64,000 bases of DNA from a virus. Every line of letters begins with the position of its first letter. Positions within the stretch are counted from its first letter, which is position 1. A model generated the notes under the pieces. The model had not been told where the DNA came from. It did no database searches and was given only the letters and a program-made list of their open reading frames with translations. Location of the stretch: positions 1 through 64,000 of the IMG/VR virus record IMGVR_UViG_3300027977_000031. One strand, written 5' to 3'. The position numbers were made by a program, and so were the translations under genes. Shown piece after piece: positions 1-64,000 of this stretch.

Positions 1-156
1 AAGTTCGCCGAGTTGATTGTTCGGGAATGTGCCCGACCCCTAATTTTGTTGGGACGAGAAATGGATAAAGATGCCGAATTCTATAAATATCATTCCAAAG
101 AGGTCATTGCGACACATATGTACATACGATTAGAAAAACATTTCGGAGTTGAATAA
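1..156 (+). CDS. 3' part of a small paralogous protein (MNERI.../KFAELIVRECA/HFGVE* family); start lies outside the window
   Basis: Frame 1 reads KFAELIVRECARP...EKHFGVE* and matches the paralogs at 244, 5218 and 9789. Confidence 0.5.
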   Translation, partial: KFAELIVRECARPLILLGREMDKDAEFYKYHSKEVIATHMYIRLEKHFGVE

Positions 157-242
157 TGACAAAGGCCGGGATAAAGGAAGCATTCACTATTTGTATCATT
201 TTGGTACTTGGTGAAATTATACGACTCTATTTATGGAACTAA
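156..242 (+). CDS. micro-ORF, 28-aa hydrophobic peptide (MTKAGIKEAFTICIILVLGEIIRLYLWN)
   Basis: Its ATG overlaps the TAA of the upstream gene (TAATG) and is positioned by the ggagttgaa..atga cassette; below the ORF-track cutoff. Confidence 0.3.
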   Translation: MTKAGIKEAFTICIILVLGEIIRLYLWN

Positions 243-243
243 C

Positions 244-477
244 ATGAACGAACGAATTAGAGAACTGGCTAAAGAGGCTGTTAGAACTATTGAGGTAAAG
301 CATGAGGGTTATAGGGGCAAAGGTTATACAGAACAAGTAGAATTTTTTGACAAAGAAAAGTTCGCCGAGTTGATTGTGCGAGAATGTCTCTTGGTTACTA
401 AGAAACAGTATAATGATACACTTCCTTGGGGCGGCGTAGAAGATACTATCAAGGAACATTTCGGAGTTGAAGAATGA
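244..477 (+). CDS. small paralogous protein, MNERI family member 1
   Basis: MNERIRELAK...KFAELIVREC...EHFGVEE*; the ORF track starts earlier at an alternative codon. Confidence 0.55.
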   Translation: MNERIRELAKEAVRTIEVKHEGYRGKGYTEQVEFFDKEKFAELIVRECLLVTKKQYNDTLPWGGVEDTIKEHFGVEE

Positions 478-563
478 CAGAATTTTTGCTTGTATTTGTT
501 ATGGCGCTGACTATGCTGGGCTGTCTTGCTTTACTGGGCCGGTTGATGGCTACGGGAGTTTAA
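474..563 (+). CDS. micro-ORF, 29-aa membrane peptide
   Basis: ATGA overlap with the upstream stop; hydrophobic MTEFLLVFVMALTMLGCLALLGRLMATGV. Confidence 0.3.
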   Translation: MTEFLLVFVMALTMLGCLALLGRLMATGV

Positions 564-713
564 ATGAATTGGACTGCAGGTATCTTAGTATTTGTTTTAG
601 TGTACATTCCTATGATGGTCGTTTTTTATCGTTTTCATAAACGAAACAAAGAGATTGACATTGAGTATGAACAAAAACTAGAACAAATCAGAAAGCGTTA
701 TGGTGTTAAATGA
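564..713 (+). CDS. small membrane protein (49 aa)
   Basis: ATG directly after the previous TAA; one hydrophobic helix followed by a basic tail. Confidence 0.3.
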   Translation: MNWTAGILVFVLVYIPMMVVFYRFHKRNKEIDIEYEQKLEQIRKRYGVK

Positions 714-877
714 TTCCCTATACTGACTATGAATGTAGACTTTTGCTACAAGAACTAGAGCGTGGTGAAAAGGTCGTTCTCCCATCAAGTTTAGAACATG
801 CTGAATTCATGATTAAAGTAGCGCAAGGATACATCAACCAACACAAGCAGGAAATGCTTGATATACTTAGGAAATAA
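710..877 (+). CDS. small hypothetical protein (55 aa)
   Basis: ATGA overlap with the upstream stop. Confidence 0.3.
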   Translation: MIPYTDYECRLLLQELERGEKVVLPSSLEHAEFMIKVAQGYINQHKQEMLDILRK

Positions 878-878
878 T

Positions 879-1010
879 ATGAATATTTCATATAAAGTAC
901 GATGGTCTCAACCTTACACTGAATGGGTTGTACGGACAGTTGAAGAAACGGTCGATGTGACTGACTTCAAGGAAGCAAATGAACTGATTGAAAGGATTAA
1001 GAAGTTATGA
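879..1010 (+). CDS. small hypothetical protein (43 aa)
   Basis: Tightly packed operon position; ATG 1 nt after the previous stop. Confidence 0.25.
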   Translation: MNISYKVRWSQPYTEWVVRTVEETVDVTDFKEANELIERIKKL

Positions 1011-1183
1011 TTAAGATGTTGTTAATTTTTGGATTGTTGTTCGCAGGGTTCTTTATGGGCATCCATGCACTAAGAACTTTGAATGGAAAAGAGGCGCTGG
1101 CCTTGACAAAAATTCTAGGTTATAGTATACTGTGTTCACTGTTGACGATTGCAGTGTTAATTTCAATCGTTGTTGTCTTTTAA
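1007..1183 (+). CDS. small membrane protein (58 aa, two predicted TM helices)
   Basis: ATGA overlap with the upstream stop; hydrophobic sequence. Confidence 0.3.
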   Translation: MIKMLLIFGLLFAGFFMGIHALRTLNGKEALALTKILGYSILCSLLTIAVLISIVVVF

Positions 1184-1279
1184 GGACTATTATGTTCCCT
1201 GACTTTCTTCTGAGACCTTTGTATTTTGTACTTGGTTTTCTCGTGTGTGCTAATCTTTTTCTTTATGGAGTTATTTAAA

Positions 1280-2074
1280 ATGAATCGTTTTTTCAAAGTT
1301 GGTTTTCTTATCGCCGCAGTTGCATTGACCTCTGCATGTACTCGTATCGAGACTGGTGAGGTCGGTGTTCGTGTCGGCTTTGACAAACAAGTCAAACCCG
1401 GTGAACTGATGCCCGGCTCATTCAATCAAACCTTCATCGGTGATGTGTTGACTTTCCCCGTGAAGGATGTTAACGTGGTCTTGGAGAATATGACTCCTGT
1501 TGCTAAAGACAACTCGACCATGAAAGACCTTGATGCGGTAGTTGTCTATAACATCAATTCAAGTCAAGTGTCCGAATTGTATTCAACTAAGAACAAAAGC
1601 TTCCACGCTGAGTTTAAGGGCGATACTTATGTGATGTATAACTACATCGTGCAAAATGCTCGTAATGCTATCTACAAAGCCGCACGAAAGTATGAGGCAT
1701 TGGATATGGCAGACAATCGTACTGAGATGGAAAACTACATCAAGGATGAAATTCAGCGAAATCTTGCTGAGGAAAAACTTGATGGTTCAATTACTATCAA
1801 CCAGGTTATGATTCGTAATGTGTTGCCAAGTGATACTGTAGTTGAATCTGCTAATGCATTGGTTCGTTCAAAGAATGAATTGAAGCAAAAAGAAGTTGAA
1901 GTTAAGACTGCTGAGGCTGAATCTCGCAGAATGGCAGCACTTGCAAACAACTCAGGTAGCTCTATCGCATTCATGCAAGCCCAGGCTATGTTGAATATCT
2001 CTGAAGGTATCAAGGCTGGTAAGGTACAGACTATTGTTGTTCCTTCGAACTTCAACGCATTGATGATGAAGTGA
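1280..2074 (+). CDS. SPFH/band-7 (prohibitin/HflC-like) lipoprotein
   Basis: Signal peptide plus lipobox (LTSAC); ETGEVGVRV motif typical of SPFH domains; strong terminator follows. Confidence 0.6.
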   Translation: MNRFFKVGFLIAAVALTSACTRIETGEVGVRVGFDKQVKPGELMPGSFNQTFIGDVLTFPVKDVNVVLENMTPVAKDNSTMKDLDAVVVYNINSSQVSELYSTKNKSFHAEFKGDTYVMYNYIVQNARNAIYKAARKYEALDMADNRTEMENYIKDEIQRNLAEEKLDGSITINQVMIRNVLPSDTVVESANALVRSKNELKQKEVEVKTAEAESRRMAALANNSGSSIAFMQAQAMLNISEGIKAGKVQTIVVPSNFNALMMK

Positions 2075-2093
2075 TTAGATAAAAAGAAGTAAA

Positions 2094-2117
2094 AGGGCCA
2101 TGAGGCCCTTTTCTTTT
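2094..2117 (+). terminator. rho-independent terminator
   Basis: agggcc-atga-ggccct hairpin followed by TTTCTTTTG. Confidence 0.7.
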
Positions 2118-2148
2118 GTGTTATAATATAAACTAGAAGTGAGAAAAT

Positions 2149-2331
2149 ATGAATGAACTCGAAACTGCATTGAACACACACAACTGGGGTTATCAGGGAT
2201 ATCTCACTAGACCCACGATTGATAATCTTATGAAAACTCACACCGATAAAGCTGAGGCTCTGGCACTGTGGGAGCAACACTGTCCCTGGAGCGATACCAA
2301 TGGCGGGTATATTGCATGGATTAGAAAATGA
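2149..2331 (+). CDS. hypothetical protein
   Basis: ORF with an upstream RBS. Confidence 0.4.
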   Translation: MNELETALNTHNWGYQGYLTRPTIDNLMKTHTDKAEALALWEQHCPWSDTNGGYIAWIRK

Positions 2332-2469
2332 TAGATTATCATGTATTATTAATAACAATATTATTACTGGTAGTTAACTTGATATAGATAATAAAAAACC
2401 AGGAATAATCCCAAAGAAGAGTCGGACTTTTACGTGAAAAATAAGAAAAAACAAAAATAACCCGTCAGG

Positions 2470-2498
2470 TTGACGGGTTATCCAAATGCTGTTATAAT
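2470..2498 (+). promoter_or_regulatory. sigma70-like promoter (TTGACG, 17-nt spacer, TATAAT); the -35 overlaps a cccgtca/tgacggg hairpin
   Basis: Consensus hexamers with 17-nt spacing; member of a recurring promoter family. Confidence 0.55.
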
Positions 2499-2524
2499 AC
2501 ATACATCGCAACAAGGAGCAGGCA

Positions 2525-2779
2525 ATGAAATGGGATCTAACTGGTGATCGAATCAATGGACTGTACATGGGCCTGTTCCCCTACAGTGGCTTGGTCACTG
2601 AAAGCCGTGTCAAGTACGGCGGTGATGTTCAGTACACCGTCAAGGTAGACAAGCCTTTCAAAGTCTACGGTGCTGTTCGCGACACAGTCCTGGTCAGTGT
2701 CACAGAGATCAACCGTGTGCTCACAGCGGAAGATTCCTGGTACGATGGTCAATTTGAGCTTGATACAGACTACAATTAA
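2525..2779 (+). CDS. hypothetical protein
   Basis: ORF downstream of a promoter with AAGGAG RBS. Confidence 0.45.
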   Translation: MKWDLTGDRINGLYMGLFPYSGLVTESRVKYGGDVQYTVKVDKPFKVYGAVRDTVLVSVTEINRVLTAEDSWYDGQFELDTDYN

Positions 2780-2800
2780 TTTTATAATCCAGGAGCCAAA

Positions 2801-3298
2801 ATGTATTGTAATCCTACTCTTACCGCTGAAGAATTTAAGACTATTCACAACGGCCTTTGTGAACTTGAAAGTGCCGTTCAGCGTCTTGAACAAGTGATCA
2901 ATCCCGAACTGTACAAACGATTGGCTCACGGTGCCAGCGAAATTCGTCGAGGCCTTGATCGTGCCTACCAAGAGGACAATGACTCTATGGATCGCAAGTC
3001 CAATCATTACAGTGACGTAGGTCGGCAACTAGGCATGGACAATAGTGAATGGAGTGTGTATGAGGTGGATAATCTCTCTGATCGCCACCCCTACGAGGGT
3101 GCTGATCGTGTGGTCTACAAGAATCACTGGGGCAAGAATCCTGTGAGCTGTGGCATCAATGGCCTGACTTGGTCAGCTTTGTGGATTGCAGCCAACACCT
3201 GTATCCGTGACAGTGGTGATGCCCATCATATGTTCATTGAAGACTTTACAACAGATGCAGAAGATCCTCGCACACTGGTGCTGAGTACAGGTAGCTGA
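2801..3298 (+). CDS. hypothetical protein
   Basis: ORF with RBS. Confidence 0.45.
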   Translation: MYCNPTLTAEEFKTIHNGLCELESAVQRLEQVINPELYKRLAHGASEIRRGLDRAYQEDNDSMDRKSNHYSDVGRQLGMDNSEWSVYEVDNLSDRHPYEGADRVVYKNHWGKNPVSCGINGLTWSALWIAANTCIRDSGDAHHMFIEDFTTDAEDPRTLVLSTGS

Positions 3299-3310
3299 AA
3301 CCCCTACTGG

Positions 3311-3339
3311 TTGACCGGTTATTGTTTTGGTCGTATAAT
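3311..3339 (+). promoter_or_regulatory. sigma70-like promoter (TTGACC, 17-nt spacer, TATAAT)
   Basis: Near-identical to the promoter at 9226 (ttgaccggt..ttttg..tataatacac.catagac). Confidence 0.6.
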
Positions 3340-3362
3340 ACACCCATAGACAGGAGAACAGT

Positions 3363-3569
3363 ATGAAATACTTTTGGAACAAAGCAAAAGGACTTAATGC
3401 AGATATCGAGCGCCACCGTGCAAAAGAGCAAGAGTTGGAAGCAAAGATTTCCGAGCTTGAAGGCAAACAAGATCCAATGAGTATTGCAGCACTGCGCACA
3501 TACCGTAGGTTCCTGTATCAACTGCAATCAAGCAAGGCCAATGTAGTTTCAAAGATTGGAAGGAAATAA
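3363..3569 (+). CDS. hypothetical protein
   Basis: ORF. Confidence 0.4.
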   Translation: MKYFWNKAKGLNADIERHRAKEQELEAKISELEGKQDPMSIAALRTYRRFLYQLQSSKANVVSKIGRK

Positions 3570-3570
3570 A

Positions 3571-4584
3571 ATGCGTAAAATGGCAACTATTCGTCAGATT
3601 GATGCACTAACCCCTATCGAGGGTGCAGATGCTATTGAATGCGCTACCATTGGCGGGTGGAAGGTGGTGGTCAAGAAAGGTGAATTCTCAGTTGGCGATC
3701 GTGCGGTCTATTGCGAAATTGACTCATGGATCCCTACAGAGCTTGCACCATTCCTATCCAAAGGCAAAGAGCCTCGCGAGTTTGAAGGCATCCGCGGAGA
3801 ACGTCTACGCACTGTAAAACTACGTGGACAACTGTCACAAGGCTTGCTGCTGAATCTTGACTTTGCTATTCCACAAACTAATTCTTTTGTGGAAGGTGAT
3901 GACGTGTCTGAAACACTTGGTATTGTCAAGTGGGAACGCCCAATGAATGCTCAGCTGGCTGGCCTGGCTAAAGGTAACTTCCCATCGTTGATTCCCAAGA
4001 CTGATCAGGAACGTGCGCAAAATCTTGTTGAAGAAATCCTTGCGGCTGCACAAGCTGGTACTCAATTTGAGATTACCGAAAAGCTAGAAGGCTCTTCAAT
4101 GACTGTGTACCTGATTGATGGAGAATTTGGTGTTTGCTCACGTAACTTGGACTTGAAAGAAACTGCTGATAACACATTCTGGCAAGTTGCTCGCAGAGAG
4201 CAAATTGAAGAAAAGCTGCGTAACAACAATTACGACAACGTTGCAATTCAAGGTGAGTTGATTGGTCCTGGAATTCAAAACAACATCTACAAGCTGTCTC
4301 AACCAGAGTTTCGTGTGTTTGATGTGTACAATATTCATAGTGGTGCTTATGTTGATCCAGCATTCCGTCGTGCCATGGTTAAATCATTGGGTCTACTGCA
4401 TGTTCCCTTTATCTCTGTCGATAAAGACCTTGGTGTTGGCTCTGTAGAAGAAATTCTGCAATGGGCAGAGGACATGTCAATATTGAATTCTACAGTACAG
4501 CGTGAAGGTATTGTGTTCAAGGAAGTTTGTGGCGGGATGTCTTTCAAAGCTATTTCTAACAAGTACCTGTTGGGCGAGAAATAA
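3571..4584 (+). CDS. ATP-dependent RNA ligase, Rnl2-like nucleotidyltransferase
   Basis: KxxG motif I (EKLEGSS); GELIGPGIQNN and FRVFDV blocks match T4 Rnl2 GEFAGPGIQKN and FYVFDI. Confidence 0.6.
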   Translation: MRKMATIRQIDALTPIEGADAIECATIGGWKVVVKKGEFSVGDRAVYCEIDSWIPTELAPFLSKGKEPREFEGIRGERLRTVKLRGQLSQGLLLNLDFAIPQTNSFVEGDDVSETLGIVKWERPMNAQLAGLAKGNFPSLIPKTDQERAQNLVEEILAAAQAGTQFEITEKLEGSSMTVYLIDGEFGVCSRNLDLKETADNTFWQVARREQIEEKLRNNNYDNVAIQGELIGPGIQNNIYKLSQPEFRVFDVYNIHSGAYVDPAFRRAMVKSLGLLHVPFISVDKDLGVGSVEEILQWAEDMSILNSTVQREGIVFKEVCGGMSFKAISNKYLLGEK

Positions 4585-4587
4585 TTT

Positions 4588-4947
4588 ATGTTGAAAAGTC
4601 TTTTTGTATGTGTGTTATTGACTATGGTTGCAGGCTGCGGCCAGGACCAAAACGACAACCATGGATCATGGGAGTTTGACAACTCCCCCTGGCGGTTGTT
4701 TGATATGAAACAGAATCTCACCAACAACACACAAGTGGAGATACGGTATGCCAAGGCTTCCGAGATACAAGCCGTGTGTGATGCTCAAAGTCGCAAGTTC
4801 GGCTTCAATGGATTCCCTAACGGAGCACTGGCATGCACATGGTATCAAAAGGACCGTTGCGTGATGATCTTGCCCGAGAAGGTGGATATGCGTACAGCTG
4901 GACATGAGTTCTTGCATTGTTTGCAAGGTAATTGGCACAAAGAATGA
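4588..4947 (+). CDS. lipoprotein with an HExxH motif (possible small Zn-metallopeptidase)
   Basis: Signal peptide plus Cys lipobox (MVAGCGQ); HEFLHC motif. Confidence 0.35.
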   Translation: MLKSLFVCVLLTMVAGCGQDQNDNHGSWEFDNSPWRLFDMKQNLTNNTQVEIRYAKASEIQAVCDAQSRKFGFNGFPNGALACTWYQKDRCVMILPEKVDMRTAGHEFLHCLQGNWHKE

Positions 4948-4982
4948 ACAAACAAATTTGAATAATTGCAGTAGGTAGATAA

Positions 4983-5213
4983 ATGTTTAATAAGCTAATT
5001 GACATATTCAAAGAACCCGAGCATGGTATAGTAAAGTTAAGTTTCATTGCGTTGGATGAAAATGAAGAACCGTATGAGGATGTTGCAACAATGCCATATC
5101 ATAAACAATACAGTCAAAGTGATGTCGAAGCCAAGTTTGTGACATTTATGAGTTTACGGAATCACAGGGTACTCGAAATCACAATACTAGAAGTAATCAA
5201 AACAAGTGGGTAA
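4983..5213 (+). CDS. hypothetical protein
   Basis: ORF. Confidence 0.35.
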   Translation: MFNKLIDIFKEPEHGIVKLSFIALDENEEPYEDVATMPYHKQYSQSDVEAKFVTFMSLRNHRVLEITILEVIKTSG

Positions 5214-5217
5214 TATA

Positions 5218-5472
5218 ATGAACGAACGAATTTTTGAACTTGCTAAACAGGCCGATCTTATTCAATGGGACACTCTGCCTTCGGGTGCTAGAACACCCGA
5301 TCACGAAAGTGTTGTCAAGGCACGAAAGTTCGCCGAGTTGATGGTGGCGGAATGTGTTGGTATTGTAGAAAACCTTTCTCCTGGATATAAAGATTATAGA
5401 GATCAAATTGAGGATGTGTTTCGCAGGGATTGTGTGATAGAGATTGTAAAACATTTCGGAGTTGCACTATGA
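5218..5472 (+). CDS. small paralogous protein, MNERI family member 2
   Basis: MNERIFELAK...KFAELMVAEC...KHFGVAL*. Confidence 0.5.
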   Translation: MNERIFELAKQADLIQWDTLPSGARTPDHESVVKARKFAELMVAECVGIVENLSPGYKDYRDQIEDVFRRDCVIEIVKHFGVAL

Positions 5473-5687
5473 AACCAAAGTCGGCTAACGGTGTAGAAGG
5501 ACATTTGATTTGTTCCTTTGATGGTAACTATTATTTTCGTGTGTACAATGGCACGGACTTTGTGGACTATGATTTGACCCATAGTGATTTGTGTGTTACA
5601 ATAACTGATTCTGATGCGTTCTTTTATACAGATACAAATCAGAATCGACTGGATCACAGTCCAGCAACACTAGGACATGAACAATGA
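5469..5687 (+). CDS. hypothetical protein
   Basis: ATG positioned by a variant of the coupling cassette (ggagttgcactATGA). Confidence 0.4.
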   Translation: MKPKSANGVEGHLICSFDGNYYFRVYNGTDFVDYDLTHSDLCVTITDSDAFFYTDTNQNRLDHSPATLGHEQ

Positions 5688-5972
5688 TTGATCACTACAA
5701 ACGTCTTGAAGATGGTGCAATGGACGAGATTGATGCTGCTGTTTGGAGTGGAGACTTGTTCCACAATCGTGCTAACATTGCCGCCTTCCGTGAAATGATG
5801 GCTCGATGGGAACGCGGATTGAAGATGTGCGAAGATATCTTAAATGAAGTACCTGAGAAATGAAATACATTATCAATCGTAACGGATCAATTAAATTGCC
5901 CTGGGAGCCAGGTCTAGTGGAATGGTTACAAAAACGCTACCCACTGAGCCAATATCAAGTTGTAGGAAAATA

Positions 5973-6437
5973 ATGCCAAAAGTTTACGTATTAGTGGGAG
6001 TGCCAGGTTCGGGCAAAAGCACCTGGATTAAGAGCCAAGATTGGGCATTGGGCCTAACTGTGGTTAGCACAGATAATTTTGTAGAAGCATACGCCAAGGA
6101 ACAAGGTAAAACTTATTCTGAAGTGTTTGTTGACTATATGCCCACAGCGGTAGATCTAATGGTCAAAGCGGTTGTTCATGCTCGAGAGCACGGGCATGAT
6201 ATCATTTGGGATCAAACCAGCACTACAGTCAAAAGCCGCAAGAAGAAATTCAACATGTTGCCCGACTACGAGCATATTGCTGTGGTGTTTAAGACACCGG
6301 AACATACAGAACTTATGCGTCGATTGATGAGCCGACCTGGAAAAGACATTCCGGATCATGTTGTTGCCAGTATGATTGCAAGTTGGGAAGATCCAACTGA
6401 AGAAGAAGGGTTCAAGGAAGTTTGGAATGCAAGTTGA
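5973..6437 (+). CDS. P-loop kinase, polynucleotide-kinase (T4 Pnk kinase-domain)-like
   Basis: Walker A VLVGVPGSGKSTW resembles T4 Pnk TIGCPGSGKSTW; 154 aa, kinase domain only. Confidence 0.55.
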   Translation: MPKVYVLVGVPGSGKSTWIKSQDWALGLTVVSTDNFVEAYAKEQGKTYSEVFVDYMPTAVDLMVKAVVHAREHGHDIIWDQTSTTVKSRKKKFNMLPDYEHIAVVFKTPEHTELMRRLMSRPGKDIPDHVVASMIASWEDPTEEEGFKEVWNAS

Positions 6438-6681
6438 AGTTGAATTACATAACGATCTTTTGGGTCGTGACGTGGTTGAAGGGGATGCAGTTGCATTCAC
6501 GCATCAGAATTCTTTGATGGTGGGCAAAGTGGTCAAGATCACACCCAAACAGGTGCGTGTGATCCCACTAATGACAACAGGGTATCGTAGGGAATCAGGC
6601 TACCTCAAGTACACTAATCAATGTGTGTTGATTGGTGGACCGGACTTGACTATGTGGATCTTAAAACAACAAGAAAGGTAA
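6427..6681 (+). CDS. hypothetical protein
   Basis: ORF overlapping the kinase stop; AAGGA RBS. Confidence 0.35.
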   Translation: MQVEVELHNDLLGRDVVEGDAVAFTHQNSLMVGKVVKITPKQVRVIPLMTTGYRRESGYLKYTNQCVLIGGPDLTMWILKQQER

Positions 6682-6683
6682 TC

Positions 6684-7592
6684 GTGGCAGATCGACTTAT
6701 TGATTATTTCCCCTACTTCAACGAACGTGAGTTGTTAGAATTAAGGATCAACCTATTGAAAGATCACGTGGATCATTTTGTGATCTCAGAAGCCAATAAA
6801 ACTTTCAGCGGGTTGCCTAGGCAATTTGAGTTAAAAAACTTGATTGCTGAGTTGGGGCTCCCTGTAGAAAAAATCACTGTGATTGAAGTTCGTATAGCCG
6901 ATGACGTTGATTTGCAGTTGGAACAACATGACTTTGATGCACAGTTTCCCGAGGATCGTGCAGATATTATATCTATACAAGCGGTGGCACGAGAACGCAT
7001 TCAACGTAATGCATTGCAGAAGGTACTTTACAAATTTGATGATACCGATTGGTTTTTGATGAGCGATATTGATGAAATTATCAATCCCAACCATATTGAA
7101 TTTGCATTGAATGTGGCCCGTAATAATCCTGATACGGTTGTGAAGTTGCCATTGATCAATCTGTATGGTAGAGCTGACTTACGACCATATGCTCGTGCAG
7201 GGTGGCCATTTGTTTGGCGTACAGCCATGAGTATTTGTAAAAAATCCATAGTAAGCCAAACAACTCCGCATCGCATTAGATGCAAGTATCATGTTCCGGC
7301 ACAGATAATTACTCCCACAATAGGAGGAGAAATATTTGATAACTTTGGATGGCATTTTAGTTGGATGGGCGGCGATGCTAGAAATCAAATCAAAAGCCGA
7401 TCATATGCACATGCACCAAATCAAGGGCATCAACGGCATAGAAGTCAAGGATTCAAATTTGAAGAAGGTGAGAGTTTGTCCTGGGAACCAGAATCAATTT
7501 TGAAACGATTTCCAGTGGATCAACTGCCTCCCATACTGTTTACGTTACCAAGAGTACAAGAATTTTTGCTTCCCAATTTTACAACAAAATAA
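6684..7592 (+). CDS. hypothetical protein (possible nucleotide-sugar transferase)
   Basis: GTG start after AAAGG; acidic DIDE motif; no firm family. Confidence 0.35.
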   Translation: MADRLIDYFPYFNERELLELRINLLKDHVDHFVISEANKTFSGLPRQFELKNLIAELGLPVEKITVIEVRIADDVDLQLEQHDFDAQFPEDRADIISIQAVARERIQRNALQKVLYKFDDTDWFLMSDIDEIINPNHIEFALNVARNNPDTVVKLPLINLYGRADLRPYARAGWPFVWRTAMSICKKSIVSQTTPHRIRCKYHVPAQIITPTIGGEIFDNFGWHFSWMGGDARNQIKSRSYAHAPNQGHQRHRSQGFKFEEGESLSWEPESILKRFPVDQLPPILFTLPRVQEFLLPNFTTK

Positions 7593-7676
7593 GAATAATA
7601 TCCTGGCTAGTGGTAAAAAGCACTTGACGGTTAAATAAATATCAACTATAATAAACACTTAGGAAAGGGTGTTTTG

Positions 7677-7751
7677 TTGGACTCTAGCATAATGGTTAGT
7701 GCCGCAAACTCATAATTTGTAAGGTTCCGGTTCGAGTCCGGAGGGTCCAAC
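7677..7751 (+). tRNA. tRNA-Met(CAT) elongator or Ile2-type
   Basis: Cloverleaf: acceptor ttggact/ggtccaa, anticodon loop ctCATaa, T-arm ccggttcgagtccgg. Confidence 0.75.
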
Positions 7752-7784
7752 AAAACATCCTACCATTTTTTTCAAGGACACACT

Positions 7785-7988
7785 ATGAAAGTACAATTTG
7801 CACCTGGAGCATTTGATAATTTTGATGGCACCCAAGAAGAACTGGATGCTTTGAAAGCAGAAATTGAAGAAACGTTTGAATCCATGACTTCTGAAGAAAT
7901 TGCTGCGCAAAGCAGAAAAGTTGATTTTGCAGATCTCCCAGAACACTTGCAATCCGATCTTCTTAACCCGCCACGTACTTTGCAATGA
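7785..7988 (+). CDS. hypothetical acidic protein
   Basis: ORF just downstream of the tRNA. Confidence 0.4.
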   Translation: MKVQFAPGAFDNFDGTQEELDALKAEIEETFESMTSEEIAAQSRKVDFADLPEHLQSDLLNPPRTLQ

Positions 7989-8368
7989 AAGACGATCCTG
8001 TCAATGATCTTGAACAAGACATTGTGGCCAGCAAATGGATGGCACAAAAAATAATTGACAGCGACACTTACGCTCAAAATCTCTATGCAGCCATATGCAA
8101 TAATTTATTCCAAAAAAACGATGTATGGCCCAGAATTGCTGATCTCTACTGGTCGTGTACCTGGAGATCTGCTGGTGGAATCATTGCCGATATACGCAAT
8201 CAAGGCGACTACATGGATTGGTACTGCTCGGGCACGATAGCACCCAGCAACCGGAACAGCAATAATGATTCTTATGTGGGTGAGAGTTTTGTTACTGATG
8301 AGATCCGTCAAGACTTGTTTGCCATAGGGTGGACGGTACAACCCTATCCCGATGATGGATTTATATAA
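7985..8368 (+). CDS. hypothetical protein
   Basis: ATGA overlap with the upstream stop. Confidence 0.4.
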   Translation: MKDDPVNDLEQDIVASKWMAQKIIDSDTYAQNLYAAICNNLFQKNDVWPRIADLYWSCTWRSAGGIIADIRNQGDYMDWYCSGTIAPSNRNSNNDSYVGESFVTDEIRQDLFAIGWTVQPYPDDGFI

Positions 8369-8377
8369 CAACTCCTA

Positions 8378-8407
8378 TTGACCTGAATATCATCCGTACT
8401 ATATAAT
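8378..8407 (+). promoter_or_regulatory. sigma70-like promoter (TTGACC ... TATATAAT)
   Basis: Consensus -35; extended TA-rich -10. Confidence 0.4.
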
Positions 8408-8413
8408 AGCACT

Positions 8414-8665
8414 ATGTTTAAAATCTACTACACAGATCCGGTGACAGATTGGAGTCACGCACACAATGCTGACACTTTGACTGAAGCACTTCGTTATACC
8501 GAAGAATTTCGCAAGTTGGGCATGGTCTTTGTTACCATGGTAGCGGAAGATTTAAATCAAGTTGGCAAGCCGGGTGTGGACGCTGTGGTCAACGGCAAGA
8601 CCCCCGACGGTGTGGATTACACCTGGAACAAATCCAGTCGTATCGGCCAGGTCAAAAGGAAATAA
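8414..8665 (+). CDS. hypothetical protein
   Basis: ORF. Confidence 0.4.
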   Translation: MFKIYYTDPVTDWSHAHNADTLTEALRYTEEFRKLGMVFVTMVAEDLNQVGKPGVDAVVNGKTPDGVDYTWNKSSRIGQVKRK

Positions 8666-9215
8666 TATGAAAAATTGGATAACCAGTGATCTCCATTTCG
8701 GGCATAAAAATATCATGAGTTTTTGTCCCCAGTCACGTGCAAGGTTTCGCAATGACGTAAACTATATGAACGAGCAAATGGTTAAAGAATGGAACGACTT
8801 GATTGCTCCTGAAGACACTGTATACATTCTAGGCGATGTGGCATTCTTGCCTGCTCAAAAAGCAGCAGAATACATGCAGAGGTGCAATGGATATAAGATC
8901 TTGGTCGAAGGCAACCACGACCGCAAGACTTTACAAGATTCTGCGTTTCGCAACTGTTTCACAGAAATCCACAAGTATCTGGATGTGCAGTTCAACGAAA
9001 CCAAAGTTGTGATGTTTCATTATCCTATTGCAGAATGGGATCAAATGCATCGCGGTGCGGTTCACTTGCATGGACACCTGCACGGTGGCATCAGCGGAAT
9101 GGAACGATATCGTTGTGTGGATGTGGGCATGGACGCAACTGGTATGATTGCTATCTCTATGGACGAAGCTATTCGAATTGGTCTAAAGGGCGCAATCAAA
9201 GGTCATCATGTGTGA
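8666..9215 (+). CDS. calcineurin-like metallophosphoesterase
   Basis: DLHFGH, GDVAF and GNHD motifs. Confidence 0.7.
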
Positions 9216-9225
9216 ATAATTTTGG

Positions 9226-9254
9226 TTGACCGGTATTGCTCGTTTTGTTATAAT
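9226..9254 (+). promoter_or_regulatory. sigma70-like promoter (TTGACC, 17-nt spacer, TATAAT)
   Basis: Near-duplicate of the promoter at 3311. Confidence 0.6.
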
Positions 9255-9280
9255 ACACACATAGACCAACAAAGGAGCAC

Positions 9281-9787
9281 GTGATGACCATAGTAGAGCG
9301 AGCCCGAGTATTTGCTACCGCTGCTCATGCTGCGGTTAAACAAGTACGAAAGTACACATTTGAATCTTACATTGTGCATCCTGCTGAAGTTGCCAGTATT
9401 GTTGCCACTGTGCCTCATACTGATGAGATGTTGGCTGCTGCTTGGTTGCACGACACCGTGGAAGATACTGGTGTGACCATTGTGGATATCCAAGCAGAGT
9501 TTGGCAACGAAGTTGCTGAGTTAGTTGGGTGGTTGACTGATGTCAGTACTCCAGAACAAGGCAACAGGGCTGTTCGCAAAGCCATCGACCGTGAACATAC
9601 TGCAATGGCACCTGCAGCGGCAGCTACAGTGAAGTTGGCCGACTTAATTGCCAACAGCCGCAGCATCATGGCACACGACCCTGCATTCGCAAAAGTGTAT
9701 TTGGAAGAAAAGCGTATGTTGTTAGAAGTATTAACCCGCGGTGATGCCACATTGATGGCGCAAGCCCGCAGCATTGTAGGAGCATAG
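9281..9787 (+). CDS. HD-domain phosphohydrolase (SpoT/RelA-type HD, (p)ppGpp-hydrolase-like)
   Basis: H..HP...and [10 protein letters not shown] motifs. Confidence 0.65.
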
Positions 9788-9788
9788 T

Positions 9789-10010
9789 ATGAACGAACGA
9801 ATTGGTAAACTTGCTGTCAAGGCTGGAGCACATTGGGAGCATGGCGATTGGAATATGCCGTCTGCTGTGTATTTTAGTGAGAGAGATTTGGAAAAGTTCG
9901 CCGAGTTGATTGTGCGGGAATGTGCCCGAGTATATTGGAATATTGATGATGGTGAGATACATGGTCAATATGTTAATGCGTTAAAACAACATTTTGGAGT
10001 TGAAGAATGA
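9789..10010 (+). CDS. small paralogous protein, MNERI family member 3
   Basis: MNERIGKLAV...KFAELIVRECARV...QHFGVEE*. Confidence 0.55.
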   Translation: MNERIGKLAVKAGAHWEHGDWNMPSAVYFSERDLEKFAELIVRECARVYWNIDDGEIHGQYVNALKQHFGVEE

Positions 10011-10162
10011 CACTGCGTGAAATGATGACTGAGCGTATCCTGTTCTCCGTAGATGACACCACTCTGGCCACAGAGTTTAGCATCAGCCCGGACGAGATTG
10101 CCACACTCAGTGACCTAGACTTTCTGGAACTATTTGAACAAGTCACTGGATTCCAAGGCTAA
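10007..10162 (+). CDS. small acidic hypothetical protein (about 51 aa)
   Basis: ATG inside the coupling cassette (gaagaATGA). Confidence 0.35.
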   Translation: MTLREMMTERILFSVDDTTLATEFSISPDEIATLSDLDFLELFEQVTGFQG

Positions 10163-10195
10163 TGAACAAAATGAATTAGATTTCGGAGTTGAAGA

Positions 10196-10498
10196 ATGAA
10201 CAATACTAACATGAATTCCATACCATCTTTAAGAGAGATGAACACTGCTCTTGAAGTCCTTAAGGCAAACATCAAGGCTTCTACAGAAAAGGCAGCGGCC
10301 CTGACTGTTCAAATTGAAAAAGCGCAGGCACGAGAGATTTTGATTTTTCAAGCACGAACTGAATCTCAGGAGATCATGAAAAAGTACAACCTCAGTGAGG
10401 AAGATGTATTAAGTGCATTATCACTTAGTGAGACTAAAAAAGGCGGACCAGCCAAGACTGGCCTAAGTGCTATTAGAGATTATTATGATAAACTTTAA
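10196..10498 (+). CDS. hypothetical protein
   Basis: Start positioned by the cassette atttcggagttgaagaATGa. Confidence 0.45.
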   Translation: MNNTNMNSIPSLREMNTALEVLKANIKASTEKAAALTVQIEKAQAREILIFQARTESQEIMKKYNLSEEDVLSALSLSETKKGGPAKTGLSAIRDYYDKL

Positions 10499-10528
10499 TA
10501 CGATCAGAAAACATTTTGGAGTTGAAGA

Positions 10529-10732
10529 ATGACAGATTTAGAAAAACTTGAAGCACGTATTGAAGCAGTTGACACAGCTATTGCCGCGACAAAGATGGCC
10601 ATGGGTGTGGATCGCAAACTAGGACACGACAAACACCCCAATGGTCATTACACCAAAGCATTGACTGAGTTGACTGATATCCAAACTAATCTGAACGCAT
10701 TACGGGTTCGAATGATTACTGTAGGTAGATAA
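10529..10732 (+). CDS. hypothetical protein
   Basis: Start positioned by the cassette attttggagttgaagaATGa. Confidence 0.45.
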   Translation: MTDLEKLEARIEAVDTAIAATKMAMGVDRKLGHDKHPNGHYTKALTELTDIQTNLNALRVRMITVGR

Positions 10733-10733
10733 A

Positions 10734-11636
10734 ATGTTTAAAGATGAATTGAAGCAATATGTAGCCGACAATCCTAAGTTGGTTTCGATGAAACCAGCTG
10801 GTGACGGTATCTTTGTTTTGAAATACAAAAAAACTGTATTTTATAAGAACCTGTGGAACAAATATATTGCCGAATGTCGTGGATCTATTGTAGACAAGGA
10901 TTTTAACCTAGTTACATATCCATTTACAAAGATCTACAACTATGGTATTGAAAAAGAATCACCTGTGCTGTCAGATAACACTGAAGTAATCGCATACCGT
11001 AAAGTTAACGGCTTTATGGTTGCTTGTACGTGGGTTAACGGTGATGTATTAGTTTCTACTACCGGTAGTACCGACAGCCCATTTGTTGGCCTGGCCAAGG
11101 AAATGATGCTAACTCACATGTCATGGGCTGATTGGCAGTTGGCGTTTGCCAGTGCCGACATGCAAGGACTAACTGTAATGTTTGAGTGTGTTCATCCTGA
11201 CGATCCGCACATCTGTCCTGAAAAGGCTGGTATGTATGTACTAGGTCTTCGTGACAACAAATGGTGTAGTCGTATTGGACACAGCCCTGAAGTTCTCAAA
11301 ATAATGGGAACTGTATTCAACTGCTATGTTCCCGAAGTATATAGAGTTAGTCTAGGGGAACTCAAACAGATGACTAAAGAATGTCGTCACGAAGGTTATG
11401 TATTCTATACCCAAGATGGCGTGAGTGCCAAAATCAAGAGTCCTTACTACTTGACTTCGAAGTGGGTTGCTCGTAATCCCAACACTGACAAGTTGATGCG
11501 TGAGGATTTCAAGCAGCAAATTGAAGAAGAATATTATCCTTTGCTTGCTGCCATCCAAGCAGATATAGAAGCATATACTGCAAAGACTGAACAAGAACGA
11601 CTGACGTGGGTACGCAACTATCTGGAGGCAGCATGA
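10734..11636 (+). CDS. RNA ligase 1 (T4 RnlA-like)
   Basis: KxNG motif (RKVNGFM); ECRGSIV matches T4 Rnl1 ECRGIMF; C-terminal EGYVFYTQDGVSAKIKSPYY matches [20 protein letters not shown]. Confidence 0.65.
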   Translation: MFKDELKQYVADNPKLVSMKPAGDGIFVLKYKKTVFYKNLWNKYIAECRGSIVDKDFNLVTYPFTKIYNYGIEKESPVLSDNTEVIAYRKVNGFMVACTWVNGDVLVSTTGSTDSPFVGLAKEMMLTHMSWADWQLAFASADMQGLTVMFECVHPDDPHICPEKAGMYVLGLRDNKWCSRIGHSPEVLKIMGTVFNCYVPEVYRVSLGELKQMTKECRHEGYVFYTQDGVSAKIKSPYYLTSKWVARNPNTDKLMREDFKQQIEEEYYPLLAAIQADIEAYTAKTEQERLTWVRNYLEAA

Positions 11637-11812
11637 AAGATGAAAGCCATTTGCCTGTGAGTGAACAAAGTTTGATTTTTCGTCTGCGCAAGCGAGCTGA
11701 GATTCGTCGGCAGATCAGTTCACGTAAAAGTGTCGCGGAAGGTGCGCCTGACCGCATTGCTGATCTGCTGGAAGAAGCTGCTGATGCGTTAGAAGCAGCA
11801 GAGTCAAAATAA
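11633..11812 (+). CDS. hypothetical protein
   Basis: ORF overlapping the ligase stop. Confidence 0.3.
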   Translation: MKDESHLPVSEQSLIFRLRKRAEIRRQISSRKSVAEGAPDRIADLLEEAADALEAAESK

Positions 11813-11864
11813 AAATATTCGTAACTTTTTTGCCAAAAAACGCTAAAAAAAGTAATCTTAAAGG

Positions 11865-11893
11865 TTGACAAGGTATAAATAAACATATAAAAT
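11865..11893 (+). promoter_or_regulatory. sigma70-like promoter (TTGACA, 17-nt spacer, TAAAAT)
   Basis: Consensus -35 with 17-nt spacing; lies upstream of an ORF-free, terminator-bounded unit. Confidence 0.5.
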
Positions 11894-11894
11894 A

Positions 11895-12087
11895 CATGCT
11901 ATGACACACTCGATACATCATTTAACACTCAAATCACTGACACCAAGTCAGGGCACCTGCCCCGCCTTGTGGTTTGCGATTGAGATGAATTATGATCGTG
12001 GGGCCTGGGTCCAAGGAGACCGAGTATAACAAAATAGCATACTCAACATCCAAGGACCCCAGGACTAAACACCCTGGGGTTTTTTGT
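11895..12087 (+). ncRNA. candidate small RNA (promoter to intrinsic terminator, no credible ORF)
   Basis: Promoter at 11865 and terminator at 12057-12087; about 190 nt with internal GC-rich hairpins. Confidence 0.3.
12057..12087 (+). terminator. rho-independent terminator
   Basis: ccccagg-(9 nt)-cctgggg hairpin followed by TTTTTTG. Confidence 0.75.
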
Positions 12088-12319
12088 TTTGTAGAGTAGT
12101 AAAAATAGTGTGAAGTATACCAGTAACGAGGACTGGGCCCTGCACTTTAAACACGGGGCAAACGGGCGGTGGCGAGGATGGCTTATCTTCTTGTAGATAA
12201 AAAAATTCGTCATATTAAAGCAAACTGGACAGACATGTCTCCTGTAAAACGGAGAAGTATGGTGGTGATGACAGTTTGTTTTAATATACGCATTCCTATT
12301 GAGAATGCGTAAATAATCA

Positions 12320-13084
12320 ATGCCCGTATTCTTAAACTCGGTGATAGAGTTTTACATCACTAATCAATGCAATTTAGCCTGTACTAACTGTAATAGATTC
12401 AATGATCACGATTTTCGTGGTCACTACTATTGGGAAGATTCAGCTGATGCTGTAACTGCCTGGAGTCAGAGGATTAATGCACCAATGATTACTATCATTG
12501 GTGGTGAGCCCAGCTTGCATCCTGAACTAGAAACTTGGATAGTAAATCTTCGTAGATTGTGGCCAGAAACCACAATCATGATACAGAGTAATGGTACCAA
12601 CACAAAGGTAGCAAAAAGTCTTGTCTCTTATAGTAAATACCGTGTGGGATGGGGTGTAAGTTTACATCGACCAGAGATGCGTCCTGCATTGGAACGACAA
12701 TGGGGTAACCTCATTGACAATACAGAATTTACCCCGGCTGCAATAATCCCGCAAGGTGATGTATTTGCTGTGCATAACAGTGATCCAATAACTGCATTTA
12801 ATGCCTGTACCATGCGGCATAGTCACACTATATTCAAAGGACAACTGTATAAGTGTCCTGTGATGGCAGTGTTGCCAGAATTTCGTACACAACAATCAGT
12901 AATCATGGATTCAAGGCAAGAACAGTTGTTGTCACAGTATCAACCATTAAATGCTGACTGTACTGAGCAACAGTTAGTGGACTTTGTTAATACAAGACAT
13001 CAACACATTGATCAATGTGAATTTTGCCCTGGCGTATTTGATTTCGAGCCAGTGGTATTTCATCCAAGAAAAAAAATGCTCTGA
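12320..13084 (+). CDS. radical SAM enzyme (small, QueE/activase-like fold)
   Basis: CNLACTNC = CxxxCxxC; IIGGEP motif. Confidence 0.6.
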   Translation: MPVFLNSVIEFYITNQCNLACTNCNRFNDHDFRGHYYWEDSADAVTAWSQRINAPMITIIGGEPSLHPELETWIVNLRRLWPETTIMIQSNGTNTKVAKSLVSYSKYRVGWGVSLHRPEMRPALERQWGNLIDNTEFTPAAIIPQGDVFAVHNSDPITAFNACTMRHSHTIFKGQLYKCPVMAVLPEFRTQQSVIMDSRQEQLLSQYQPLNADCTEQQLVDFVNTRHQHIDQCEFCPGVFDFEPVVFHPRKKML

Positions 13085-13107
13085 TGGCATTTTGATAATT
13101 GTTCTGT

Positions 13108-13181
13108 TGGGGGTTAGTTAAATGGTATAACAGCGGATTTTGATTCCGCTATTAATGGTTCGATTCCATTACCCTCTGCCA
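13108..13181 (+). tRNA. tRNA-Gln(TTG)
   Basis: Anticodon arm gcgga-ttTTGat-tccgc; T-arm aatggttcgattccatt; CCA encoded. Confidence 0.7.
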
Positions 13182-13261
13182 TTATTCGTTCTAGGTTCGA
13201 GCCCTGGCACGTCTGCCAAACAACAAAGACCCTTTATATTGAAAGGGCATTACAAAACAAG

Positions 13262-13290
13262 TTGACCAGTATCGCACTAGGTGTTATACT
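13262..13290 (+). promoter_or_regulatory. sigma70-like promoter (TTGACC, 17-nt spacer, TATACT), copy 1 of a tandem duplicate
   Basis: About 50-bp direct repeat acaaaacaagttgaccagtatcgcactaggtgttatactagagactagt. Confidence 0.5.
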
Positions 13291-13356
13291 AGAGACTAGT
13301 CAGAAAGCAACAAGAGTTGCAAAGTCCTTCCAAGTTGTAGGGTTTTGCAAAACAAG

Positions 13357-13385
13357 TTGACCAGTATCGCACTAGGTGTTATACT
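13357..13385 (+). promoter_or_regulatory. sigma70-like promoter, copy 2 of the tandem duplicate
   Basis: Identical -35, spacer and -10 to copy 1, 95 bp downstream. Confidence 0.5.
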
Positions 13386-13717
13386 AGAGACTAGTTAGAA
13401 ACAAAGACAGTTGATAGAGACTACTTTGTATGTTCCTTAAAAAGTTAATTTTTTGTATAGTGTACTCGGGTCAGACCCGGGCACTATATGTAAACAAATA
13501 AGGTTACCTACACCGTTAGGAACTTTGTGCGAGCAACGTGGGGCCGCCCACGCTCAATAGTCAGAGTTCATGAAGCAGGACGTTGATCCGGATTTAGTGC
13601 CGGGGAGTTCGGAGTAGCGGCGGAGAATGTAGGCAGTGATGACCGTGCAGGCCCTATGTAGACGTTGCATAGGGTAGACGAAGATGCACAATGGTTCCTT
13701 GTTTGTTTTCATATAGT

Positions 13718-13792
13718 GGAGCATTCGTCTATCGGTTAGGACAGTGGGTTTTCAGTCCACTAAGAGCGGTTCGATTCCGCTATGCTCTACCA
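13718..13792 (+). tRNA. tRNA-Glu(TTC)
   Basis: Acceptor ggagcat/atgctct; anticodon loop ttTTCag; T-arm agcggttcgattccgct. Confidence 0.8.
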
Positions 13793-13874
13793 AGTTTTAT
13801 AGGAGAGTCGCAGTCGAGTCCATGCGTACTCTTAAACGAAGGGCCTACGGAGCCGCGTCCTGTCATTAGTACAT

Positions 13875-13959
13875 GGAGAATCCGCCGCAATGGTGTGGCA
13901 GGGGACTGTAAATCCTCCGACTTAGGTCATGACTGGTTCGATCCCAGTATTCTCCACCA
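13875..13959 (+). tRNA. tRNA-Tyr(GTA), class II
   Basis: Acceptor ggagaat/attctcc; anticodon loop ctGTAaa; long variable arm. Confidence 0.8.
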
Positions 13960-13963
13960 ATTT

Positions 13964-14039
13964 GGTCTTAAAGTGTTCATGGACGCACGACGGCTTGTCA
14001 CGCCGTAAGAGTGGGGATCGTTACCCCCTAAGACCGCCA
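13964..14039 (+). tRNA. tRNA-Asp(GTC)
   Basis: Acceptor ggtctta/taagacc; anticodon arm acggc-ttGTCac-gccgt. Confidence 0.85.
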
Positions 14040-14240
14040 AAACCACCTTAGGTCCGTTAGTCGCAAACGGTTATGGCAAGGGTTGTTCCTGCCTGGCGTC
14101 CGGATGAATAAGACTGTACCCCGTTAGTGTACGCTGGAGAAAGTAACCAGCACCATTATTGAAGCACATACCTAACGCCCTCTTGGAATGGGAGATAGTG
14201 TCCACAGCACTGAAGAAAGGTTCAAATGTGTTTCAATAAT

Positions 14241-14315
14241 GGGCTGTTAGTGATAATGGTAGCACAGGGGCTTTGCACGTCTCAGGTAAGAGTTCGATTC
14301 TCTTACGGTCCACCA
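14241..14315 (+). tRNA. tRNA-Ala(TGC)
   Basis: Anticodon arm ggggc-ttTGCac-gtctc; T-arm aagagttcgattctctt. Confidence 0.8.
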
Positions 14316-14322
14316 AGTTTAT

Positions 14323-14396
14323 GCGGGATTAGTTTAATGGTAAAACTGTAGATTTCCAATCTTCCGTCATCAGTTCGATTCTGATATCCCGCTCCA
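14323..14396 (+). tRNA. tRNA-Gly(TCC)
   Basis: Acceptor gcgggat/atcccgc; anticodon loop ttTCCaa; T-arm atcagttcgattctgat. Confidence 0.7.
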
Positions 14397-14404
14397 AGTT
14401 TAAT

Positions 14405-14481
14405 CTGTGTTTAGCTCAGTCTGGTAGAGTTCTTGGCCTGGAACCAAGGGGTCGTAGGTTCGAATCCTACAGCGCAGACCA
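14405..14481 (+). tRNA. tRNA-Pro(TGG) (unusual C33)
   Basis: Anticodon arm cttgg-ccTGGaa-ccaag; T-arm gtaggttcgaatcctac. Confidence 0.6.
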
Positions 14482-14486
14482 ATTAA

Positions 14487-14576
14487 GGAACGGTCCCGTA
14501 ATGGTATCGGAGCAGATTGCTAATCTGTCGGCTCACGAAAGTGGGCTTCTGAGTTCGAGTCTCAGTCGTTCCGCCA
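14487..14576 (+). tRNA. tRNA-Ser(GCT), class II
   Basis: Anticodon arm gcaga-ttGCTaa-tctgt; long variable arm; T-arm ctgagttcgagtctcag. Confidence 0.8.
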
Positions 14577-14583
14577 ATATAAT

Positions 14584-14659
14584 GCACCTTTAGCTGATGT
14601 GGTCATAGCGGCGGCCTGAAGAGCCGTGGAAGTTGGTTCAATTCCAACAGGGTGTACCA
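14584..14659 (+). tRNA. tRNA-Phe(GAA) (G37, irregular D-arm)
   Basis: Anticodon arm gcggc-ctGAAga-gccgt; T-arm gttggttcaattccaac. Confidence 0.55.
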
Positions 14660-14956
14660 AGTTTTGTAAGTGTTAGCAAGTGAAGTCACGCTATAAAGGT
14701 TACTTCGAAGGACCAATATAGTAAAAGGTAAGGGGTTCGAATCCCCGGCCCTCGAAAGGGAGTTAGTTCCAAACGGTGGACATGCTGGATGAATCCCAAG
14801 TAACGTACCGAATCCCGCTCGAGCTTGTTAATTCGGGTGAATGGTTCCTATAATGTGGTGGAACAACTTACAAATTCAATATGGAGATATAGTTGATGTC
14901 AGCACAGTGACTGAAATTTTCTGTATCACCACTCAAGAGATATATAAAATACTATT

Positions 14957-15034
14957 CCGCAGAACCCGAGCGTGGTGCATGGGCTGGACTGTTAATCCAT
15001 GGTTAGCTGGGATCGTCACCCAGATGCGGAGCCA
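14957..15034 (+). pseudogene. degenerate tRNA-like gene (possible Asn GTT anticodon; A54 T-loop atcgtca; acceptor mismatch)
   Basis: Acceptor tccgcag/atgcgga (6 of 7 pairs); 4-bp anticodon stem tgga/tcca with loop ctGTTaa; ends gCCA. Confidence 0.3.
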
Positions 15035-15039
15035 AACAA

Positions 15040-15113
15040 GCCCCATTAGTATAATGGCATTATGACGGTTTTGTAATCCGTTGGCGGGAGTTCGATTCTC
15101 TCATGGGGCACCA
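15040..15113 (+). tRNA. tRNA-Thr(TGT)
   Basis: Acceptor gccccat/atggggc; anticodon loop ttTGTaa. Confidence 0.75.
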
Positions 15114-15119
15114 AGTTAT

Positions 15120-15198
15120 CGCGGGGTAGGGGAGTCTAGTCGTCCCCGCCAGTCTCATAAGCTGGAGATCGGAGGTGCGAATCCTCCCCCCGCAACCA
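15120..15198 (+). tRNA. initiator tRNA-fMet(CAT)
   Basis: 5' CGCGGGG ... CCCCGCAACCA 3' with a C1xA72 mismatch as in E. coli tRNAfMet; anticodon loop ctCATaa. Confidence 0.85.
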
Positions 15199-15274
15199 AG
15201 TCATGTCCATGCGTCACTCACTTTGACTGAGTGTTTGCTCTATTAGATTTAGAGAGCCTCTGGACTGTTTCTTT

Positions 15275-15352
15275 ACCGCTTTAGCTCAATTGGATCAGAG
15301 CACTGTGCTACGAACGCAGGGGTTGGGAGTTCGAATCTCTCAGGTGGTGCCA
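15275..15352 (+). tRNA. tRNA-Arg(ACG)
   Basis: Anticodon arm ctgtg-ctACGaa-cgcag; D-arm gctc..gagc. Confidence 0.85.
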
Positions 15353-15357
15353 AATAT

Positions 15358-15432
15358 TGCCGCGTAACTCAGAGGTAGAGTAATCGCTTGATAAGCGATA
15401 AGTCGACATTTCGAAATTGTCCGTGGCAACCA
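15358..15432 (+). tRNA. tRNA-Ile(GAT)
   Basis: Anticodon arm atcgc-ttGATaa-gcgat. Confidence 0.85.
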
Positions 15433-15441
15433 AAAAAACAG

Positions 15442-15470
15442 TTGACAACTACTGTAAAAGGTTGTATAAT
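15442..15470 (+). promoter_or_regulatory. sigma70-like promoter (TTGACA, 17-nt spacer, TATAAT) inside the tRNA array
   Basis: Perfect consensus hexamers with 17-nt spacing. Confidence 0.6.
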
Positions 15471-15580
15471 ATAAACTTAAACACAAAGAGGTAATGACAT
15501 GAAACGTGCAAAACGCTAGTGTCGCTCTAGATCCCGTATTGGTCTAGGGTTGGCACATTAAATCAATTTAATACAACTAA

Positions 15581-15654
15581 CCCTCACAAGCATTAAGGTG
15601 ATGCACTCGGCTCTTAACCGAAAGAACACGGATCATTCCCGTGGTGTGGGACCA
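15581..15654 (+). pseudogene. degenerate tRNA-like gene (anticodon CTT? A8; T-loop atcattc)
   Basis: Acceptor ccctcac/gtgtggg (one mismatch); D-stem gcat/atgc; anticodon loop ctCTTaa; ends aCCA. Confidence 0.3.
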
Positions 15655-15658
15655 ATAT

Positions 15659-15734
15659 GGGATCATAGTTTAACGGTTAAAACATCACCCTTTTAAGGTG
15701 TAAGCTCTCGGTTCGAATCCGAGTGGTCCTACCA
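15659..15734 (+). tRNA. tRNA-Lys(TTT)
   Basis: Anticodon loop ctTTTaa; T-arm ctcggttcgaatccgag. Confidence 0.8.
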
Positions 15735-16391
15735 ATTTTCTAATAACCGATGTTCTAGATTGAGAATGAATTTATATCCAAGTGCGGTATATGCTTCTTT
15801 CTTATCACGCATTTCAGTTTCGTCTAACCAGTAAGTAGATTTAACTTCTACGATAGTGTTAGTTTCGGGTAGATAAAAATCAGGTATTGCTATTCTGTAG
15901 CGTTGCTGATTAGAGTTAAAATATTTTATTCGTAAGTGTTCTACAAAATATTTTGTTTGCGATTGATCGAGGAGTTTGGCATAATCTTCTTCGTATGATG
16001 ATCTTAGACAAAATATTTCTCCAAACCAAGCAGTATGGAAAATATGTTTGAATCTAGTATTACTTGGCATAACAACTCTATTAGTTGTTATTGCATTTGA
16101 TTGACTTTCTGAAAATGATCGTGCCTCGATATCAAACAGTCTAAAAATAATGTCCATAGTTCTTGAACTAGGTATGCTAAATTGTTTCATAAGTGTTAGC
16201 ATAGATTCGCATTTAATATGATATTCAGTATATAGCATAGACTGAATTTTTAAAAATTCAGTCTCGGCACTATTATCATAGTTAAATCCTAGCTTAATCA
16301 AGTTAGGTGATTTGTTTTTATAGAATTGACTTTTAAGAAAGTTTTGTATTATCATATAGTTATTTATCAGATTAAAAATATTTTTAACCAT
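15729..16391 (-). CDS. PD-(D/E)xK-type nuclease, probable homing endonuclease (AT-rich insert in the tRNA array)
   Basis: C-terminal IPDFYLP...IVEVK fits a PD...ExK motif; markedly AT-rich versus flanks; opposite strand inside the tRNA cluster. Confidence 0.4.
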   Translation of the reverse strand: MVKNIFNLINNYMIIQNFLKSQFYKNKSPNLIKLGFNYDNSAETEFLKIQSMLYTEYHIKCESMLTLMKQFSIPSSRTMDIIFRLFDIEARSFSESQSNAITTNRVVMPSNTRFKHIFHTAWFGEIFCLRSSYEEDYAKLLDQSQTKYFVEHLRIKYFNSNQQRYRIAIPDFYLPETNTIVEVKSTYWLDETEMRDKKEAYTALGYKFILNLEHRLLENW

Positions 16392-16714
16392 ATAAAAACA
16401 TATTAGAAGCCTTCGTGACTGTGGGCAAGTAGGTCTCTAAGTCGTTTCCGACTAGTGTGTTTCTATATGGTAAGTCGCATCCGAAAAGAAAACATCCCTT
16501 CGAAAAGGATTGTAGCAGTAAGACAAGATAAGCGGCGAGACTAGATGAGGCAAGGGTTCGGGTCCCAACGTTCATCAATAATTTGCTTAGTAAGGCGCAC
16601 GAAAGGCAAGTTGGCTTGACTCTCCATATAAAAACACATTGGCAATGCGATGTTTACAACCTTGGCAAAAGGAGTCGGCATTTCAAATGCAGAGTGTGTT
16701 TCTATATGGTTTAT

Positions 16715-16790
16715 GGTGTTTGTCGCCAAGTGGTAAGGCCTCGGGTTGTGATTCCGATATGCGTGGGTTCGATCCCCATCAGACACCCCA
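16715..16790 (+). tRNA. tRNA-His(GTG) with G-1
   Basis: Extra 5' G opposite discriminator C; anticodon arm tcggg-ttGTGat-tccga. Confidence 0.85.
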
Positions 16791-16970
16791 AATTAAAGAT
16801 TGTTTATAAAACGCAAAGCTAGATTCACGTTGGTAAAATAACGCATTTGAGCTTGGGCATTAAACACATCGTAAACAATGATGTAGCAAACACCGCGATC
16901 ACTTAGGCTTAGATAGAAATTCAAGCCCTGTGGTGTTAGATTTTGATAGCGTCTCACACAAGTATTTATT

Positions 16971-17045
16971 GGTCATGTGGCGTAGATGGATGCGCACCGC
17001 CCTCATAAGGCGAGGAGGTTGGATCGATACCAACCATGACCACCA
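16971..17045 (+). tRNA. tRNA-Met(CAT) elongator or Ile2-type (third CAT tRNA)
   Basis: Acceptor ggtcatg/catgacc; anticodon loop ctCATaa; T-loop atcgata. Confidence 0.8.
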
Positions 17046-17053
17046 AGAAATTT

Positions 17054-17137
17054 GCCCCGGTGGTGTAATGGCAGCCACGCTGGTCTTAGAAGCCAGTGCC
17101 GAAAGGCGTGTCGGTTCGAGTCCGACCTGGGGCACCA
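17054..17137 (+). tRNA. tRNA-Leu(TAG), class II
   Basis: Anticodon arm ctggt-ctTAGaa-gccag; long variable arm; T-arm gtcggttcgagtccgac. Confidence 0.85.
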
Positions 17138-17218
17138 AGTTGCTAGGCCTATGGCTTGGTCGGCGGGTTTGATTCCTGCACAGTGTATGTGGATATAAAA
17201 ATTTGGTAACATTGATTG

Positions 17219-17247
17219 TTGACTAGTTCAGCAGTCAGTGTTATAAT
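17219..17247 (+). promoter_or_regulatory. sigma70-like promoter (TTGACT, 17-nt spacer, TATAAT)
   Basis: Consensus hexamers with 17-nt spacing, ahead of the 1-kb non-coding stretch. Confidence 0.55.
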
Positions 17248-17739
17248 AAGATTCAAGGGCGGTTTAACGTCCTATAAGCTAGCTTGCTGGTTTATGAAGA
17301 ATAACTGTGGTGACACAGCCAAAGGAGGTATGCCTACATAACTCCGCTAGAGATAGTTCGTTTAAGCAAGCCTGATTCAGGTCCGTGAGGATCCGATCAC
17401 TGATAAGACCGGTGGTTGTAACAATGACGCTGGATGTTGTGGAAAGAATTAGTGGCTCAAGCGCCTGCAAGGGTAACGCAAGTCATTAGAGAGTAACAGG
17501 TGGTGCTGACCTCACAACAAAACCAGTCCAGTTAATTGGTATGAGAAAGGGTAGTGTACGTGTCCGAGAGGTTGCACTCAAGGGCTTGTATGCAGTTTAA
17601 GTGGTTGATGGATGCGTAGCAATATGCAGACATTGGTCGCAAAAAACGTCTGAGTAGTTCGCAAGACAAAAGGAACGTGGTGTGTTGTATTGTGTATTCC
17701 AAAAGAGTATGCAGCAACTGAGTCAGCACATCGCAGTAG

Positions 17740-17811
17740 GTTGTTATAAGCTAATGGTAAGCTAACTCCCTGTTAAGGAGTCGACTGCGGGTTCAACTCC
17801 CGCTAACGATT
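17740..17811 (+). tRNA. tRNA-Asn(GTT) (no encoded CCA)
   Basis: Acceptor gttgtta/taacgat; D-arm agct-aatggta-agct; anticodon arm actcc-ctGTTaa-ggagt; T-arm gcgggttcaactcccgc. Confidence 0.65.
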
Positions 17812-18232
17812 AAAATGCAAAGACTGACTCGGTCGTATGTGAAAAGCATCTAATACTTGAGCCGCAAGGTAATCAAGTCAGACGTAACTCGCAAGGTGAA
17901 ATCTGTTTATGCAGGAAGTTTCGTAACAGTTTAGCGACTGTGAATGGCTCTAAAGGTCAACGGGATAGAAAGCGTAGAATAGCATACGATGTCAAGACTA
18001 ATGCCTGTCTTTAAACGGCGATGTTGGTAACAGACTAGATTACATAGCAATATGGATTTAGTGGAAGTCAGAAGAAGGTAGACTCGCAAGGTTTACTATA
18101 ATGTCTGAGGTGTTACTCGGTAAGGATGTATTCTCAGTCCTCCACTATTCTAAAGCACATTTTGATGCCTATAAGGTTATAAGGTTGATCGCTTATAATA
18201 CGGTGTGTGATGAGTGTGTTTCAGAATAGCCT

Positions 18233-18257
18233 GCCTGGTTAGCTCAGGGGTAGAGAG
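18233..18257 (+). pseudogene. orphan tRNA 5' fragment (acceptor plus D-arm) complementary to the 3' acceptor strand of the tRNA at 18888
   Basis: gcctggt-ta-gctcaggggtagaga; rc of gcctggt matches accaggt at 18953-18959. Confidence 0.4.
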
Positions 18258-18300
18258 TATTTTTGTTCAATCATGCTAAATAGTTGAGCAAGGAAATATT

Positions 18301-18822
18301 ATGTATAAATGCCACTGTGGGAAAGAATTTGAAAATCATCGTGCTAGAAATGCTCATCAAATAGCACACAAAGATAAACCTAGTCGCTACTCAATGAGTA
18401 GGAAAAAAAATCAAAGACTGTATGAGTGTGGGTATTGTAATGCAGAGTTTGAGCACAGTAATAGCACTGAAAATAAGTTTTGTTCAGTTGAATGTTCTGG
18501 AAAATATCAATGGGAGTTTGTCTCAATTCCTAAAATTGAACAAGGACTTGGTGGAAACTATAAGCGATATCTTAAAGAAAAATGCGGAGATAGTTGTGTT
18601 GAATGTGGGCAAGAAAATACCTGGAATAGCAAGCCGCTTGTATTACAATTAGATCACATAGATGGTAACAGCGATAATAATCAATTGAGTAATTTAAGAT
18701 TATTGTGTCCTAATTGTCATACACAAACAGAAACATTTGGCAATGCCGGACAAGGAAGTAGATATAAAAAGAATACGAAAAGAAATTCGTATTTGAGAGA
18801 GTACAAGGCCTCGGTAGTTTAA
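18301..18822 (+). CDS. HNH homing endonuclease
   Basis: DHIDGNSDNNQLSNLRLLCPNCH motif; multiple CxxC; AT-rich insertion. Confidence 0.7.
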   Translation: MYKCHCGKEFENHRARNAHQIAHKDKPSRYSMSRKKNQRLYECGYCNAEFEHSNSTENKFCSVECSGKYQWEFVSIPKIEQGLGGNYKRYLKEKCGDSCVECGQENTWNSKPLVLQLDHIDGNSDNNQLSNLRLLCPNCHTQTETFGNAGQGSRYKKNTKRNSYLREYKASVV

Positions 18823-18881
18823 TGGTAGAACGCCATCCTTACACGGTGGATACGGGAGTTCGATTCTCCAACGAGGTACCA
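18808..18881 (+). tRNA. tRNA-Val(TAC)
   Basis: Anticodon arm ccatc-ctTACac-ggtgg; overlaps the 3' end of the HNH ORF. Confidence 0.7.
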
Positions 18882-18887
18882 AATATT

Positions 18888-18963
18888 GCCAAGATAGCTC
18901 AGTAGGTAGAGCACCGGATTGAAAATCCGGGTGTGGGCGGTTCGATCCCGTCACCAGGTACCA
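18888..18963 (+). tRNA. tRNA-Phe(GAA) with defective 5' acceptor strand (3 mismatches)
   Basis: Anticodon arm ccgga-ttGAAaa-tccgg; T-arm ggcggttcgatcccgtc; 5' gccaaga does not pair with 3' accaggt. Confidence 0.5.
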
Positions 18964-18966
18964 AAT

Positions 18967-19371
18967 AACATGACCAAAGTAATAGTAAACGGAACATTTG
19001 ATATATTGCATCGTGGACATCTAATGATGTTACAACACGCAAAAAGTCTCGGCGATCATCTGTTAGTGGCAATTGATACAGATCGAAGAGTAAAAGAACT
19101 TAAAGGTGAAAATCGGCCTATTAATAATCAAGATGATAGACGATATATGTTAGAAAGTTTAAAATGTGTTAACACTGTTTACTTCTTTGATAGCAAAGAA
19201 CAACTGATAGATATAATGAAAGAATATAAACCAGACATCATGGTCAAAGGCAGTGACTGGCAAGGTAAGAGCGTAGTGGCACAAGAACATGTTAATCAAG
19301 TGATATTTTATGATAGAGTCGGTGAATACTCAACAACAAAAACAATTCAAGATATTGCTAATAGGCGATAA
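18967..19371 (+). CDS. nucleotidyltransferase (cytidylyl/adenylyltransferase, RfaE domain II / HldE C-terminal-like)
   Basis: NGTFDILHRGH (HxGH) motif. Confidence 0.7.
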   Translation, partial: NMTKVIVNGTFDILHRGHLMMLQHAKSLGDHLLVAIDTDRRVKELKGENRPINNQDDRRYMLESLKCVNTVYFFDSKEQLIDIMKEYKPDIMVKGSDWQGKSVVAQEHVNQVIFYDRVGEYSTTKTIQDIANRR

Positions 19372-20071
19372 CTGTACTGATGTGTACCAATATGGTACTA
19401 TTGATAGGTTAAGTCCCGAAGCACCTGTTCCTGTATTTGTTCCTACTCGTACAGAAGAACGTGCTGGCATGGCTGGTAATGTAGCTAACAACTTAAAAGC
19501 ACTGGGTTGCTATGTTGACTACTTGCACGGTGAAACAAGTGTTAAAACTAGACTTATCGACGAGCGTAGTAAACAACAGATTGTTCGTATAGATAGAGAC
19601 GTTCAGTCAACTCCCATTACATTTGATACAGATATCCCCGACATGTACGATGCTATTGTAATCAGTGATTATAATAAAGGAACTGTTAGTTACGAACTAA
19701 TTGAAGAACTTATTGCATTGAGTATTCCTATCTTTATCGATACTAAGAAATCTGACCTTGAGAGATTCCAAGGCGCATGGGTCAAGATCAACGAATTAGA
19801 ACATAGCAAAATTAAAAGTGAATGTTCAGGTCTAATCGTCACACGAGGCAGTCGAGGTGCTAGTGCAATACATCATAGTATAGATGTATCTTCGCACAGT
19901 GTAGAAGTAGTAGATGTAACTGGAGCAGGTGATACCTTTCTAGCAGCGTTAACTTATCAGTACCTTGACACTGGAGACATTGAAAAAGCAATTAAATTTG
20001 CCAACCTGGCGAGTGCGGTTACTGTGCAGCATTCAGGGGTTTATGCTCCAACATTAAAGGAAATAGGATGA
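19310..20071 (+). CDS. PfkB-family carbohydrate kinase (RfaE domain I / heptose-7-P kinase-like)
   Basis: VTGAGDTF ribokinase-family signature. Confidence 0.65.
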   Translation: MIESVNTQQQKQFKILLIGDNCTDVYQYGTIDRLSPEAPVPVFVPTRTEERAGMAGNVANNLKALGCYVDYLHGETSVKTRLIDERSKQQIVRIDRDVQSTPITFDTDIPDMYDAIVISDYNKGTVSYELIEELIALSIPIFIDTKKSDLERFQGAWVKINELEHSKIKSECSGLIVTRGSRGASAIHHSIDVSSHSVEVVDVTGAGDTFLAALTYQYLDTGDIEKAIKFANLASAVTVQHSGVYAPTLKEIG

Positions 20072-20427
20072 CACAATTACAAGGTTATGTAGCAAAGGGA
20101 TGGGGCCACGAACTAATTTGGGCCACTAACGACCTATACTGTGGCAAACTTATGAAGTTTAACAAAGGTGCCAAGTTCAGCATGCATTTTCATGCTATCA
20201 AAGACGAAACATGGTATGTGTTGGACGGATTGTTCACTGTGATCAGTATTGACACTACAAATGCTGATCAAACAACCACAACACTTAAACCAGGCGACAC
20301 TTGGCGCAACAAACCGTTAGCGCCTCATCAGTTGATATGCATCGAAGAAGGCACAGTTATTGAAGTCAGCACAGCAGACAGTGTGGAAGACAACTATCGT
20401 GTGGGCAAAGGCGACAATCAAAAATGA
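20068..20427 (+). CDS. cupin-fold protein (sugar isomerase/epimerase-like)
   Basis: Size and HxH...E-like beta-barrel pattern; sits in the sugar operon; overlapping stops. Confidence 0.3.
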   Translation: MTQLQGYVAKGWGHELIWATNDLYCGKLMKFNKGAKFSMHFHAIKDETWYVLDGLFTVISIDTTNADQTTTTLKPGDTWRNKPLAPHQLICIEEGTVIEVSTADSVEDNYRVGKGDNQK

Positions 20428-21215
20428 ACATACTGTTAACCGGCTATAAAGGTTTTATTGGTAGTCATGTGCTGACAGCACTGGAGGCTGCTGGACACTG
20501 TGTATCAACATACGACTGGGGAGACAGTTTGCCCAGCGTGATGGAACAAGATTGGGTGATTCACCTTGGTGCTATCAGCAGCACTACCGAAAGAGACATA
20601 GACAAAGTAATGCGACAAAATTTTGATTTTAGTCGACAACTATACGATGCTTGTAAAACATATGGCGTTAATTTCCAATACGCAAGCAGTGCAAGTGTTT
20701 ACGGGTTAACCAGTACATTTAGAGAAGACGCTCCGGTTGACCCACGTACTCCTTATGCGTGGAGCAAATACTTGTTTGAACGTTATGTACGCGATCATCC
20801 AAGTGGGAGTGTTGTACAAGGTTTCCGTTATTTTAATGTGTACGGACCTGAAGGCGAAGAACACAAAGGCAATCAAGCTAGTCCGTTTATGCAATTTAAA
20901 CGCCAAGCTGAAACAAACGGCTGTATACAAGTTTTCGAAGGCAGTGAATATTATCTAAGAGACTTTGTTCATGTGTCTAAACTAGTCGACACACACTTGG
21001 ATTTCTTGTATAATACACCTAGTGGCCTATGGAACTTGGGTACTGGAAAGACCATGAGTTTTATGGATGTGGCAAAAAGTTTTAACGTACCTGTTGAAAC
21101 AATCCCCATGCCCGACAATTTAAAAGACTCATATCAAAAGTACACCTGTGCTGATATGAGCAAGTTTAACGCAACGGTGGCAGAGAGGTCCAATGCACGG
21201 GATTGCAAATCCTGA
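20424..21215 (+). CDS. NAD-dependent epimerase/dehydratase (HldD/RfaD-like); the 3' end runs 45 nt into tRNA-Cys
   Basis: Rossmann GYKGFIGS (GxxGxxG); the ORF only terminates inside the tRNA at 21171. Confidence 0.6.
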   Translation: MNILLTGYKGFIGSHVLTALEAAGHCVSTYDWGDSLPSVMEQDWVIHLGAISSTTERDIDKVMRQNFDFSRQLYDACKTYGVNFQYASSASVYGLTSTFREDAPVDPRTPYAWSKYLFERYVRDHPSGSVVQGFRYFNVYGPEGEEHKGNQASPFMQFKRQAETNGCIQVFEGSEYYLRDFVHVSKLVDTHLDFLYNTPSGLWNLGTGKTMSFMDVAKSFNVPVETIPMPDNLKDSYQKYTCADMSKFNATVAERSNARDCKS

Positions 21216-21248
21216 AAACCGGGGGTTCAAATCCCTCCCGTTGCTCCA
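21171..21248 (+). tRNA. tRNA-Cys(GCA)
   Basis: Acceptor gcaacgg/ccgttgc; anticodon arm cggga-ttGCAaa-tcctg; T-arm gggggttcaaatccctc. Confidence 0.85.
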
Positions 21249-21255
21249 GTTAATA

Positions 21256-21330
21256 CTCGGTGAGGTGTTGATGGCGACACACGTGGTTTGGGACCATGAA
21301 TGGCAGATTCGAGCTCTGCCACCGAGACCA
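21256..21330 (+). tRNA. tRNA-Pro(TGG)
   Basis: Acceptor ctcggtg/caccgag; anticodon arm cgtgg-ttTGGga-ccatg. Confidence 0.7.
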
Positions 21331-21336
21331 AACAAT

Positions 21337-21420
21337 GCGACTGTGGCGTAATTGGTAGCCGCAAGGGACTTAAAATCCCTCGAGTTTCTCGTACCGGTTC
21401 GAGTCCGGTCAGTCGCACCA
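21337..21420 (+). tRNA. tRNA-Leu(TAA), class II
   Basis: Acceptor gcgactg/cagtcgc; anticodon arm aggga-ctTAAaa-tccct. Confidence 0.85.
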
Positions 21421-21434
21421 TTTTGTTTCGAGCG

Positions 21435-21463
21435 TACGGGTTCGAATCCCGTCTCTCGTACCA
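21435..21463 (+). pseudogene. tRNA 3' fragment (T-arm plus acceptor 3' strand plus CCA) with no 5' half
   Basis: acgggttcgaatcccgt-ctctcgt-a-cca only 15 nt after the previous tRNA. Confidence 0.35.
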
Positions 21464-21526
21464 ATATCAAAGTAAATTTACAGAGGATACCAAAGTAAAT
21501 TTATCTGGCGTTCATTCATTAAATTT

Positions 21527-21601
21527 GCGGCTATAGTATAACGGATAATACAGCGGTCTTCTACACCGTGAATGTGGGTTCGATTCCTGCTAGCCGCACC
21601 A
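21527..21601 (+). tRNA. tRNA-Arg(TCT)
   Basis: Acceptor gcggcta/tagccgc; anticodon arm gcggt-ctTCTac-accgt. Confidence 0.85.
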
Positions 21602-21607
21602 GACAAT

Positions 21608-21699
21608 GCCAGCGAGACTGGGTAGTCAGAGAGGTCTTATAAGTCTTTTAGCGCCAGATTAGCGTTCTTGAGAGAGTTCGAGTCTCTCCGCTGGTACCA
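21608..21699 (+). tRNA. class II tRNA (long variable arm), anticodon unresolved (best fold gives TAT)
   Basis: Acceptor gccagcg/cgctggt; T-arm gagagttcgagtctctc; 92 nt; anticodon stem has multiple wobbles. Confidence 0.45.
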
Positions 21700-21706
21700 A
21701 AAATAT

Positions 21707-21783
21707 GCATCGTTAGTTCCAATTGGCAGAACGTTGGTCTCCAAAACCAAATGTTGTACGTTCGAATCGTACACGGTGCGCCA
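21707..21783 (+). tRNA. tRNA-Trp(CCA)
   Basis: Anticodon arm ttggt-ctCCAaa-accaa; D-arm gttc..gaac. Confidence 0.85.
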
Positions 21784-21800
21784 ATCAAAGAAAGTGAATC

Positions 21801-22283
21801 ATGAAAAAAATGGACATGACCGAGGTCAAAGAATTTATCACTGCTCAAAGTCCAGAAACTGCGGTCTATCTGGGTTGCGACAGCGAACGAGTAAAGGTCA
21901 ATGGCGTATGGTACGCAGACTATGCTCTGGCAGTGGTTGTACACATTGATAGCTGCCATGGTTGCAAAATCTTTGGTGAAGTACAACGTGAACGTGACTG
22001 GGATCAACGCAGCGACAAACCTGCCATGCGACTCATGAACGAAGTATACAAAGTTTCCGAACTGTTCCAAAAGATGAGTGATGTACTTGAAGACCGTCTT
22101 GTGGAAGTACACTTGGACATCAATCCAGATCAGATGCACAAAAGTTCTGTGGTGGTAAACCAAGCAATTGGTTACATCAAAGGCACTTGCAATGTGATTC
22201 CAATGGTCAAGCCCCGGGCCTTTGCTGCTAGCTATGCAGCAGATAGGATGGATTGGGTGTTGAGCAATCGTCGAGCAGCTTAA
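21801..22283 (+). CDS. hypothetical protein
   Basis: ORF with RBS right after the tRNA cluster. Confidence 0.45.
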   Translation: MKKMDMTEVKEFITAQSPETAVYLGCDSERVKVNGVWYADYALAVVVHIDSCHGCKIFGEVQRERDWDQRSDKPAMRLMNEVYKVSELFQKMSDVLEDRLVEVHLDINPDQMHKSSVVVNQAIGYIKGTCNVIPMVKPRAFAASYAADRMDWVLSNRRAA

Positions 22284-22292
22284 CCAAAACAG

Positions 22293-22321
22293 TTGATTTA
22301 CATCGCTGTTTTGTATATAAT
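22293..22321 (+). promoter_or_regulatory. sigma70-like promoter (TTGATT, 17-nt spacer, TATAAT)
   Basis: Near-consensus hexamers; about 270-nt ORF-free leader before the gene at 22589. Confidence 0.4.
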
Positions 22322-22588
22322 TGTTTTTGTCAACGCGAGTTGACTGGCAAGAACCAAGTAGATTAGCACAGACAAACGTTGGCTTCATGCCAACACCAGC
22401 CTGAACAGCTGAACAAAATTGGCCTCCAAGGAAACTTGGATCGTGCTTGTGTGAACCGGACTTATTATAGACATTTGCACTTTGATAACCGGACATACGC
22501 AGGCCACTGTGGTTTGTACTTTGCATGTTGCATATTGCACCTTGCTTAGTCTGTGACTTGACTTGGGTCTTGCCGCCCTTATTGTTTA

Positions 22589-23173
22589 ATGAAAGAAATT
22601 ATGAAAATCAATCTACGCAAAGCTAACGCATTGCAACTGTCTATCCAGGATGCAATCAAAAGTATTAAATTTGACACTGAAGTCAAAATCAACGAATTCC
22701 AAGTTGCCGAAGATGTAATCGCCAACTATCGTCAGGATTTTGCTATCAAGCAAGACCGCCATCGTGGGCTGCTAAACAGTCTGTATGATATCCGTAAGGC
22801 TGTGAGCCAGGCTAACAGTGCCCAGGGTGTTGATATCAAATTGGCTGATGTGGCCCTGCTGGACAAAAAGATTCAGTATCTTGCCGAATTGGCTGGTAAA
22901 AGTACACGTGATAGCATGGAGGTTGTTGCCGGTAAGATAGAAAAAATTCGTAATCGCAAGGAAGACGCTCGTAGTTTGTATTACGGACATGATGTCACTG
23001 TGGATACTTCTATCTTCACAGCGGAAGACATTGCTGGATTCCGTACAGCAGTGAGTATGGGCAAGAAAGCCAAACAAAAATTGCAAGATGAATTGTTGGA
23101 AATCAACGTTCGCACTGAAATCGAACTCAGTGCAGATGTGGTCACTGTGTTGACTGCGGAAGGTCTGTTGTAG
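22589..23173 (+). CDS. hypothetical protein
   Basis: ORF. Confidence 0.45.
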   Translation: MKEIMKINLRKANALQLSIQDAIKSIKFDTEVKINEFQVAEDVIANYRQDFAIKQDRHRGLLNSLYDIRKAVSQANSAQGVDIKLADVALLDKKIQYLAELAGKSTRDSMEVVAGKIEKIRNRKEDARSLYYGHDVTVDTSIFTAEDIAGFRTAVSMGKKAKQKLQDELLEINVRTEIELSADVVTVLTAEGLL

Positions 23174-23444
23174 GACCAAGCCTGTAAAGGATGTTCATTG
23201 CCCGAGTTCTCAATCTATTAGAGAATTCAGCTTCGGACAGCACACCCTTTGCTAGATTACACTTACGACAAGTCACTTGTAGATTGTCGTAAGTGGTTGC
23301 TCCACCTCGAGATTCAGGTATAACATGATCCATATGGATCTCAGCATCTGTGAGATCTTCATCACAGTACACACAATACACGCCATCGCGTTCAATGATC
23401 CTGCGTCGTAGATTTAATGGTATATGTTGTTTTGTTCGTAGCAC
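23142..23444 (-). CDS. HNH endonuclease (small)
   Basis: HMDHVIPESRGG...NLQVTCRKCN motif. Confidence 0.65.
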   Translation of the reverse strand: MLRTKQHIPLNLRRRIIERDGVYCVYCDEDLTDAEIHMDHVIPESRGGATTYDNLQVTCRKCNLAKGVLSEAEFSNRLRTRAMNILYRLGPTTDLPQSTQ

Positions 23445-23504
23445 AAGAATATTTATTAGTTGGTACTAAATCAATTTAAATATATAATAGAGCTAATATT
23501 TAAA

Positions 23505-24197
23505 ATGAAATTGATTTTTTGTTTCCCAGGGCAATCATTCAGTAAAAATTGGATGGCCGCATGGAATGACACTATTCGTTGGCTTTATAAAAACAATATA
23601 GAATACATAACCATAAATGCATATTCGCCGGTAATTTACAACTGTCGAAACATGTTGTTGGGTGCCACTGGCAATCCTCCCAGGACTTTCCAGCCATTCA
23701 ACGGCACAATAGATTACGATTGGATCATCTGGATCGACAACGATAATATCTGGACACCTGCTGATCTTGCACAATTGATCAGCAACCCCGAACACAAGAT
23801 TGTCACTGGACTTTATATACAGCATGACAATAAAACTTATGCACAGGCTGTGATTCATGGTGATAGCAAAACCAACCTGTTGTGGTTACCACGAGAGCTA
23901 GTACAAATCAACGGAAGTAGATTCCAAGTGGCCGCAACAGGTATGGGTTTTATGGCTGTGCAAAAAGGTGTATTTGAATCCATGGAATGCCCATTCTTCC
24001 GACCCGTCGAATACAAAGTTGATGATGATACAACTGCATTTTTATCAGAGGATACAGGGTTCTGTCACAGAGCTATAAATGCAGGATATAATGTATGGGC
24101 AGATCCACAGATTCAGGTCCAACATGAGAAGGCATGGTTGTTGTCCGGCAACAGTGAACACGGGGTTCGACCTGAGAATATTGTGTTAAATAGATAA
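23505..24197 (+). CDS. hypothetical protein, possible glycosyltransferase
   Basis: DxD-like IWIDNDN; ATGA overlap with the downstream radical SAM gene. Confidence 0.3.
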   Translation: MKLIFCFPGQSFSKNWMAAWNDTIRWLYKNNIEYITINAYSPVIYNCRNMLLGATGNPPRTFQPFNGTIDYDWIIWIDNDNIWTPADLAQLISNPEHKIVTGLYIQHDNKTYAQAVIHGDSKTNLLWLPRELVQINGSRFQVAATGMGFMAVQKGVFESMECPFFRPVEYKVDDDTTAFLSEDTGFCHRAINAGYNVWADPQIQVQHEKAWLLSGNSEHGVRPENIVLNR

Positions 24198-25240
24198 TGC
24201 AACCACCCAAATTCTTGTTCTTAGATATCAACCTACAATGCAATCTCAAATGCAAGACCTGCATGTATTGGACCAGAGAAGAAGTTGTATTACCCACACA
24301 CATATCTATAGAACAACGCAGTGATATCATCACGGAATTCAGTTCCTTAAATCCGTATGGTGCCGTGGTAATCTGTGGCGGCGAAGCCTTGATGAATCCC
24401 GAAAGATATTGGCCTATAACCACTCAATGTCGTGAGTTAGGATTAAAATGTTTGAGTGTGATGAATGGCACCATGGTCACAGATCTGGCGTTTGCCAAGA
24501 AATTGATCACACAAGGTCCTAGTGAAATAACAATTTCGCTAAACAGTTACATTCCAGAAGTACATGATTCAACTCGCGGAGTCACAGGATCATTTGATAT
24601 GGCAGTGAATGCTATTCGGTTGTTGTTGCAGGCAAGAAAAGAATTAAACAGCAACACCCCCATCTATGCCATGTCGGTCATGTGCGAACAGAACTATCGA
24701 GACCTGGATCAGTTTTACCACTTTGTGTTGAATGATCTCGGAGCAGATAAGTTAAAATTGAATTGGTTGCAGCCAACATTTGGCACATTGTTAGACAAGA
24801 ATGGCGATCCAAGACCAGACAAATTTTACGACAACAATGTGATCCGCGATCATGAAGCATTGTTTGAGATCATGAATCATTGTTCAGAAAAATATCAGTT
24901 GAATCTAGATCCTGAATATATAGAAACTGTACGTCGATATCATCGCAGTGTGTTTAAAAATGCAGATGCTGTGACAGGATGGGACGGACACGGTACTGAA
25001 GATGCCATATGCAATAGTTTTGATCGCAACATCATGGTCAACATGGATGGTATTGCCCGTTTGTGTTTTTCTGATCAGTTTCCCAGTTTCAAGATTAGCA
25101 GTCCTGGTGATCTCACACGATTATGGAACAGTGCCGAACCAATAAGAAATCTCATGAGACCTTGTAGACAATATTGCGGAATCAGTCACAGTGTGAGAAG
25201 AGTCAATGCTGTGAAGAAGATTGACATCAATTTGGTTTGA
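24197..25240 (+). CDS. radical SAM enzyme
   Basis: CNLKCKTC = CxxxCxxC near the N-terminus; CGGEA glycine-rich motif. Confidence 0.65.
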   Translation: MQPPKFLFLDINLQCNLKCKTCMYWTREEVVLPTHISIEQRSDIITEFSSLNPYGAVVICGGEALMNPERYWPITTQCRELGLKCLSVMNGTMVTDLAFAKKLITQGPSEITISLNSYIPEVHDSTRGVTGSFDMAVNAIRLLLQARKELNSNTPIYAMSVMCEQNYRDLDQFYHFVLNDLGADKLKLNWLQPTFGTLLDKNGDPRPDKFYDNNVIRDHEALFEIMNHCSEKYQLNLDPEYIETVRRYHRSVFKNADAVTGWDGHGTEDAICNSFDRNIMVNMDGIARLCFSDQFPSFKISSPGDLTRLWNSAEPIRNLMRPCRQYCGISHSVRRVNAVKKIDINLV

Positions 25241-25259
25241 ATATATAATAACAACATAA

Positions 25260-25334
25260 GCGGGCATGGTGCTAGTGGTAACACATAACTTTGCCAAAGT
25301 TAAATTGCGGGTTCGATTCCCGCTGTCCGCTCCA
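25260..25334 (+). tRNA. tRNA-Gly(GCC)
   Basis: Acceptor gcgggca/tgtccgc; anticodon arm taact-ttGCCaa-agtta; T-arm gcgggttcgattcccgc. Confidence 0.85.
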
Positions 25335-25475
25335 GAGCAGAAGATAGATTACGTTATTGGTATGAGTTACAAGGTACCGCGGTAAATCCTTGAGCAAGCA
25401 ATGGTACAAACACAACGTAATAGGCAGTAGTGATCTACTCATCGGGACCGGCCTCAAAACGAATCCCACCAATTT

Positions 25476-25567
25476 GGAGAGTAATGCAGCGGGGATGGTC
25501 CTGCGACTGGCCTTGAAAACCAGGTTCTCAGAAATGGGATGGGGTTCGACTCCTCTGCTCTCCGCCA
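25476..25567 (+). tRNA. tRNA-Ser(TGA), class II
   Basis: Acceptor ggagagt/gctctcc; anticodon loop ctTGAaa; 92 nt. Confidence 0.6.
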
Positions 25568-25663
25568 GATAACACGGCCCTGCCCTCTGTGTAACTGCCA
25601 CTCCCAGAAGTTGTTATATACGGCAGGGTTCTTCTTCAGGGCCGAGCGTTCAACGGATAGATT

Positions 25664-25741
25664 GCGACTGTATGCCGCTTGGCTTCGAACCAAGAGAAAG
25701 CTAAAGGATTCATGCAGGTTCGAGTCCTGCCAGTCGCTCCA
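25664..25741 (+). pseudogene. aberrant tRNA-like gene (same acceptor as Leu-TAA; perfect hairpin cttgg-cttcgaa-ccaag in place of a D-arm)
   Basis: Acceptor gcgactg/cagtcgc; T-arm gcaggttcgagtcctgc; CCA encoded; internal arms non-canonical. Confidence 0.35.
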
Positions 25742-26640
25742 TAAAATTTCATGTTTGATTCATGATATACCGCAGTGGAAAATCTCTACCGTACATTTTC
25801 CATAGTGTTGAATAGTATTCGTAGGACCTGTCATGAGAATATAACATTCTTTGTACGTTCATTGTGGTTGGAAATCCAGGATATTCTAACAATAGTGGAA
25901 TATTGTAAACTGTATCACATAATCCATTGAATAATGTATTTTCAATAGTTGCATAATAAAACATTGTGGAGCCGTCATTATAGGGTATTCTAAAATCATA
26001 ATTTAAAGCATCTATCCAATGTCGATCTAATATTTTTTTAATGTATTCACGTTTGAACAGTCCGGCACCACCAAAATCGTCCCATTCTTTTTTTCGTAGT
26101 TGCAGTGATGGTATTTCAAATTTGATAGCATTGTTAATCAATCCAACATGCCAATTATTAATACGTACTAAGTGTACAGCTTCCCAATCAGTGGGCAAGT
26201 TATCTACAAACTCTTGCCAGGTAAAACTCCAATGGTCAATAGATTCAAAACTCATGTCGTCATCACAAAATATCACATGTTCTTCATTGGTTGTATCATA
26301 CCAATTTTTCATTGCAGTCAAATAACTAATAATCGTACCTGGATGGCTGAATCCTTGAAATGTTTCAGCATCCTCTTTGACAACTTCTGGCCACAAAATA
26401 TTAACTTTATGTTGAAATGTAGTATATCTGTGATTCAAACATGGCATGTAACGTATACTATATCTAGTCAATTGAGCATTCATAAACTCCATTCGATCTA
26501 TGTTCTCGTATAGTGTGATATAATTCACTGTGGGAAAGTTTGTTAGTTTGGCCATAGTGTATATATATTTTACTGACACATGGAAAGGTAAAAACAGAGG
26601 AAACGGAAGAGCAGCAAGAGGTCTTCCACTAAATTAATTT

Positions 26641-26715
26641 GCTGATATAACACAGAGGTAGTGTGCTTTCTTGGTATGAAAGAGGTCGTAGGTTCAAATC
26701 CTGCTATCAGCACCA
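26641..26715 (+). tRNA. tRNA-Thr(GGT)
   Basis: Acceptor gctgata/tatcagc; anticodon arm ctttc-ttGGTat-gaaag. Confidence 0.85.
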
Positions 26716-26722
26716 AATTCAC

Positions 26723-26751
26723 TTGACAGCATGTAGAAATAAATATATACT
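26723..26751 (+). promoter_or_regulatory. sigma70-like promoter (TTGACA, 17-nt spacer, TATACT) driving the tmRNA
   Basis: Consensus hexamers immediately upstream of the tmRNA acceptor piece. Confidence 0.55.
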
Positions 26752-26786
26752 GTAAGTTAAGACTGTATGAAGGAAAAAGAACAATT

Positions 26787-27065
26787 GACTGGACGCGGGG
26801 GGCGGTGCCCCGCCCGGTCCACCATAAGAGCATACGGTGTTTTTATGATGGGCCGGTCTTAGATTCGACAGTCGGTGCAGTATTTGACTGGACAGTCCGG
26901 CAATGTAGAAGCCGTTAGGATTGGGGTAACCCGGTCGTAGACACAAAAAACCTAAATGCAAACGATGCATACTTTGGAGAAGAACGCCTAGCAGCGTGAC
27001 CTCCACGAGGTAGTTATACCTTGTAACCAAAAATAACAGAGGCCCGCTTCGGCGGGCTTTCTTTT
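26787..27065 (+). ncRNA. ssrA: circularly permuted (two-piece) tmRNA, ssrA; tag peptide (A)NDAYFGEERLAA
   Basis: Acceptor piece GGAC-gcgggg-ggcggtg-ccccgc-ccggtcc-A-CCA parallels the E. coli tmRNA 3' end GGACGCGGGTTCAACTCCCGCCAGCTCCACCA. The downstream coding piece starts gggccgg-tcttaGATTCGACagtcgg (compare E. coli GGGGCTGATTCTGGATTCGACGGG), carries gca aac gat gca tac ttt gga gaa gaa cgc cta gca gcg tga, and ends in an intrinsic terminator. Confidence 0.6.
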
Positions 27066-27068
27066 GAC
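27042..27068 (+). terminator. rho-independent terminator (3' end of the tmRNA coding piece)
   Basis: gcccgc-ttcg-gcgggc followed by TTTCTTTTG. Confidence 0.75.
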
Positions 27069-27158
27069 TGTTATTTCTCAATCACTATATACTAGCATAG
27101 GCACACAAACAGAATACTTCGAACGCATTGGATATCACCAAATTGAAACAGTTCTGAC

Positions 27159-27187
27159 TTGACTACGTGTGTGATTCGTTGTATACT
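27159..27187 (+). promoter_or_regulatory. sigma70-like promoter (TTGACT, 17-nt spacer, TATACT)
   Basis: Consensus hexamers 30 nt upstream of the rpoZ-like gene. Confidence 0.5.
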
Positions 27188-27217
27188 GTAACTATCAACA
27201 ACCCCCAGGAGAAAAAT

Positions 27218-27451
27218 ATGGCAAGACTCACTAGTCAAGATGCAGTAGCAATGATTGGTAACCGTTACGATTTGGTACTGATTGCAGCTCGTCGAGCACG
27301 AGAACTGGCACGTGGTGACATGCCCAAAGTAACCAACGTGACTAGTCATGCAGTCACAGCTCTACGTGAAATTGAACAAGGTTTTGTGAATCGTAGCTGG
27401 TTGTATAAACCTCAAGACATTGCAAGCAAAAGCCATCACAGGAAATATTGA
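27218..27451 (+). CDS. RNA polymerase omega subunit (RpoZ)-like protein
   Basis: MARLTSQDAVAMIGNRYDLVLIAARRAREL matches E. coli RpoZ [30 protein letters not shown]; also ...ALREIEQG. Confidence 0.55.
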   Translation: MARLTSQDAVAMIGNRYDLVLIAARRARELARGDMPKVTNVTSHAVTALREIEQGFVNRSWLYKPQDIASKSHHRKY

Positions 27452-27487
27452 TGTAGACAGTGCTTGTGAAAAAAGGTAAATATCTGC

Positions 27488-29206
27488 ATGAGCACTAATC
27501 AATTTCGTCGGTACCTTGATCTCTTGAATGAGGCAGATCCAGAATTATCTAACCCTACACAACCGAGTTCAGAACCTCGCTGTGTGGTATGTGGCACACC
27601 ACAAAGTCAACATCAGGCATTGAAACATCAATTTGTAGCCGGAGGTGCAGCGGATCGTCCTGCACCAGTGACACAAGGTGGTTCAACAGGTGGCGGCGAT
27701 GTGGGTCGTATTAAAAAATTGCAAGCAGAGCTCAAAGCTGCTGGTGCTGAATTAGGTGCCACAGGTGCAAATCGTGATGGCATAGACGGTGACATAGGTC
27801 CGTTGACCACTGCTGCCATGGCCAAGTATCCCAACATTGCAGCCAAATATGCTGATCTCAGTATTGCACAAGCTGCTACCCCTGCTGTGGATACTAGCAA
27901 ATTGAATGCTGCACTGAGTGCCATTGAATCAATTGTTGCCAAGTACAAAGGCAAGATCAAAGTTTCAGAAAGTCGAATTTACGAAGTCGATCGCCAACTA
28001 ACCCCAAACGAATATCAAGCACGTATTGCACAGAGAATTCCGCCAGATCTGGATGCTCAAGAAACTCCAGGATTTCAGCAACCAATGATACAAAAAGGAG
28101 GCTATGTTCCTCCTACAGCAGTAGCGGCTCAACCTCCGGCAGCATCAGCAGCGGCTCAGCCTTCTGTATACGATCGATTCAACAAACCCAGCGGTGCACC
28201 AACTGCACCTGCAAAGGCTGTAGAACTAAAGCCATCCGGCTGGGTATCTAAAGCCGGGCAACAAATTCTTTCTAAATTGCCTGGATTAGGTGCCCGAACA
28301 GCAGGAGCCGCAGCATTATCAGGTCCACTTGCTCCACTAATAGGCGCTGCTGGTGCAGCATACACTGTCTGGGATATAGGTAAGATGCTGTATGATGCAT
28401 ACAAAGATTCCAACAATCTAGAAGGCATGAATGATGCTGATCAAGCGGTGGTCAAACAGAATCTTCCTGTGGTCATGAGTTTTATCAAAGATCCTAAAAT
28501 TGCAAATACGTTACCGCCCGATACACAATCTCGTATACATAAAGTTCTGACAGATCTAGAAAAACTAGCCGTTGATACAGGATATTCTACACCAACGGCA
28601 ACACAACAAGCTGCAACACCGGCAGCTACACCGGCAGCTACACCAGCTGCAACAGCAGCTACACCGGCAGCTACACCGGCAGCTACACCAGCTGCAACAG
28701 CAGCTACACCGGCAGCTACACCAGCTGCAACAGCAGCGGTACCAACTGTTAATACTGTTGTAGCTGATCTTGAAAAGTTATTAAAGAAAAATAACTTTGA
28801 AAGTCGTGAATACAAAACACTAAGTGAACAACTGGCACGTGATCGTGACATAGTAGATGAAGGACTAGGCCGGATTGCATGGAGAGCGGCTCGACGAGCT
28901 GGTCAAGACATTTATAAAGGAATTGGTAACAACATAATTGCTCCGGCCACTAGCATAGCTACAAAAGCAGCAATGGTTGGAGGAATTGGCTATGTAGCCT
29001 GGAATCAACTGACCAAAGCAATGGCACCCAACACCATGAGCGCAGAAGATAAAGCTGAGTTTGATCGCATAATAGCAAATTACAAAAAAGCAGTGCCCGA
29101 TCAGGCCACGTTTGATGCATTGCCAAAACCAGTGCAGGACAAATTGATAGATTTAGCTGATAGATTAGTAAAGATGGAAAAAGCACAACCCAAAGGAAAT
29201 AAATGA
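27488..29206 (+). CDS. large protein with a peptidoglycan-binding (PG_binding_1-like) domain and an Ala/Pro/Thr repeat linker
   Basis: LKAAGAELGATGANRDGIDGDIGPLTTAAMAKY motif; (ATPA)n tandem repeat region. Confidence 0.45.
   Translation: MSTNQFRRYLDLLNEADPELSNPTQPSSEPRCVVCGTPQSQHQALKHQFVAGGAADRPAPVTQGGSTGGGDVGRIKKLQAELKAAGAELGATGANRDGIDGDIGPLTTAAMAKYPNIAAKYADLSIAQAATPAVDTSKLNAALSAIESIVAKYKGKIKVSESRIYEVDRQLTPNEYQARIAQRIPPDLDAQETPGFQQPMIQKGGYVPPTAVAAQPPAASAAAQPSVYDRFNKPSGAPTAPAKAVELKPSGWVSKAGQQILSKLPGLGARTAGAAALSGPLAPLIGAAGAAYTVWDIGKMLYDAYKDSNNLEGMNDADQAVVKQNLPVVMSFIKDPKIANTLPPDTQSRIHKVLTDLEKLAVDTGYSTPTATQQAATPAATPAATPAATAATPAATPAATPAATAATPAATPAATAAVPTVNTVVADLEKLLKKNNFESREYKTLSEQLARDRDIVDEGLGRIAWRAARRAGQDIYKGIGNNIIAPATSIATKAAMVGGIGYVAWNQLTKAMAPNTMSAEDKAEFDRIIANYKKAVPDQATFDALPKPVQDKLIDLADRLVKMEKAQPKGNK
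28613..28737 (+). repeat. in-frame tandem nucleotide repeat encoding (ATPAATPAATPAATA) repeated about 3 times
   Basis: acaccggcagctacaccggcagctacaccagctgcaacagcagct unit visibly repeated. Confidence 0.7.
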
Positions 29207-29364
29207 TTAAACCAGGCCCAAATTATCGCATGCCCAAAAGCATCAAACGTCAATTAGCAGTTATTGTAGACCCTCACCTACGCGGCGAGATTCGCCGAAG
29301 CATGATCCAAGCTGATCTTGTTGGTCGCCAAGCTGCTCCTAGAAAAAAATCATCAGAAAATTAA
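29203..29364 (+). CDS. small basic protein (53 aa), possible DNA-binding
   Basis: ATGA overlap with the upstream stop; MIKPGPNYRMPKSIKRQLAVIVDPHLRGEIRR... Confidence 0.25.
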   Translation: MIKPGPNYRMPKSIKRQLAVIVDPHLRGEIRRSMIQADLVGRQAAPRKKSSEN

Positions 29365-29528
29365 TCTCGACTGAGTAAAATTGCAGCCTAAACACTGCTC
29401 GGGGTAAGACATACCTTGTAACAGAAACTCAAAAGCCTGCCTCGGTGGGTTTTTTTTTTGACAAAAATTCAAAGGATAAGTACCATTGCAACGCCGGGTT
29501 CTTCCGACGTCGGTATTAAAATAGACGC

Positions 29529-29557
29529 TTGACATTGAGATGTCTTTACTGTAGTAT
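29529..29557 (+). promoter_or_regulatory. sigma70-like promoter (TTGACA, 17-nt spacer, TAGTAT)
   Basis: Consensus -35; downstream gene at 29629. Confidence 0.4.
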
Positions 29558-29628
29558 TATACTACAGAACGCCTACCGTAAGTAGAGTTCCTCTACCAGC
29601 ATTTAAATTACATAACCAAGGATTTAAA

Positions 29629-30558
29629 ATGAAAAAACTTTTATTAAGTATTTTTTTGACTCTTTCTATGACTTCTTTGTATGCATGGGAGCCCAAAAAA
29701 GAAATTACTATTGTTGTTGGATTCCCAGTTGGCGGTACCGTTGACAACCTAGCACGAATCATGGCCGAGAGCTTTACGCTTCAAGGATATTCTACAATAG
29801 TAGTTAATCAACCCGGTGCTGTTGGAGCAATTGCCGCAAATCGCGTTGCTACCTCTCGCCCAGACGGATACACACTGATGCTAACTGCTACCGCTAACCT
29901 GTATAGTAAGCTTCTACAACAACCAGGTGCAACTTATGATATACTTGAGGATTTTAGTCATCTAAGAACAATCGGCACCGTAGAAAACCGTATCTATGCC
30001 AATCCTACCAAGGTTCCTGGGGATATGAGACAAGTTATCAATGACATTCTCAGTGGTCGCAGAAACTACACATGGGGATCACCATTTGCAGGTGGTGAAT
30101 TTGTAATCAGGCTAATTGAAGATCAAATCAGACAACCTATCACTCATGTTTCTTACAACGGTACAGTACCGTTAATACCGGACTTGGTTGAGGGTAGAAT
30201 TGACTTGGTTGTTGACTCAGGAGTTTCACCACTGAATCGATTTGTTGAGTCTGGCAAACTAAAAGTATTAGCAACAACTAATACTAAAACTGCCAATCAA
30301 ATTACTGTTGATCAATATCTACCGGGAATTGTTACACATAGTTGGTATGGGGTTAGTCTGCCAGCTAACGCACCAGATGATATGATAAAATTTTACAATG
30401 ATCTTATTGTTAAAAGTATAAACCGCCCTATTACTAAAGAAAAATTATTGAATTTAGGATTGCAATTACCAGATCAAAACTCAACTTTACTGGTATCATT
30501 GATAAAAAGAGACTTGATAAGATTTCGGCCTCTTGTCAATCGTATAAGCAACAAATAA
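29629..30558 (+). CDS. TctC/Bug-family periplasmic tricarboxylate-binding protein homolog
   Basis: Signal peptide; VVNQPGAVGAIAANRVATSRPDGYTL resembles the TctC motif vvnrpGagGnig...kpDGyTl; about 310 aa. Confidence 0.5.
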   Translation: MKKLLLSIFLTLSMTSLYAWEPKKEITIVVGFPVGGTVDNLARIMAESFTLQGYSTIVVNQPGAVGAIAANRVATSRPDGYTLMLTATANLYSKLLQQPGATYDILEDFSHLRTIGTVENRIYANPTKVPGDMRQVINDILSGRRNYTWGSPFAGGEFVIRLIEDQIRQPITHVSYNGTVPLIPDLVEGRIDLVVDSGVSPLNRFVESGKLKVLATTNTKTANQITVDQYLPGIVTHSWYGVSLPANAPDDMIKFYNDLIVKSINRPITKEKLLNLGLQLPDQNSTLLVSLIKRDLIRFRPLVNRISNK

Positions 30559-30562
30559 TTGT

Positions 30563-31705
30563 ATGACTGATCGATATCAATTTGGGTTTTACAAAGTTGG
30601 CTCTGAAATTTTTACACACAAGGCTTCGGCCTTGGTCCGGGCCACACAATTAGGAGTTACACCAACTTGGCATTTTCATAACGAAATATACTCTAAATTA
30701 AATTGGCAAGACGATGTTCCATTCAGTCTTGACTATTTTTATCAACAGCGAGCCCGCCAACTCAGAAACAAATACGAATACCTAATACTGAGTTTTAGTG
30801 GGGGTAGTGATAGTTGGACTGTGTTAAAAGCATTTATTGATAGTAATACTCATATTGACGAGATTTTTATAAGATGGCCAATCGAAGCAACTTATAAAAA
30901 ATACAATACAGGCACTAGCGATCACCCATCGAATGTTATCAACGAATGGGAACTAACAATCCTACCAATGATTAACAAATATAAAGAACTATTACCAAAC
31001 ACTAAATTTGAAATCCAAGACTGGAGTGATCAAATTTTAAACGCAGAGCTAACAGACAACGATTGGTTCTATGCCCAAGACCATCTTAATCCCGGTGTAT
31101 ATTTTAAAGTTAATGCAATTGGAAAAAGTGAGCTAGACGCAATAAATGCCGGCAAGAATACAGCTATCATCTTTGGCATTGATAAGCCGCAGGTTTGGTA
31201 TGACAATGGTAAAGTTTTTTGCTATTTTTTAGATAAGTTGGCAAACACCAATCCACAAAATTCATTCAAGAGAACCTGTGAATTATTTTATTGGACTCCT
31301 GATATGCCTGAGTTAGTATTGGCTCAATCTAGAGAAATTTTTCGCTATCTACAAGCCAATCCAGATGCATTGAAATTAATCAATCGAAACATTCCGTTTA
31401 CACAACAACGCAAACAAACCTGGGACACTCTGGTTCGTTATATCATTTACAATGACTATACAAAGTTATCTGCTTTTCAAACAAAAAAAGCCTCGAGTTG
31501 TATCTACGACGAAGCAGATACGTGGATGTGGGATATAAAATCATCTGATTTCAAATATTTAAAAAGCTGGGAGTACGGGGTAAAAAATGTATTAAAAAGT
31601 ATTAACGAATGCTACATCCAAAGAATCAATGGTCAACCTATAGGGTTTACAGGATTTGTTGACGGAATGTATTGTTTAGGCTCTATAGATACAGAGGTTG
31701 ACTAG
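30563..31705 (+). CDS. PP-loop ATP pyrophosphatase superfamily protein (QueC/TilS/ExsB-like)
   Basis: SFSGGSDSW (SGGxDS) motif. Confidence 0.5.
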   Translation: MTDRYQFGFYKVGSEIFTHKASALVRATQLGVTPTWHFHNEIYSKLNWQDDVPFSLDYFYQQRARQLRNKYEYLILSFSGGSDSWTVLKAFIDSNTHIDEIFIRWPIEATYKKYNTGTSDHPSNVINEWELTILPMINKYKELLPNTKFEIQDWSDQILNAELTDNDWFYAQDHLNPGVYFKVNAIGKSELDAINAGKNTAIIFGIDKPQVWYDNGKVFCYFLDKLANTNPQNSFKRTCELFYWTPDMPELVLAQSREIFRYLQANPDALKLINRNIPFTQQRKQTWDTLVRYIIYNDYTKLSAFQTKKASSCIYDEADTWMWDIKSSDFKYLKSWEYGVKNVLKSINECYIQRINGQPIGFTGFVDGMYCLGSIDTEVD

Positions 31706-31726
31706 TAATGGCCATTTTGCTATAAT
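31698..31726 (+). promoter_or_regulatory. sigma70-like promoter (TTGACT, 17-nt spacer, TATAAT)
   Basis: Consensus hexamers with 17-nt spacing. Confidence 0.5.
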
Positions 31727-31756
31727 ATGTGTATTGTAGTTAAAAAGGAGTTAGTT

Positions 31757-31942
31757 ATGAGTGCTATGAGCAGTCTTGCCGTTGAAATCGACGATATGTT
31801 AGTCAAGGGCTACCTGCCCGTTACTATTGCACGACTTCTTGATGTGCCCATCAATTGGGTGTATGAAGTTGCAGACCCTTCTGAAGATCCTGTCAACCAG
31901 GACCAAGAAGACTGTAGCCCTTTTGCAACAGTTAACAGTTGA
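31757..31942 (+). CDS. small acidic hypothetical protein
   Basis: AAGGAG RBS plus ATG at 31757 (ORF track starts earlier). Confidence 0.4.
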   Translation: MSAMSSLAVEIDDMLVKGYLPVTIARLLDVPINWVYEVADPSEDPVNQDQEDCSPFATVNS

Positions 31943-31967
31943 CACAAAAATCGTGTTTTGTTACAAT
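31939..31967 (+). promoter_or_regulatory. sigma70-like promoter (TTGACA, 17-nt spacer, TACAAT)
   Basis: Consensus hexamers with 17-nt spacing. Confidence 0.5.
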
Positions 31968-32011
31968 AGAAGCTTAGTTAGTTAAATTTCAACCCTAGAA
32001 AGGCACAGCCC

Positions 32012-33097
32012 ATGTCAGAATCACGTACAGTTACTTCGCGCCAAGCGCACAAATCCCTGCTCAAAGCATTCAAAGTCAAGCGTCCTTTGTTCCTGTGGGG
32101 TCCCCCAGGCATTGGCAAGAGCGAGCTGGTTGAAGGCATTACTCGAGACCTCAACGGTTATATGATTGACCTGCGGTTGGGTCAGATGGAACCCACTGAC
32201 ATTCGTGGTATTCCTTTTTACAACAAAGAAATTGGCAAGATGGATTGGGCACCTCCTGTGGAACTGCCCGACGAAGAACTGGCTAGTCAGTATCCTATTG
32301 TGGTACTGTTCTTGGACGAACTTAACAGTGCCGCTGCCAGTGTGCAGGCCGCTGCATATCAGCTGATTCTGAATCGTCGCATTGGCAAATATAAGCTGCC
32401 GGACAATGTTGTCATGGTAGCAGCTGGTAACCGCGAAAGCGATAAAGGTGTGACTTATCGCATGCCCACTCCGCTGGCAAATCGTTTCATTCACCAGGAA
32501 ATGAAAGTGGACTTTGCTTCGTGGCAAGAATGGGCAGTGCTCAACAACATCCACAAGGACGTGGTTGGTTACTTGAGCTTTGCCAAACAAGACCTGTACG
32601 ATTTTGATGCCAAGAGCTCAAGCCGTGCATTTGCTACTCCGCGCTCATGGACCTTTGTGAGCGAGCTGTTGAACGACGCTGATGGCGACGACGACACCTT
32701 TACCAACTTGGTAGCAGGTACTGTTGGTGAAGGCTTGGCAGTGAAGTTTATGGCTCATCGCAGGGTGTCGGGCCGTATGCCTGATCCAGCTGATATTTTG
32801 AATGGCAAAGTCAAGGACTTGAACGTGAAAGAAATCAGCGCCATGTATAGCCTGGTTATTTCCATGTGCTACGAACTCAAGGCTGCGGTTGAAAGCAAAA
32901 TGGATGAAAAGAAGTTTCACGAAATGGCTGATAACTTCCTCAGCTACATGATGCGGAATTTTGAAACTGAGTTGACTGTGATGGGTTCCCGCATTGCGTT
33001 GACCACTTACAACTTGCCGTTCAAACCCACAAAGCTCAAGCATTTTGATGAGTTCCACAGCAAGTTTGGAAAGTACGTGCTACAAGCCCAAGGCTAA
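32012..33097 (+). CDS. MoxR/CbbQ-like AAA+ ATPase
   Basis: Walker A LWGPPGIGKS; Walker B VLFLDELN; about 360 aa. Confidence 0.7.
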   Translation: MSESRTVTSRQAHKSLLKAFKVKRPLFLWGPPGIGKSELVEGITRDLNGYMIDLRLGQMEPTDIRGIPFYNKEIGKMDWAPPVELPDEELASQYPIVVLFLDELNSAAASVQAAAYQLILNRRIGKYKLPDNVVMVAAGNRESDKGVTYRMPTPLANRFIHQEMKVDFASWQEWAVLNNIHKDVVGYLSFAKQDLYDFDAKSSSRAFATPRSWTFVSELLNDADGDDDTFTNLVAGTVGEGLAVKFMAHRRVSGRMPDPADILNGKVKDLNVKEISAMYSLVISMCYELKAAVESKMDEKKFHEMADNFLSYMMRNFETELTVMGSRIALTTYNLPFKPTKLKHFDEFHSKFGKYVLQAQG

Positions 33098-33132
33098 AAC
33101 AGGAATGGGGACTACGGTCCCCATATTTCATC

Positions 33133-33453
33133 ATGCGATATGAAATTGCCAAACTAGATCATCGACATAATCATCGAAACAGATATCGTTACATGATTAA
33201 GTTCAGGAGTGATTCGTCAGGCACTGGCGCATTGGACTTTGATCAAGCTCGGCGTTGGTTCAATGAAACATACGGCTGGGCACAGGAAGCTGAGTTGCAG
33301 GTAACAATGAACAAGCAATCTAGGGCACGTAATGCTCCTCTAGAATCAAATCCATATTGGGCATATCAGACTGAATATCGTGACTATCGTATCTATGTGG
33401 CATCTGACAAAGAAGTGTCCTGGTTTAGTTTGAGTCATGTCCGTGAAACCTAA
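33133..33453 (+). CDS. hypothetical protein
   Basis: ORF. Confidence 0.4.
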   Translation: MRYEIAKLDHRHNHRNRYRYMIKFRSDSSGTGALDFDQARRWFNETYGWAQEAELQVTMNKQSRARNAPLESNPYWAYQTEYRDYRIYVASDKEVSWFSLSHVRET

Positions 33454-33721
33454 CATAATTGTAAGAAAGAATCTCATTATCTTTTGCTCAACTCAGCATT
33501 GGGACGATGTTTGGCAAAAAATACTAGCTGATAACGGTGCCGGTATTGTTATAAGTTGGGTATTGAAACGTGAATTGGGATTCACTGTGAGACGGCATGA
33601 AAAATGGATATCTTTTACTCCCCCTGGCTCTCTAGTAGAGCGTGGCCGCCTTGAAAAACAGGTTCACTTGGATTTTTTCAATGAGGCTGCACTGACTTGG
33701 TTCCAGCTAAAATACCTATAA
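33437..33721 (+). CDS. hypothetical protein
   Basis: ORF overlapping the upstream stop. Confidence 0.4.
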   Translation: MSVKPNIIVRKNLIIFCSTQHWDDVWQKILADNGAGIVISWVLKRELGFTVRRHEKWISFTPPGSLVERGRLEKQVHLDFFNEAALTWFQLKYL

Positions 33722-33749
33722 GTGTTGTAAAAACTACACACTTTTTTAG

Positions 33750-33778
33750 TTGACCACTAATGATATCTACAGTATAAT
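33750..33778 (+). promoter_or_regulatory. sigma70-like promoter (TTGACC, 17-nt spacer, TATAAT)
   Basis: Consensus hexamers with 17-nt spacing. Confidence 0.55.
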
Positions 33779-33802
33779 AAACACATTAACAAGGAACAAT
33801 CT

Positions 33803-35086
33803 ATGGCAACAGCTAACACCACAGCTAACAAAAAAGAAGACAAATTTAAAAATCTCATTGGGCCCAAAGATATGAAGCTGGACGGCAAGGTACGTGAGAA
33901 GCTGATCACTGCCCGTGTGGGCTTGCTGTTGAAAGCCAGCTTCTTTGGTAACTTGGCAACTCGTCTCAAGCTGGTTAATGCAGATGAATGGTGCGGTACT
34001 GCTGCCACAGACGGACGTCATTTTTATTACAACACTCGCTTTATTGAAATGCTTCGTCCCAAAGAAATCGAGTTCTTGTTTGGACATGAAGTATTGCATT
34101 GTGTGTATGATCACTTTGGACGCCGCAATGAACGTGATCCACAGATTTGGAACGTGGCCAATGATTACTGTGTCAACGCAGACTTGAAAGAACATGGTGT
34201 CGGTGAGTTTATCACGTCAGTGCCTTGTTTGTATGATCGCAAGTACAATGGCTGGAGTTCAGAGAAAGTGTACGATGATCTCATGAAGAATGTCAAACGC
34301 ATCAGCATGGCGGATCTCATTGACCAGCTGCTGGATGATCACCTGGACGGTGAAGGTGATAGTGATGGCGAAGGTGACGGCGATGAAAATAAAAAAGGCA
34401 AAGGACGTCCCAAGCTGAGTGAATCTGATCGCCAAGCTATCAAAGACGAGATCAAAGAAGCCATGATGGCTGCTGCTGCCACAGTTGATGGTGCTGGTAA
34501 TATTCCTGCTGGTGTCAAACGTCTTATTGATGAAATGACTGAGCCTCAGATGAACTGGCGTGAACTATTGCGCATGAATTTGGAAAGTACCATTAAAAGC
34601 GACTATACTTGGATGCGAGCCAGCCGTCGAGGCTGGCACATGGATGCAGTAATGCCTGGCATGAAGCCCGACGAGATGATTGATATTGCTGTTGCAATTG
34701 ATGCGTCAGGTAGTATTGATCAAGATATGCTACGAGACTTTCTGGGCGAGATTCAAGGCATTATGGATTCGTTTCCTGCTTACAAAATTCACGTTGTAAC
34801 TTTTGACACTCAAGCATACAATCCGCAACAATACGATTCAGACAACTTGGACGGCATCTGTGATTATGAAGTAACAGGTGGTGGCGGTACTGACTTTGAT
34901 TGTTTTTACGAATACTTCAAAGAAAACGACATTGTGCCGCGCCGCTTGGTAGTGTTCACAGATGGTTATCCTTATGGTAGTTGGGGTGATGAGAACTATT
35001 GCGAAGTCACTTGGATTTTGCATGGAACTACAACTATTATTCCTCCTTGGGGCGTGCATGCCTACTACGAGGAACATACAAAATAA
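33803..35086 (+). CDS. von Willebrand factor A (VWA) domain protein, partner of the MoxR-like ATPase
   Basis: MIDAS DxSGS (AIDASGSID); acidic linker; C-terminal VWA fold. Confidence 0.65.
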   Translation: MATANTTANKKEDKFKNLIGPKDMKLDGKVREKLITARVGLLLKASFFGNLATRLKLVNADEWCGTAATDGRHFYYNTRFIEMLRPKEIEFLFGHEVLHCVYDHFGRRNERDPQIWNVANDYCVNADLKEHGVGEFITSVPCLYDRKYNGWSSEKVYDDLMKNVKRISMADLIDQLLDDHLDGEGDSDGEGDGDENKKGKGRPKLSESDRQAIKDEIKEAMMAAAATVDGAGNIPAGVKRLIDEMTEPQMNWRELLRMNLESTIKSDYTWMRASRRGWHMDAVMPGMKPDEMIDIAVAIDASGSIDQDMLRDFLGEIQGIMDSFPAYKIHVVTFDTQAYNPQQYDSDNLDGICDYEVTGGGGTDFDCFYEYFKENDIVPRRLVVFTDGYPYGSWGDENYCEVTWILHGTTTIIPPWGVHAYYEEHTK

Positions 35087-35153
35087 CTTTAGCTTGTTTT
35101 ACCAAAACTCCCTGAAAAATTTATATCAGAGGGTTTTTTATGTAAATATCTTT

Positions 35154-35390
35154 ATGGAAAACATCAACTCTCAACTCACAATTAACGACATTGCGTTAGC
35201 TCGCGATGTAATCGACACTGCTGTCAAGCGTGGTGCATTTGGTGCTGCCGAAGCAAAACAAGTTGGAACCTTGTATGAAAAGATTGATCTATTCATCAAG
35301 ACTGCTGTAGCTCAGGCAGAAGAAACCACAGCAGCAGAAACTCAGCCCCAGGCTGAAGTGCCAGATTCAACAGAATCTACAACCCTTTAA
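35154..35390 (+). CDS. hypothetical protein
   Basis: ORF (ATG at 35154). Confidence 0.35.
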   Translation: MENINSQLTINDIALARDVIDTAVKRGAFGAAEAKQVGTLYEKIDLFIKTAVAQAEETTAAETQPQAEVPDSTESTTL

Positions 35391-35400
35391 GGAGAATTTT

Positions 35401-36159
35401 ATGGCATTTTTGAAACACATTGGTAAACATGGCGACCGTAAAGTTGCAGTAATCTTTAGACAGATTCCCGGCGACGATCACATGTGCCTTTGCATCTATC
35501 CAGACCTGCTGCCTATCAGCATTCACGACCCGTTGATGAAGGTGTTGGAGAGTCCAGTTGGGCAATCTGCTGAAGAATTTGCAGATGCATTGAATCGAAA
35601 CATCCTTCCTGATGGTCGCAATATGCTGCAAACTTTGCATGCTGAAAGATTAATGAAACGTGTGCAAACTGAACAAGTGTTGATGACTCCCAACATGAAT
35701 TCTAATGTACGTCTAAGTGAGCTTAACAAGATTCTCAATGAGATGAAAAAGGGCGAAGATGCTGTGCGCAAGATGGCAGAGATTGATAGCAGCCGTGGTA
35801 TTGTTGATCCCAAAGTCAAACGTGCTGCCGAAGCTGCTTACAAAGCTGGACAACAATCTCGCTCTACGCCAGTAGAAGCAGGTTATACTGCTGCACCTTC
35901 AGACGGTGCGTTGGATGACAAGACCATTGCTGCCAACATGCTCACTCAAGCGGTACGCATGCACAACGAAGCAACTGGTATGATTAACGAAGCAGCCAGA
36001 ATGAAGAAAGAAGCTGAAAGAATGTTTCCTGGTGTGAAGATGATGGACTTGCCCAGGATGGTGCCAATTCCACAAGTCGAAGTTGAAGCACCAAAAGTTG
36101 CCGCAGTGAAAAAAGGCCGACCAGCAAAGGCCAAGGCTGCTGCTCATGCCACTGAGTGA
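35401..36159 (+). CDS. hypothetical protein
   Basis: ORF with RBS. Confidence 0.45.
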   Translation: MAFLKHIGKHGDRKVAVIFRQIPGDDHMCLCIYPDLLPISIHDPLMKVLESPVGQSAEEFADALNRNILPDGRNMLQTLHAERLMKRVQTEQVLMTPNMNSNVRLSELNKILNEMKKGEDAVRKMAEIDSSRGIVDPKVKRAAEAAYKAGQQSRSTPVEAGYTAAPSDGALDDKTIAANMLTQAVRMHNEATGMINEAARMKKEAERMFPGVKMMDLPRMVPIPQVEVEAPKVAAVKKGRPAKAKAAAHATE

Positions 36160-36448
36160 CGAATTCTTAGCCAAATGGGATTATATAATTTCAGAAGTCG
36201 ACAAGACCCAAGTTCCGTTAAAATGCATTAACAAAATGATTATCAAGATGGATGGTGGTAAACAAAAGACCATCAATCTTGCTAGATTACGGCGCGACGG
36301 CCTTGACGATGACGAAGTTGAAGAAATCCTAAATAGAAATCTTTCAATGTTGGGAGATACCGTACGTACCATCGACTTTGTGGTGGATGTTAATACTGTG
36401 GCCAGCATTGTACAACCAGCTACAGATAAATTACTAAAAAAATTATGA
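36146..36448 (+). CDS. hypothetical protein
   Basis: ORF overlapping the upstream stop. Confidence 0.4.
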   Translation: MPLSDEFLAKWDYIISEVDKTQVPLKCINKMIIKMDGGKQKTINLARLRRDGLDDDEVEEILNRNLSMLGDTVRTIDFVVDVNTVASIVQPATDKLLKKL

Positions 36449-37134
36449 ACGTTCGATTACTCAGTCACAGCAGTCCAACAGAAGAATTTGCTACACAAGG
36501 CATTACAGATGCACAAGAGCTTATTGCATATTGCGCCCGTGTGTCCAACCCTGCCAACCAGTTCACTACTGAAACAAGCGAGCGACTTATCCGATACTTG
36601 GTCAAGCATCAACACTGGTCACCGTTGGAAATGGTATCAGCCTGTATTGAAATTGAAACCACACGCGACATTGCCCGACAGATTCTACGTCACAGAAGTT
36701 TCAGCTTCCAAGAGTTCTCCCAGCGATATGCTGATCCTACAGCTGAACTTGGCCAAGCGTTTGTGTTACGTGAGGCAAGACTCCAGGACACAAAGAATAG
36801 ACAAAACAGTGTAGAGCTTGACATGGAATCTGAGGATGATCGATTCCTTGCAGCAGAATGGAACCGACGCCAGCAAGAAGTTATTGACTTGGTCAAACAA
36901 AACTACACCTGGGCAATTGGTGCAGGCATTGCCAAAGAGCAAGCTCGTTGCATGCTGCCCGAAGGTAATACCGTGAGTCGGATGTACATGAATGGCACTA
37001 TTCGTTCATGGATCCACTACATCATGTTGCGCAAAGAGAACGGCACACAAAAAGAGCACCAGGATATTGCACTAGCATGCGCTCGAGCCATTGCTGCAAT
37101 CTTCCCAATGGCCGCTAATCTAGTTGCAAAGTAA
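36445..37134 (+). CDS. thyX: flavin-dependent thymidylate synthase ThyX
   Basis: ThyX motif RHRSFSFQEFSQRY; about 230 aa. Confidence 0.8.
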   Translation: MNVRLLSHSSPTEEFATQGITDAQELIAYCARVSNPANQFTTETSERLIRYLVKHQHWSPLEMVSACIEIETTRDIARQILRHRSFSFQEFSQRYADPTAELGQAFVLREARLQDTKNRQNSVELDMESEDDRFLAAEWNRRQQEVIDLVKQNYTWAIGAGIAKEQARCMLPEGNTVSRMYMNGTIRSWIHYIMLRKENGTQKEHQDIALACARAIAAIFPMAANLVAK

Positions 37135-37157
37135 CAGTCTCTGTGCTACACTAGCAT

Positions 37158-37496
37158 ATGGCTATTTTGCGTGAATTGAATCAAACATACAGCATACACA
37201 GTAAACCATCTGAATGTAAAATTATCGACGGCAACATTGTTAAATTTTCAGACATGGTGGTTCATAGATTTCGCATGAGCGATGTTGAAGATCCTGTACT
37301 GTATGCAGCCGATCCTATATGGCAATGGCAACAAACCGAAGCTGGCAAGTTTGTGATGGAACACTCGGTGGAACTGCCTTGGTGGGTACGGCATGCGGAT
37401 CACTCATGTCATGGATTTGAGTTTGTAATTGTGGCTCGTATGAAAGAATCAGATCAAACTTTTTATACATTGAAGTATGTTGGCACCGAATATTGA
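37158..37496 (+). CDS. hypothetical protein
   Basis: ORF. Confidence 0.4.
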   Translation: MAILRELNQTYSIHSKPSECKIIDGNIVKFSDMVVHRFRMSDVEDPVLYAADPIWQWQQTEAGKFVMEHSVELPWWVRHADHSCHGFEFVIVARMKESDQTFYTLKYVGTEY

Positions 37497-37752
37497 ATAC
37501 ATAGACGCCGAAGTCACACTACTGTCTCCTGTTAGTAAACAAATGTGGGATGGCGAAAAGTTTGTGGCTATGAACTTGTACAAGATCAAAGGCTGGCCAG
37601 GCATGGAAGCAGAAAACTGGTTGCTCAACAGTTTTGGACATGCAGGAACATACAAAAACGGAAGATACTGGGAGTATAGCAGAGCCGGTAACTTTACTGT
37701 GATGGATGAGAAAGTATACGTATGGTATCGAATGAAATGGGGCAATAAATGA
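37477..37752 (+). CDS. hypothetical protein
   Basis: ORF. Confidence 0.4.
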   Translation: MLAPNIEYIDAEVTLLSPVSKQMWDGEKFVAMNLYKIKGWPGMEAENWLLNSFGHAGTYKNGRYWEYSRAGNFTVMDEKVYVWYRMKWGNK

Positions 37753-38720
37753 AAATATTAGTAACAGGTGGGCACGGACTTATTGGACATAATGTGGTTC
37801 AACGGTTGCAAGCACAAGATGAAGACGTTGCTGTAGTAGACACACATACCACCTATGGTATTATTCCATCAGCAGAGATTGATTATTTGATAGGGGAACG
37901 TCTTAAAAAATTAGATCCTCACACATACCATAATCAGTGCATCACAAACAGTTATGAAATTGATTGGATTATAGAGAAAGAACAACCAGAAGTCATTGTG
38001 CATTGTGCCAGCTTTCCTAGACAGAAAGTGGTCAATGCCAACCCTAGCTGGGGTGCAGATGTTATGATGAAGGGCTTGATCAACCTGCTTGAGAGTGCCA
38101 AAAAACACAATGTTCGCCGTTTTGTTTACATCTCTAGCTCAATGGTCTACGGAGACTTTGAAGATCAAGCGTTGGAAGATGATGAATGCAGGCCTCAAGG
38201 ACAATACGGTATCATGAAACTAGCAGGAGAATGGCTTGTTAAAGACTATGCAAGAAAAACAGGCATGGAATATGTTATCATCCGTCCGTCGGCAGTGTAT
38301 GGACCGTTAGACGTGGAAGATCGGGTTGTTGCGAAATTTATGCTTACCGCAATGCGTGGTGGTACCCTCCGAGTCAACGGAGCCGGAGAAACCTTAGACT
38401 TTACATATGTGGATGACGCTGCGGATGGTATTGTGGCGGCTGCAACTCGAATCATGGCCCGCGACAGCACTTACAACATTACTAAATCACACAGTGTGAG
38501 CCTGTTGGAAGCCGCAAAAATGATTGTTAAAATTGTTGGCAAAGGCTCTATTGAATGCAAAGACAAAGATGCAGATTTTCCATCACGTGGTGCATTGAAT
38601 ATTGACCGTGCTAGAGCAATGTTAGGTTACAATCCCAAAATTGATGTTGAAGAAGGTTTTGAAAATTATTATGAGTGGCTTAGCCAGTCATCCTACTGGG
38701 CTGCACAATTATCAAAGTGA
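37749..38720 (+). CDS. NAD-dependent nucleotide-sugar epimerase/dehydratase
   Basis: VTGGHGLIGHNV (GxxGxxG) plus SYG...K-type SDR layout. Confidence 0.65.
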   Translation: MKILVTGGHGLIGHNVVQRLQAQDEDVAVVDTHTTYGIIPSAEIDYLIGERLKKLDPHTYHNQCITNSYEIDWIIEKEQPEVIVHCASFPRQKVVNANPSWGADVMMKGLINLLESAKKHNVRRFVYISSSMVYGDFEDQALEDDECRPQGQYGIMKLAGEWLVKDYARKTGMEYVIIRPSAVYGPLDVEDRVVAKFMLTAMRGGTLRVNGAGETLDFTYVDDAADGIVAAATRIMARDSTYNITKSHSVSLLEAAKMIVKIVGKGSIECKDKDADFPSRGALNIDRARAMLGYNPKIDVEEGFENYYEWLSQSSYWAAQLSK

Positions 38721-38848
38721 TTTAGGAATAATATGATGTCTTTCAAAATAATCAGTCATTGACCTTGCTGTTGCTCAATAGCATTGAGTATATTTGTTCT
38801 GTAAATACATAATGTTATTAATCAATCATTCCGTTTATTGGTTATTAA

Positions 38849-39922
38849 ATGTCTAATCTTACCATTCCCTTCACTGGTCTCCGCCAACAGTATAATAATC
38901 TACGTGAAGAGATCCTGGATGCAACCGATATAGTGTTGCGTTCTGGAAATCTTATGGATGGCAACTATACTGCTGAGTTTGAATCATGGTTGGCCAAAAA
39001 GAATCATAATTCATATGCAGTAACCTGTCACTCTGGAACACAGGCGTTGGAAATCATTGCTGGTTACTGTTTTAGTCACATTCGTGATCACGATAAAACT
39101 CCCACAGTGCTAGTTCCAGCCATGACATATCCTGCTACGGTCAATGCATTTATGAAAACAGGTTGGCAAGTAGAAATTGTTGATACTGATTCATATGGAT
39201 GTATGGATCCTTTTCAGATTAAAAATGAGTATGATGCTATTTGTGTTGTGGGGTTATATGGTTCTGCATTACAACACAGATGGAATACTATGACTGATTG
39301 TTTAATTGAAGATGGTGCTCAACACTGGCTTTCAAACAACTGTGAACGACAATCTAACTCCACTGCTATCAGTTTTGATCCTACAAAGAATCTTCCCAAC
39401 TACGGCAATGGTGGTGCAGTGGTAACCTCTGATTTGTATCTAGCCGACTATGCCCGTAACTGGATCAATAATGGCAAGGCCAGCGGGCACAGTGTAATTG
39501 GCACAAACAGTCGCATGAGTGAAATTGATTGTGCTCAGATGATGGTCAAAACTCAATACCTAGACGACTGGCAACTACGCAGAAGCAAGATAGCAAGATA
39601 CTGGATGACCAGGCTAGAAGACCGTTCCGTTAGGTGTTTGATTGATGATACTAACTTTAGAAGCCATGCATTACAAAAGTTTGTGATTGAAGTAGATAAT
39701 CAAAGTCAATTGCAACAACATCTTTCTGCTTGCCAAATTGATACCAAGATTCATTATCGTAGTCCCTTGCACGAACTTGATGCATATCAAAACCTCAAAG
39801 GACCCAGTTTGTTGAGTGTGGCATCAAGTCTGTCACGACGATGTATCTCATTGCCATTTTATCCAGAACTTACTGATCTAGAAATTGATCATATTATTGA
39901 TTCGGTGTTAGCTGCCGTTTGA
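38849..39922 (+). CDS. DegT/DnrJ/EryC1/StrS-family sugar aminotransferase (PLP-dependent)
   Basis: N-terminal F.GL..QY..L..EIL.A...VL.SG....G.....FE..LA.....YAV.C.SGT.ALE pattern. Confidence 0.55.
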   Translation: MSNLTIPFTGLRQQYNNLREEILDATDIVLRSGNLMDGNYTAEFESWLAKKNHNSYAVTCHSGTQALEIIAGYCFSHIRDHDKTPTVLVPAMTYPATVNAFMKTGWQVEIVDTDSYGCMDPFQIKNEYDAICVVGLYGSALQHRWNTMTDCLIEDGAQHWLSNNCERQSNSTAISFDPTKNLPNYGNGGAVVTSDLYLADYARNWINNGKASGHSVIGTNSRMSEIDCAQMMVKTQYLDDWQLRRSKIARYWMTRLEDRSVRCLIDDTNFRSHALQKFVIEVDNQSQLQQHLSACQIDTKIHYRSPLHELDAYQNLKGPSLLSVASSLSRRCISLPFYPELTDLEIDHIIDSVLAAV

Positions 39923-41210
39923 AAAAAGCATAGCTAGCTAACCATTCCCATTCATAGCTTTTCTTTAGTTGATCAAAGTCTCCGGCTACTTCATTATAGT
40001 AGTCTAGAGCATCTTGTGCGCCTGCTGCACTCAATGCACTGCGAACACTTTGATTTTGTGTTAGCCATTGCTGTATACGATATTCATTTTCTATATCGGG
40101 CAAGCTGGCTCGCAACTTTAGCACTTCTCTAAAGGCTGTGCGCCAGGTGCTCCAGTCCGAGGTGTTGTAAGCAGCTATGCCACTCACAATTGGCACCACT
40201 TCGTGCGGTGAATCTAGTGTGAAATCTAATCCCACACCTGGGTTGTTTAACACCAGTTGTTTGTTGTATGCAATCATGGCCTGATGCCCGTACTCCAAGC
40301 CATTGCACGGATTTTTGGCATGAAAGATATAATGCTTGGCCTGCTGCATATAGTCTGGTTGCCATGACCAATCAAAATCAATATCCACTTCTAGCTTGGC
40401 AAACACAGCAAAGAACCACGGTGTGGTGCTGAGTCTTGCTGCTGCGTGATATGCTGCTGCTCGTCCGTTGATGCTGTCTACTCGCACTGTGCGATTTGTC
40501 TTGGGCAATAGAATTAAACGTTTGAGATTTTGTTCAGCATTGAGTTCTCCATTTGAAATGAATACTATGTCTAACTGTTGACTGGGATTTAAATTTTTCT
40601 TTTGTAAATATTGATAGTCATACACTTGCTTGCGGATACTCCCATGTGCATTTCTTGGTACCAAACAGGATGCTTGATTGCTAGTAAGTCCAACCACTGG
40701 CTGTTCTCTCCATAGCCACGGGTCAGGTTGCACAGTCACTGGGTTATTTTCATGTTCAAACAACACATACGGAGTATGACATTGTGAACTAGCAATAGCA
40801 GCAACCACACTGTCTTGATTGTATTGTATTTTTTGCCAAGGTAATCTAGCAACAGATTCATGTTCGAAATTTACATCTTTATATTGTTCCAATCTTGCCA
40901 ATGAATCTTTTTGTTGATTCCACTGAGCTGTTGGTATTAAAAATGTATCACCAAATTGTTGGTCGCCGCTGGGCCAACAATGTATTTGGTGACTTTGCCA
41001 CGGAGTAGGCTCCCATAAAAAATCAAAGTCACTGTAATCACAACAACTGCTCAACACCCAAAAATATCTAGTTCGTATATTTTGAGATCCTCGACGAATA
41101 GTAGACAGGTGATCAGTCCAATTAACTATTTTGGCATGCGGCAATCGATCACGTAAATACTCCACATTCGACGAATGCCCTCCCATATTCATAATTACAA
41201 TATCAAACAT
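39894..41210 (-). CDS. hypothetical protein in the glycan-modification block
   Basis: Long ORF; no motif I can name. Confidence 0.4.
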   Translation of the reverse strand: MFDIVIMNMGGHSSNVEYLRDRLPHAKIVNWTDHLSTIRRGSQNIRTRYFWVLSSCCDYSDFDFLWEPTPWQSHQIHCWPSGDQQFGDTFLIPTAQWNQQKDSLARLEQYKDVNFEHESVARLPWQKIQYNQDSVVAAIASSQCHTPYVLFEHENNPVTVQPDPWLWREQPVVGLTSNQASCLVPRNAHGSIRKQVYDYQYLQKKNLNPSQQLDIVFISNGELNAEQNLKRLILLPKTNRTVRVDSINGRAAAYHAAARLSTTPWFFAVFAKLEVDIDFDWSWQPDYMQQAKHYIFHAKNPCNGLEYGHQAMIAYNKQLVLNNPGVGLDFTLDSPHEVVPIVSGIAAYNTSDWSTWRTAFREVLKLRASLPDIENEYRIQQWLTQNQSVRSALSAAGAQDALDYYNEVAGDFDQLKKSYEWEWLASYAFFKRQLTPNQ

Positions 41211-41245
41211 AAAGTAATTATAACATAATTTCTGTCACTAAACAA

Positions 41246-42433
41246 ATGATTTATATAGCAGTGGATCACATACATCCAGGCACATGCAAGCCCATGCCTA
41301 ATGGTATCCCTATTCATTTACATGATCAATTGGATTACCAGGACGGACAAAGATTAGATTTTCCTCGTATTATACATTATCTTCGAGATTGCAATATTCC
41401 ATCTGCAACGGTACTGACGTCTAACGCTCCAGTAGGTGCGTGGTATCCAGTAGTGATAGGATGGTTTGATTTTTCTCAAGATTATCTAAGTTTAATCAGT
41501 GGGCAGGCATTGGCACGTTTGAAGAAAAAAGAAATAAAACTGGTGTTTACGTACCATGAAGGAGATCATCCGGGTCCTATACGACAACGATTAGATGACC
41601 TGTGCTATCAGCATAATATAGACTCAGAACTAGTATGGTTAATTTCTGGTAATTCGTCGGCTGACCAATATCACAATACTGTGTACTGGCCCGAATTAGA
41701 ATTTATGTATTGGCGTACTGTAAATCGTAAGTACGGTGCAATTTATCATTTGCAGCCAAGATCACGAGCCTACATATCCTTGTGCAGAGTTGACAAACTA
41801 TGGCGCAAAGTATTCATGAGCGATTTATGGAGTCATGGATTACACCAGCGTGGTTATTTCAGTTATAATCAACATTTGCTAGGATCCGAAGACGACTATC
41901 ATGGGTGTGCATTAAATAATAATTATCTTGCTGAATGCCAATCAAGAGTCAATGAGTTTGTTGCATCAGGACCATTTCGTGTGGATGATCTTGATACAGC
42001 AGCCCATAATAACTATCATGAAAACATGACTGCGCTCTACGCAGAAAGCTATTTTAACATTGTGTTAGAAACCATGATTGATGTGGATTCATCTAATGGC
42101 CAATTTATCACAGAAAAAACATTTAAACCCATATTCAACAATCAATTTTTTGTAGCTGTGAGTTCAGTTGATCATCAACGTCATTTGCGTGACTTAGGAT
42201 ATCAAACTTTTGGTCGATGTATAGATGAAAATTATGATTCAATTGCCGACAATCAACAACGATTTGAAGCTGTGTTGGATATTACAAAATCATTGATACG
42301 TTCTGGTCTTAAAAATTTACATCAATTGTATATTGATCTGGCACCTGAGATACAACACAATTCTAATGTGTTCCAGGCTGGTATGGCTCATAGATTACAA
42401 ACTGTTGTAGATTGTATTAACTGCAAACTTTGA
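41246..42433 (+). CDS. hypothetical protein (possible glycosyltransferase)
   Basis: Long ORF in a sugar-gene context. Confidence 0.35.
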   Translation: MIYIAVDHIHPGTCKPMPNGIPIHLHDQLDYQDGQRLDFPRIIHYLRDCNIPSATVLTSNAPVGAWYPVVIGWFDFSQDYLSLISGQALARLKKKEIKLVFTYHEGDHPGPIRQRLDDLCYQHNIDSELVWLISGNSSADQYHNTVYWPELEFMYWRTVNRKYGAIYHLQPRSRAYISLCRVDKLWRKVFMSDLWSHGLHQRGYFSYNQHLLGSEDDYHGCALNNNYLAECQSRVNEFVASGPFRVDDLDTAAHNNYHENMTALYAESYFNIVLETMIDVDSSNGQFITEKTFKPIFNNQFFVAVSSVDHQRHLRDLGYQTFGRCIDENYDSIADNQQRFEAVLDITKSLIRSGLKNLHQLYIDLAPEIQHNSNVFQAGMAHRLQTVVDCINCKL

Positions 42434-43895
42434 CTTGATAGCACTGCTGGAATCGATCAGCATCCCAACGATCATTGACCATTGGCTTGCCACGTATGTT
42501 AAGGCTGGTGTTTAATAGCATAGGGCATCCAGTCATAAAATTCCATTTTTCCAATAAAGCTCGGATGCCTGACCCATCAGCTGGAACAGTTTGTACACGA
42601 CTGGTACCATCATGATGAACAATAGCAGGAAACAACTCAGGATTCTTGCAAGTAGCAACCACTTGCATGTATCTACTGTTATTCCAGTGTCTGGGCATTT
42701 CAAAATAGTCATGTACATATTCTTCAAGAATAACTGGCGCAAATGGTCTAAATTTCTGTCGTTGTTTGATTTCGTTTACTTTGTTCTTGATCAAATGTCC
42801 TCGGGGATCTGCAAGTAAGCTTCTATTGCCCAGCGCTCGAGGACCAAATTCTGCACGACCGGATGCAACACCAACAATACAATCAGTAAGTAACACATCA
42901 AGTATGTCGTTAACAGGGTACTCGCCAGCAATGTTGTGGCCAAGAAAAGCAGTATCCCACTTGACTTGACTGCCTAATCCCAACGCCGCCGCGCCAAGGC
43001 TATTTCCTGCGTCACCAGGATTGGGTACAATCCAAATGTTTTCATAAAAATCTCCCAGTAAACGATTGGCCACACAGTTTAATGCCACACCGCCACCGTA
43101 CACTAAATTTTTACTTGTTCCCAATTGCCTGGCACGACTGATAACATTGCGTATCAATTGCTCTGTTAAAATCTGTGCGCTACATGCAATATCCATTGGG
43201 TCGGCATTGGGTAAAAATTCTTGATCAACTCCAATGTGCAAATTTTGCACAAACTGTGAATTATCTTTTGAATTCAAAAATTGCTGTTGCATCTCTCTAA
43301 GATACTGTGGCATCCCGTATGCAGCCATGCCCATGAGTATGTATTCTTCATCCAATGGGTGTAGTCCTACACGTTGAGTCATTGCGGAATAAAACAACCC
43401 AATGCTGTGTGGATACTGCTGACTCCATAACTTTTTGTATTCAGCACGACCATTGGCATTGTATGTGGCATCCCATATGGTCACTGTATCAAACTCACCA
43501 ATGGCATCAATAACTACCACTGTGGCATCTGCATAAGGACTAGTTTGGAATCCTGCTGCTGCGTGACACAAATGATGTGCATGTGTATGCACACGCGGCC
43601 GACCCATGTGATTGTAAGTGTTACCTAATAATTTATCCCAGGTGGGCCATTGAAACCCTTCGCCACTGCGCAATTGTCTTAGAGCTTTAACCCAAGGACG
43701 TTCATAATAATGATATTCAATGCTGTCTGAATCTACATGCGCCAATGCATCAACTAATAACTCTGCACATACATCTTTGTCATGTTTTTTCTTACTATAA
43801 CGTTCGCTGTGTGCTGCAAACAAAATATCTCCAGCGTCATTGATTACACTGATAGCAGCATCATGGAACCCAGCAGATATTCCTATGTAATTCAT
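42417..43895 (-). CDS. carbamoyltransferase (NodU/CmcH family)
   Basis: N-terminal MNYIGISAGFHDAAISVINDAG...AHSERYSKKKHD typical of the family. Confidence 0.6.
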   Translation of the reverse strand: MNYIGISAGFHDAAISVINDAGDILFAAHSERYSKKKHDKDVCAELLVDALAHVDSDSIEYHYYERPWVKALRQLRSGEGFQWPTWDKLLGNTYNHMGRPRVHTHAHHLCHAAAGFQTSPYADATVVVIDAIGEFDTVTIWDATYNANGRAEYKKLWSQQYPHSIGLFYSAMTQRVGLHPLDEEYILMGMAAYGMPQYLREMQQQFLNSKDNSQFVQNLHIGVDQEFLPNADPMDIACSAQILTEQLIRNVISRARQLGTSKNLVYGGGVALNCVANRLLGDFYENIWIVPNPGDAGNSLGAAALGLGSQVKWDTAFLGHNIAGEYPVNDILDVLLTDCIVGVASGRAEFGPRALGNRSLLADPRGHLIKNKVNEIKQRQKFRPFAPVILEEYVHDYFEMPRHWNNSRYMQVVATCKNPELFPAIVHHDGTSRVQTVPADGSGIRALLEKWNFMTGCPMLLNTSLNIRGKPMVNDRWDADRFQQCYQVKVCS

Positions 43896-43989
43896 TTGTA
43901 GATAAAAGGATCGCGCTTGCGTAGTTCTTTTAATTTTTTACGGTAACGAATCTCTAGAGTAATCTTTGCCCAAATGTGTCGAATCCAGT

Positions 43990-45030
43990 TCATTTTAATT
44001 TCCTTATTTGTTGTTGATCATAATCAGGATCACTCCAATTATATTCATATGTAGCTTGAAATTTTGAAGTGCGTATTTTATATACATTCAAATGTTCAGC
44101 TAGTTTTTTCCATATCACTTGATAGTCTGTAGTCCCAAAACTACGTATCAAATCTACTTGTGCTACTTTTGGATGCCCAATGGTTAATGATTTATCATCA
44201 GGATCGAATCCATTGGCTCTAAGCCATTCACGAAATTCTTTGAGCATTTTGATCTGCCACGGAAATGATCCTGGATCATTGGCCCATTCAATATCAAAGT
44301 CTCCGGCAGCTTCAGTTTGTGATCTAAGTGTGCTTGTGACTAATTCACCAACACGGCTGTCTCTTCCTTCATCATTGAATACTTCCCAATGGTGTTTGCC
44401 TACTGCTTTATTAACACCCACATATACTCCACCAAGCTGTCGATTGATTGTGTCAACTCCAAACAATTCGTAATCGGCAGGGTCTAGTGTGAATCTAGGA
44501 GCCCGTAGCCAACACATCAATTGTGATGGTCTACGCCATTCTGGTGCTGTGAGTAATTTTCGTATGCTTAATACCAAACTTTCAAGTTCATGACATAATA
44601 GATTTAATTGTCTAATGTGCCATCTTGTAAAATCGTCGGCTGCGGTATAGTAAGGGCTCATTGATCCTGATACCCCTTGGAGATCTTCAAAATATCTGTG
44701 CAATTGGTTCATATGATCTTGATTAATGCCGCCGTTTTCTGTTACAGTATTAGCCGGGCTAAAAAAATCTTGTATTACGTATCCTAACTGAGCCTGATTG
44801 ATTGCATGAATGCTGTTATTAATTTGTGTACAGATATAATCTAGATTTCGTTGATTCTCAGTCCAGCCTAGCCAACAGTAATTTTTTTCCAAATGATAGT
44901 CAAATTCAATCAAGTGGTTTAATGCTGTGATCCATTTACGTGCAAGACTGTTATTGTACACGTCAATATAAACTGTTAGCAATTGATTATTGTTGTCACG
45001 CAAATCTATTTCAATTGAGTTATCAAGCAT
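43990..45030 (-). CDS. hypothetical protein
   Basis: Long ORF. Confidence 0.4.
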   Translation of the reverse strand: MLDNSIEIDLRDNNNQLLTVYIDVYNNSLARKWITALNHLIEFDYHLEKNYCWLGWTENQRNLDYICTQINNSIHAINQAQLGYVIQDFFSPANTVTENGGINQDHMNQLHRYFEDLQGVSGSMSPYYTAADDFTRWHIRQLNLLCHELESLVLSIRKLLTAPEWRRPSQLMCWLRAPRFTLDPADYELFGVDTINRQLGGVYVGVNKAVGKHHWEVFNDEGRDSRVGELVTSTLRSQTEAAGDFDIEWANDPGSFPWQIKMLKEFREWLRANGFDPDDKSLTIGHPKVAQVDLIRSFGTTDYQVIWKKLAEHLNVYKIRTSKFQATYEYNWSDPDYDQQQIRKLK

Positions 45031-46312
45031 GGTTCAACCACCATTCTAGCACTGCTGGTCTTGCTGCCAAGATGTCAGTCATTGTCAATGAGTGACTCCG
45101 TATTTGTTCTAGTTGTAGAATACGGGCTCGCCCTTTAGAAAATCCTTGTTGATATTCATCAGGCCACTGCTCTTCAAATGTAGGACGAGTTTTTAGTTGT
45201 ATCAATACATCTTGCATGGCCCCTGATGTTTCTTGGATTAATTCATCCAGCCACGGATGTAATATATGCCTAGGCAATGCTAATGGGCTCATCACAATGT
45301 CTGGTGAGAATGAAAAAATAACTTTAGCCAATACGCCTACATTGAATTGCTGGGCAAGTTTTGTAATTTTTTTAACTTCGAACATTCCAGGTAAAGTGAG
45401 TGTAAAGTCAATTCTGACTTGACGTGAGTGGCGTTGGATTGCAACTGCGCCTCGGAAGTTTTCAAGCCATTGATCATAATCAAGACCTGTTCTAATGTAT
45501 TCACCAATTGCGCCTGTGCCGTCAAGGCTTGCGCATATCTGCCAGTCTCTGATCTCAGGAAGAATGTCGCGATAGAGATTAATGCCACGGTATTCCACCC
45601 TAGACAAGTTGGTATTATATCTAGCATATACTTGTGGGCCATCCCCTAATTCTATTATTCGTTTCATGTATCGCCAATGTTGCTCGTACATCAAAGGCTC
45701 GCCACCTACCCAGTAAATTTCTTCTACTCGGTGTTGCTCAACTGCATTACTAAACTCCAGTTCAATTTGGTTGTCTTGAAACTTTGAAATTTGTTCACGT
45801 ACAACTGGCCGCATCCAATTATTTTTAGGATCAGTCCAGTTGACCATGTCATGGGTTTTTTGTTCTGTTTCCCAGGCACTGCTCAACATATCTCCGCAAG
45901 TTCTACATTTGAAATTGCATAAGTTACTAAATCTATAATCCCAACTAACAGGCAAGACATCACAGGTGCCATCATCGTGCGTAGCTGCCATTACGTCATG
46001 ATATTTGTGTCGAAACAAGTGCCAAAAATATGTGCGATAAACATCTGTGTTTAACAATTGATCATTACATACTTCGCATTCAGGCAAGCGTTCGCCGGCC
46101 ATCATACGTCGGCGTACTGACTTCATGTGTTCACTGTTCCAATGTTCTTCTAATGTAATGGGTATGTAAGTACCTGTGCCTGCTTGAGTATCTATGTATT
46201 GTGTGAAATTTTGTGCTGGTTCTCTTGATGCACAACACATACGTCTTTCAGTTTGTGGAGAAAGATATGTATGTGTCCATGGTGCTAGACATAAGGTATC
46301 AGGTTTTTGCAT
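45023..46312 (-). CDS. radical SAM enzyme, paralog 1 of 5 (N-terminal Cys-rich extension)
   Basis: CNFKCRTCG = CxxxCxxC; N-terminal C..PW...(11-16 residues)...CC motif shared with paralogs 2 and 3 (CxxxW...CxHPPxH in paralogs 4 and 5); GGEPL. Confidence 0.65.
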   Translation of the reverse strand: MQKPDTLCLAPWTHTYLSPQTERRMCCASREPAQNFTQYIDTQAGTGTYIPITLEEHWNSEHMKSVRRRMMAGERLPECEVCNDQLLNTDVYRTYFWHLFRHKYHDVMAATHDDGTCDVLPVSWDYRFSNLCNFKCRTCGDMLSSAWETEQKTHDMVNWTDPKNNWMRPVVREQISKFQDNQIELEFSNAVEQHRVEEIYWVGGEPLMYEQHWRYMKRIIELGDGPQVYARYNTNLSRVEYRGINLYRDILPEIRDWQICASLDGTGAIGEYIRTGLDYDQWLENFRGAVAIQRHSRQVRIDFTLTLPGMFEVKKITKLAQQFNVGVLAKVIFSFSPDIVMSPLALPRHILHPWLDELIQETSGAMQDVLIQLKTRPTFEEQWPDEYQQGFSKGRARILQLEQIRSHSLTMTDILAARPAVLEWWLNHA

Positions 46313-47588
46313 AATTCAGTAAAAGTGCCAATTCAGGATGATTGCAATTTAAATCCTGATTCCTACGATGATCCAATAGTCGAATCTGAGATCGTGTTTC
46401 TTCACCATCCATGGATTCACCGTTGTTCATAAAATTGATAATTCTTTCAAAATCAGATCTATATATTTCTGAAGCATCACACATGCTGAGATGGCTTGCA
46501 ATTTCTTGCTTGGCATCTGCGGGCAGTCTTGATATTGAAAAATACCAAGCATCGTGCATCATGTTCCAATAAACAAAATCAAAATCTTGTAATGCTATCC
46601 ATGATGCTACTTCGTCGAGGTATCTCACATTAAAAACATTCACAGTGGTGCAGCATTGTAACTGTAAGTTAGACATACCTTCACGCATGATTCTGAAACG
46701 ATTGATGTTTTCTTTTACGGTATCCCAGGCGGCGTTTGAGCGTTGATATTCAAACCGTGCGCTGATGTCATCTATTGAAAATGCTATCTCTACTGTTTTA
46801 AAATGTTTCCATATGTCCACGCCACGATCAGGAAACAATGTACCATTGGTATTATAATGTATCTCCACTTGGCTAGCGATGCCGCGATCTACTATGCCTT
46901 GCAGCATATCAAAGTGTTGATCAATCATGAATGGTTCGCCGCCAGTGAATTCAATATAACGTATATCATTCAACACTGAATCAATTTGCTGCCAGAAATG
47001 ATTGTTCTCTTTAGGCCATGCACCAGCACGTAGCATTTTATACGCATAACTAGATTTTTGTTCTGTTCGTGGTAAGAATGAAATTTCTTCACCAGCAAAT
47101 TGTGAACTTGACCAAGACCCGCATATACGGCACTTTAGGTTGCAGATGTTGCCTAATTTTAGATCCAATGACTGCAAAGGTTTTGGATCTATAGTCCAAT
47201 GTTCATCAGTTAATGTATGTTTGAGACGATCTAACGTGTGCATACGTTTTGATGTGCGTCCTGATTCTTCTTCATTCCAGCATTTACGACAAGTAGCAGA
47301 TTTCTTGCCATCGAGAAAGTCTAACCGCAATTTTTGCATGTGATTACTGCGCTGAATATCTGAAAACTCAGCTGTGGTTAGAGTAAATTTATTTCCATCA
47401 TTGTCTACTATCTCGTCATCGGCTAGGCAGCAAGGTCTTACTGTGCCAATAGGACTGGCTTCTAAGCTAATCCAAGGCAACACACAGAATTGATTGTGGG
47501 GAATTTTCACAGTAACGCTTTTAACTCTGGTATGATATTTAGCAGTTGCTCTGATCTGATGCTGTCGAGCTCGTGCGTTTTCCTCCAA
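46299..47588 (-). CDS. radical SAM enzyme, paralog 2 of 5
   Basis: CNLKCRICG; FTGGEPF; N-terminal CVLPW...PCC. Confidence 0.65.
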   Translation of the reverse strand: MEENARARQHQIRATAKYHTRVKSVTVKIPHNQFCVLPWISLEASPIGTVRPCCLADDEIVDNDGNKFTLTTAEFSDIQRSNHMQKLRLDFLDGKKSATCRKCWNEEESGRTSKRMHTLDRLKHTLTDEHWTIDPKPLQSLDLKLGNICNLKCRICGSWSSSQFAGEEISFLPRTEQKSSYAYKMLRAGAWPKENNHFWQQIDSVLNDIRYIEFTGGEPFMIDQHFDMLQGIVDRGIASQVEIHYNTNGTLFPDRGVDIWKHFKTVEIAFSIDDISARFEYQRSNAAWDTVKENINRFRIMREGMSNLQLQCCTTVNVFNVRYLDEVASWIALQDFDFVYWNMMHDAWYFSISRLPADAKQEIASHLSMCDASEIYRSDFERIINFMNNGESMDGEETRSQIRLLDHRRNQDLNCNHPELALLLNYAKT

Positions 47589-48766
47589 AAAGTATCAATG
47601 AGCTGAGTGTTGTCAGTAGCCATTAAAAACTTGATAGCTGATTCAAATCCCACTGTGGCACGTTGCAACGGATCTTGCGCACGTAACCATTCAATATGTT
47701 CTTGATACTTGATGCGCAAACGTTGTTTGTACTTCATTGGTGCAATATCAATTCTGTAAAATAGCGGATCTTGAAGAATATTTACATTGAGGTCTTGTGG
47801 TTTAATAAACCCACGTTCAACCCAATCTTTATGAAAGTCAGGTAAATGCCAAGCATTCAGAATGCTCAAGGTGGGACTGATGTAAAAATCCACGTTAGGA
47901 CATATCTTCATCATCTCAACTCGATTTTTTTCAATTTGTTCCCATCGAGTACCTTTTCTTATGTACTCGGCATATTGACCTGACCCATCTAAACTGGCAC
48001 CTACTGATACACTATTAAACAGTTTCCAGTATTCAAAAACGCTTTTTCCTTTAAGATTGGTATGTGTAAAGTTAGTGTTATAGATCAGTCTGACATCAAA
48101 TCTTTCTCTGCGTACCAGTTCGTCTAATATGTTATAGTGTTCTTCCATCAACAAAGGCTCGCCGCCGGCAAAGTATATTTGCTCAACATAATCCAGATGA
48201 GGTAACAACTGTTCCCACATGTCAGTTTCTGTTCGACCAGCATAGTTCAATACTTGATTTTGATCTTTCCACCCTTTGCCAGCCAACTCGGCTTGATCCT
48301 GATACCATTGGCTTGAAAAAATATGCCCACAGCTACGGCATTTTAAATTGCAAAGATTTGAGAACCGTATATCCCAATAGGTCATTTCAAATGGATTATC
48401 TTCAAGTTTCTTGATTTGATGCCCGTGATGCTTGTTTGCACTTTTTCTGCCAGAGAAAAATCCTGATTGCTCTTGTTCGTAGCAGCGCTCGCATGCTGGG
48501 TTAGGAGTTTCGCTCAGCATGTCAGCTCTTAATTGCTGCATGGGAAGATCTTTCCAGATCTCTTCTAAAGTATTGGTTCTGCAATTACCTACAGGATACT
48601 TCATCTCTGAATGACAACAGGGATATGCTTCGCCAGTTGGATAAGCATGTAAGTGGATCCAAGGATATATGCAAAAAGTCTTTGAATCAGTTAGTAAAAA
48701 TTTCTCACGGTCTGTGAGATTAGTGGATCGAACTAGATCACTGCTGTTATATTTGTATTGAGTCAT
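47507..48766 (-). CDS. radical SAM enzyme, paralog 3 of 5
   Basis: CNLKCRSCG; AGGEPL; N-terminal CIYPW...PCC. Confidence 0.65.
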   Translation of the reverse strand: MTQYKYNSSDLVRSTNLTDREKFLLTDSKTFCIYPWIHLHAYPTGEAYPCCHSEMKYPVGNCRTNTLEEIWKDLPMQQLRADMLSETPNPACERCYEQEQSGFFSGRKSANKHHGHQIKKLEDNPFEMTYWDIRFSNLCNLKCRSCGHIFSSQWYQDQAELAGKGWKDQNQVLNYAGRTETDMWEQLLPHLDYVEQIYFAGGEPLLMEEHYNILDELVRRERFDVRLIYNTNFTHTNLKGKSVFEYWKLFNSVSVGASLDGSGQYAEYIRKGTRWEQIEKNRVEMMKICPNVDFYISPTLSILNAWHLPDFHKDWVERGFIKPQDLNVNILQDPLFYRIDIAPMKYKQRLRIKYQEHIEWLRAQDPLQRATVGFESAIKFLMATDNTQLIDTFWRKTHELDSIRSEQLLNIIPELKALL

Positions 48767-50084
48767 ACCATGGTTTTAATGCAGGAAATGCATGGCCAAA
48801 ATCTTTATTGCGTCGTTGGTCATACTGTGTATAGAATTTTTTGAAATCGTTTAACAACTTGGGCATTTCAAATGATCCCGAATGTGGAGTTTTTACTATA
48901 TCCAGATAATCTATTAGCCGTTGAAGATGATTGACTTCATGCTCGTGTAAGAATTCATTGTGTTGATTGGCAATTAGCCAGGACTCTAACTTGTGTGCAT
49001 ATAGCATACGTAAATTATCAGGCAATACCAATGGTGATTGAAAACTAGGAAATCGAAGTATATTCAGTGTAAAGCTCAGAGCATCACGCCCATATTCGGT
49101 TTTCCATTGTAGCATACGTTCTAAGAATTGATCCAAACTGTCTAGACATAATGCATTAATGGTGTTCATCACATGTATTACACGGAATTGGCCACTGTCT
49201 AATAATCGTTCTACATTGTTTGTCCAATCATCCCAAATCAGTCCATCTCTAATGTATTCAGCCTGTAGTCCTGTGCTTTCGTTGGATGTGTAAAGGTCAA
49301 CTTCTAATCCTTCAATGCTGCCTAGCAATCGATCTAGATCCACTGCTGTGCCTAGATTTGAATTGATGGCCAGTCGTGTTTGGCTACGGCCAGGATTGTT
49401 TCGAAACCAGTCAATCAGTTTCCAAGTCTCAACAGACATCAATGGTTCGCCACCAGTGATTCTCAGTTCTTCAAGTGTTTTATGAAGATCACTTTCCCAC
49501 CAGGCAAAGAACGCCTCCACGTAAGGATTTGTTTCACCAACACGATACAATTGACTGCTTGTATGTTTGTGAGTGAAATGATTGCGACCATCAGACACAA
49601 GCCCTTGATAAGGTCCATTTTGATGTATGTCTCGGACCCATGTACTGCTGAAAGCAGGATTACAATAGCTACAAGCAAACTGACAGGTGCGATCAAAAGC
49701 AATTTCTAAGGTACGAAGATTAACGTCCTGATTGGGCAAAGTGTCATATGCTTCACTTAACGCCTCAATAGGATAAATTTTACTTTTGTACACACGGTCG
49801 CTGATAGCATCGCTGCCCATGTCTTCAATTTTCCAACAGTATTCACAACCTGCAGGACGTTCGCCTGCTTGCATTTTACGACGGTCTTCTTTCTTTTGAT
49901 CAGTATTGTGCAGCAGCTTGGGGTTGGTGGTGACTTTATCTCGGTCTACCAAATGAGCTGGCGGGTGATGGCAGCTGGTAGTCATACCGCTGCCAAGCCA
50001 AATGGTAGCATTGTACCATTTGGCTGCACAAAAACTTGCACTCTTGGTGTCTAGCACCTGTTGCTTGAATTCTAGATCAGTCAT
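48747..50084 (-). CDS. radical SAM enzyme, paralog 4 of 5
   Basis: CQFACSYCN; TGGEPL; N-terminal CAAKW...SCHHPPAH. Confidence 0.65.
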   Translation of the reverse strand: MTDLEFKQQVLDTKSASFCAAKWYNATIWLGSGMTTSCHHPPAHLVDRDKVTTNPKLLHNTDQKKEDRRKMQAGERPAGCEYCWKIEDMGSDAISDRVYKSKIYPIEALSEAYDTLPNQDVNLRTLEIAFDRTCQFACSYCNPAFSSTWVRDIHQNGPYQGLVSDGRNHFTHKHTSSQLYRVGETNPYVEAFFAWWESDLHKTLEELRITGGEPLMSVETWKLIDWFRNNPGRSQTRLAINSNLGTAVDLDRLLGSIEGLEVDLYTSNESTGLQAEYIRDGLIWDDWTNNVERLLDSGQFRVIHVMNTINALCLDSLDQFLERMLQWKTEYGRDALSFTLNILRFPSFQSPLVLPDNLRMLYAHKLESWLIANQHNEFLHEHEVNHLQRLIDYLDIVKTPHSGSFEMPKLLNDFKKFYTQYDQRRNKDFGHAFPALKPWYDSIQI

Positions 50085-50237
50085 TTATATTGTTGTATGT
50101 AGGAATTGCCAAAAACGGCCAAGAAACTCACTTTGAATTAGAGCGTAAAGTTCTATTAAATGTTGTTGGTTGTATTTACAATATATTACAGCACCAATCA
50201 AGGAAACTTGCAAGATTCTATTGACACAAATTGTAGA

Positions 50238-51608
50238 TTATCGAGCATGTAAACCACACTGTTTCCACCAGGTCAACATTTCAGGAAATGTCTTCTCAAA
50301 GTCTGTACCTCTACGTCGATCGTGTTCGTTAAAAAATCTATAAAAGTCTGCCAGCGCAGTAGGTTGAGGTGCAGATGATCGCATCCAATCTATATCACGC
50401 TCAAGACGTTGCACTTCATAGTCCTTGAATCCATGGAACGGGTTGGATCCAGTCTCTAAGTTTTCTAACATAAAGTCTCGTGCTTGTTCTAGTTTTGTAG
50501 CATAGCTCTCGGGCAAAGTCTGAAGGCTCTGCCATGCAGGTTGTCGTAGCACAGGTGTATCAAACCACACACGTTGATATGTTTTACTATGACGGCGGCG
50601 TAGATCTAGTATCCATTTTATCAATGGTAAGAAGCCAGTCACTGACAAATTGTTCATGGTCACAATAAATGTAAGACTGTTACGATATGGAATATCTGTG
50701 AGATATGTTTCCACATTGTTCTGCAATCGGGCAAAGTCCAATCCATGACGGATGTATTCAGCTTGCGGCCCTATGCCCGAATCGAGACTTACATATTGCA
50801 TGAAATGTTCGATATCAGTATCGCATAAGCGTTTCACATATCCAAAGTATTTGCTGGATAGTTCAGGCTCTACACTGAAGTTCGATGTGACTGCTAGATG
50901 TAGATCGTTTTTTGGATGTTCTAATACATAGTCAAACACTCGATAGGTGTTCCGATCCATTAGAGGTTCTCCACCAGTCATGCGAAAGTGTTTAAGCTCA
51001 GAGTATAGACTAGGCCACCATGACCAAAATGCTTCTACATAAGGGTTGTGATCACGGGCAGGAATAGGCTTCCGATGGCCGCTAAAATGCTCAGGAGCGT
51101 TATGAGGGACCAGAGTAGGAAATGCGCCATGTCGTTCAACTTCTTGCTGCCAGCTAGAGCTAAACTGCGGGCTACAATAACTGCATTTAAGATTGCAAGC
51201 ATTGTTAAAGTTAACTTCCACATACGACGGTATAACATCTTCATCACCAGTTGAGTTTTTTATCTTTTCAAAATCCACCGCAGCCCAGGGTTCACCTGAT
51301 CTGTAATGTCGATCACTTAGTTTGCCAAGATCCTCCATGTTCCAACAGTAAGAACATTCAGTAGGACGTTGCTGCTGTAGCATTATTTTTCGTTGTGCTT
51401 TTTTATGCCGTGTGTTATGCAAAGCAGCCGGATTGGTCGCTATCTCTTCAGGATCTATCGTATGCAACGGTGGATGATAGCAACTGTTATTTAACCCGGT
51501 GGTCAGATGCAAGCTGACCTGTTTCCATTTGGCCAGGCATAGTGCTGGCCCTAGATCAGCTTGCATCTTCTCAGCCGAAGATAAGAATTTACTTTTGTTT
51601 TCTGACAT
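50238..51608 (-). CDS. radical SAM enzyme, paralog 5 of 5
   Basis: CNLKCSYCS; TGGEPL; N-terminal CLAKW...SCYHPPLH. Confidence 0.65.
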   Translation of the reverse strand: MSENKSKFLSSAEKMQADLGPALCLAKWKQVSLHLTTGLNNSCYHPPLHTIDPEEIATNPAALHNTRHKKAQRKIMLQQQRPTECSYCWNMEDLGKLSDRHYRSGEPWAAVDFEKIKNSTGDEDVIPSYVEVNFNNACNLKCSYCSPQFSSSWQQEVERHGAFPTLVPHNAPEHFSGHRKPIPARDHNPYVEAFWSWWPSLYSELKHFRMTGGEPLMDRNTYRVFDYVLEHPKNDLHLAVTSNFSVEPELSSKYFGYVKRLCDTDIEHFMQYVSLDSGIGPQAEYIRHGLDFARLQNNVETYLTDIPYRNSLTFIVTMNNLSVTGFLPLIKWILDLRRRHSKTYQRVWFDTPVLRQPAWQSLQTLPESYATKLEQARDFMLENLETGSNPFHGFKDYEVQRLERDIDWMRSSAPQPTALADFYRFFNEHDRRRGTDFEKTFPEMLTWWKQCGLHAR

Positions 51609-52561
51609 TATCTTGCATCTATCTCTCTCACCATGACACCACGGTTTTGCCAGTTGCTACAATAATGATGTTTAAAAAATGCACTGGCCTCTACGGTAAG
51701 CATGTGCATGGGAAGATCCAATTGTGTATGTAATTCGTTGGCAATGTTGTTACTCACATGTTCTGGCTGTTCATCTTTTACTGTGAGCCACAATTCACTC
51801 AGTGTATCAAAATTTTGCACTTGTAAGTAATCCCAGTTTGTGAGCATGGTCATGTATGTGCCCTGGCGTGCGCCTGCTATAGCCCAATATCCGTAATCTG
51901 CATCTGCACCCACATTATGCCAGATGGTGAGATGGTCAAGATTGCGTCGATGCACACGAGATTGAAATTCAGTCACGGTGGGTCTACGCCCTCGATCCAA
52001 ACACATTTTTACTCCTTCACGGAATCCAGCACGCCAGGCGTGAAATGCAGATCCATTAGGATAAGTGGTTGAATAACTATCATGCATGGCCCAATATAGT
52101 GGGTCAAAACAAAACTCCACTTGGGTTTCGGTACGGCCGTCTGTGTTTTCGTGTGTGTGCATATTTTGCACATACTGCCGGGTCCAAGAACTTAGACCAC
52201 CGTTGCCGTACATGAGTCCATTCACATGGTTACGAGCCTTCCATCTAAACACAGCATGTTCGTAATCATCTGTAGGAAATGTCAATGTTTGATTAAAAAA
52301 CTCTGGATCTGGAAGATTATCACCATCGATCAAGATAAAACGTTCCGTGGTACTGGCTGTTGCTGCTGCTTTGTGTGCTGCATCTGATCCTTTGACTCCG
52401 TCTACTCGTGTGGCCCAGGGCACTAGATTACGTATCTTGACCCAGTGTTCTTCCTTTTGTGGCTCGTCGTAACTTAGATAGATGCAATCTAGATCAGCTA
52501 CATCAATTTGTTTCAATGACATTTTCTTGTTTCTTCCAGTATTTTCCTGATTGATCGGCAA
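51608..52561 (-). CDS. hypothetical protein
   Basis: Long ORF with ATGA overlap. Confidence 0.4.
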   Translation of the reverse strand: MPINQENTGRNKKMSLKQIDVADLDCIYLSYDEPQKEEHWVKIRNLVPWATRVDGVKGSDAAHKAAATASTTERFILIDGDNLPDPEFFNQTLTFPTDDYEHAVFRWKARNHVNGLMYGNGGLSSWTRQYVQNMHTHENTDGRTETQVEFCFDPLYWAMHDSYSTTYPNGSAFHAWRAGFREGVKMCLDRGRRPTVTEFQSRVHRRNLDHLTIWHNVGADADYGYWAIAGARQGTYMTMLTNWDYLQVQNFDTLSELWLTVKDEQPEHVSNNIANELHTQLDLPMHMLTVEASAFFKHHYCSNWQNRGVMVREIDAR

Positions 52562-52847
52562 CTACAATAGTTACATCTTGACTGTGACAAAGTGTTCCTG
52601 AGTCAGCAGTTACAAGTTTGTTAACCCAAATAGTTTTGTATTGGATGAGTTTTTTATCAACTACTCGTACTGCCATATTTTGCAATGCAAACTGTGCGGG
52701 TGTGATATCAATGTACTTACCAGGCAAATCTTCTTGACTGTAAAACAACGGCAACCCAGTATCGTCATGATATAATCTATAAAAAACTGGGTTGATTTCA
52801 GGCCACTTGATTGTTTCCCAAAAATCTAAAAATTCTTGTTCAGTCAT
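52503..52847 (-). CDS. hypothetical protein
   Basis: ORF. Confidence 0.35.
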   Translation of the reverse strand: MTEQEFLDFWETIKWPEINPVFYRLYHDDTGLPLFYSQEDLPGKYIDITPAQFALQNMAVRVVDKKLIQYKTIWVNKLVTADSGTLCHSQDVTIVVADQSGKYWKKQENVIETN

Positions 52848-53613
52848 TGCGCCAGTCCTTTTGATGATAATGCACTGCGCCCCATTGTGCCACAGTCTGA
52901 ATCCTTAATGGATTGGATTCCCAAATTAATTCTTGTGTCCAATTTTCTAAACGTGTTGGAATTATACCACGTTTCATATGTACAATACGAGGATAACTCA
53001 CAAACGGCATGGTCACACGTTCGGGGCCCATGATCTGTGCTGCCATGGCATAAACTAAATCCGTTGATGGAATTTCATCAGGAAATTTTATTAAAGTCTT
53101 GTATTGTGCCCAGTTTTCAAAAATTATCCTTACTAATTGAAAAAATTCTTGTGCAGTTTGACTTAGTCTCCAGTATGTTATAGCATTGTATACATCCGGC
53201 AAATTGTTAGAATCAAAAACTTTTCTATAGAATCTGTTGGTAGTTTTTTGATCATAAAAATCTCTTGCACCAGTGGATATCACCACATCTCTATGCTCTA
53301 ACATAGTCCACCAATGATCTATCGCACTGGCAATAATCATATCTGCTTCAAGTTTGATAGTTTGTCTGAAAGGACTGGCTCCAAATACCTGCCAGTCATT
53401 AGCATACGGGTTATCACTCAGCGGATATGGAAAAGTCTGATGATAATCAAACAAATTGGAATTGGGCAAATCTGTGTTGGATAACAAACAAATTTTAGCA
53501 TCAGGATGAAAATGTCGAATAGATCGAGCCAGTTGATTTGCACAGTCAACATAATCAACTGATTCAGAATTTTGTGCCATTATTAAATAGCCGCGTTCAC
53601 ACTGTATTGGCAA
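52840..53613 (-). CDS. hypothetical protein (possible nucleotide-diphospho-sugar transferase)
   Basis: ORF in the glycan block. Confidence 0.35.
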   Translation of the reverse strand: MPIQCERGYLIMAQNSESVDYVDCANQLARSIRHFHPDAKICLLSNTDLPNSNLFDYHQTFPYPLSDNPYANDWQVFGASPFRQTIKLEADMIIASAIDHWWTMLEHRDVVISTGARDFYDQKTTNRFYRKVFDSNNLPDVYNAITYWRLSQTAQEFFQLVRIIFENWAQYKTLIKFPDEIPSTDLVYAMAAQIMGPERVTMPFVSYPRIVHMKRGIIPTRLENWTQELIWESNPLRIQTVAQWGAVHYHQKDWRND

Positions 53614-54400
53614 CGATGTCTCCTAACTGTTGTTTGCACATGGCATGAAAATCCATGTTCTGCCAATCAATTGTTTTTAACTTGTCTTGGTTAAAATATT
53701 CAATTTGAAAATGATCTGGGCCGAGTTGCTTTAAGTTATAGCTAGAAATAATAGCTGCCAAGTTCCACGGTATATTGTCTACATTTAATGTATGACCACT
53801 CTCTATACCCAATGCAATGCTCAATGCATAGTCATTGCGAAAATTACCCCCATGACTATGATATAAGTCTTTGTAATGTACCCAATTATCTTTGACCATT
53901 TTCATGCAATCAAAAATATGTTCAGCTGTGGGACTTTTACGAAACATCATAACAGTGGCCCACCACATGGGCATGTGATTATCACCAAACCAGTTTAACC
54001 CTTTGAAGTCATTGACCCCTGTGATATCCCAGGACAACCGATGAGATAAAAAATCTTTTTTACTATCAATCACCGCAGTCAACTGATCACTGCAAACAAC
54101 ATAGTCGGCGTCTAATACCAGGGTCTGCTCCCAAGGAGTTAACGTGTATGCGTCCACCCTGCCGGCATTGTACCATGTTAATGTGTTTTGATAATCTTCA
54201 AAAAATCTTGTTCCGCCGCTGACCGGATCTGCTGATATCACACAATCAAATTTGGTCAATCGTGACGGATCTGTGCAGTCTGTTATTACGGCTGTGGGTA
54301 TTTTTAAATGTCGACGTATACGCTCTGCACTCCAAGCAGCCATACTAATATAGTCGGTTTGCTCATTGTCAAATGCAAATATCAATGCACCTGTGGTCAT
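53597..54400 (-). CDS. hypothetical protein (possible glycosyltransferase)
   Basis: ORF in the glycan block. Confidence 0.35.
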   Translation of the reverse strand: MTTGALIFAFDNEQTDYISMAAWSAERIRRHLKIPTAVITDCTDPSRLTKFDCVISADPVSGGTRFFEDYQNTLTWYNAGRVDAYTLTPWEQTLVLDADYVVCSDQLTAVIDSKKDFLSHRLSWDITGVNDFKGLNWFGDNHMPMWWATVMMFRKSPTAEHIFDCMKMVKDNWVHYKDLYHSHGGNFRNDYALSIALGIESGHTLNVDNIPWNLAAIISSYNLKQLGPDHFQIEYFNQDKLKTIDWQNMDFHAMCKQQLGDIVANTV

Positions 54401-54702
54401 CGTTTTTTATTCAATTGTTCATTCTCTACCAACCAAGCGTTCATTTGTTCTTGCCAATGACGCTGAGCTAACAACTGTAGATCTGCAATAGTTATCTTGA
54501 CTGGGGTTTCATAAAGATCCAGCAATACTGCTTGTTCTTGTAGACAAGCATGTAGTAGTGTGATCAGTTCAGGACCAGCACGCCACATCCCTCCTCCATA
54601 TGCAAACAGCATTCGAGCTTCGTATTTTTCTTTCAACACACGGCGTGCAGCCACATGATCAAATCGTGCTTTTGCATGAGAAATTAAATTGTCTGTATTC
54701 AT
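54397..54702 (-). CDS. hypothetical protein
   Basis: ORF. Confidence 0.35.
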   Translation of the reverse strand: MNTDNLISHAKARFDHVAARRVLKEKYEARMLFAYGGGMWRAGPELITLLHACLQEQAVLLDLYETPVKITIADLQLLAQRHWQEQMNAWLVENEQLNKKR

Positions 54703-54756
54703 TCAAATATTATAAACGAATAAAAAGAAAAAGTCTACCTTCTGTCCTGGTGAATA

Positions 54757-55752
54757 TTAAACAACCGAACTGGTCACCGTTGGAGTTCCCCAGGTATTAG
54801 CTAATCCCTGTGCGGTTGATGGCGTGAAAACACTACATAACACAGCAGGTGCTGTTCCAAACGCAGTAAATGGGCTTGTGGTATCAGTACCGCCACTGAT
54901 TCCAGTTTGCTGAAATTGTGTGGATTGAAACCAGGTGGTCGTTAGCCGCAATCCAGTTGTAGGGAAGGTGGTAAAAACCTCTGCTGCTTGTACCCGAATA
55001 AAACTAGAGCTATAAGGATATACCGAATTATTTAATTGAAACAATGTGGTGCTTGTGCCTATTGGGCCTGGGATTTGATACCATCCGGTTGTGGTTAGAT
55101 TTGGACTTGGTGTGCCTGATCCACCTATTCTTGTGAATCCTGTGTAAGTAACACCTGCAATGACTTGATTTGCATTGTTGACTCTACCACTAATATACAA
55201 GTCTCCCACAGTGGATACAAATGTATTCCAATCAGGATCTATGTCAGTGCTGTTTGAGGATTTGCTCATTCTTAACCTTATGAGACCGCCGGCATTCCAA
55301 AAATATCTAGTTTGAGCAGCACTAGGAAATATTACATTCTGTGTCCAGGTAATTGTCCAGCCGCTGGTACCCGGAACACCAGTATCGGTAGTTTTGGAAA
55401 TACTACCAGTCCAGGTTGGTGTACTTGATTGAATCCCAGTTGCAAATCCCCGTCTGGTTGTGACACTGGTAATATCTGTGGCTACATTGGCCAAGATAGC
55501 AATTACATTACCACTAACTGGTGATGTTCTTGCAGTCAATGTGGTGTTGGTTTGGCTGCCTGCTGTGGCCAGCGTGTTGACCAAAGCGGACCAATTAACA
55601 GCAGCTACCTCTCCGGACTGGCTGCTTACGGCGCTCAATGCAGTTTGTCCCCAGCCACTGTCACCCGACCCAGTACTCCAGATCGCATTCAGATTGTTCC
55701 GAAACGTATTATAGTCTGCTGCCTGAATTAATCCGCCTACTGAGTATGTCAT
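54757..55752 (-). CDS. tail fibre / receptor-binding protein, copy A of a tandem pair
   Basis: N-terminus MTYSVGGLIQAADYNTF and C-terminus ...AFGTAPAVLC...STAQGLANTWGTPTV nearly identical to copy B; Thr/Ser/Gly-rich. Confidence 0.5.
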   Translation of the reverse strand: MTYSVGGLIQAADYNTFRNNLNAIWSTGSGDSGWGQTALSAVSSQSGEVAAVNWSALVNTLATAGSQTNTTLTARTSPVSGNVIAILANVATDITSVTTRRGFATGIQSSTPTWTGSISKTTDTGVPGTSGWTITWTQNVIFPSAAQTRYFWNAGGLIRLRMSKSSNSTDIDPDWNTFVSTVGDLYISGRVNNANQVIAGVTYTGFTRIGGSGTPSPNLTTTGWYQIPGPIGTSTTLFQLNNSVYPYSSSFIRVQAAEVFTTFPTTGLRLTTTWFQSTQFQQTGISGGTDTTSPFTAFGTAPAVLCSVFTPSTAQGLANTWGTPTVTSSVV

Positions 55753-55818
55753 ATTGATATCTTATTATTTTATTGTCACAATGACTTCTACAGTGCCCTA
55801 GTGAATATTAAGTTATAT

Positions 55819-56799
55819 TTAAACTACGCTGGCCGCGACTGTTGGAGTTCCCCAAGTATTGGCCAATCCCTGTGCAGTTGACGGTGGAACAAAACGACAC
55901 AACACAGCAGGTGCTGTTCCAAACGCAGTAAATGGGCTTGTGGTATCAGTACCGCCACTGATTCCAGTTTGCTGAAATTGTGTGGATTGAAACCAGGTGG
56001 TCGTTAGCCGCAATACTGTTGAGCTTGACAAGACTTGTGCAGTTACCCTGATAAAACTAGAGCTATAAGGGTATACCGAATTATTTAATTGAAACAATGT
56101 GGTTGCACCTGCACCACTAGTAAGTGAATACCATCCGGTTGTGGTCAAATTTGGACTTGGTGTGCCTGATCCACCTATTCTTGTGAATCCTGTGTAAGTA
56201 ACACCTGCAATGACTTGGCTTGCATTGTTGACTCTACCACTTACATACAAAGCACCCACAGTGGATACAAATGTATTCCAATCAGGATCTATGTCAGTGC
56301 TGTTTGAGGATTTGCTCATATCCAAACGTACCAGGCCTCCGGCATTCCAGAAATATCTAGCTTGAGCAGCACTAGGGAATGTTACATCATGTGTCCAGGT
56401 AATTGTCCAGCCGCTGGTACCCGGAACACCAGTATCGGTAGTTTTGGAAGTAGAACCAGTCCAGGTTGAACTAGTAGTTCCTGAACTGGTTGCATATCCG
56501 CGTCTGGTCGTGACACTGGTAATATCTGTGGCCACATTGGTCAACACCGCAACAATATCACCGGTGACCGGTGCTGTTCGCGAAGTCAATGTGGTGGTGG
56601 TTTGGCTGCCTGCTGTGGTCAGAGTGTTGACTAAGCTGGACCAATTGGTAGCAGTTACTACTGTATTAGCAGTTACACCACTCAATGCAGTTTGCCCCCA
56701 CCCGCTGTCAGTTGAGCCAGTACTCCAGATAGCGTTGAGATTGGTCTGAAACGTATTATAGTCTGCTGCCTGGACTAATCCGCCTACTGAGTATGTCAT
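55819..56799 (-). CDS. tail fibre / receptor-binding protein, copy B of a tandem pair
   Basis: Paralog of 54757..55752 with a divergent central segment. Confidence 0.5.
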   Translation of the reverse strand: MTYSVGGLVQAADYNTFQTNLNAIWSTGSTDSGWGQTALSGVTANTVVTATNWSSLVNTLTTAGSQTTTTLTSRTAPVTGDIVAVLTNVATDITSVTTRRGYATSSGTTSSTWTGSTSKTTDTGVPGTSGWTITWTHDVTFPSAAQARYFWNAGGLVRLDMSKSSNSTDIDPDWNTFVSTVGALYVSGRVNNASQVIAGVTYTGFTRIGGSGTPSPNLTTTGWYSLTSGAGATTLFQLNNSVYPYSSSFIRVTAQVLSSSTVLRLTTTWFQSTQFQQTGISGGTDTTSPFTAFGTAPAVLCRFVPPSTAQGLANTWGTPTVAASVV

Positions 56800-56811
56800 A
56801 TTGATATCCTA

Positions 56812-58224
56812 TTATTTTATTGTCACAATGGCTTCTACAGTGCCCATACCAGTGGTAGTTTTTTCAGATAGCGCACGCCCAATTACATTGAATGCTGTTG
56901 CTTCACCAGCAAATGCAGCACGGGCCATACCGTCACCTGCAGAGATCAATCGATCACCTCTGTTTACTACACCTGTTACCATTACTGGCACACGACCTGT
57001 CATGGCCACTGGAGGATGTGTATCGTCATCACCTGCACCACCGTTCATGGTAAATGCAGGACGAGTAGAAATAACGCCAAACACTTTGTCGCTAGCATCC
57101 ATTAGTACTCGTGTGATTTCTGCAGATCCGCCCAGTTCAACCACAGTACCTGGTTGATAAATTTCATCAGCAGCAAAACGTTCAGCAACGTCAGCATACA
57201 ATGCTGTAGTAGCTTGTGCAAATACTTTATTAAAGTAACTGCTACTAGATCCAATATTACCCACACCATTGCCTGCACCATTTATAATTGCATCAGCACC
57301 TGCTGCTGTGTTCACAGTAGTTGATCCACGGATCGTGGTCATGTTATTAGCACCGTACATGGTTACCATGGTGGTAGTTACTCCACCATCGTTGATTTGA
57401 ATTACCAAATTACCATCTTGTGTTTGATTACGCAAAAACACATCAGCTCCAGTCACTGACGCTCTAAAATCAGAATCTACACCAACTGAAAGTCCAGTAT
57501 CATTTGCAATAGTCAATGTGCCCGACATGCTTTGGTTATTAGAAGTGGCCACGAATCCCGAAGATGCTATTCCGCCTAGGAAATTGGCGTTGTTAGCTGT
57601 GCCCTGGAACAAAGGTGTTACACCTGAAATTGGTCCAGACATTGTCAAACCTGGTTGTACAGTCTTGGCGCCAGTCCAGCCGCCACCTGCTGGGGGTACA
57701 GCAGGAGTATATGCAGCATCCTTGCTAAAAATACCCACAACTGCATCAGCAACATACATTTCCACAGCCACATGACTTACAGCATTGGTGTCAGTAATTG
57801 TGGTAACGATAGCACCACTTACTCCTGTGTTACCAGTATAAGCTGGGCCTACCAAGATCCAGGCAGCACCACTGTATACATTAAGTTGAGCATTAACACT
57901 GTCGTACCATAAATCACCAGCTACATTTGACACTGAAGGAGCAGTTGAGCTAGCAGTGGCGCCTGATATAACTTTGAATGTTGATCCAGTGTATACTTTC
58001 ATAGTACCAGTAGTTTGGTCGTACCATAATTGTCCTTGCAACGGTGCTCCAGGTGCTGTGGTATTGGCTCCGTTTTGTAATAAACGGATAATATTATCAT
58101 TGATAAACTGTCCATACCCAGCATAGTTTTTACCCACTAGGGTCATGCTTGAGCTGGTGTTGATGGTACCGTCGGGTATTGTTGCGAACGTTGACCCATT
58201 GGTAAGAGTGATTGTATATGACAT
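56812..58224 (-). CDS. tail fibre protein
   Basis: N-terminal TLTNGS...MTLVGKNYAGYGQFINDNIIRLLQN (phage fibre N-terminal anchor-like); Gly/Thr/Ala-rich shaft. Confidence 0.5.
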   Translation of the reverse strand: MSYTITLTNGSTFATIPDGTINTSSSMTLVGKNYAGYGQFINDNIIRLLQNGANTTAPGAPLQGQLWYDQTTGTMKVYTGSTFKVISGATASSTAPSVSNVAGDLWYDSVNAQLNVYSGAAWILVGPAYTGNTGVSGAIVTTITDTNAVSHVAVEMYVADAVVGIFSKDAAYTPAVPPAGGGWTGAKTVQPGLTMSGPISGVTPLFQGTANNANFLGGIASSGFVATSNNQSMSGTLTIANDTGLSVGVDSDFRASVTGADVFLRNQTQDGNLVIQINDGGVTTTMVTMYGANNMTTIRGSTTVNTAAGADAIINGAGNGVGNIGSSSSYFNKVFAQATTALYADVAERFAADEIYQPGTVVELGGSAEITRVLMDASDKVFGVISTRPAFTMNGGAGDDDTHPPVAMTGRVPVMVTGVVNRGDRLISAGDGMARAAFAGEATAFNVIGRALSEKTTTGMGTVEAIVTIK

Positions 58225-58276
58225 ATTGTTTGCTCCGAATCTTATAGGTATTTATTACCTGTTAATCTACACATAT

Positions 58277-58888
58277 TTATGCTGTGCTTAGGTTAGTCAA
58301 AGTCTGAATTCGTACAGTATAATCAATCTGTATCTGACGGTTTAGACTTTTTTGTACTGGGTGAAAAATCACATGTGTGAGCAAACGAAGATTTGTTGTG
58401 TCTCCGTTTACAGCTTTGAGTCCTAGCTCATCAAACACGTATTCACCATTGAAATTGGTTGAATTATCAAAAGGTTGTTGTCCTGGCGGTTCGCCGTAGT
58501 CCAACAAACAACTCACAAGAATATCAGTATACACCTGCCCTGACGTGTGCAATACTTGCAAGAAATTGTTAGTTACGTCAGTGTCAGCAGCAGAATTGTC
58601 ATCTACTACTTTGACAAAGGTTTCATTGTATAAATCTGCGTTGATGCCAGTGGTATTAGGCGGCAAATATGTAATCACACCAGTGGGATCAACTGAACTT
58701 CCTCCGTTGCCAAAAGCCATGGCATAAATCCAGCCGCCACCTTGTGCTAGAGTTCTATGGCTTAGTGTCTGGGCTAGAGAAATACTCATGTTTTCAAAAT
58801 GTATTGCATTTCTTTTGTCTACAAAAACTTCACCAGATTTTGGATCAAAAATCTTTACAAAGCCTTGTATCTGAACTGGTATCATCAT
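58277..58888 (-). CDS. structural or assembly protein (hypothetical)
   Basis: ORF between fibre genes. Confidence 0.4.
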   Translation of the reverse strand: MMIPVQIQGFVKIFDPKSGEVFVDKRNAIHFENMSISLAQTLSHRTLAQGGGWIYAMAFGNGGSSVDPTGVITYLPPNTTGINADLYNETFVKVVDDNSAADTDVTNNFLQVLHTSGQVYTDILVSCLLDYGEPPGQQPFDNSTNFNGEYVFDELGLKAVNGDTTNLRLLTHVIFHPVQKSLNRQIQIDYTVRIQTLTNLSTA

Positions 58889-59030
58889 GCTTGTTTCTCC
58901 ACAAATACTTGTTTGGTCACAGGATCAGAGATCTTTAAAAATCCCGAAACTGCAATGGCACCACGCTCGTCTGGGCGAGTGATAGGTGCAGGTTGGGGTG
59001 TCTGTGGTTTAATCTGCTGATTTTGCTGCA
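58884..59030 (-). CDS. small Gln/Pro-rich protein (48 aa)
   Basis: ATGA overlap with the downstream gene; below the ORF-track cutoff. Confidence 0.25.
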
Positions 59031-59043
59031 TGTTTTATTTACC

Positions 59044-62000
59044 TTAATTTTGTTCGCGGAAGAACCTTGCGGCATCAGTTTGGGTAATTTGCAATGCTTG
59101 ACCGTTTGACGGCTGCCCGTTTGCTGGTTGATACCACCCAAACCCTTGACGTACCAAGATAGAAACTTCATATCCATCGATGGGTGCTGTATCAAATGTC
59201 ACCGTGGCAGGTGCCACAGAATCCACAGTGTATCCTGTATACACTCGTATTCCGGCCACATACACCAGTATAGCTTGTTCAGCAAAACTCAAAGGCAATG
59301 AACTTAAATCAATATTTGGTGCAGAGAATGTTGTGGTGGTACTATCTCCCAGTGTATTGGTATACACCACACGATCTTGATATTCAGCTGGTGCCAAGTT
59401 ACCTCTACCTATGTTGTATACTATAGAATCTGCGTCATGTTCAGCTACTGCGGTACCTGCTGTGCCACGCAACAAACTGCTGACAGTATTGTTATTGGTA
59501 TCACGCTCACGATACATAATACGTTCACCGTTTATAGTGATAACGCCCCAGATGTTTGCTTCCAAATCAGGTTGTGTCAACGCATCAGCATCAGCAACAT
59601 AGATAATATCCTGATCTTTAAACAACTTCTGTACCAGTGTGGTTGTGGTATCTGGTGTCATTCTGTAAGTGGCTTGTACGCCTCGCATGTCTTGGAAAAT
59701 TCTAAATTCCATTGCATCGGGTACTACTGAATCAGTAAACAACTGGGCCACAATAACTGTGGTTGTTCCAATTGGTCCACCATGCACTATTAGTTCTTCT
59801 CCTGAGATCAAATAATCATCACCGTAGAAAATACGGTTGCCGTTCTTGGTAACCCACATTCTAGTTGGATCTGTGACAATTCTACCCAGTTGGAAATTGT
59901 TAACAATAACTTGAATTCCTTCAGTATAATCAAAACTACCTGGATCGTTGGATACGGTTCCTGTATCAAAATCTGTGCTGTCAAATGGCTCGTTAACCAC
60001 TGCACCTTCAACTACAGGACCTTCCCATAGTAGAGTGACTATGTTTTGCTGCACAGTATTGTTCCAGCTGGTAACTGAAACCACATCGCCGTATAGCGGA
60101 TAGAATCCACCAGTGGTGCGGAATACCAATTGATAATTGTCTAAACTGCTGCCATCATCGTATATCACATAGTCAGCTTTGGTAATGACACTGATCAACA
60201 CTTGTGATCCAACTGGCGGAGCAATGGTAAAATCTACATATCGAGTGTCATTGCCTGTGTCGGGTTCTACAATGTAGTCAATACCCAGGGCTAGCTTTTG
60301 ATTGTCTACATACACCAGCACATCGTTGTCACTTACTAATGCCAAACTGTATCCACCACGGTTGGGTAATGCATATCCAGAGCTGCCATCTGCAATATAG
60401 AATGCACCTTCGGGTGGTCTTGCGCGAATGCCGTTGACTTCTACTATCAAATTAGGAATGTTAGTACCTGACATAGAATTGTCAAGCATGTAATCTAACT
60501 GTCCATAACTGGTAAAGTATTGTGTCTGTGGGGTGGACCAAGTGTAAGGCAATGATCCGTCAGTTTCCCCAATGGCTGTTACATTGATTTCATCCGTTGA
60601 TGTATATGTGTTTGCAAACACAATATTTGTACTGCGATTGATGCCTGCACCGTATGTATAATCAGTTATCAATGTGCCATTCACAAAGATTGCCATATCA
60701 AATATTTCAGCATCAGCAACTGGAATATTCAAGAAGTTACCAACATCGGCTCCATTGAATACATTCTTGTACAATTGATTGCCGCCGCCAATGCCAAACA
60801 CCGAAATAACCAATGTGTCACCATTGGCTGCTGGAGGTGCGCTGACGCTGGGCACAATAGTCACAACATTGTTGACCCAATCAATGGTATATGCCACGTT
60901 TTGAGCAAGTTCACGACCTTGTGTTTGATTGGTCACCCGCACTTGTACTGGAGACGTTACAATGTTATCAAAACTCTGTGTGTATGCTGTGGTATTGTTA
61001 TAGACCCATTTTGTAATTTTCCAAGCAAAACCATGGCCGTTGTTATCCCAGTCTGACCCTGGACGAGTATAAACACGGAAGTCAAGAGTATCAAATTCAG
61101 ATCCAGGTATTAGTTCTTCAGGTGCGTGACTTTCGTAAGGGCCCACAAACTCGCCACCCACAACATTGATATCAGTAGGACGCAGTCCCAAGTAGATATC
61201 AAGGAATCTACTTTCGTAGATGGCATCTAAAATTCCTGGATCATATGTTGGCAAGCCTTCAGGACCATAAGCAATGTTATCAAATGGATTTATGTCAAAA
61301 TTACCCACATCAAAACCAGTGTTTTGACCAAATGTTGGCGCACTGACTTGAACACCAGGGTAATTTATACCATCAATCAACAATCCCAGATCCAACCCCG
61401 GCTCGTTCACAGTAGGAACATATAGACCCATTGTACGGTCTACACCGCTCAGTGTAGCAGCGTTCACTAGTATCCATTGTTGTGGATCAAATGTATCTGA
61501 TTCAACTCCGGTGGAGTCAGAACTATCCGCCATCCACACACGATTATCATAACGTACCTGAGTACCGTTGTCATAGTTTACATTGGGTTCCCAATCCACA
61601 ATGGTTGATACATATTGATATCTATCATATTTCATTGTGATGTTGAAACTGCGCACTAGGTTGTAATACTGTGTATCACCGTAGTCTGATGCAGTTGGAT
61701 CTTGATCTTCGCCAATGCCTGGCCCAGCCATTACAGCTACCAACTGCCCACCGGTGCCGTTGCCACCGCTGAGAGTGATCAATGCAGTAGTGGTGTACCC
61801 TACTCCTGGATTGGTTACTATCACACCAGTTAAATTGCCAAAACCGTTGATAGTCACTGTTAATTCAGCAGGGGTAATACAATCACCTGTGACTATGGCC
61901 ACAGGAGGAACAGTATATCCTGACCCAGCTGCTGCAACTGAAGCACCTACCACTGCCAGAGTGTAATTTTGATACCAGAAACTCCAAGGCTGTGTTTGCC

Positions 62001-63948
62001 ATATCAAACTGTCTGATGCAGTATCACTAACATCGTCTGGAGTACCTGTGCCTACGGCGGTACTCACAGTGTACGGAGTCAGTATTGGACTCACAAACTG
62101 ATTAGGAATTACATTAGTATCATAAAAGGCCGGAACATCAAAGTCAGTCATAGTTCCTTGATAATCATCTAACCCATTGTAGATCAAATTAAATTCACGT
62201 ATTTGCACATGATATGGTTTGACTTCGTTGATGTATTCTAACACAAAATCTTGATTGTCTCGTCGATATGTTTGGAATGCAACCAATTCACGAATAGTAT
62301 GATCCACGTCGATCAACGAAGTCTTTGACAACCAGTCAGGAGCTTCAAACTCGCTAAGTGCAAAATTAAACATCAAGATCAATGCGCGATTGCGATCAAT
62401 CAACAGCTCATCAATCAACAGTTCTTGATTGATAGCTTGAATAACTCGGCGTGTTTCAATTACAGGCTCCTGGTCAAAATATTGTGCATCAAATACGTCT
62501 ACATCAAATCCAAAGCGGCCCAATTGATAATCCCATAATTCAGCAGAGATTTCTATAGTACCATCTTGCAGGGCCACACGATCCCATGTGTCGGTGGCTA
62601 CCCGCAGATATATTTCCCATTTGCCCTGCGAGTTAGCAGTGACTCGTACACTGGATCCCACTGGTGCTTGATACAAACTCAGCTTGCTGAGGTCACTGTA
62701 TACGCCCACTGTGGCAACAACCAATTTGCTAGGATTGTAACCTGGTAGATACCAGTTGATATAGCTCCAGTACCTGCGAGTATCGTAGTTTTGTACTCGT
62801 ACTAGATCCAATGTGGCAAATGTTTTTGTTGCAGTGACTTGGTAAATGGTCCATAGGCCATTCTGAGTAGAATCACTCACCACAAGATATAGATATCCAA
62901 CTGGAACTGATGCAAGATTCTGATAACTCAACTCTTCAAGGTCAGCTACTCTTTTATCCCAAGCGCCTGTACCTGCTGTTGGCTCGGGTTCCCTGCTGTT
63001 CAGCAATGCAAAACTGCGAATTTCAGTGATAGGATACTGTGCCAGCACTGAGTTTACTCGACCAAAATAGTTTTTCAGTGCCAAGAATCTATCAGCAAAC
63101 ATACTTTGTCGCGGACGGAATTGTACGCCGTAACGGTTGGCTGGGCTTAGATTAATATCAGGTACTGCTGCGCCAGTGGAATTAACTCCGCAAAGACTAT
63201 CTATAAATTTAAGATACAAATTGTCAGGAAGGAAACCATCAGCACGATCTTGAGGAATTAAACTGTATTGTGTGTGAACATTGTCACTGGTTAATTCTTG
63301 ATCAAACTCAATGCTGAGTATGGTATCTTGTGCAGAAATATCATTTATTGCATTGTAGATACCAGTTGCACTGGCGCTTAGGAATGCCACATAAGGAATA
63401 CCTGAACTGCGTGGATCTGCAATGTACGTAGAAATACCAGTGGTACTGAGTGTTTTTCCAGCTGTGGTATTGATTGTGGTAATACCTTTTACCCAGAAAT
63501 AATAAGTGATGGCCAAAATTCCATTGGAGTTTATTCCATTGGTTGCATTGTAACTGATAATATCTCTTGGTGTACCTGGACCAGTGTATTCAGCTGGTGG
63601 TACTGTGCTACTGACCCATTGATATACATCAATAGATGATCCTGGGAATATCTGTGCCCAACGTCGAGCCGCGTAAGTGATGTTGTCTTGATTGGGGTCA
63701 ATGAATCTCACACTGTTGGTATCCCACCAAATTTCTCCCACATGTGATTCAGCCCAAATTCTACCATAGTTGTTTACTGGACCAACATTGTATGCAGCAG
63801 GGTCTACTACACTAGTATAGTTAATATTCTCAGCAGCAGCACCCAGTATTTTTCCTTGCAATGGATCAATGAAATCAAAGAATGTGGTCTTGGCACCTGT
63901 GTTAGCACTGTAACTGTACACAGAATTAATCAATTTAATATCAACCAC
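59044..63948 (-). CDS. giant structural protein (1634 aa; tail fibre / baseplate)
   Basis: Uninterrupted 4.9-kb ORF; Thr/Gly/Asn/Val-rich; sits in the fibre context. Confidence 0.55.
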   Translation of the reverse strand: MVDIKLINSVYSYSANTGAKTTFFDFIDPLQGKILGAAAENINYTSVVDPAAYNVGPVNNYGRIWAESHVGEIWWDTNSVRFIDPNQDNITYAARRWAQIFPGSSIDVYQWVSSTVPPAEYTGPGTPRDIISYNATNGINSNGILAITYYFWVKGITTINTTAGKTLSTTGISTYIADPRSSGIPYVAFLSASATGIYNAINDISAQDTILSIEFDQELTSDNVHTQYSLIPQDRADGFLPDNLYLKFIDSLCGVNSTGAAVPDINLSPANRYGVQFRPRQSMFADRFLALKNYFGRVNSVLAQYPITEIRSFALLNSREPEPTAGTGAWDKRVADLEELSYQNLASVPVGYLYLVVSDSTQNGLWTIYQVTATKTFATLDLVRVQNYDTRRYWSYINWYLPGYNPSKLVVATVGVYSDLSKLSLYQAPVGSSVRVTANSQGKWEIYLRVATDTWDRVALQDGTIEISAELWDYQLGRFGFDVDVFDAQYFDQEPVIETRRVIQAINQELLIDELLIDRNRALILMFNFALSEFEAPDWLSKTSLIDVDHTIRELVAFQTYRRDNQDFVLEYINEVKPYHVQIREFNLIYNGLDDYQGTMTDFDVPAFYDTNVIPNQFVSPILTPYTVSTAVGTGTPDDVSDTASDSLIWQTQPWSFWYQNYTLAVVGASVAAAGSGYTVPPVAIVTGDCITPAELTVTINGFGNLTGVIVTNPGVGYTTTALITLSGGNGTGGQLVAVMAGPGIGEDQDPTASDYGDTQYYNLVRSFNITMKYDRYQYVSTIVDWEPNVNYDNGTQVRYDNRVWMADSSDSTGVESDTFDPQQWILVNAATLSGVDRTMGLYVPTVNEPGLDLGLLIDGINYPGVQVSAPTFGQNTGFDVGNFDINPFDNIAYGPEGLPTYDPGILDAIYESRFLDIYLGLRPTDINVVGGEFVGPYESHAPEELIPGSEFDTLDFRVYTRPGSDWDNNGHGFAWKITKWVYNNTTAYTQSFDNIVTSPVQVRVTNQTQGRELAQNVAYTIDWVNNVVTIVPSVSAPPAANGDTLVISVFGIGGGNQLYKNVFNGADVGNFLNIPVADAEIFDMAIFVNGTLITDYTYGAGINRSTNIVFANTYTSTDEINVTAIGETDGSLPYTWSTPQTQYFTSYGQLDYMLDNSMSGTNIPNLIVEVNGIRARPPEGAFYIADGSSGYALPNRGGYSLALVSDNDVLVYVDNQKLALGIDYIVEPDTGNDTRYVDFTIAPPVGSQVLISVITKADYVIYDDGSSLDNYQLVFRTTGGFYPLYGDVVSVTSWNNTVQQNIVTLLWEGPVVEGAVVNEPFDSTDFDTGTVSNDPGSFDYTEGIQVIVNNFQLGRIVTDPTRMWVTKNGNRIFYGDDYLISGEELIVHGGPIGTTTVIVAQLFTDSVVPDAMEFRIFQDMRGVQATYRMTPDTTTTLVQKLFKDQDIIYVADADALTQPDLEANIWGVITINGERIMYRERDTNNNTVSSLLRGTAGTAVAEHDADSIVYNIGRGNLAPAEYQDRVVYTNTLGDSTTTTFSAPNIDLSSLPLSFAEQAILVYVAGIRVYTGYTVDSVAPATVTFDTAPIDGYEVSILVRQGFGWYQPANGQPSNGQALQITQTDAARFFREQN

Positions 63949-64000
63949 AGGTAGTTGTTCATGTATTACTGCCCAGGCTGGTGTAAGCGTGTCATTTCTA

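What the first reader, a model, noticed from the sequence alone, without database searches (positions are those of the whole stretch)
3571..11636. RNA-repair gene set: Rnl2-like and Rnl1-like ligases, Pnk-like kinase, calcineurin-like phosphoesterase, HD hydrolase
Two different RNA ligase families are present: Rnl2-like at 3571 (KLEGSS, GPGIQNN) and T4 RnlA-like at 10734 (ECRGS, KVNG, EGYVFYTQDGVSAKIKSPYY). A stand-alone T4-Pnk-type kinase domain (VGVPGSGKSTW) lies between them, followed by a metallophosphoesterase (GNHD) that could supply the 3'-phosphatase/CPDase step in trans, and an HD-domain hydrolase. In T4, Pnk plus Rnl1 repair anticodon-nuclease damage to tRNA; here the set sits beside a large phage-encoded tRNA complement, which suggests countering a host tRNA-cleaving defence such as PrrC, RloC or a VapC-type toxin. 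The split kinase/phosphatase arrangement and dual ligases are unusual.
Basis: partly seen in the sequence, partly recalled or inferred. Interest (0 to 1): 0.75.

Follow-up and report, generated by a model that had tools for sequence, protein, structure and literature searches.

The report
Phage RNA-end repair gene cluster
A large uncultivated freshwater phage carries, next to its own set of about 30 tRNA genes, separate genes for an RNA 5'-kinase, two phosphoesterases and two RNA ligases; this most likely mends host-cut tRNAs and is a real but already recognised kind of phage counter-defence.

Summary
No ligase falls in a DNA-ligase or capping family, and the kinase is not a nucleotide kinase.

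Corrections:
- The ligase at 3571 belongs to the Rnl5 family (DraRnl/NgrRnl), with an N-terminal OB domain. It is not Rnl2.
- The ligase at 10734 is a short, divergent Rnl1-family enzyme. It lacks T4's roughly 120-aa C-terminal domain.
- The kinase starts at 5973. It groups with polynucleotide and tRNA kinases, and a 49%-identical homologue is fused to a Pnkp-type HAD phosphatase.
- The HD protein is a RelA/SpoT-type small alarmone hydrolase.

Gene neighbourhoods show a conserved module. The metallophosphoesterase lies beside the Rnl1-like ligase in 53 of 53 distinct loci. The kinase does so in 43 of 53, the HD hydrolase in 33 of 53 and Rnl5 in only 3 of 53.

Best reading: a disaggregated heal-and-seal pathway for tRNA, with Rnl5 loosely attached. 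Which phosphoesterase heals the 3' end is not known.

The arrangement is not unusual. It recurs in Otagovirus, Busanvirus, Ralstonia phage RSP15 and Pakpunavirus, and has been described computationally. I rate it a new member of a known kind, of moderate interest.

The parts
3571..4584 (+). [quoted passage not shown] It has an N-terminal OB domain and a C-terminal nucleotidyltransferase domain. The motif I lysine lies in KLEGSS (nt 4081-4098). It is only loosely associated with the module.
   Evidence: Full-length match to Naegleria gruberi RNA ligase 5cot, E 2.7e-90, with motifs I, III, IV and V aligned. Pfam PHA02142 OB domain plus RNA_ligase. NCBIfam TIGR02306 RNA_lig_DRB0094, 197 bits against a cut-off of 151; the Rnl2 model scores 15 bits against 197. 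phrog_968, 6.8e-88.
5973..6437 (+). Stand-alone polynucleotide-kinase-type P-loop kinase, 154 aa. P-loop GVPGSGKST at nt 5997-6023; candidate general-base Asp34 at nt 6072-6074; IIWDQT; Arg-rich lid RRLMSRPGK. No fused phosphatase domain.
   Evidence: Pfam AAA_33, 70.8 bits. A family profile against PDB gives PSTK 1e-15, Pnkp1 3e-12, T4 Pnk 4e-11, CthPnk 1e-8 and mammalian PNKP 2e-8; other kinases score at 7e-5 or worse. D34 aligns with T4 D35. NCBIfam best hit is bacterial Pnkp. Homologue P0276 (49% identical, 320 aa) carries a C-terminal HAD_PNKP domain at 1.4e-36. The start codon comes from gene calls on the identical contig.
7678..7751 (+). tRNA-Met (CAT) lying between the kinase and the metallophosphoesterase. 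It is the first gene of the phage tRNA complement, which runs from 7678 to 26715.
   Evidence: ARAGORN; Rfam tRNA model, 59 bits.
8667..9215 (+). aq_1665-type dinuclear metallophosphoesterase, 182 aa. All signature motifs are present: SDLHFGH, LGDVAF, GNHD, MFHYP and HGHLHG. It is the candidate 2',3'-cyclic phosphodiesterase / 3'-phosphatase, and it is the invariant partner of the Rnl1-like ligase.
9284..9787 (+). RelA/SpoT-type HD hydrolase (small alarmone hydrolase), 167 aa. The active-site residues are intact: H in VHPAEV, HD and ED in LHDTVEDT, and D and N in KLADLIAN.
   Evidence: Pfam HD_4, 57.8 bits. PDB Rel/SpoT hydrolase domains at 4e-15 to 1e-9, plus MESH1 and SAH entries. NCBIfam spoT_relA. 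It lies next to the ligase in 33 of 53 distinct loci.
10734..11636 (+). Short Rnl1-family RNA ligase, 300 aa. Motif I lysine K90 lies in RKVNGF (nt 10998-11015); motif III MFECVHP; motif IV HEGYVFY; motif V AKIKSPYY. Only about 55 helical residues follow motif V.
   Evidence: Pfam RNA_lig_T4_1, 43.2 bits. phrog_562, 4e-49. Profile A1 hits T4 Rnl1 at 3e-13 over T4 residues 50-249. AF2 model pLDDT 88.6. Foldseek top hits are T4 Rnl1 (E 2e-13, TMq 0.67), then fungal Trl1 ligase domains, then archaeal Rnl3.
9226..9254 (+). One of four intergenic sigma70-like sites (TTGACC-N17-TATAAT, 11 of 12 matches) upstream of module genes. The other three are at 3311-3339, 7624-7652 and 8378-8407. They tentatively suggest several short early transcription units.
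   Evidence: Consensus scan only. The total number of sites is not above the shuffled expectation (24 against 23.5), so this is a lead, not a finding.

Best explanation
The region encodes a disaggregated RNA 'heal-and-seal' pathway belonging to an uncultivated jumbo phage. The source contig is at least 256 kb, and the host is probably a freshwater betaproteobacterium.

Proposed mechanism:
1. A host ribonuclease, most plausibly a metal-independent anticodon nuclease, cuts tRNA and leaves a 2',3'-cyclic phosphate and a 5'-OH.
2. The stand-alone Pnk-type kinase (5973-6437) phosphorylates the 5'-OH.
3. The aq_1665-type metallophosphoesterase (8667-9215) opens and removes the cyclic or 3' phosphate. 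This is the job done by the HAD domain of T4 Pnkp and by the metallophosphoesterase domain of bacterial Pnkp.
4. The short Rnl1-family ligase (10734-11636) adenylylates the 5'-phosphate and reseals the loop.

The RelA/SpoT-type HD hydrolase (9284-9787) is a frequent fourth member. It either removes 3'-(pyro)phosphate from tRNA ends or degrades alarmones made by toxic RelA-SpoT-type synthetases.

The Rnl5 ligase (3571-4584) is a separate nick-sealing enzyme for breaks inside duplex RNA. It is only occasionally found in this neighbourhood.

What is shown: the gene identities, the intact catalytic motifs and the conserved linkage. What is inferred: the substrates, the order of steps and the assignment of the 3'-healing step to the metallophosphoesterase.
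For: Family assignments with intact active sites.

Kinase:
- The nearest solved relatives are all polynucleotide or tRNA kinases.
- A 49%-identical homologue is fused to a Pnkp-type HAD 3'-phosphatase. This fusion indicates that the window's protein is the kinase half of a Pnkp.

Linkage, counted after removing duplicate ligase sequences:
- In 39 loci of the same jumbo-phage clade (ligase 65-100% identical), within 6 kb of the ligase: metallophosphoesterase 39/39, kinase 32/39, HD 22/39.
- In 14 loci of distant clades (ligase 37-45% identical, including Otagovirus phiPsa267, Busanvirus ACP17, Ralstonia phage RSP15 and Variovorax phage V45v66), within 8 kb: metallophosphoesterase 14/14, kinase 11/14, HD 11/14.
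- Gene order is shuffled between lineages but proximity is kept.
- In the 373-kb relative L004 the four genes are strictly consecutive at 8371-10900.
- The weak kinase hits in distant clades all pass the Pfam AAA_33 threshold.

Context: 29 tRNA genes and a tmRNA lie immediately downstream.

Precedents:
- Metallophosphoesterases (CthPnkp and lambda phosphatase) have 2',3'-cyclic phosphodiesterase and 3'-phosphatase activity (PMC2190708, PMC3675462).
- Small alarmone hydrolases remove 3'-pyrophosphate from the tRNA CCA end (10.1101/2021.04.30.441581).
- Jumbo-phage RNA-repair sets with calcineurin-like or HD phosphatases have been predicted (PMC7824862).
Against: - No biochemistry exists for any member of this kinase, metallophosphoesterase or short-Rnl1 family.
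- The kinase has no Arg at the position of T4 Pnk R38 (alignment; the importance of that residue is from my own knowledge). Its best profile hit is PSTK, which phosphorylates an aminoacyl group rather than a 5'-OH.
- The ligase has T at the position of T4 K119 and N at the position of T4 D101 (alignment; residue roles from my own knowledge). It also lacks T4's C-terminal domain, which, from my own knowledge, confers tRNA specificity.
- Ten of 53 loci show no kinase within the flank searched.
- In the window itself the genes are separated by a glycosyltransferase, a tRNA gene and small ORFs, and possibly by several promoters.
- No host nuclease is known.
Confidence: 0.62

Rival explanations
1. 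The pathway is the same, but the two phosphoesterases have different roles. The RelA/SpoT-type HD hydrolase is the RNA 3'-end healing enzyme, removing 3'-phosphate or pyrophosphate, including the CCA pyrophosphorylation made by toxic alarmone synthetases. The metallophosphoesterase is a trimming nuclease or phosphodiesterase that prepares ragged ends for the ligase.
Against: The HD hydrolase is absent from 20 of 53 loci, whereas the metallophosphoesterase is never absent. If one enzyme is indispensable to the ligase, it is the metallophosphoesterase. The PdeM and nuclease similarities are no stronger than those to many other metallophosphoesterases.
Confidence: 0.2
2. The genes are independent auxiliary or counter-defence genes that merely share the phage's early-gene and tRNA island. 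On this view the alarmone hydrolase acts against the stringent response or toxic alarmone synthetases, the metallophosphoesterase acts against nucleotide signals, and the ligases and kinase have other tasks. There is no common pathway.
For: In the window the genes are interrupted by unrelated ORFs, a tRNA gene and several promoter-like sites. Iyer et al. treat the HD alarmone phosphodiesterase as a counter-nucleotide-signal enzyme (PMC7824862). The metallophosphoesterase family occurs in 1450 phage records, including Staphylococcus, Listeria and Bacillus phages that do not appear among the organism names listed for the Rnl1-like search.
Against: Proximity is retained across clades whose ligases are only 37-45% identical, despite reshuffled order. 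In some relatives the genes are strictly consecutive. A homologue fuses this kinase type to a Pnkp phosphatase.
Confidence: 0.12
3. The set processes DNA or RNA-DNA hybrid ends during phage replication or repair, in the manner of mammalian PNKP. Rnl5 would seal RNA-terminated nicks, and the kinase and metallophosphoesterase would clean DNA ends.
For: The Rnl5 founder DraRnl contributes to radiation resistance and genome reassembly in Deinococcus. Its physiological substrate is uncharted, and a polynucleotide kinase gene lies nearby there (PMC5397189). In some relatives an ATP-dependent DNA ligase lies a few kb downstream or next to the module.
Against: The conserved ligase of the module is Rnl1-type, and its solved relatives (T4 Rnl1, fungal Trl1) are tRNA ligases. 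The module sits in the tRNA and tmRNA island. Rnl5 is the least conserved member.
Confidence: 0.06

Closest known systems
Bacteriophage T4 tRNA repair pathway (Pnkp plus Rnl1), which counters the PrrC anticodon nuclease
   Same: A Pnk-type P-loop kinase with the catalytic Asp and an Arg-rich lid aligned to T4 Pnk. An Rnl1-family ligase whose best sequence and fold matches are T4 Rnl1. Phage-encoded. The proposed heal-then-seal logic is the same.
   Different: The kinase is not fused to a HAD (DxDxT) 3'-phosphatase. Candidate 3'-healing enzymes are a separate metallophosphoesterase and an HD hydrolase. The ligase is 300 aa against 374 aa, lacks the long C-terminal domain and scores far below the T4 RnlA equivalog cut-off (28.7 against 242 bits). 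The module sits beside a full tRNA set.
Bacterial Pnkp-Hen1 RNA repair system (Clostridium thermocellum Pnkp: kinase, metallophosphoesterase and ligase in one polypeptide)
   Same: The same three chemistries: a P-loop 5'-kinase (CthPnk hit 1e-8; NCBIfam bacter_Pnkp is the kinase's top hit), a dinuclear metallophosphoesterase and an ATP-dependent RNA ligase. phrog_8238, a 737-aa profile, matches both the window's kinase and its ligase.
Rnl5 nick-sealing RNA ligases (Deinococcus radiodurans DraRnl, Naegleria gruberi NgrRnl)
   Same: The 3571-4584 protein aligns over its full length with NgrRnl (E 2.7e-90). It has the N-terminal OB domain and all nucleotidyltransferase motifs, and it passes the DRB0094 equivalog cut-off.
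   Different: None at the sequence level. It is simply a phage member of a family already known to include bacterial viruses (PMC5397189). Its physiological substrate is as unknown here as elsewhere.
Gene sets of cultured phages: Pakpunavirus Adele, Otagovirus phiPsa267, Busanvirus ACP17 and Ralstonia phage RSP15
   Same: Stand-alone 5'-kinase lacking a phosphatase, two RNA ligases, a small alarmone hydrolase and a tRNA cluster in Adele (PMC12846349). HD, metallophosphoesterase, Rnl1-like ligase and AAA_33 kinase in phiPsa267. Ligase, kinase, HD and metallophosphoesterase in ACP17. HD, kinase, ligase and metallophosphoesterase beside tRNAs in RSP15.
   Different: The proteins are only 35-45% identical. 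The window's phage is a jumbo phage of a different, uncultivated clade. Most of its close relatives add a DSP-type cysteine phosphatase that the window lacks.
Small alarmone hydrolases (MESH1, ATfaRel, phage-encoded SAHs)
   Same: HD_4 fold with His, HD, ED and Asp/Asn active-site residues. Single-domain protein of about 170 aa.
   Different: Here it is embedded in an RNA-ligase, kinase and metallophosphoesterase neighbourhood rather than paired with a toxic synthetase. Its substrate has not been tested.

Membership tests
Rnl5 (DraRnl/NgrRnl) RNA ligase | N-terminal OB domain followed by a C-terminal nucleotidyltransferase domain, matching over the full length | tested here: met
   Pfam PHA02142 OB domain (residues 9-100) plus RNA_ligase (170-332). 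Alignment of query residues 6-339 with NgrRnl residues 4-335, E 2.7e-90.
Rnl5 (DraRnl/NgrRnl) RNA ligase | Score above the curated equivalog cut-off, with the motif I lysine present | tested here: met
   TIGR02306, 197.4 bits against a cut-off of 151.15. KLEGSS aligns with NgrRnl KLDGSS.
Rnl2 (T4 Rnl2 / kinetoplastid REL) RNA ligase | Score above the Rnl2 equivalog cut-off; N-terminal nucleotidyltransferase domain plus the Rnl2-specific C-terminal domain | tested here: not met
   TIGR02307, 15.5 bits against a cut-off of 197.15. The domain order is OB then nucleotidyltransferase, not nucleotidyltransferase then C-terminal domain.
Rnl1 (T4 RnlA / fungal Trl1 ligase) family | Nucleotidyltransferase domain with motifs I, III, IV and V and the upstream ECRG and PxxK(F/Y) elements | tested here: met
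   Profile A1 against T4 Rnl1, 3e-13. K90, E151, E220-G221, K233 and K235, R49 and K66 align with T4 K99, E159, E227-G228, K240 and K242, R54 and K75 (the essentiality of the T4 residues is from my own knowledge). Foldseek top hits are T4 Rnl1 and Trl1.
Rnl1 (T4 RnlA / fungal Trl1 ligase) family | Equivalog-level similarity to T4 RnlA | tested here: not met
   TIGR02308, 28.7 bits against a cut-off of 242.25. A single-sequence search found no PDB hit at E 0.1 or better.
Rnl1 (T4 RnlA / fungal Trl1 ligase) family | C-terminal all-helical domain of about 120 aa that confers tRNA specificity in T4 Rnl1 (my own knowledge) | tested here: not met
   Only about 55 residues follow motif V. They are predicted helical, with block pLDDT of 63-83. 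The HMM alignment stops at T4 residue 249.
T4-type polynucleotide kinase-phosphatase (Pnkp) | P-loop kinase domain with a catalytic Asp about 20 residues after the P-loop lysine and an Arg-rich lid | tested here: met
   GVPGSGKST; D34 aligns with T4 D35; RRLMSRPGK aligns with T4 KRNSKRGTK. T4 Pnk E 3.7e-11 with the profile.
T4-type polynucleotide kinase-phosphatase (Pnkp) | Fused C-terminal HAD (DxDxT) 3'-phosphatase domain | tested here: not met
   The protein is 154 aa, kinase domain only. A homologue, P0276, does carry HAD_PNKP.
T4-type polynucleotide kinase-phosphatase (Pnkp) | 5'-OH polynucleotide kinase activity | not testable with these tools
   This needs an enzyme assay. There is no Arg at the position of T4 R38, and the best profile hit is PSTK, so specificity is not settled.
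Bacterial Pnkp-Hen1 system | Kinase, metallophosphoesterase and ligase domains in a single polypeptide | tested here: not met
   They are three separate genes at 5973, 8667 and 10734.
Bacterial Pnkp-Hen1 system | Adjacent Hen1 RNA 2'-O-methyltransferase | not tested
   No methyltransferase appeared among the ORFs I scanned with Pfam. I did not scan every ORF of the window.
Calcineurin-like dinuclear metallophosphoesterase superfamily | Motifs DxH, GD, GNH(D/E), H and GHxH, and the fold | tested here: met
RelA/SpoT-homologue hydrolase (small alarmone hydrolase) | HD_4 domain above the cut-off, with the His, HD, ED and Asp catalytic residues | tested here: met
   PF13328, 57.8 bits against a cut-off of 27.2. 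Alignments to Rel hydrolase domains conserve HP, LHD, VED and LAD.

The most novel reading that the evidence does not exclude
The invariant pairing of an aq_1665-type metallophosphoesterase with a short Rnl1 ligase, joined in most lineages by a Pnk-type kinase and a RelA/SpoT-type HD hydrolase, would be a distinct four-enzyme tRNA-rescue pathway. In it an alarmone-hydrolase fold works directly on RNA 3' ends. One cassette would then reverse both anticodon-loop cleavage and the CCA-end pyrophosphorylation inflicted by toxic alarmone synthetases such as CapRel or FaRel2. A DSP-type cysteine phosphatase would act as a further interchangeable healing module in relatives.
Probability: 0.2. Interest if true: 0.7.

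Novelty: new member of a known kind. Interest (0 to 1): 0.4.

Why it matters
Phage RNA repair has been demonstrated only for T4 (Pnkp plus Rnl1).

This locus belongs to a much more widespread layout, found from Pseudomonas and Ralstonia phages to abundant freshwater jumbo phages. In that layout the 3'-healing step has been handed to enzymes that nobody has characterised.

The neighbourhood statistics nominate one specific protein family, the aq_1665-type metallophosphoesterases, as the obligatory partner of the short Rnl1 ligases. They also raise a testable idea: that phage small alarmone hydrolases act on tRNA ends.

These proteins are small, soluble-looking and easy to assay. The outcome would show which host tRNA-targeting defences these phages have evolved to survive.

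Tried and rejected
- A megablast search of the region against 50,697 phage records found nothing. The phage has no close cultured relative.
- A single-sequence PDB search with the Rnl1-like protein found nothing at E 0.1 or better. A seven-sequence profile was needed.
- Pfam on the metallophosphoesterase found nothing, even at E 1 or better. Its identity rests on PHROGs, PDB entry aq_1665, the motifs, the fold and its orthologues.
- The three large-database protein searches returned only relatives at least 69% identical in their top 120 hits. They served for AF2 alignments and contig look-ups, not for domain-architecture surveys. The 50%-representative search supplied the one informative fusion.
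- I looked in the window for the DSP-type phosphatase that precedes the kinase in most relatives. It is absent (tblastn best E 0.04).
- I considered that the weak 'kinase' HMM hits in distant clades were generic P-loop matches. This is rejected, because all seven tested pass the Pfam AAA_33 cut-off.
- I considered Rnl2 membership for the first ligase and rejected it.
- The promoter scan gave five strong intergenic sites, but the overall count is not above chance, so I draw no operon model from it.
- A Pfam scan of ten further ORFs downstream found no additional RNA-repair enzymes such as RtcB, a CCA-adding enzyme, a 2H phosphoesterase or Tpt1. I did not scan every ORF of the window.

Full report
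**Observation**

Gene calls on metagenome contigs that carry the identical sequence refine three starts: kinase 5973, metallophosphoesterase 8667 and HD hydrolase 9284.

The interval also holds genes that are not part of the story:
- a lipoprotein-like HExxH protein (4588-4947);
- a GT17-like glycosyltransferase (6621-7592);
- a tRNA-Met gene (7678-7751);
- about a dozen small ORFs.

ARAGORN finds 29 tRNA genes between 7678 and 26715, covering all 20 amino acids. An HMM scan of all six frames of the 64-kb window found exactly one copy of each of the five families, all within 8.1 kb. Under uniform placement that has a probability of roughly 1e-3 (my calculation).

**The two ligases**

The 3571-4584 protein aligns end to end with the crystal-structure protein Naegleria gruberi RNA ligase (E 2.7e-90, motifs I, III, IV and V conserved).
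- It has the PHA02142 OB domain ahead of the RNA_ligase nucleotidyltransferase domain.
- It passes NCBI's DRB0094 equivalog cut-off (197 against 151 bits) and fails the Rnl2 model (15 against 197 bits).
- It is therefore an Rnl5-family nick-sealing ligase, not Rnl2. The family is known to include bacterial viruses, and its physiological substrates are uncharted (PMC5397189).

The 10734-11636 protein passes Pfam RNA_lig_T4_1 (43 bits) and matches phrog_562 (4e-49).
- A seven-sequence profile hits T4 Rnl1 at 3e-13 over T4 residues 50-249.
- That alignment matches the T4 residues R54, K75, K99, G102, E159, E227, G228, K240 and K242. T4 D101 is Asn here and K119 is Thr. The roles of these T4 residues are from my own knowledge.
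- An AlphaFold2 model (pLDDT 88.6) finds T4 Rnl1 first (Foldseek E 2e-13, TMq 0.67), then fungal Trl1 ligase domains, then archaeal Rnl3.
- It is nonetheless far below the T4 RnlA equivalog cut-off (28.7 against 242 bits).
- Only about 55 helical residues follow motif V, where T4 has a 120-residue domain.

**The kinase**

Pfam places it in AAA_33. A 12-sequence profile ranks only polynucleotide or tRNA kinases at the top of the PDB:

| Protein | E-value |
|---|---|
| PSTK | 1e-15 |
| Capnocytophaga Pnkp1 | 3e-12 |
| T4 Pnk | 4e-11 |
| C. thermocellum Pnk | 1e-8 |
| mammalian PNKP | 2e-8 |
| shikimate or adenylate kinases and others | 7e-5 or worse |

- D34 aligns with the T4 general base D35.
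- The lid RRLMSRPGK aligns with T4 KRNSKRGTK.
- There is no Arg at the T4 R38 position.
- In a search of 1.8 billion cluster representatives, nearly all of the 150 best hits listed are stand-alone proteins of about 155 aa. One 49%-identical member (P0276, 320 aa) carries a C-terminal HAD_PNKP phosphatase domain (1.4e-36). That is the T4 Pnkp architecture, so the window's protein is the kinase half of a Pnkp without its phosphatase.

**The two phosphoesterases**

Metallophosphoesterase:
- It keeps all dinuclear-centre motifs.
- It matches phrog_547 (1.6e-51) and Aquifex aq_1665 (2e-21).
- The fold and the active site are certain. The substrate is not.

HD protein:
- It is a RelA/SpoT-type hydrolase, that is, a small alarmone hydrolase.
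- HD_4 scores 57.8 bits.
- Rel hydrolase domains match at 4e-15 to 1e-9, along with MESH1 and SAH structures.
- The His, HD, ED and Asp/Asn residues are intact.

**Origin and surroundings**

- There is no near match among cultured phages.
- The exact ligase sequence occurs on at least 24 metagenome contigs, and the exact kinase sequence on a contig of 255,929 bp.
- Relatives with 65-75% identical ligases sit on contigs of 214-393 kb. This is therefore an abundant uncultivated jumbo-phage clade.
- The nearest cultured homologues are from Variovorax, Acidovorax, Ralstonia and Limnohabitans phages.
- The window also encodes a betaproteobacterial-type tmRNA and a TctC-family binding protein.
- From this I infer a freshwater betaproteobacterial host.

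**Conserved neighbourhood**

I scanned 108 loci fetched from public collections with HMMs for the five families plus a DSP-type phosphatase. I then removed duplicate ligase sequences.

| Gene near the Rnl1-like ligase | Jumbo clade, 39 distinct loci, within 6 kb | Distant clades, 14 distinct loci, within 8 kb |
|---|---|---|
| Metallophosphoesterase | 39 | 14 |
| Kinase | 32 | 11 |
| DSP-PTPase | 31 | none detected |
| HD hydrolase | 22 | 11 |
| Rnl5 | 1 | 2 |

- The commonest order in the jumbo clade is DSP, kinase, metallophosphoesterase, HD, ligase. In L004 these genes are strictly consecutive.
- The window's own lineage has Rnl5 7.1 kb from the Rnl1-like ligase, just outside the 6-kb counting window.
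- The distant clades have ligases only 37-45% identical. They include Otagovirus phiPsa267, Busanvirus ACP17, Ralstonia phage RSP15 and Variovorax phage V45v66.
- The weak kinase hits in those clades all pass the Pfam AAA_33 cut-off.
- Gene order differs between lineages while proximity persists. That pattern argues for functional coupling rather than shared descent of a frozen block.
- The metallophosphoesterase-ligase pair is the invariant core. The kinase and the HD hydrolase are frequent members. Rnl5 is an occasional neighbour.

**Mechanism**

[quoted passage not shown] The proposed steps are 5'-phosphorylation by the kinase, 3'-end healing by a phosphoesterase, and sealing by the Rnl1-type ligase.

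I assign healing to the metallophosphoesterase for two reasons. It is never absent from the neighbourhood. Metallophosphoesterases of Pnkp and of phage lambda have exactly this cyclic phosphodiesterase-monoesterase activity (PMC2190708, PMC3675462).

The HD hydrolase may instead, or additionally, act on RNA 3' ends. Small alarmone hydrolases remove the 3'-pyrophosphate that toxic alarmone synthetases add to the tRNA CCA end, which the authors describe as a Pnk-like 3'-phosphatase activity (10.1101/2021.04.30.441581).

Everything beyond gene identity, motif integrity and linkage is inference. Points against the model:
- No member of these families has been assayed.
- The metallophosphoesterase is not specifically Pnkp-like.
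- The kinase lacks an equivalent of T4 R38.
- The ligase lacks T4's C-terminal domain, which in T4 confers tRNA specificity (my own knowledge).
- Ten of 53 loci show no kinase within the flank searched.
- In the window the genes are interspersed with unrelated ORFs and several promoter-like sites.

**Comparison with what is known, and novelty**

The concept is already in the literature.
- Iyer et al. 2021 describe jumbo-phage RNA repair with combinations of Rnl1, Rnl2 and RtcB, polynucleotide kinases and tRNA arrays. [quoted passage not shown]
- The Pakpunavirus Adele paper describes a stand-alone 5'-kinase lacking the 3'-phosphatase domain, two RNA ligases, a small alarmone hydrolase and 17 tRNAs (PMC12846349).

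The window is therefore a new member of a known, computationally described kind.

What this analysis adds:
- the reassignment of the first ligase to Rnl5;
- the fusion evidence that the kinase is a Pnkp kinase half;
- the finding that an aq_1665-type metallophosphoesterase is the obligatory neighbour of short Rnl1 ligases across distant phage clades;
- the observation that a RelA/SpoT-type hydrolase is a regular member of that neighbourhood.

**Limits**

- Flanks were at most 10 kb, so 'absent' means absent nearby, not absent from the genome.
- The loci come from two seeded searches, so they are not an unbiased sample of phage diversity.
- I ran no formal null model for co-occurrence across whole genomes.

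Noticed in passing
window 17677-18140 (+): A full-length GOLLD RNA (Rfam RF02032, 200.8 bits against a gathering score of 150, model positions 1-416 of 416) lies inside the tRNA array. ARAGORN's tRNA-Asn gene (17739-17812) is embedded within it.
   Followed up: no
window 26709-27062 (+): A phage-encoded tmRNA of betaproteobacterial type (RF01850, 91.7 bits against 84; also RF04321 tmRNA_permuted, 94 bits, at 26761-26999) sits directly after the last tRNA. ARAGORN did not call it. Together with the tRNAs and the repair genes, this makes the first 27 kb a translation-maintenance island.
   Followed up: no
relatives, e.g. L004 7832-8371 and L007 5252-5992; absent from the window: A DSP-type cysteine phosphatase (HCxxGxxRS motif; Pfam Tc-R-P, DSPc and 'Swiss Army Knife' PTP-SAK hits) precedes the kinase in 31 of 39 distinct relatives. 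It has no counterpart anywhere in the 64-kb window. It may be an interchangeable RNA-end phosphatase module.
   Followed up: partly
window 1-153, 208-477, 5206-5472, 9789-10010 (+): Four copies of a small paralogous ORF family (MNERI..ELAK..FAELIVREC..HFGVEE, 35-45% identical to one another) are scattered between the repair genes. Their function is unknown.
   Followed up: partly
window 3311-3339, 7624-7652, 8378-8407, 9226-9254, 11865-11893 (+): Five sigma70-like sites match 11 of 12 consensus positions and share the form TTGACC/TTGACA-N17-TATAAT. All are on the + strand and in intergenic gaps. The total number of promoter-like sites is not above the shuffled expectation.
   Followed up: no
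window 29629-30558 (+): A TctC ('Bug') family periplasmic solute-binding protein is encoded by the phage (Pfam, 72 bits). This is unusual cargo and hints at a Burkholderiales host.
   Followed up: no
window 12320-13084, 24197-25240 (+) and 50238-51608 (-); 42417-43895 (-); 18919-21215 (+): There are several radical-SAM proteins, a Nol-like carbamoyltransferase and a run of sugar-nucleotide genes (cytidylyltransferase, PfkB kinase, cupin, epimerase/dehydratase). This suggests a nucleotide-sugar or nucleic-acid modification pathway.
   Followed up: no
window 15729-16391 (-), 18301-18822 (+), 33803-35086 (+): Endonuclease-like genes, two of them HNH-type, are interspersed with the tRNA array. One lies on the opposite strand between tRNA genes. 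They look like mobile insertions.
   Followed up: no
window 18888-18960 and 25664-25738 (+); 21608-21699 (+): Rfam calls two further tRNAs that ARAGORN missed. ARAGORN's tRNA-Ile(TAT) is 92 nt long with the anticodon at an odd position, and it has no Rfam tRNA hit in the gathering-threshold list.
   Followed up: no
L003 8977-9912 (Ralstonia phage RSP15 ORF097): The RSP15 orthologue of the Rnl1-like ligase is annotated 'metallophosphoesterase', and the adjacent kinase is annotated 'NEDD4-binding protein' in GenBank. These are probably annotations transferred from multidomain Pnkp and N4BP2 proteins.
   Followed up: partly

Follow-up and report, generated by a model that had tools for sequence, protein, structure and literature searches.

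Positions 13108-26715 of the window, the 64,000-nucleotide stretch of viral DNA analysed here, very probably form a phage tRNA island, belonging to a large tailed phage that is uncultured, and include a tRNA(UAU) from a constrained family with an extra arm. A phage tRNA island carrying tRNAs for all 20 amino acids is an ordinary kind of thing; the extra-arm tRNAs(UAU) make up a widespread, apparently undescribed family of isoleucine-type tRNAs. Coordinates and scores of all features are collected in the table.

The extra-arm tRNA(UAU) and its family

An earlier note on this DNA had listed one class II species without an identity. It is indeed a long tRNA, at 21608-21699, and we now read it as a tRNA(UAU) with 7-bp acceptor stem, 5-bp T stem, 6-bp anticodon stem and A73-CCA; its D arm is compact, with 4 bp and a GG-containing tetraloop, and its extra hairpin reads agcgc-CAGAUUA-gcguu. 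All 32 unique tRNA(UAU) sequences in a set not chosen by loop motif are 90-95 nt long, and in 29 of them the hairpin loop is CAGAUUA or CAGAUAA, the remaining three having UAGAUGA, CCGAUUA and UAGAUUG. Across 60 sequences less than 80% identical to one another, pairing holds in 91.8% of cells, compared with 57.9% in shuffles; the covariation score of 0.86, compared with 0.21, is reached by none of 500 shuffles. Pairing is 99.5% in the acceptor stem and 98.7% in the T stem; in the extra hairpin it is 95-100% at the three inner pairs, where double changes number 5, 29 and 16. The hairpin stem covaries freely, and its 7-nt loop hardly varies from CAGAU(U/A)A.

This large family of 7/5 tRNAs with A73-CCA occurs in isolated phages of Vibrio, Acinetobacter, Sinorhizobium, Synechococcus, Lactobacillus and Levilactobacillus, and pattern scans place it in more than 119 contigs of IMG/VR and in more than 120 bacterial ones. 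These scans had the loop motif built into the search pattern, so that the 32-sequence set alone is free of bias for the loop. Members mostly lie within tRNA arrays, beside Met(CAU) and Ile(GAU). In the closest relative (L001), which shares an identical flanking protein and GOLLD RNA, this slot is taken by another scaffold from the family. We found no prior description of the family in the literature; the nearest described system is allo-tRNA(UAU).

AUA decoding and the CAU tRNAs

Of the 804 Ile codons in 34 ORFs, 212 (26%) are AUA. Orthologue alignments show I (33%), V (25%), L (12%) and M (11%) as replacements in AUA columns, a pattern that matches those of AUC and AUU and differs from those of Ser and Leu codons. 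AUA thus behaves as an Ile-like codon in these phages; the test bears on the meaning of AUA rather than on which tRNA reads it. Its decoding could be done wholly by the host tRNA-Ile2 or by the phage's own CAU tRNA at 7678. The latter carries both G3-C70 and C5-G68, marks of tRNA-Ile(CAT) (PMC1635315), and is classed as Ile2/lysidine-like because of them. A lysidine tRNA is probably not the sole basis of AUA decoding, the class II species being a tRNA(UAU). We favor a reading in which AUA would be served by two routes, the lysidine-type CAU tRNA and the 92-nt tRNA(UAU).

We infer that the tRNA(UAU) is an isoleucine tRNA, presumably charged as such, and that its extra hairpin is a trans-acting recognition element. 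The hairpin loop resembles the anticodon loop of tRNA-Ile(GAU), and the most attractive role for it would be that of a surrogate GAU anticodon loop for IleRS, letting the ordinary host enzyme charge this tRNA despite its poor reading of the UAU anticodon. The premise is that E. coli IleRS charges tRNA-Ile2 360-fold less well in the UAU than in the LAU form (PMC3575796). However, we consider this surrogate mechanism rather unlikely. In the loop, the equivalent of position 33 is A instead of U, and the equivalent of position 37 is U as often as A; with its 3-5 bp and short linkers, the hairpin may fall short of the anticodon-binding domain of IleRS; and six acidobacterial allo-tRNA(UAU) variants, perhaps related, were inactive in E. 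coli once their anticodons had been changed (PMC5389517).

Three CAT tRNAs had been proposed to form an fMet, Met and Ile-lysidine set. The window does contain three, only two of them (15120 and 16971) between 13108 and 26715, so that the set needs the third, at 7678-7751. Under the rules of PMC1635315 the gene at 7678 is the Ile2/lysidine-like one; that at 16971, with U3-A70 and C4-G69, is ambiguous and is read as elongator Met by default. The initiator-like tRNA has the ends described before, CGCGGGG...CCCCGCAACCA with C1xA72, and its acceptor end is of the formylation type (C1xA72, G2:C71, C3:G70), accompanied by G12:C23. It departs from the bacterial type in having G11:C24 in place of A11:U24, a pair reported as 100% conserved (PMC1635315). 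One of the three anticodon-stem G:C pairs is also missing, the stem reading A29-U41, G30-C40 and U31.G39 and not three G:C pairs. The T loop is UGCGAAU, and the D loop lacks GG. The initiator of related phages has an AGG/CCU variant of the anticodon stem.

The tRNA island

At default settings, ARAGORN finds 28 tRNAs in 13108-26715, all on the + strand, and 29 in the whole window, the 29th confident one being the CAU type at 7678, outside that range. RF00005 (Rfam, gathering score) independently confirms 23 of the 28 and adds two beyond the default calls (18888-18960 and 25664-25738); ARAGORN at -ps90 gives four further candidates (14956-15034, 18888-18963, 25476-25567 and 25664-25741). The range thus holds about 32 tRNA-like genes, 28 solid and 4 marginal, in keeping with the earlier claim of some 30 genuine tRNAs in dispersed arrays. 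The ARAGORN run that the earlier note had proposed as a check also matched its anticodon list almost entirely; Lys(CUU) at 15581-15654 had been left out.

The island lies on a single strand in six clusters with small ORFs between them, and its tRNAs cover 20 of 20 amino acids. U34 and G34 species predominate, in line with the A/U-rich codon choice of the phage, and CCA is encoded in 31 of 33 genes. A promoter scan found several sigma-70-type sites with 12/12 and 11/12 consensus positions upstream of clusters, GOLLD and tmRNA; the 12/12 sites include 15442-15470, before Lys(CUU), and 25221-25249, before Gly(GCC). PHROG matches in the window comprise virion structural, scaffold and head-closure proteins together with HNH endonucleases, and two RNA ligases, one of T4 Rnl1 type and one of PF09414/PHA02142 type, are encoded upstream of the island. 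IMG/VR holds 219 related stretches, on contigs up to about 200 kb, each with 20-37 tRNAs in the same neighbourhood. The phage setting, like the GOLLD RNA and the tmRNA, had been missed in the earlier reading. The island, presumably expressed, most likely sustains translation of phage mRNAs; together with the two-piece tmRNA, GOLLD and the RNA ligases it would keep them translated where host tRNAs are limiting, degraded or cleaved.

Table. Features of the tRNA island and the outlying CAU tRNA, in order of position.
Feature	Coordinates	Strand	ARAGORN	Rfam (bits) or other evidence
tRNA(CAU), Ile2/lysidine-like, no encoded CCA	7678..7751	+	118.4	tRNA 59.1
tRNA-Gln(UUG), CCA encoded	13108..13181	+	121.0	60.2
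tRNA-Glu(UUC), CCA encoded	13718..13792	+	117.9	51.1
tRNA-Tyr(GUA), class II, CCA encoded	13875..13959	+	102.4	
tRNA-Asp(GUC), T loop AUCGUUA	13964..14039	+	108.4	
tRNA-Ala(UGC), G3.U70	14241..14315	+	109.6	50.1
tRNA-Gly(UCC)	14323..14396	+	108.8	63.6
tRNA-Pro(UGG), copy one	14405..14481	+	117.1	59.3
tRNA-Ser(GCU), class II, G73	14487..14576	+	114.5	47.4
tRNA-Phe(GAA), intact copy	14584..14659	+	117.5	57.3
Asn(GUU)-like tRNA, G73-CCA, T loop AUCGUCA	14956..15034	+	95.7, -ps90 only (below default threshold)	
tRNA-Thr(UGU)	15040..15113	+	107.8	61.4
Initiator-like tRNA(CAU)	15120..15198	+	111.0	50.9
tRNA-Arg(ACG)	15275..15352	+	117.1	55.5
tRNA-Ile(GAU), anticodon loop UUGAUAA	15358..15432	+	106.1	55.4
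tRNA-Lys(CUU), T loop AUCAUUC	15581..15654	+	100.9	
tRNA-Lys(UUU)	15659..15734	+	116.4	67.6
tRNA-His(GUG), encoded G-1 opposite C73	16715..16790	+	111.9	53.6
tRNA(CAU), elongator-Met-like by default, T loop AUCGAUA (A54, A60)	16971..17045	+	105.6	50.3
tRNA-Leu(UAG), class II	17054..17137	+	118.1	51.7
GOLLD RNA	17219..18140	+		RF02032 200.8 (gathering score 150), full model
tRNA-like Asn(GUU) insert in GOLLD	17739..17812	+	114.3	tRNA 62.4
tRNA-Val(UAC)	18808..18881	+	105.4	50.1
Second Phe(GAA), CCA present	18888..18963	+	92.6, only as truncated fold	tRNA 48.5
tRNA-Cys(GCA)	21171..21248	+	118.1	59.7
tRNA-Pro(UGG), copy two	21256..21330	+	104.7	no match listed
tRNA-Leu(UAA), class II	21337..21420	+	119.9	57.2
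tRNA-Arg(UCU)	21527..21601	+	119.5	63.5
Extra-arm tRNA(UAU), 92 nt	21608..21699	+	102.1	family and covariation evidence
tRNA-Trp(CCA)	21707..21783	+	112.1	56.3
tRNA-Gly(GCC)	25260..25334	+	114.5	56.6
Irregular class II tRNA, G73-CCA, anticodon loop CUUGAAA	25476..25567	+	98.9 at -ps90	
Aberrant tRNA-like gene, loop CUUCGAA (UCG), U73-CCA	25664..25741	+		tRNA 41.4
tRNA-Thr(GGU)	26641..26715	+	114.8	
Two-piece (permuted) tmRNA	26723..27062	+		RF04321 94.1 (gathering score 47); RF01850 91.7 (84)

Thr(GGU) at 26641 is hidden in the Rfam list because it overlaps a tmRNA match of the same clan, and Tyr(GUA) appears there through the same-clan Sec model alone, at 32.7 bits. The A54 T loops noticed earlier are all present (ATCGATA at 16971, ATCGTCA at 14956, ATCATTC at 15581), and Asp at 13964 adds a fourth, ATCGTTA, in which A54 and U58 are swapped. 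Among the 43 unique Asp tRNAs from related phages, 25 are of this A54 type and show compensatory changes in their stems. Equally borne out are the two copies of Pro(TGG) and, read directly from the sequence, the G-1 of tRNA-His (G at 16715, opposite C73).

Three or four members show probable decay: 18888, 25664 and perhaps 25476, plus the GOLLD insert. Phe(GAA) does occur twice, as had been reported, but the second gene is probably a decayed copy, its acceptor stem reading with three mismatches. In the 25476 gene ARAGORN mis-registers the anticodon, and the Rfam Sec model gives 34.9 bits, under its gathering score; read by hand, the anticodon is probably that of Ser(UGA), the tRNA that occupies this slot in relatives. 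The gene at 25664 lacks the D arm, with 4 nt in its place, and its variable region is lengthened by a 16-nt insertion; it is probably a non-working tRNA. Comparison with relatives led us to reject it as an orthologue of their canonical Arg(UCG).

GOLLD RNA and tmRNA

The GOLLD RNA begins with a promoter-like site at 17219-17247 (11/12 plus TG), followed by a variable 5' half and a conserved 3' domain at 17677-18140; both halves are conserved in two relatives (L001 and L006). What had been listed as the Asn tRNA, at 17739, is a tRNA-like insert in this RNA without CCA, its discriminator being U73 if the acceptor is read as 7 bp and A if it is read as 8 bp. Another Asn(GUU), whose anticodon stem has 4 bp and which ends in G73-CCA, does exist at 14956, and relatives also have two Asn(GUU) genes.

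The tmRNA is permuted, its 3' acceptor piece (...CCCGGUCCACCA) preceding the 5' piece (GGGCCGG...GAUUCGAC), and its tag is ANDAYFGEERLAA*; ARAGORN at -ps90 places a tmRNAp with the same tag at 26730-27090. The acceptor pair G3.U70 can be read from the sequence. A promoter (26723-26751) and a terminator (27039-27060) flank the gene, which is conserved in all 7 of the 7 close relatives tested.

The tRNA island and its phage setting

Run at its default threshold, ARAGORN predicts 29 plus-strand tRNA genes in the window, 28 of them within the island, and 23 of these 28 were recovered independently by the Rfam tRNA model (RF00005) at its gathering score, so that bacterial-type cloverleaves are found by two methods. 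The Rfam model adds two matches to the default set, and an ARAGORN threshold of 90% adds four candidates in the island and essentially none elsewhere in the window (see table). At 80% noise calls appear across the window on both strands, which makes the 90% set a sensible limit. CCA is encoded by 31 of the 33 genes, and all 20 amino acids are covered. The earlier note, made from the sequence alone, described dispersed arrays of about 30 tRNAs; with 28 default calls and four more at 90% this was mostly a correct reading, and the 29 ARAGORN calls agree with its anticodons. Its list did leave out a Lys(CUU) at 15581, and Ser(UGA) and the second Phe, which it counted as confident, are present as marginal calls. 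An assignment of Arg(UCG) near the end of the island was rejected: the candidate has no D arm, and the canonical Arg(UCG) of related loci is unrelated to it. Four tRNA fragments also occur in the island, T-arm-plus-acceptor 'minihelices' (two with a CCA end) and one 5' half with a D arm; these are probably remnants of decayed tRNA genes, and they might be processing signals.

The tRNAs with a CAU anticodon were sorted by published base-pair discriminators (PMC1635315). One has the acceptor end cgcgggg...ccccgcaacca, with the C1xA72 mismatch, G2:C71 and C3:G70 of an initiator, and in this the earlier call of fMet holds. The call does not extend to the rest of the molecule: the D stem (gggg/uccc) keeps G12:C23 but has G11:C24 in place of A11:U24, a pair reported to be 100% conserved in bacterial initiator tRNA-fMet (PMC1635315), and the anticodon stem (ccagu/gcugg) has A29-U41, G30-C40 and U31.G39 rather than R29-G30-G31/Y39-C40-Y41. 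The T loop reads UGCGAAU and no GG is present in the D loop; the initiator of related phages has an alpha-proteobacterial-type AGG/CCU anticodon stem. By its sequence this gene is best called initiator-like with deviations. A second CAU tRNA, outside the island, carries G3-C70 and C5-G68, among the reported marks of tRNA-Ile(CAU) (G3 or A3, C70 or U70, and frequent C4-G69 or C5-G68; PMC1635315), and by these rules would be a candidate lysidine-type Ile2. The third, with U3-A70 and C4-G69, is ambiguous by the same rules and is putatively the elongator Met by default. The proposed trio of fMet, Met and Ile-lysidine is thus plausible rather than proven, with three CAU tRNAs in the window and only two of them within the island.

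The window comes from the genome of a large tailed phage. Downstream ORFs match PHROG virion structural, scaffold and head-closure families, including a 1634-aa virion protein, and HNH endonucleases are also among these matches; many clustered tRNAs and virion PHROGs in the same window together make this a phage tRNA island. An RNase H-like protein encoded between tRNA clusters retrieves 219 related IMG/VR stretches on contigs of up to ~200 kb, which carry 20-37 tRNAs each in the matching neighbourhood. With megablast of the whole island, isolated phages gave no close DNA relative and short tRNA-sized matches only. A bacterial chromosome or other mobile element carrying a tRNA array, with no phage involved, might be suspected because closely similar arrays, extra-arm tRNA(UAU) included, lie on large contigs of Acidobacteriota, Bacteroidota and Gammaproteobacteria, and because the window encodes RpoZ-like, TctC-like and sugar-nucleotide enzyme ORFs. 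We regard this origin as very improbable, given the virion matches, the fact that the close relatives are all IMG/VR viral contigs of 90-200 kb, and the finding of no rRNA or housekeeping genes in the 64-kb window.

Between the tRNA clusters lie ORFs for an HNH endonuclease, an endonuclease-like protein, the RNase H-like protein, radical SAM and sugar-nucleotide enzymes. The HNH and endonuclease-like ORFs wedged between clusters are typical mobile insertions of phage tRNA islands. Two stretches interleaved with the clusters encode a cytidylyltransferase-like protein, a PfkB kinase, an NAD-dependent epimerase, a glycosyltransferase and a radical SAM enzyme, which could form a sugar-nucleotide or modification pathway. 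Upstream of the island are two RNA ligases (PF09414 with a PHA02142 OB domain, and T4 Rnl1 type). As phages such as T4 use RNA ligases of this kind to mend cleaved tRNAs, both likely repair tRNAs and would counter host anticodon nucleases. Consensus sigma-70 promoters (12 of 12 positions at two sites, 11 of 12 at two others) precede tRNA clusters, the GOLLD RNA and the tmRNA, and the tmRNA is followed by a clean terminator.

A GOLLD RNA (RF02032, 200.8 bits against a gathering score of 150, model positions 1-416) lies within the island, in an element with its own near-consensus promoter. The ~430 nt from this promoter to the Rfam match are co-conserved with GOLLD in the closest relative (L001) and in L006, the only two of seven close relatives to have GOLLD, and this fits the variable 5' half of the RNA. 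The 'Asn' tRNA of the earlier note is a tRNA-like Asn(GUU) insert within GOLLD that lacks CCA and has U as its discriminator if the acceptor is taken as 7 bp, A if it is taken as 8 bp. GOLLD genes are known from the neighbourhood of tRNA islands, and the linker of the RNA sometimes holds phage tRNAs (PMC12286853). Directly after Thr(GGU) is a two-piece (permuted) tmRNA with its own promoter and terminator (RF04321, 94.1 bits against 47), for which ARAGORN predicts the tag ANDAYFGEERLAA*, ending LAA; permuted acceptor pieces and G3.U70, both read from the sequence, complete the features of a two-piece tmRNA. It is kept in all seven close relatives tested, and the betaproteobacterial tmRNA model scores best, a hint that the host may be a betaproteobacterium. 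A second, weak hint to the same effect would be an ORF for a TctC-like periplasmic receptor (PF03401), from a family greatly expanded in Betaproteobacteria. An RNA polymerase omega-like ORF (PF01192, E 2e-12), with an N-terminus that we take to be like that of E. coli RpoZ, is unusual phage cargo.

No further RNA family was found in the intergenic stretches with Rfam at a permissive E-value; weak matches (Plastid-ycf2, rsmX, FuFi-1 and others) were dismissed as antisense tRNA or chance. The 180-nt stretch between His and a tRNA(CAU) is 79-99% identical in six relatives, among which its predicted structure has no compensatory changes. Near the start of the island, a tandem direct repeat of ~48 nt carries in each copy a promoter-like TTGACC-17-TATACT with an extended TG, followed by 300 nt of non-coding sequence and then Glu.

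Tailed-phage islands of this type are familiar from T4-like, T5-like, mycobacteriophage and 'huge' phages, and from mobile bacterial arrays, often with GOLLD or ROOL and a tmRNA nearby. Dozens of same-strand tRNAs, HNH endonucleases, small ORFs, GOLLD and tmRNA are common to them and to the window, and the island shows no difference in kind: island, GOLLD and tmRNA are of known kinds, and the island is ordinary for a large phage. It is unusually complete in its amino acids and CCA ends, and with its tmRNA, GOLLD and RNA ligases is a well-resolved case of a phage decoding kit. It is also rich in non-canonical members, A54/U58 T loops and an extra-arm tRNA(UAU), and it is these that raise it above routine.

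Coordinates of features in the window and in related array loci
Feature	Position	Strand	Remark
Two RNA ligase ORFs	3556-4584 and 10734-11636		upstream of the island
tRNA(CAU), candidate Ile2	7678-7751		outside the island
tRNA island	13108-26715	+
tRNA fragments	13195-13215, 14725-14760, 18230-18260, 21421-21465
Direct repeat, ~48 nt	13253-13300 and 13346-13393		tandem
tRNAs with A54 T loops	13964, 14956, 15581, 16971
Asn(GUU)-like tRNA	14956-15034	+	ARAGORN 90% only
tRNA(CAU), initiator-like	15120-15198
Sigma-70 promoters, 12/12	15442 and 25221
HNH endonuclease and endonuclease-like ORFs	18301-18822 and 15729-16391 (- strand)
Intergenic stretch, His to tRNA(CAU)	16791-16970		180 nt
tRNA(CAU), putative elongator Met	16971-17045
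Sigma-70 promoters, 11/12	17219 and 26723
GOLLD element with promoter	17219-18140
GOLLD Rfam match	17677-18140		RF02032
tRNA-like Asn(GUU) insert in GOLLD	17739-17812		no CCA
tRNA matches added by Rfam	18888-18960 and 25664-25738		RF00005
Second Phe(GAA)	18897-18963	+	ARAGORN 90% only
Enzyme ORFs interleaved with tRNA clusters	18919-21215 and 23460-25240
Extra-arm tRNA(UAU)	21608-21699		92 nt
Conserved non-coding stretch	22284-22588
Irregular class II tRNA	25476-25567	+	ARAGORN 90% only
Anticodon-UCG candidate	25651-25737	+	ARAGORN 90% only
Rejected Arg(UCG)	25664-25741		no D arm
Two-piece tmRNA	26723-27062		RF04321
Omega-like ORF	27167-27451		PF01192
TctC-like ORF	29629-30558		PF03401
Extra-arm tRNA(UAU) of L001, closest relative	9810-9901
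Other long-arm tRNAs, array locus L212	3681-3862
Other long-arm tRNAs, array locus L223	5547-5635
Other long-arm tRNAs, array locus L251	6799-6887
Other long-arm tRNAs, array locus L299	4198-4287, 6902-6990
Other long-arm tRNAs, array locus L046	8592-8679

A54/U58 T loops

The A54 T loops remarked on in the earlier note are real, and across 1183 unique tRNAs from 80 related loci they are a trait of the whole lineage. The A54 is usually accompanied by U58, and AUCGUUA-type loops, with A54/U58 in place of U54-A58, are spread over many isotypes: 25 of 43 Asp tRNAs have them, as do Ile(GAU), His, Glu, Thr(GGU), Met and other tRNAs. Their stems carry compensatory changes, which indicate working genes rather than products of decay. 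The swap would take away the substrates of m5U54 and m1A58 modification.

The extra-arm tRNA(UAU) family

The 'unresolved class II species' of the earlier note is a 92-nt tRNA. Its anticodon loop is CUUAUAA, its 3' end is A73-CCA, and it carries the extra hairpin agcgc-CAGAUUA-gcguu. It has the long arm of a class II tRNA, but with a UAU anticodon it is none of the class II isotypes Leu, Ser and Tyr. A tRNA(UAU) is found in about half of the 80 loci, every one 90-95 nt long by ARAGORN. As these loci were picked by way of a neighbouring protein, they were collected without selection on any tRNA motif, and together with the window's copy and four isolates they give an unbiased set of 32 unique sequences. 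The hairpin loop is CAGAUUA or CAGAUAA in 29 of the 32 (UAGAUGA, CCGAUUA and UAGAUUG in the rest), and A73 is present in all 32, of which 31 end in ACCA and one in AUUA.

Isolated phages that carry the gene include Vibrio phages (henriette 12B8 and the Thalassavirus group), Acinetobacter phage vB_AbaS_qsb1, Sinorhizobium phage Phosso, Synechococcus phage S-SRM01, Lactobacillus phage LpeD and Levilactobacillus phage ENFP1. Their copies are labelled plain tRNA-Ile or left unannotated, a warning for annotation more generally: genes of 88-96 nt are labelled 'tRNA-Ile' or overlooked in the records. A pattern scan with the loop motif fixed found at least 119 IMG/VR contigs, and among the matches listed ARAGORN folded 114 and called 113 of them tRNA(UAU), 107 being unique. 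The same scan of bacterial genomes found at least 120 contigs. Most of the bacterial matches listed belong to tRNA arrays ordered Met(CAU) - UAU - Val - Ile(GAU) in Acidobacteriota, Bacteroidota and Gammaproteobacteria, and some are single genes (Xanthomonas, Ruegeria, Microbulbifer, Marinobacter). The ORF clusters beside the single bacterial copies contain lineage-specific hypotheticals only, with no integrase and no synthetase.

Covariation was assessed on 60 sequences less than 80% identical. Paired cells make up 91.8% of the alignment's stems; in shuffles the share is 57.9%, and neither a shuffle nor a slid register approaches the observed value. Pairing reaches 99.5% in the 7-bp acceptor and 98.7% in the 5-bp T stem; pair 7-66 is paired in 100% of sequences and the first T-stem pair in 59 of 60 (GC 27, CG 21, AU 6, UA 4, GU 1), which establishes a 7/5 arrangement. 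At the three inner hairpin pairs 95-100% of sequences are paired and double changes number 5, 29 and 16, and more than 35 distinct hairpin stems surround one loop.

Two body plans occur. A normal class-I D arm is found in most of the family. In the window's copy a single nucleotide separates acceptor and D stem, the D stem is 4 bp long and closed by a GG tetraloop, and the anticodon stem has 6 bp. L001, the closest relative, which shares a 100% identical flanking protein and GOLLD with the window, has the other plan in the same slot between Arg(UCU) and Trp. Judged by sequence, this exchange argues that the two plans may be functionally interchangeable, and the difference in scaffold indicates a probable cassette replacement within the arrays.

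Bacterial and phage arrays hold further long-arm tRNAs, whose bodies are Leu/Ser-like and whose anticodons are those of Arg, Lys, Glu and Thr (see table). The idea that the extra arm mimics the cognate anticodon as a general rule was rejected: the loops of the few Lys, Glu, Thr and Arg long-arm tRNAs are unrelated to it.

AUA decoding and the role of the extra hairpin

Across 34 ORFs of the window, AUA accounts for 26% of the Ile codons. At the AUA columns of orthologue alignments the replacing residues are I, V, L and M, with a distribution that matches AUU and AUC columns and differs from that of Ser or Leu codons, which shows that AUA specifies an Ile-like residue in these phages. This spectrum bears directly on whether tRNA(UAU) might be charged by an anticodon-blind SerRS or LeuRS, with AUA reassigned to, or deliberately mistranslated as, Ser or Leu, for it resembles neither Ser codons (S, A, N) nor Leu codons (L 38-46%). 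The long extra arm would suit such charging, as would A73, the LeuRS discriminator, although Ser-type tRNAs have G73 or U73. The class-I D arm of most family members is unlike that of tRNA-Leu or tRNA-Ser, and the loop sequence is the most conserved element even though, to our knowledge, extra-arm sequence is not read by SerRS or LeuRS. Precedents do exist, in a nematode class II tRNA(UAU) charged with Leu in vitro (PMC3333845, PMC4300185) and in the allo-tRNAs that put Ser at non-Ser codons in E. coli (PMC5389517). We nonetheless consider Ser or Leu charging highly unlikely here.

The nematode tRNA, nev-tRNA-Ile(UAU), has the shape of a class II tRNA with an Ile (UAU) anticodon, and the likeness is in shape only: it is eukaryotic, nematode-specific, derived from tRNA-Leu and charged with Leu in vitro (PMC3333845), whereas here AUA is Ile-like and the sequence of the hairpin loop is conserved.

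Among sense codons AUA is the most difficult for bacteria to read, and its decoding normally needs lysidine made by TilS. A tRNA-Ile2 with UAU is charged by E. coli IleRS 360-fold less well than the lysidine form, and a UAU tRNA misreads AUG on E. coli ribosomes (PMC3575796). In Mycoplasma mobile, Bifidobacterium and Neorickettsia a tRNA-Ile(UAU) ('Ile3') reads AUA with an unmodified-type UAU independently of TilS (PMC3575796, PMC8450103); these are ordinary class I tRNAs that need an adapted IleRS (Arg865 in M. mobile) and an AUG-avoiding ribosome. The window's tRNA(UAU) differs in travelling between unrelated hosts and in having an extra hairpin instead, and a UAU tRNA that moves in this way would require its own means of recognition.

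Beyond universal tRNA features, only the anticodon loop, A73 and the hairpin loop are conserved family-wide. The hairpin loop, C-A-G-A-U-W-A, matches the anticodon loop of tRNA-Ile(GAU), C-U-G-A-U-A-A, at 5-6 of 7 positions, the mismatches being the equivalent of U33 and, in the CAGAUUA variant, also that of A37. The extra hairpin may present a surrogate GAU that IleRS would read in place of the poorly recognised UAU anticodon, and the result would be a portable AUA decoder for any host, needing neither TilS nor an adapted IleRS. This surrogate isoleucine anticodon loop is the mechanism we prefer, as a tentative possibility. Against it are the A at 'position 33' and the presence of U as often as A at 'position 37', and it is doubtful that a 3-5-bp hairpin on 2-5-nt linkers would reach the anticodon-binding domain of IleRS. 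A precedent for reading bases at the tip of an extra arm comes from archaeal LeuRS, a class Ia homologue of IleRS, although enzyme and tRNA differ: in the Pyrococcus horikoshii complex its C-terminal domain reportedly recognises the tip of the long variable arm of tRNA-Leu. We know of nothing like this for IleRS. If true, the surrogate loop would add a fourth natural class to the long-arm tRNAs of bacteria, and it would be the first case of an identity element copied onto an extra arm.

Other possible roles for the hairpin are a site for a different factor, a purely architectural element, or part of a non-translational RNA. A codon mimic, with the loop as AUN pairing with the tRNA's own anticodon, is less likely because the commonest loop variant sets U opposite U34. 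That tRNA(UAU) acts outside translation, as a regulatory or selfish RNA (toxin-antitoxin, transposon) or a nuclease decoy whose hairpin binds another partner, draws on the closest described system, the allo-tRNAs. According to Mukai et al. (2017, PMC5389517), UAU is the commonest anticodon among allo-tRNAs; six variants showed no activity in E. coli, two proved toxic, and a role outside translation was proposed. The Sec-like compact D arm and 6-bp anticodon stem of the window's copy, and some 38 single genes outside arrays and beside unannotated ORFs among the bacterial matches listed, point the same way. By contrast, the features of a translational tRNA are all kept and covary (7/5, D-loop GG, T-loop UUCRA, U33, A37, A73-CCA), the gene fills the AUA slot beside Ile(GAU) and Met(CAU) in otherwise complete phage and bacterial tRNA sets, these phages use AUA heavily, and two scaffolds swap in one slot. 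We therefore judge a role outside translation unlikely.

As described in PMC5389517, allo-tRNA(UAU) shares with the window's scaffold the Sec-like D arm with a tetraloop, the 6-bp anticodon stem and the long arm, forming a five-stem junction, and like the extra-arm family it occurs in Acidobacteria and other bacteria. Allo-tRNAs are defined there by an 8/4 or 9/3 acceptor/T arrangement and have G73 or U73 and Ser identity, whereas the extra-arm family is 7/5 with A73; the main text of that paper makes no mention of the loop CAGAUWA or of a place in complete phage tRNA sets. By these descriptions the extra-arm family is set apart from allo-tRNA(UAU), with some overlap of the sets possible. A full-text literature search returned no account of a 7/5 extra-arm tRNA-Ile(UAU) in phages, an absence that is no proof, and a 2020 review of non-canonical tRNAs has no entry resembling the family. 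The family is widespread and strongly constrained, and it appears to be undescribed. Its recurrence with the same hairpin loop, both in mobile bacterial arrays and in phages of Firmicutes, Proteobacteria and Cyanobacteria, points to a transferable answer to AUA decoding, and it is a candidate orthogonal handle for AUA reassignment in synthetic biology.

A heptamer of the same type as the extra-arm loop, the invariant GUAGAUUAG, also occurs in a non-coding stretch of the island, which may be coincidence. This stretch is 87-99% identical in five relatives and has a promoter-like site at its start, and its predicted consensus structure is extensive (-92 kcal/mol), with compensatory changes at four pairs.

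Follow-up and report, generated by a model that had tools for sequence, protein, structure and literature searches.

Which tRNA gene supplied the 5' fragment found at position 18233 of this viral sequence, and what separated it from its remainder? The stretch of DNA analyzed here (the window) comprises positions 1 to 64,000 of IMG/VR record IMGVR_UViG_3300027977_000031 and carries an array of 29 tRNA genes on the + strand, located at 7.6–26.7 kb according to ARAGORN. From 18233 onward the sequence reads GCCTGGT-TA-GCTC-AGGGGTA-GAGA-GTA, followed by a T-run, and the remainder of the tRNA beyond the D-arm is lacking; the fragment, which we term the stub, is tRNA-derived, as the first-pass annotation of this locus had read it, and retains a canonical D-arm without an anticodon arm. 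The 23-nt stub sequence occurs only once within the window at up to 3 mismatches and gave 0 matches in 100 shuffles. Its acceptor strand, GCCTGGT, pairs at all seven positions, with a G-U at 1-72, with ACCAGGT, the 3' strand of a tRNA-Phe-like gene that begins at 18888; the perfect 7-bp complementarity between 18233-18239 and 18953-18959, which the annotation had also pointed out, is therefore real. Between the two lie an HNH endonuclease gene and a tRNA-Val gene, the latter termed Val' below. The annotation saw in this arrangement a homing cassette that had invaded a tRNA-Phe gene. The comparisons described here uphold the invasion of a tRNA gene by an HNH and tRNA-Val cassette that left an orphan 5' fragment, and reassign the target. 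The locus is, with good probability, a free-standing HNH homing-endonuclease cassette that resides in tRNA-Val(UAC) genes of phages and most likely has them as its target. The features of the locus are collected in Table 1.

Table 1. Features of the endonuclease cassette and of the interrupted tRNA gene, in window coordinates
Feature	Position	Strand	Basis or remark
5' stub of resident tRNA-Val(UAC), nt 1-26 (acceptor strand and D-arm)	18233..18258	+	Comparison with L011 and L025
Cassette leader: T-run, conserved TAAATAGTTGAGCAAGGA box, ribosome-binding site	18259..18300	+	Conservation across 13 cassettes (alignment A2)
Free-standing HNH endonuclease gene, 173 aa	18301..18822	+	3'-terminal 15 nt shared with the start of Val'
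Val', complete cassette-borne tRNA-Val(UAC) with non-canonical D-arm (GTTTAATGGTAGAAC)	18808..18881	+	ARAGORN; Rfam tRNA 50.1 bits
Spacer AATATT, donor-derived	18882..18887	+	Same spacer between intact tRNA-Val and tRNA-Phe in L025
tRNA-Phe(GAA) nt 1-48, donor-derived passenger	18888..18935	+	Equals intact tRNA-Phe of L025 and L024
17-nt T-arm GGCGGTTCGATCCCGTC, right-hand crossover zone	18936..18952	+	Identical in L025 tRNA-Phe, L011 tRNA-Val and window
3' acceptor strand ACCAGGT and ACCA of resident tRNA-Val(UAC)	18953..18963	+	Identical to L011

The protein encoded at 18301-18822 matches the Pfam HNH family (PF01844) at 27.4 bits, compared with a cutoff of 21.4, and 19 HNH families of PHROG, the best at E = 1.2e-24. 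Its catalytic residues and zinc-binding CxxC pairs (D118-H119, N127/N131, H140 and C99/C102/C136/C139) are invariant in 15 homologues of 43–91% identity; therefore, the copy in the window looks active, as far as can be judged from the sequence. The gene does not form part of a host ORF and lies outside any self-splicing intron or intein: when positions 17600-19400 were scanned against Rfam at a permissive E of up to 10, no group I or II intron, ribozyme or other intron family was revealed, and only tRNAs and a GOLLD RNA were returned. The gene had been described as AT-rich; it is only mildly so (GC content of 0.35 vs 0.38–0.46 nearby), and base composition is a weak sign of its foreign origin. 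Among GenBank phages, megablast of 17600-19600 gave tRNA-sized matches only, and tblastn of the HNH protein against cultured phages gave no match spanning most of the protein at >37% identity; thus, there is no cultured model on hand. Among solved structures, the only match was a marginal one to a C2H2 zinc finger (residues 2-29, E = 0.3), which was left unused.

The first line of evidence for a specific relationship between this enzyme and tRNA-Val is the composition of related loci. Protein-guided scans of IMG/VR and JGI metagenomes yielded 42 loci. A tRNA-Val(tac) gene begins at the HNH ORF end or inside it in all relatives that reach 43% protein identity and have sufficient sequence downstream, which amounts to about 30 loci on about 25 distinct contigs. 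Most of the linked loci also possess a tRNA 5' stub, approximately 45 nt upstream of the HNH start codon. The acceptor strands vary among the stubs (GCCTGGA, GCCCGGT, GCATCGT, GGGTCGT, GCCTAGT and others); the canonical D-arm is common to them, and all of them end at about nt 22-27 of the tRNA. This canonical D-arm, TTAGCTCAG.GGTAGAGC, is present in the stubs and in eight of nine unlinked tRNA-Val(tac) genes, a set that is small and partly biased, since L001-L014 were retrieved with the resident tRNA-Val's own 3' end; it is absent from all 18 distinct sequences of HNH-linked tRNA-Val genes. The ninth unlinked gene, which is non-canonical, belongs to L069, where a decayed HNH gene lies about 1 kb upstream of it. 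This division of D-arms fits a target that would extend across the D-arm and the anticodon stem, and that would be absent from both the stub and Val'. It should be noted that tRNA-Val genes of the Val' type also occur without an HNH gene, namely in two close relatives of the window (L006 and L013) and in Pseudomonas phage phiPsa374, which has no adjacent HNH; Val' is therefore not exclusive to the cassette.

The second line of evidence is the presence of the same element in unrelated surroundings. In L038, the stub, the HNH gene and Val' differ from window positions 18231-18885 by a single mismatch (99.8% identity), while the flanks are unrelated; L073 provides a third context for the element at an equivalent target. 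The identical 173-aa protein is encoded on at least 23 contigs in at least two genomic contexts. Across the three contexts (window, L038 and L073), the homology of the cassette starts exactly at nt 1 of the tRNA, and a C24-to-A change in the stub is common to all three, so the stub moves together with the cassette. Thus, in recent transfers the stub appears to have traveled with the cassette and to have acted as its left homology arm, and the mobile unit can be described as tRNA-Val nt 1-26 stub, leader, HNH gene and Val', as judged from these alignments. Decayed copies were observed as well: L069 has a stub and leader with a frameshifted and truncated HNH gene, and in L070 and L071 the stub is fused to the last 25 HNH codons and Val'.

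Other alleles are found at the window's own site. L006 and L013, which are closely related to the window on the right side, have Val', 16 nt and then only a 27-nt 3' remnant of the resident tRNA-Val, with no HNH gene, no stub and no part of tRNA-Phe. L075 equals the window through the end of Val', beyond which its right flank diverges and contains no 3' partner for the stub. Given this variety of alleles, the site is a recombination hot spot with several coexisting alleles, and L006, L013 and L075 appear to record further recombination events at the same spot.

The arrangement in the window could also have arisen passively, by general recombination between the tRNA arrays of co-infecting phages, with the HNH gene as a passenger or in another role, for example in DNA packaging or defence. 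The tRNA arrays are indeed highly mosaic, even among near-identical genomes; Val' occurs without HNH in L006 and L013; and nuclease genes are often located at recombination boundaries (PMC10448857). We nevertheless consider a passive origin unlikely. The left junction is fixed at about nt 22-27 of a tRNA and the partner is always tRNA-Val(UAC) in about 30 loci, down to 43% identity, and the cassette is near-identical in unrelated genomes. Moreover, the HNH catalytic residues are invariant and no terminase adjoins the cassette. This pattern is predicted by site-specific homing and not by random recombination.

The identity of the gene entered by the cassette was revealed by a search of IMG/VR that used the Phe-like gene's 3' end as query and retrieved 14 loci. 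One of them, L011, is the same phage without the endonuclease: it is 98.7–99.5% identical to window positions 17159-18253 and 96.5–98.8% identical to positions 18929-21424. Between exactly these flanks L011 has one intact tRNA-Val(TAC), GCCTGGTTAGCTCAGCGGTAGCAGCGCCCTCCTTACAAGTGGGATGTCGGCGGTTCGATCCCGTCACCAGGTACCA, so that 675 nt of the window (18254-18928) stand in place of 20 nt of the L011 tRNA-Val. The element is thus present or absent at one site in otherwise near-identical genomes. The stub is identical to this intact tRNA-Val over nt 1-15, and to the intact tRNA-Val of a more distant relative, L025, over nt 1-23; at the other end, the ACCAGGT strand is followed by the L011-like downstream flank with a cytidylyltransferase gene, at 96.5–98.8% identity. 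Because L011 has a single tRNA-Val between the same flanks, the gene whose two ends survive as the stub and the 3' acceptor strand was a tRNA-Val and not a tRNA-Phe, and these ends are complementary because both were inherited from one resident tRNA-Val(UAC). The ancestral site, as reconstructed from this comparison, would have been occupied by a single intact tRNA-Val(UAC), with the GOLLD RNA on one side and the cytidylyltransferase gene on the other.

What, then, is the Phe-like gene? Positions 18888-18963 read GCCAAGA...ACCAGGT-ACCA with a GAA anticodon, six bases beyond the end of tRNA-Val. The D-arm is perfect, and the GAA anticodon arm and the T-arm are present. In the acceptor stem, pairs are formed at G1-U72, C2-G71, C3-G70 and G6-C67; three of the seven positions are mismatched (A4/A69, A5/C68 and A7/A66), exactly the number given by the first-pass annotation, and the same non-canonical pairs are flagged by the Rfam tRNA model. 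ARAGORN made no call for 18888-18963, the Rfam tRNA score is 48.5 bits vs 65.7–66.6 for intact relatives, and the minimum free energy fold is not a cloverleaf, in contrast to the cloverleaf folds of the intact relatives. The gene thus lacks the cloverleaf with a paired 7-bp acceptor stem expected of a functional tRNA-Phe. Scans with its 5' part retrieved intact versions of this tRNA-Phe, the acceptor stem of which is GCCAAGA/TCTTGGT. L025, which comes from the same metagenome as L011, contains an intact tRNA-Val, AATATT and an intact tRNA-Phe in this order; its tRNA-Phe equals the window gene at nt 1-65, and only the 3' acceptor strand differs, being TCTTGGT in the intact gene. The tRNA-Phe part is absent from the HEG-less allele L011. 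On this comparison, 18888-18963 is best described as a hybrid of Phe(1-65) and Val(66-76), in which the acceptor stem would be unable to form, and the hybrid is probably an inert, non-functional by-product.

These alleles bear directly on the proposal that the cassette invaded or partly duplicated a tRNA-Phe, so that the stub would be the old 5' end of a tRNA-Phe gene that was thereby inactivated. The proposal has the complementarity of the stub with the Phe-like 3' strand on its side, together with the similarity between the D-arm of the stub and that of the Phe gene. It is now very improbable, being refuted by the L011 allele: the uninterrupted tRNA-Phe that it led one to expect in related phages is a tRNA-Val(TAC) flanked by identical sequence. 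Moreover, the stub equals nt 1-23 of the L025 tRNA-Val rather than the 5' end of a tRNA-Phe, which in intact form begins with GCCAAGA, and L006 and L013 retain a Val 3' remnant alone, with the Phe part missing. Since nt 1-65 of the tRNA-Phe were imported with donor DNA, as L025 indicates, no pre-existing tRNA-Phe gene was inactivated. The suspicion that the Phe-like gene does not function was justified, since it is very probably non-functional; its presumed history was not. A second tRNA-Phe(GAA), suggested as a possible compensation, does exist at 14584-14659 and compensates for nothing, since no tRNA-Phe was lost. No relative was found with the same arrangement and a well-paired stem at this site.

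The perfect complementarity of 18233-18239 with 18953-18959 might also suggest that an intron, or trans or cis processing, brings the stub together with the remote 3' acceptor strand to give a working tRNA from an interrupted or split gene. Descent of both strands from the one tRNA-Val seen in L011 fully accounts for this complementarity. The tRNA halves are, moreover, incomplete, since the anticodon arm of the old tRNA-Val is missing; the Rfam scan offered no intron or ribozyme to join them; L075 has the same stub and cassette with the 3' partner missing; and the stubs at most other loci are partnerless. We give this explanation hardly any credence. A metagenome assembly chimera at repeated tRNA sequences, which might be suspected as the junctions fall in short stretches common to tRNAs and two Logan contigs (L076 and L077) end at 18934, directly before the 17-nt T-arm, has a negligible chance of being correct, because both junctions are reproduced at 100% identity over 5.8–6 kb in separate samples by separate assemblers (L072 from ENA and L074 from Logan) and the shared stretches (15 and 17 nt) are below usual assembly k-mers.

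The structure of the insertion and the order of events are demonstrated by the genome comparisons, and from these we infer the enzymatic steps. The 3' end and flank of the resident tRNA-Val must have preceded the arrival of the Phe part. The HNH enzyme would cut or nick canonical tRNA-Val(UAC) genes of co-infecting phages near the boundary of the D-arm and the anticodon stem, and the break would be repaired during co-infection by copying the cassette from the cassette-bearing genome, such that donor DNA replaces the interior of the resident tRNA-Val gene. The left crossover would take place inside the first 15–26 nt of the tRNA-Val, which serve as the left homology arm, and the right arm would be whatever downstream homology exists. 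In the case of the window, the donor would have been another phage, with a tRNA-Phe directly after the cassette; since the recipient had no Phe neighbor, the event would have been resolved inside the 17-nt T-arm identical in the donor tRNA-Phe and the resident tRNA-Val, giving the hybrid. An intact tRNA-Phe is indeed next after the cassette in L038, L054 and L073. The exact donor, i.e., the window cassette followed by an L025-type tRNA-Phe, was not found among 80 loci; L038 and L073 have a variant tRNA-Phe. The outcome is an orphan Val stub, a working replacement tRNA-Val (Val') and a Phe/Val hybrid that is probably inert. As neither the stub nor Val' would hold the full target, the carrier would be immune. 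Weighing against homing, arms of about 15–26 nt and of 17 nt are less than would be usual for ordinary recombination. It is from genome comparisons that the enzyme is predicted to be specific for tRNA-Val.

A stronger formulation, which we regard as evenly balanced between true and false, is that this HNH family is a natural "cleave-and-rescue" element for one isoacceptor, one that destroys canonical tRNA-Val(UAC), supplies an immune tRNA-Val and hops between unrelated phages by tRNA-internal homology alone (about 15–26 nt at the 5' end and about 17 nt in the T-arm).

The window family works like SegB and the T5 enzymes. T4 SegB, a GIY-YIG endonuclease encoded in the T4 tRNA cluster, cuts tRNA T-arms and co-converts neighboring tRNA genes (PMC2330249), and its association with tRNAs is widespread and without isotype preference (PMC13096335). 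Both systems feature a free-standing endonuclease gene in a phage tRNA array, with the end of the ORF abutting a tRNA (PMC2330249; PMC13096335). SegB cuts the tRNA genes of relatives that lack it, its homing carries tRNA genes along and erases recipient markers, and microhomology of tRNA with HEG sequences drives rearrangements. Whereas SegB recognizes the generic T-arm of many tRNAs, the window family is tied to one isoacceptor, tRNA-Val(UAC); furthermore, the window cassette sits within the remains of its target and brings a complete substitute tRNA gene. The GIY-YIG domain is absent from the window protein, which matches only HNH-type families in Pfam and PHROG and is therefore not a member of the SegB family.

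F-TflIV (hegA) of T5 and BF23 and the related F-Tfl enzymes are, like the window protein, of the HNH family and are encoded in or near a phage tRNA cluster. The relationship to F-TflIV is only distant: the identity of 49% is confined to residues 99-159, the HNH core of about 60 aa, and does not extend over the full length, the N-terminal zinc-finger-like regions and the conserved basic tail being different. Unlike the window gene, BF23 F-TflIV has neither tRNA-Val linkage nor a tRNA stub, and about 950 nt separate it from the closest tRNA. Citrobacter phage Maleficent (Mooglevirus) has an arrangement similar to that of the window, with an HNH ORF, homologous in its core, that ends 1 nt before a tRNA in a dense array; unlike in the window, the partner is tRNA-Leu, the identity is only 42% over the core, and no tRNA stub was seen upstream of this HNH/tRNA-Leu junction.

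T4 SegF and SegG are reportedly engaged in intronless homing, or localized marker exclusion. The same is documented for MobE of T4 (PMC2790892). In these systems, as in the one proposed here, a conserved gene of the HEG-less phage is cut, and repair transfers both the HEG and the cleavage-resistant donor allele of that gene. In T4 the HEG lies beside an intact protein-coding target, whereas in the window the tRNA target is left truncated and a divergent, full second copy would supply the function. Thus, on the loci compared, the features particular to the window family appear to be the linkage to one isoacceptor, the residence inside a truncated target and the self-supplied substitute tRNA.

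In our opinion, this is a fairly ordinary, well-documented case of homing in a phage tRNA array. Current understanding is not overturned, as the principle was already set by SegB and the T5 endonucleases. The locus provides a clean natural example in which empty, occupied, donor-like and decayed copies are found together, and it illustrates how HEGs remodel phage tRNA arrays and how a cassette can pass between distantly related or unrelated phage genomes via very short conserved tRNA segments. It also accounts for tRNA stubs and mis-paired pseudo-tRNAs in phage genomes, which may be recombination scars and should be considered as such by annotators. Should the specificity be as predicted, the 173-aa protein would represent a small nuclease that recognizes a defined tRNA-gene sequence, and the system as a whole would be a natural analogue of engineered cleave-and-rescue drives. 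If the cleave-and-rescue reading is true, any phage tRNA array would serve as a landing site, with hybrid tRNAs arising as raw material or debris.

Several minor observations concern the expression of the HNH gene. Neither a sigma-70 promoter nor an intrinsic terminator gave a signal above chance around the cassette, and the leader RNA has no conserved structure (0 covarying pairs, z = -0.49). A pairing of the stub with the TTGAGC box of the leader that might gate translation, a 6-bp helix in RNAalifold, was rejected (no covariation, single-sequence z of -0.49). Analogously, a perfect 8-bp hairpin at the 3' end of the ORF, AATACGAA/TTCGTATT, exists in the window, but 18 homologues have no consensus structure, and a conserved RNA hairpin was rejected here as well. 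A conserved TAAATA box presumably resembles a T4-type late promoter. For T4 SegB, the ORF of which likewise abuts a tRNA, an RNase P cut of the mRNA has been proposed, involving SegB and tRNA-Arg (PMC2330249). The HNH gene of the window is probably co-transcribed with the tRNA array and, as its stop codon is located within Val', maturation of Val' by RNase P would be expected to strip the stop codon from the HNH mRNA.

Compared with L011, a near-identical phage contig that carries an intact tRNA-Val(TAC) in place of the homing endonuclease gene (HEG), the window lacks about 2 kb, tRNA-Val(GAC) included, and the Met and Leu(tag) tRNA copies also differ between the two (window 16994–17159 versus L011 371–2452). 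Window 16994–17159 is another mosaic boundary of the tRNA array between near-identical phages.

The right junction of the cassette may vary as well. Logan contigs L076 and L077 end at window position 18934, i.e., at the T-arm shared by the Phe and Val sequences; L075 departs from the window after 18882, at the end of the cassette-borne tRNA-Val (Val′). Contigs from independent assemblies stop or diverge at precisely these two points, which suggests that natural populations hold several co-existing right-junction alleles.

The stub, i.e., the 5′ end of the resident tRNA-Val, begins about 90 nt downstream of a GOLLD RNA. L011 carries the same GOLLD, and in this HEG-less allele the intact tRNA-Val lies directly 3′ of it; copies about 80% identical occur in L003, L004, L008, and L010.

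Residues 2–29 of the HNH protein (window 18301–18390), YKCHCGKEFENHRARNAHQIAHKDKP, resemble a C2H2 zinc finger, with a marginal PDB match (E = 0.3). This N-terminus is missing in shorter HNH homologues of 138–152 aa (L018, L055, L058, L062, and L064) and may be an optional DNA-binding module.

In L006, a relative with Val′ and a 3′ Val remnant, an element of about 95 nt (about 3345–3440, minus strand) lies about 35 nt upstream of Val′; L013 has the same arrangement. Its ends are complementary (CCACATACAT...ATGTATGTGG) and it includes the T-arm-like GGTTCAATTCC; ARAGORN called no tRNA in it, and it did not match the Rfam tRNA model. Just past tRNA-Val(GAC) is a consensus promoter, TTGACA-17-TATACT.

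RNA-repair/modification-type genes are interspersed in the tRNA array (window 9281–13081 and 24197–25237).

Features of the window in and around the tRNA array
Feature	Position	Strand	Score, bits (threshold)	Remark
HD_4 domain protein	9281–9784			within tRNA array
T4 Rnl1-like RNA ligase	10734–11633			within tRNA array
Radical-SAM protein	12320–13081			within tRNA array
GOLLD RNA	17677–18140	+	200.8 (150)	Rfam RF02032
tRNA-Asn	17739–17812			within GOLLD RNA
Radical-SAM protein	24197–25237			within tRNA array
tRNA-model match	25664–25738	+	41.4 (29)	extra match
tmRNA	26709–27062	+	91.7 (84)	Rfam beta_tmRNA; phage-encoded

The tmRNA is absent from the ARAGORN output; a permuted-tmRNA model matches 26761–26999 (94.1 bits). 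The tmRNA hints at a betaproteobacterial host. The extra tRNA-model match, likewise without an ARAGORN call, possibly represents one more tRNA of degenerate or atypical form.
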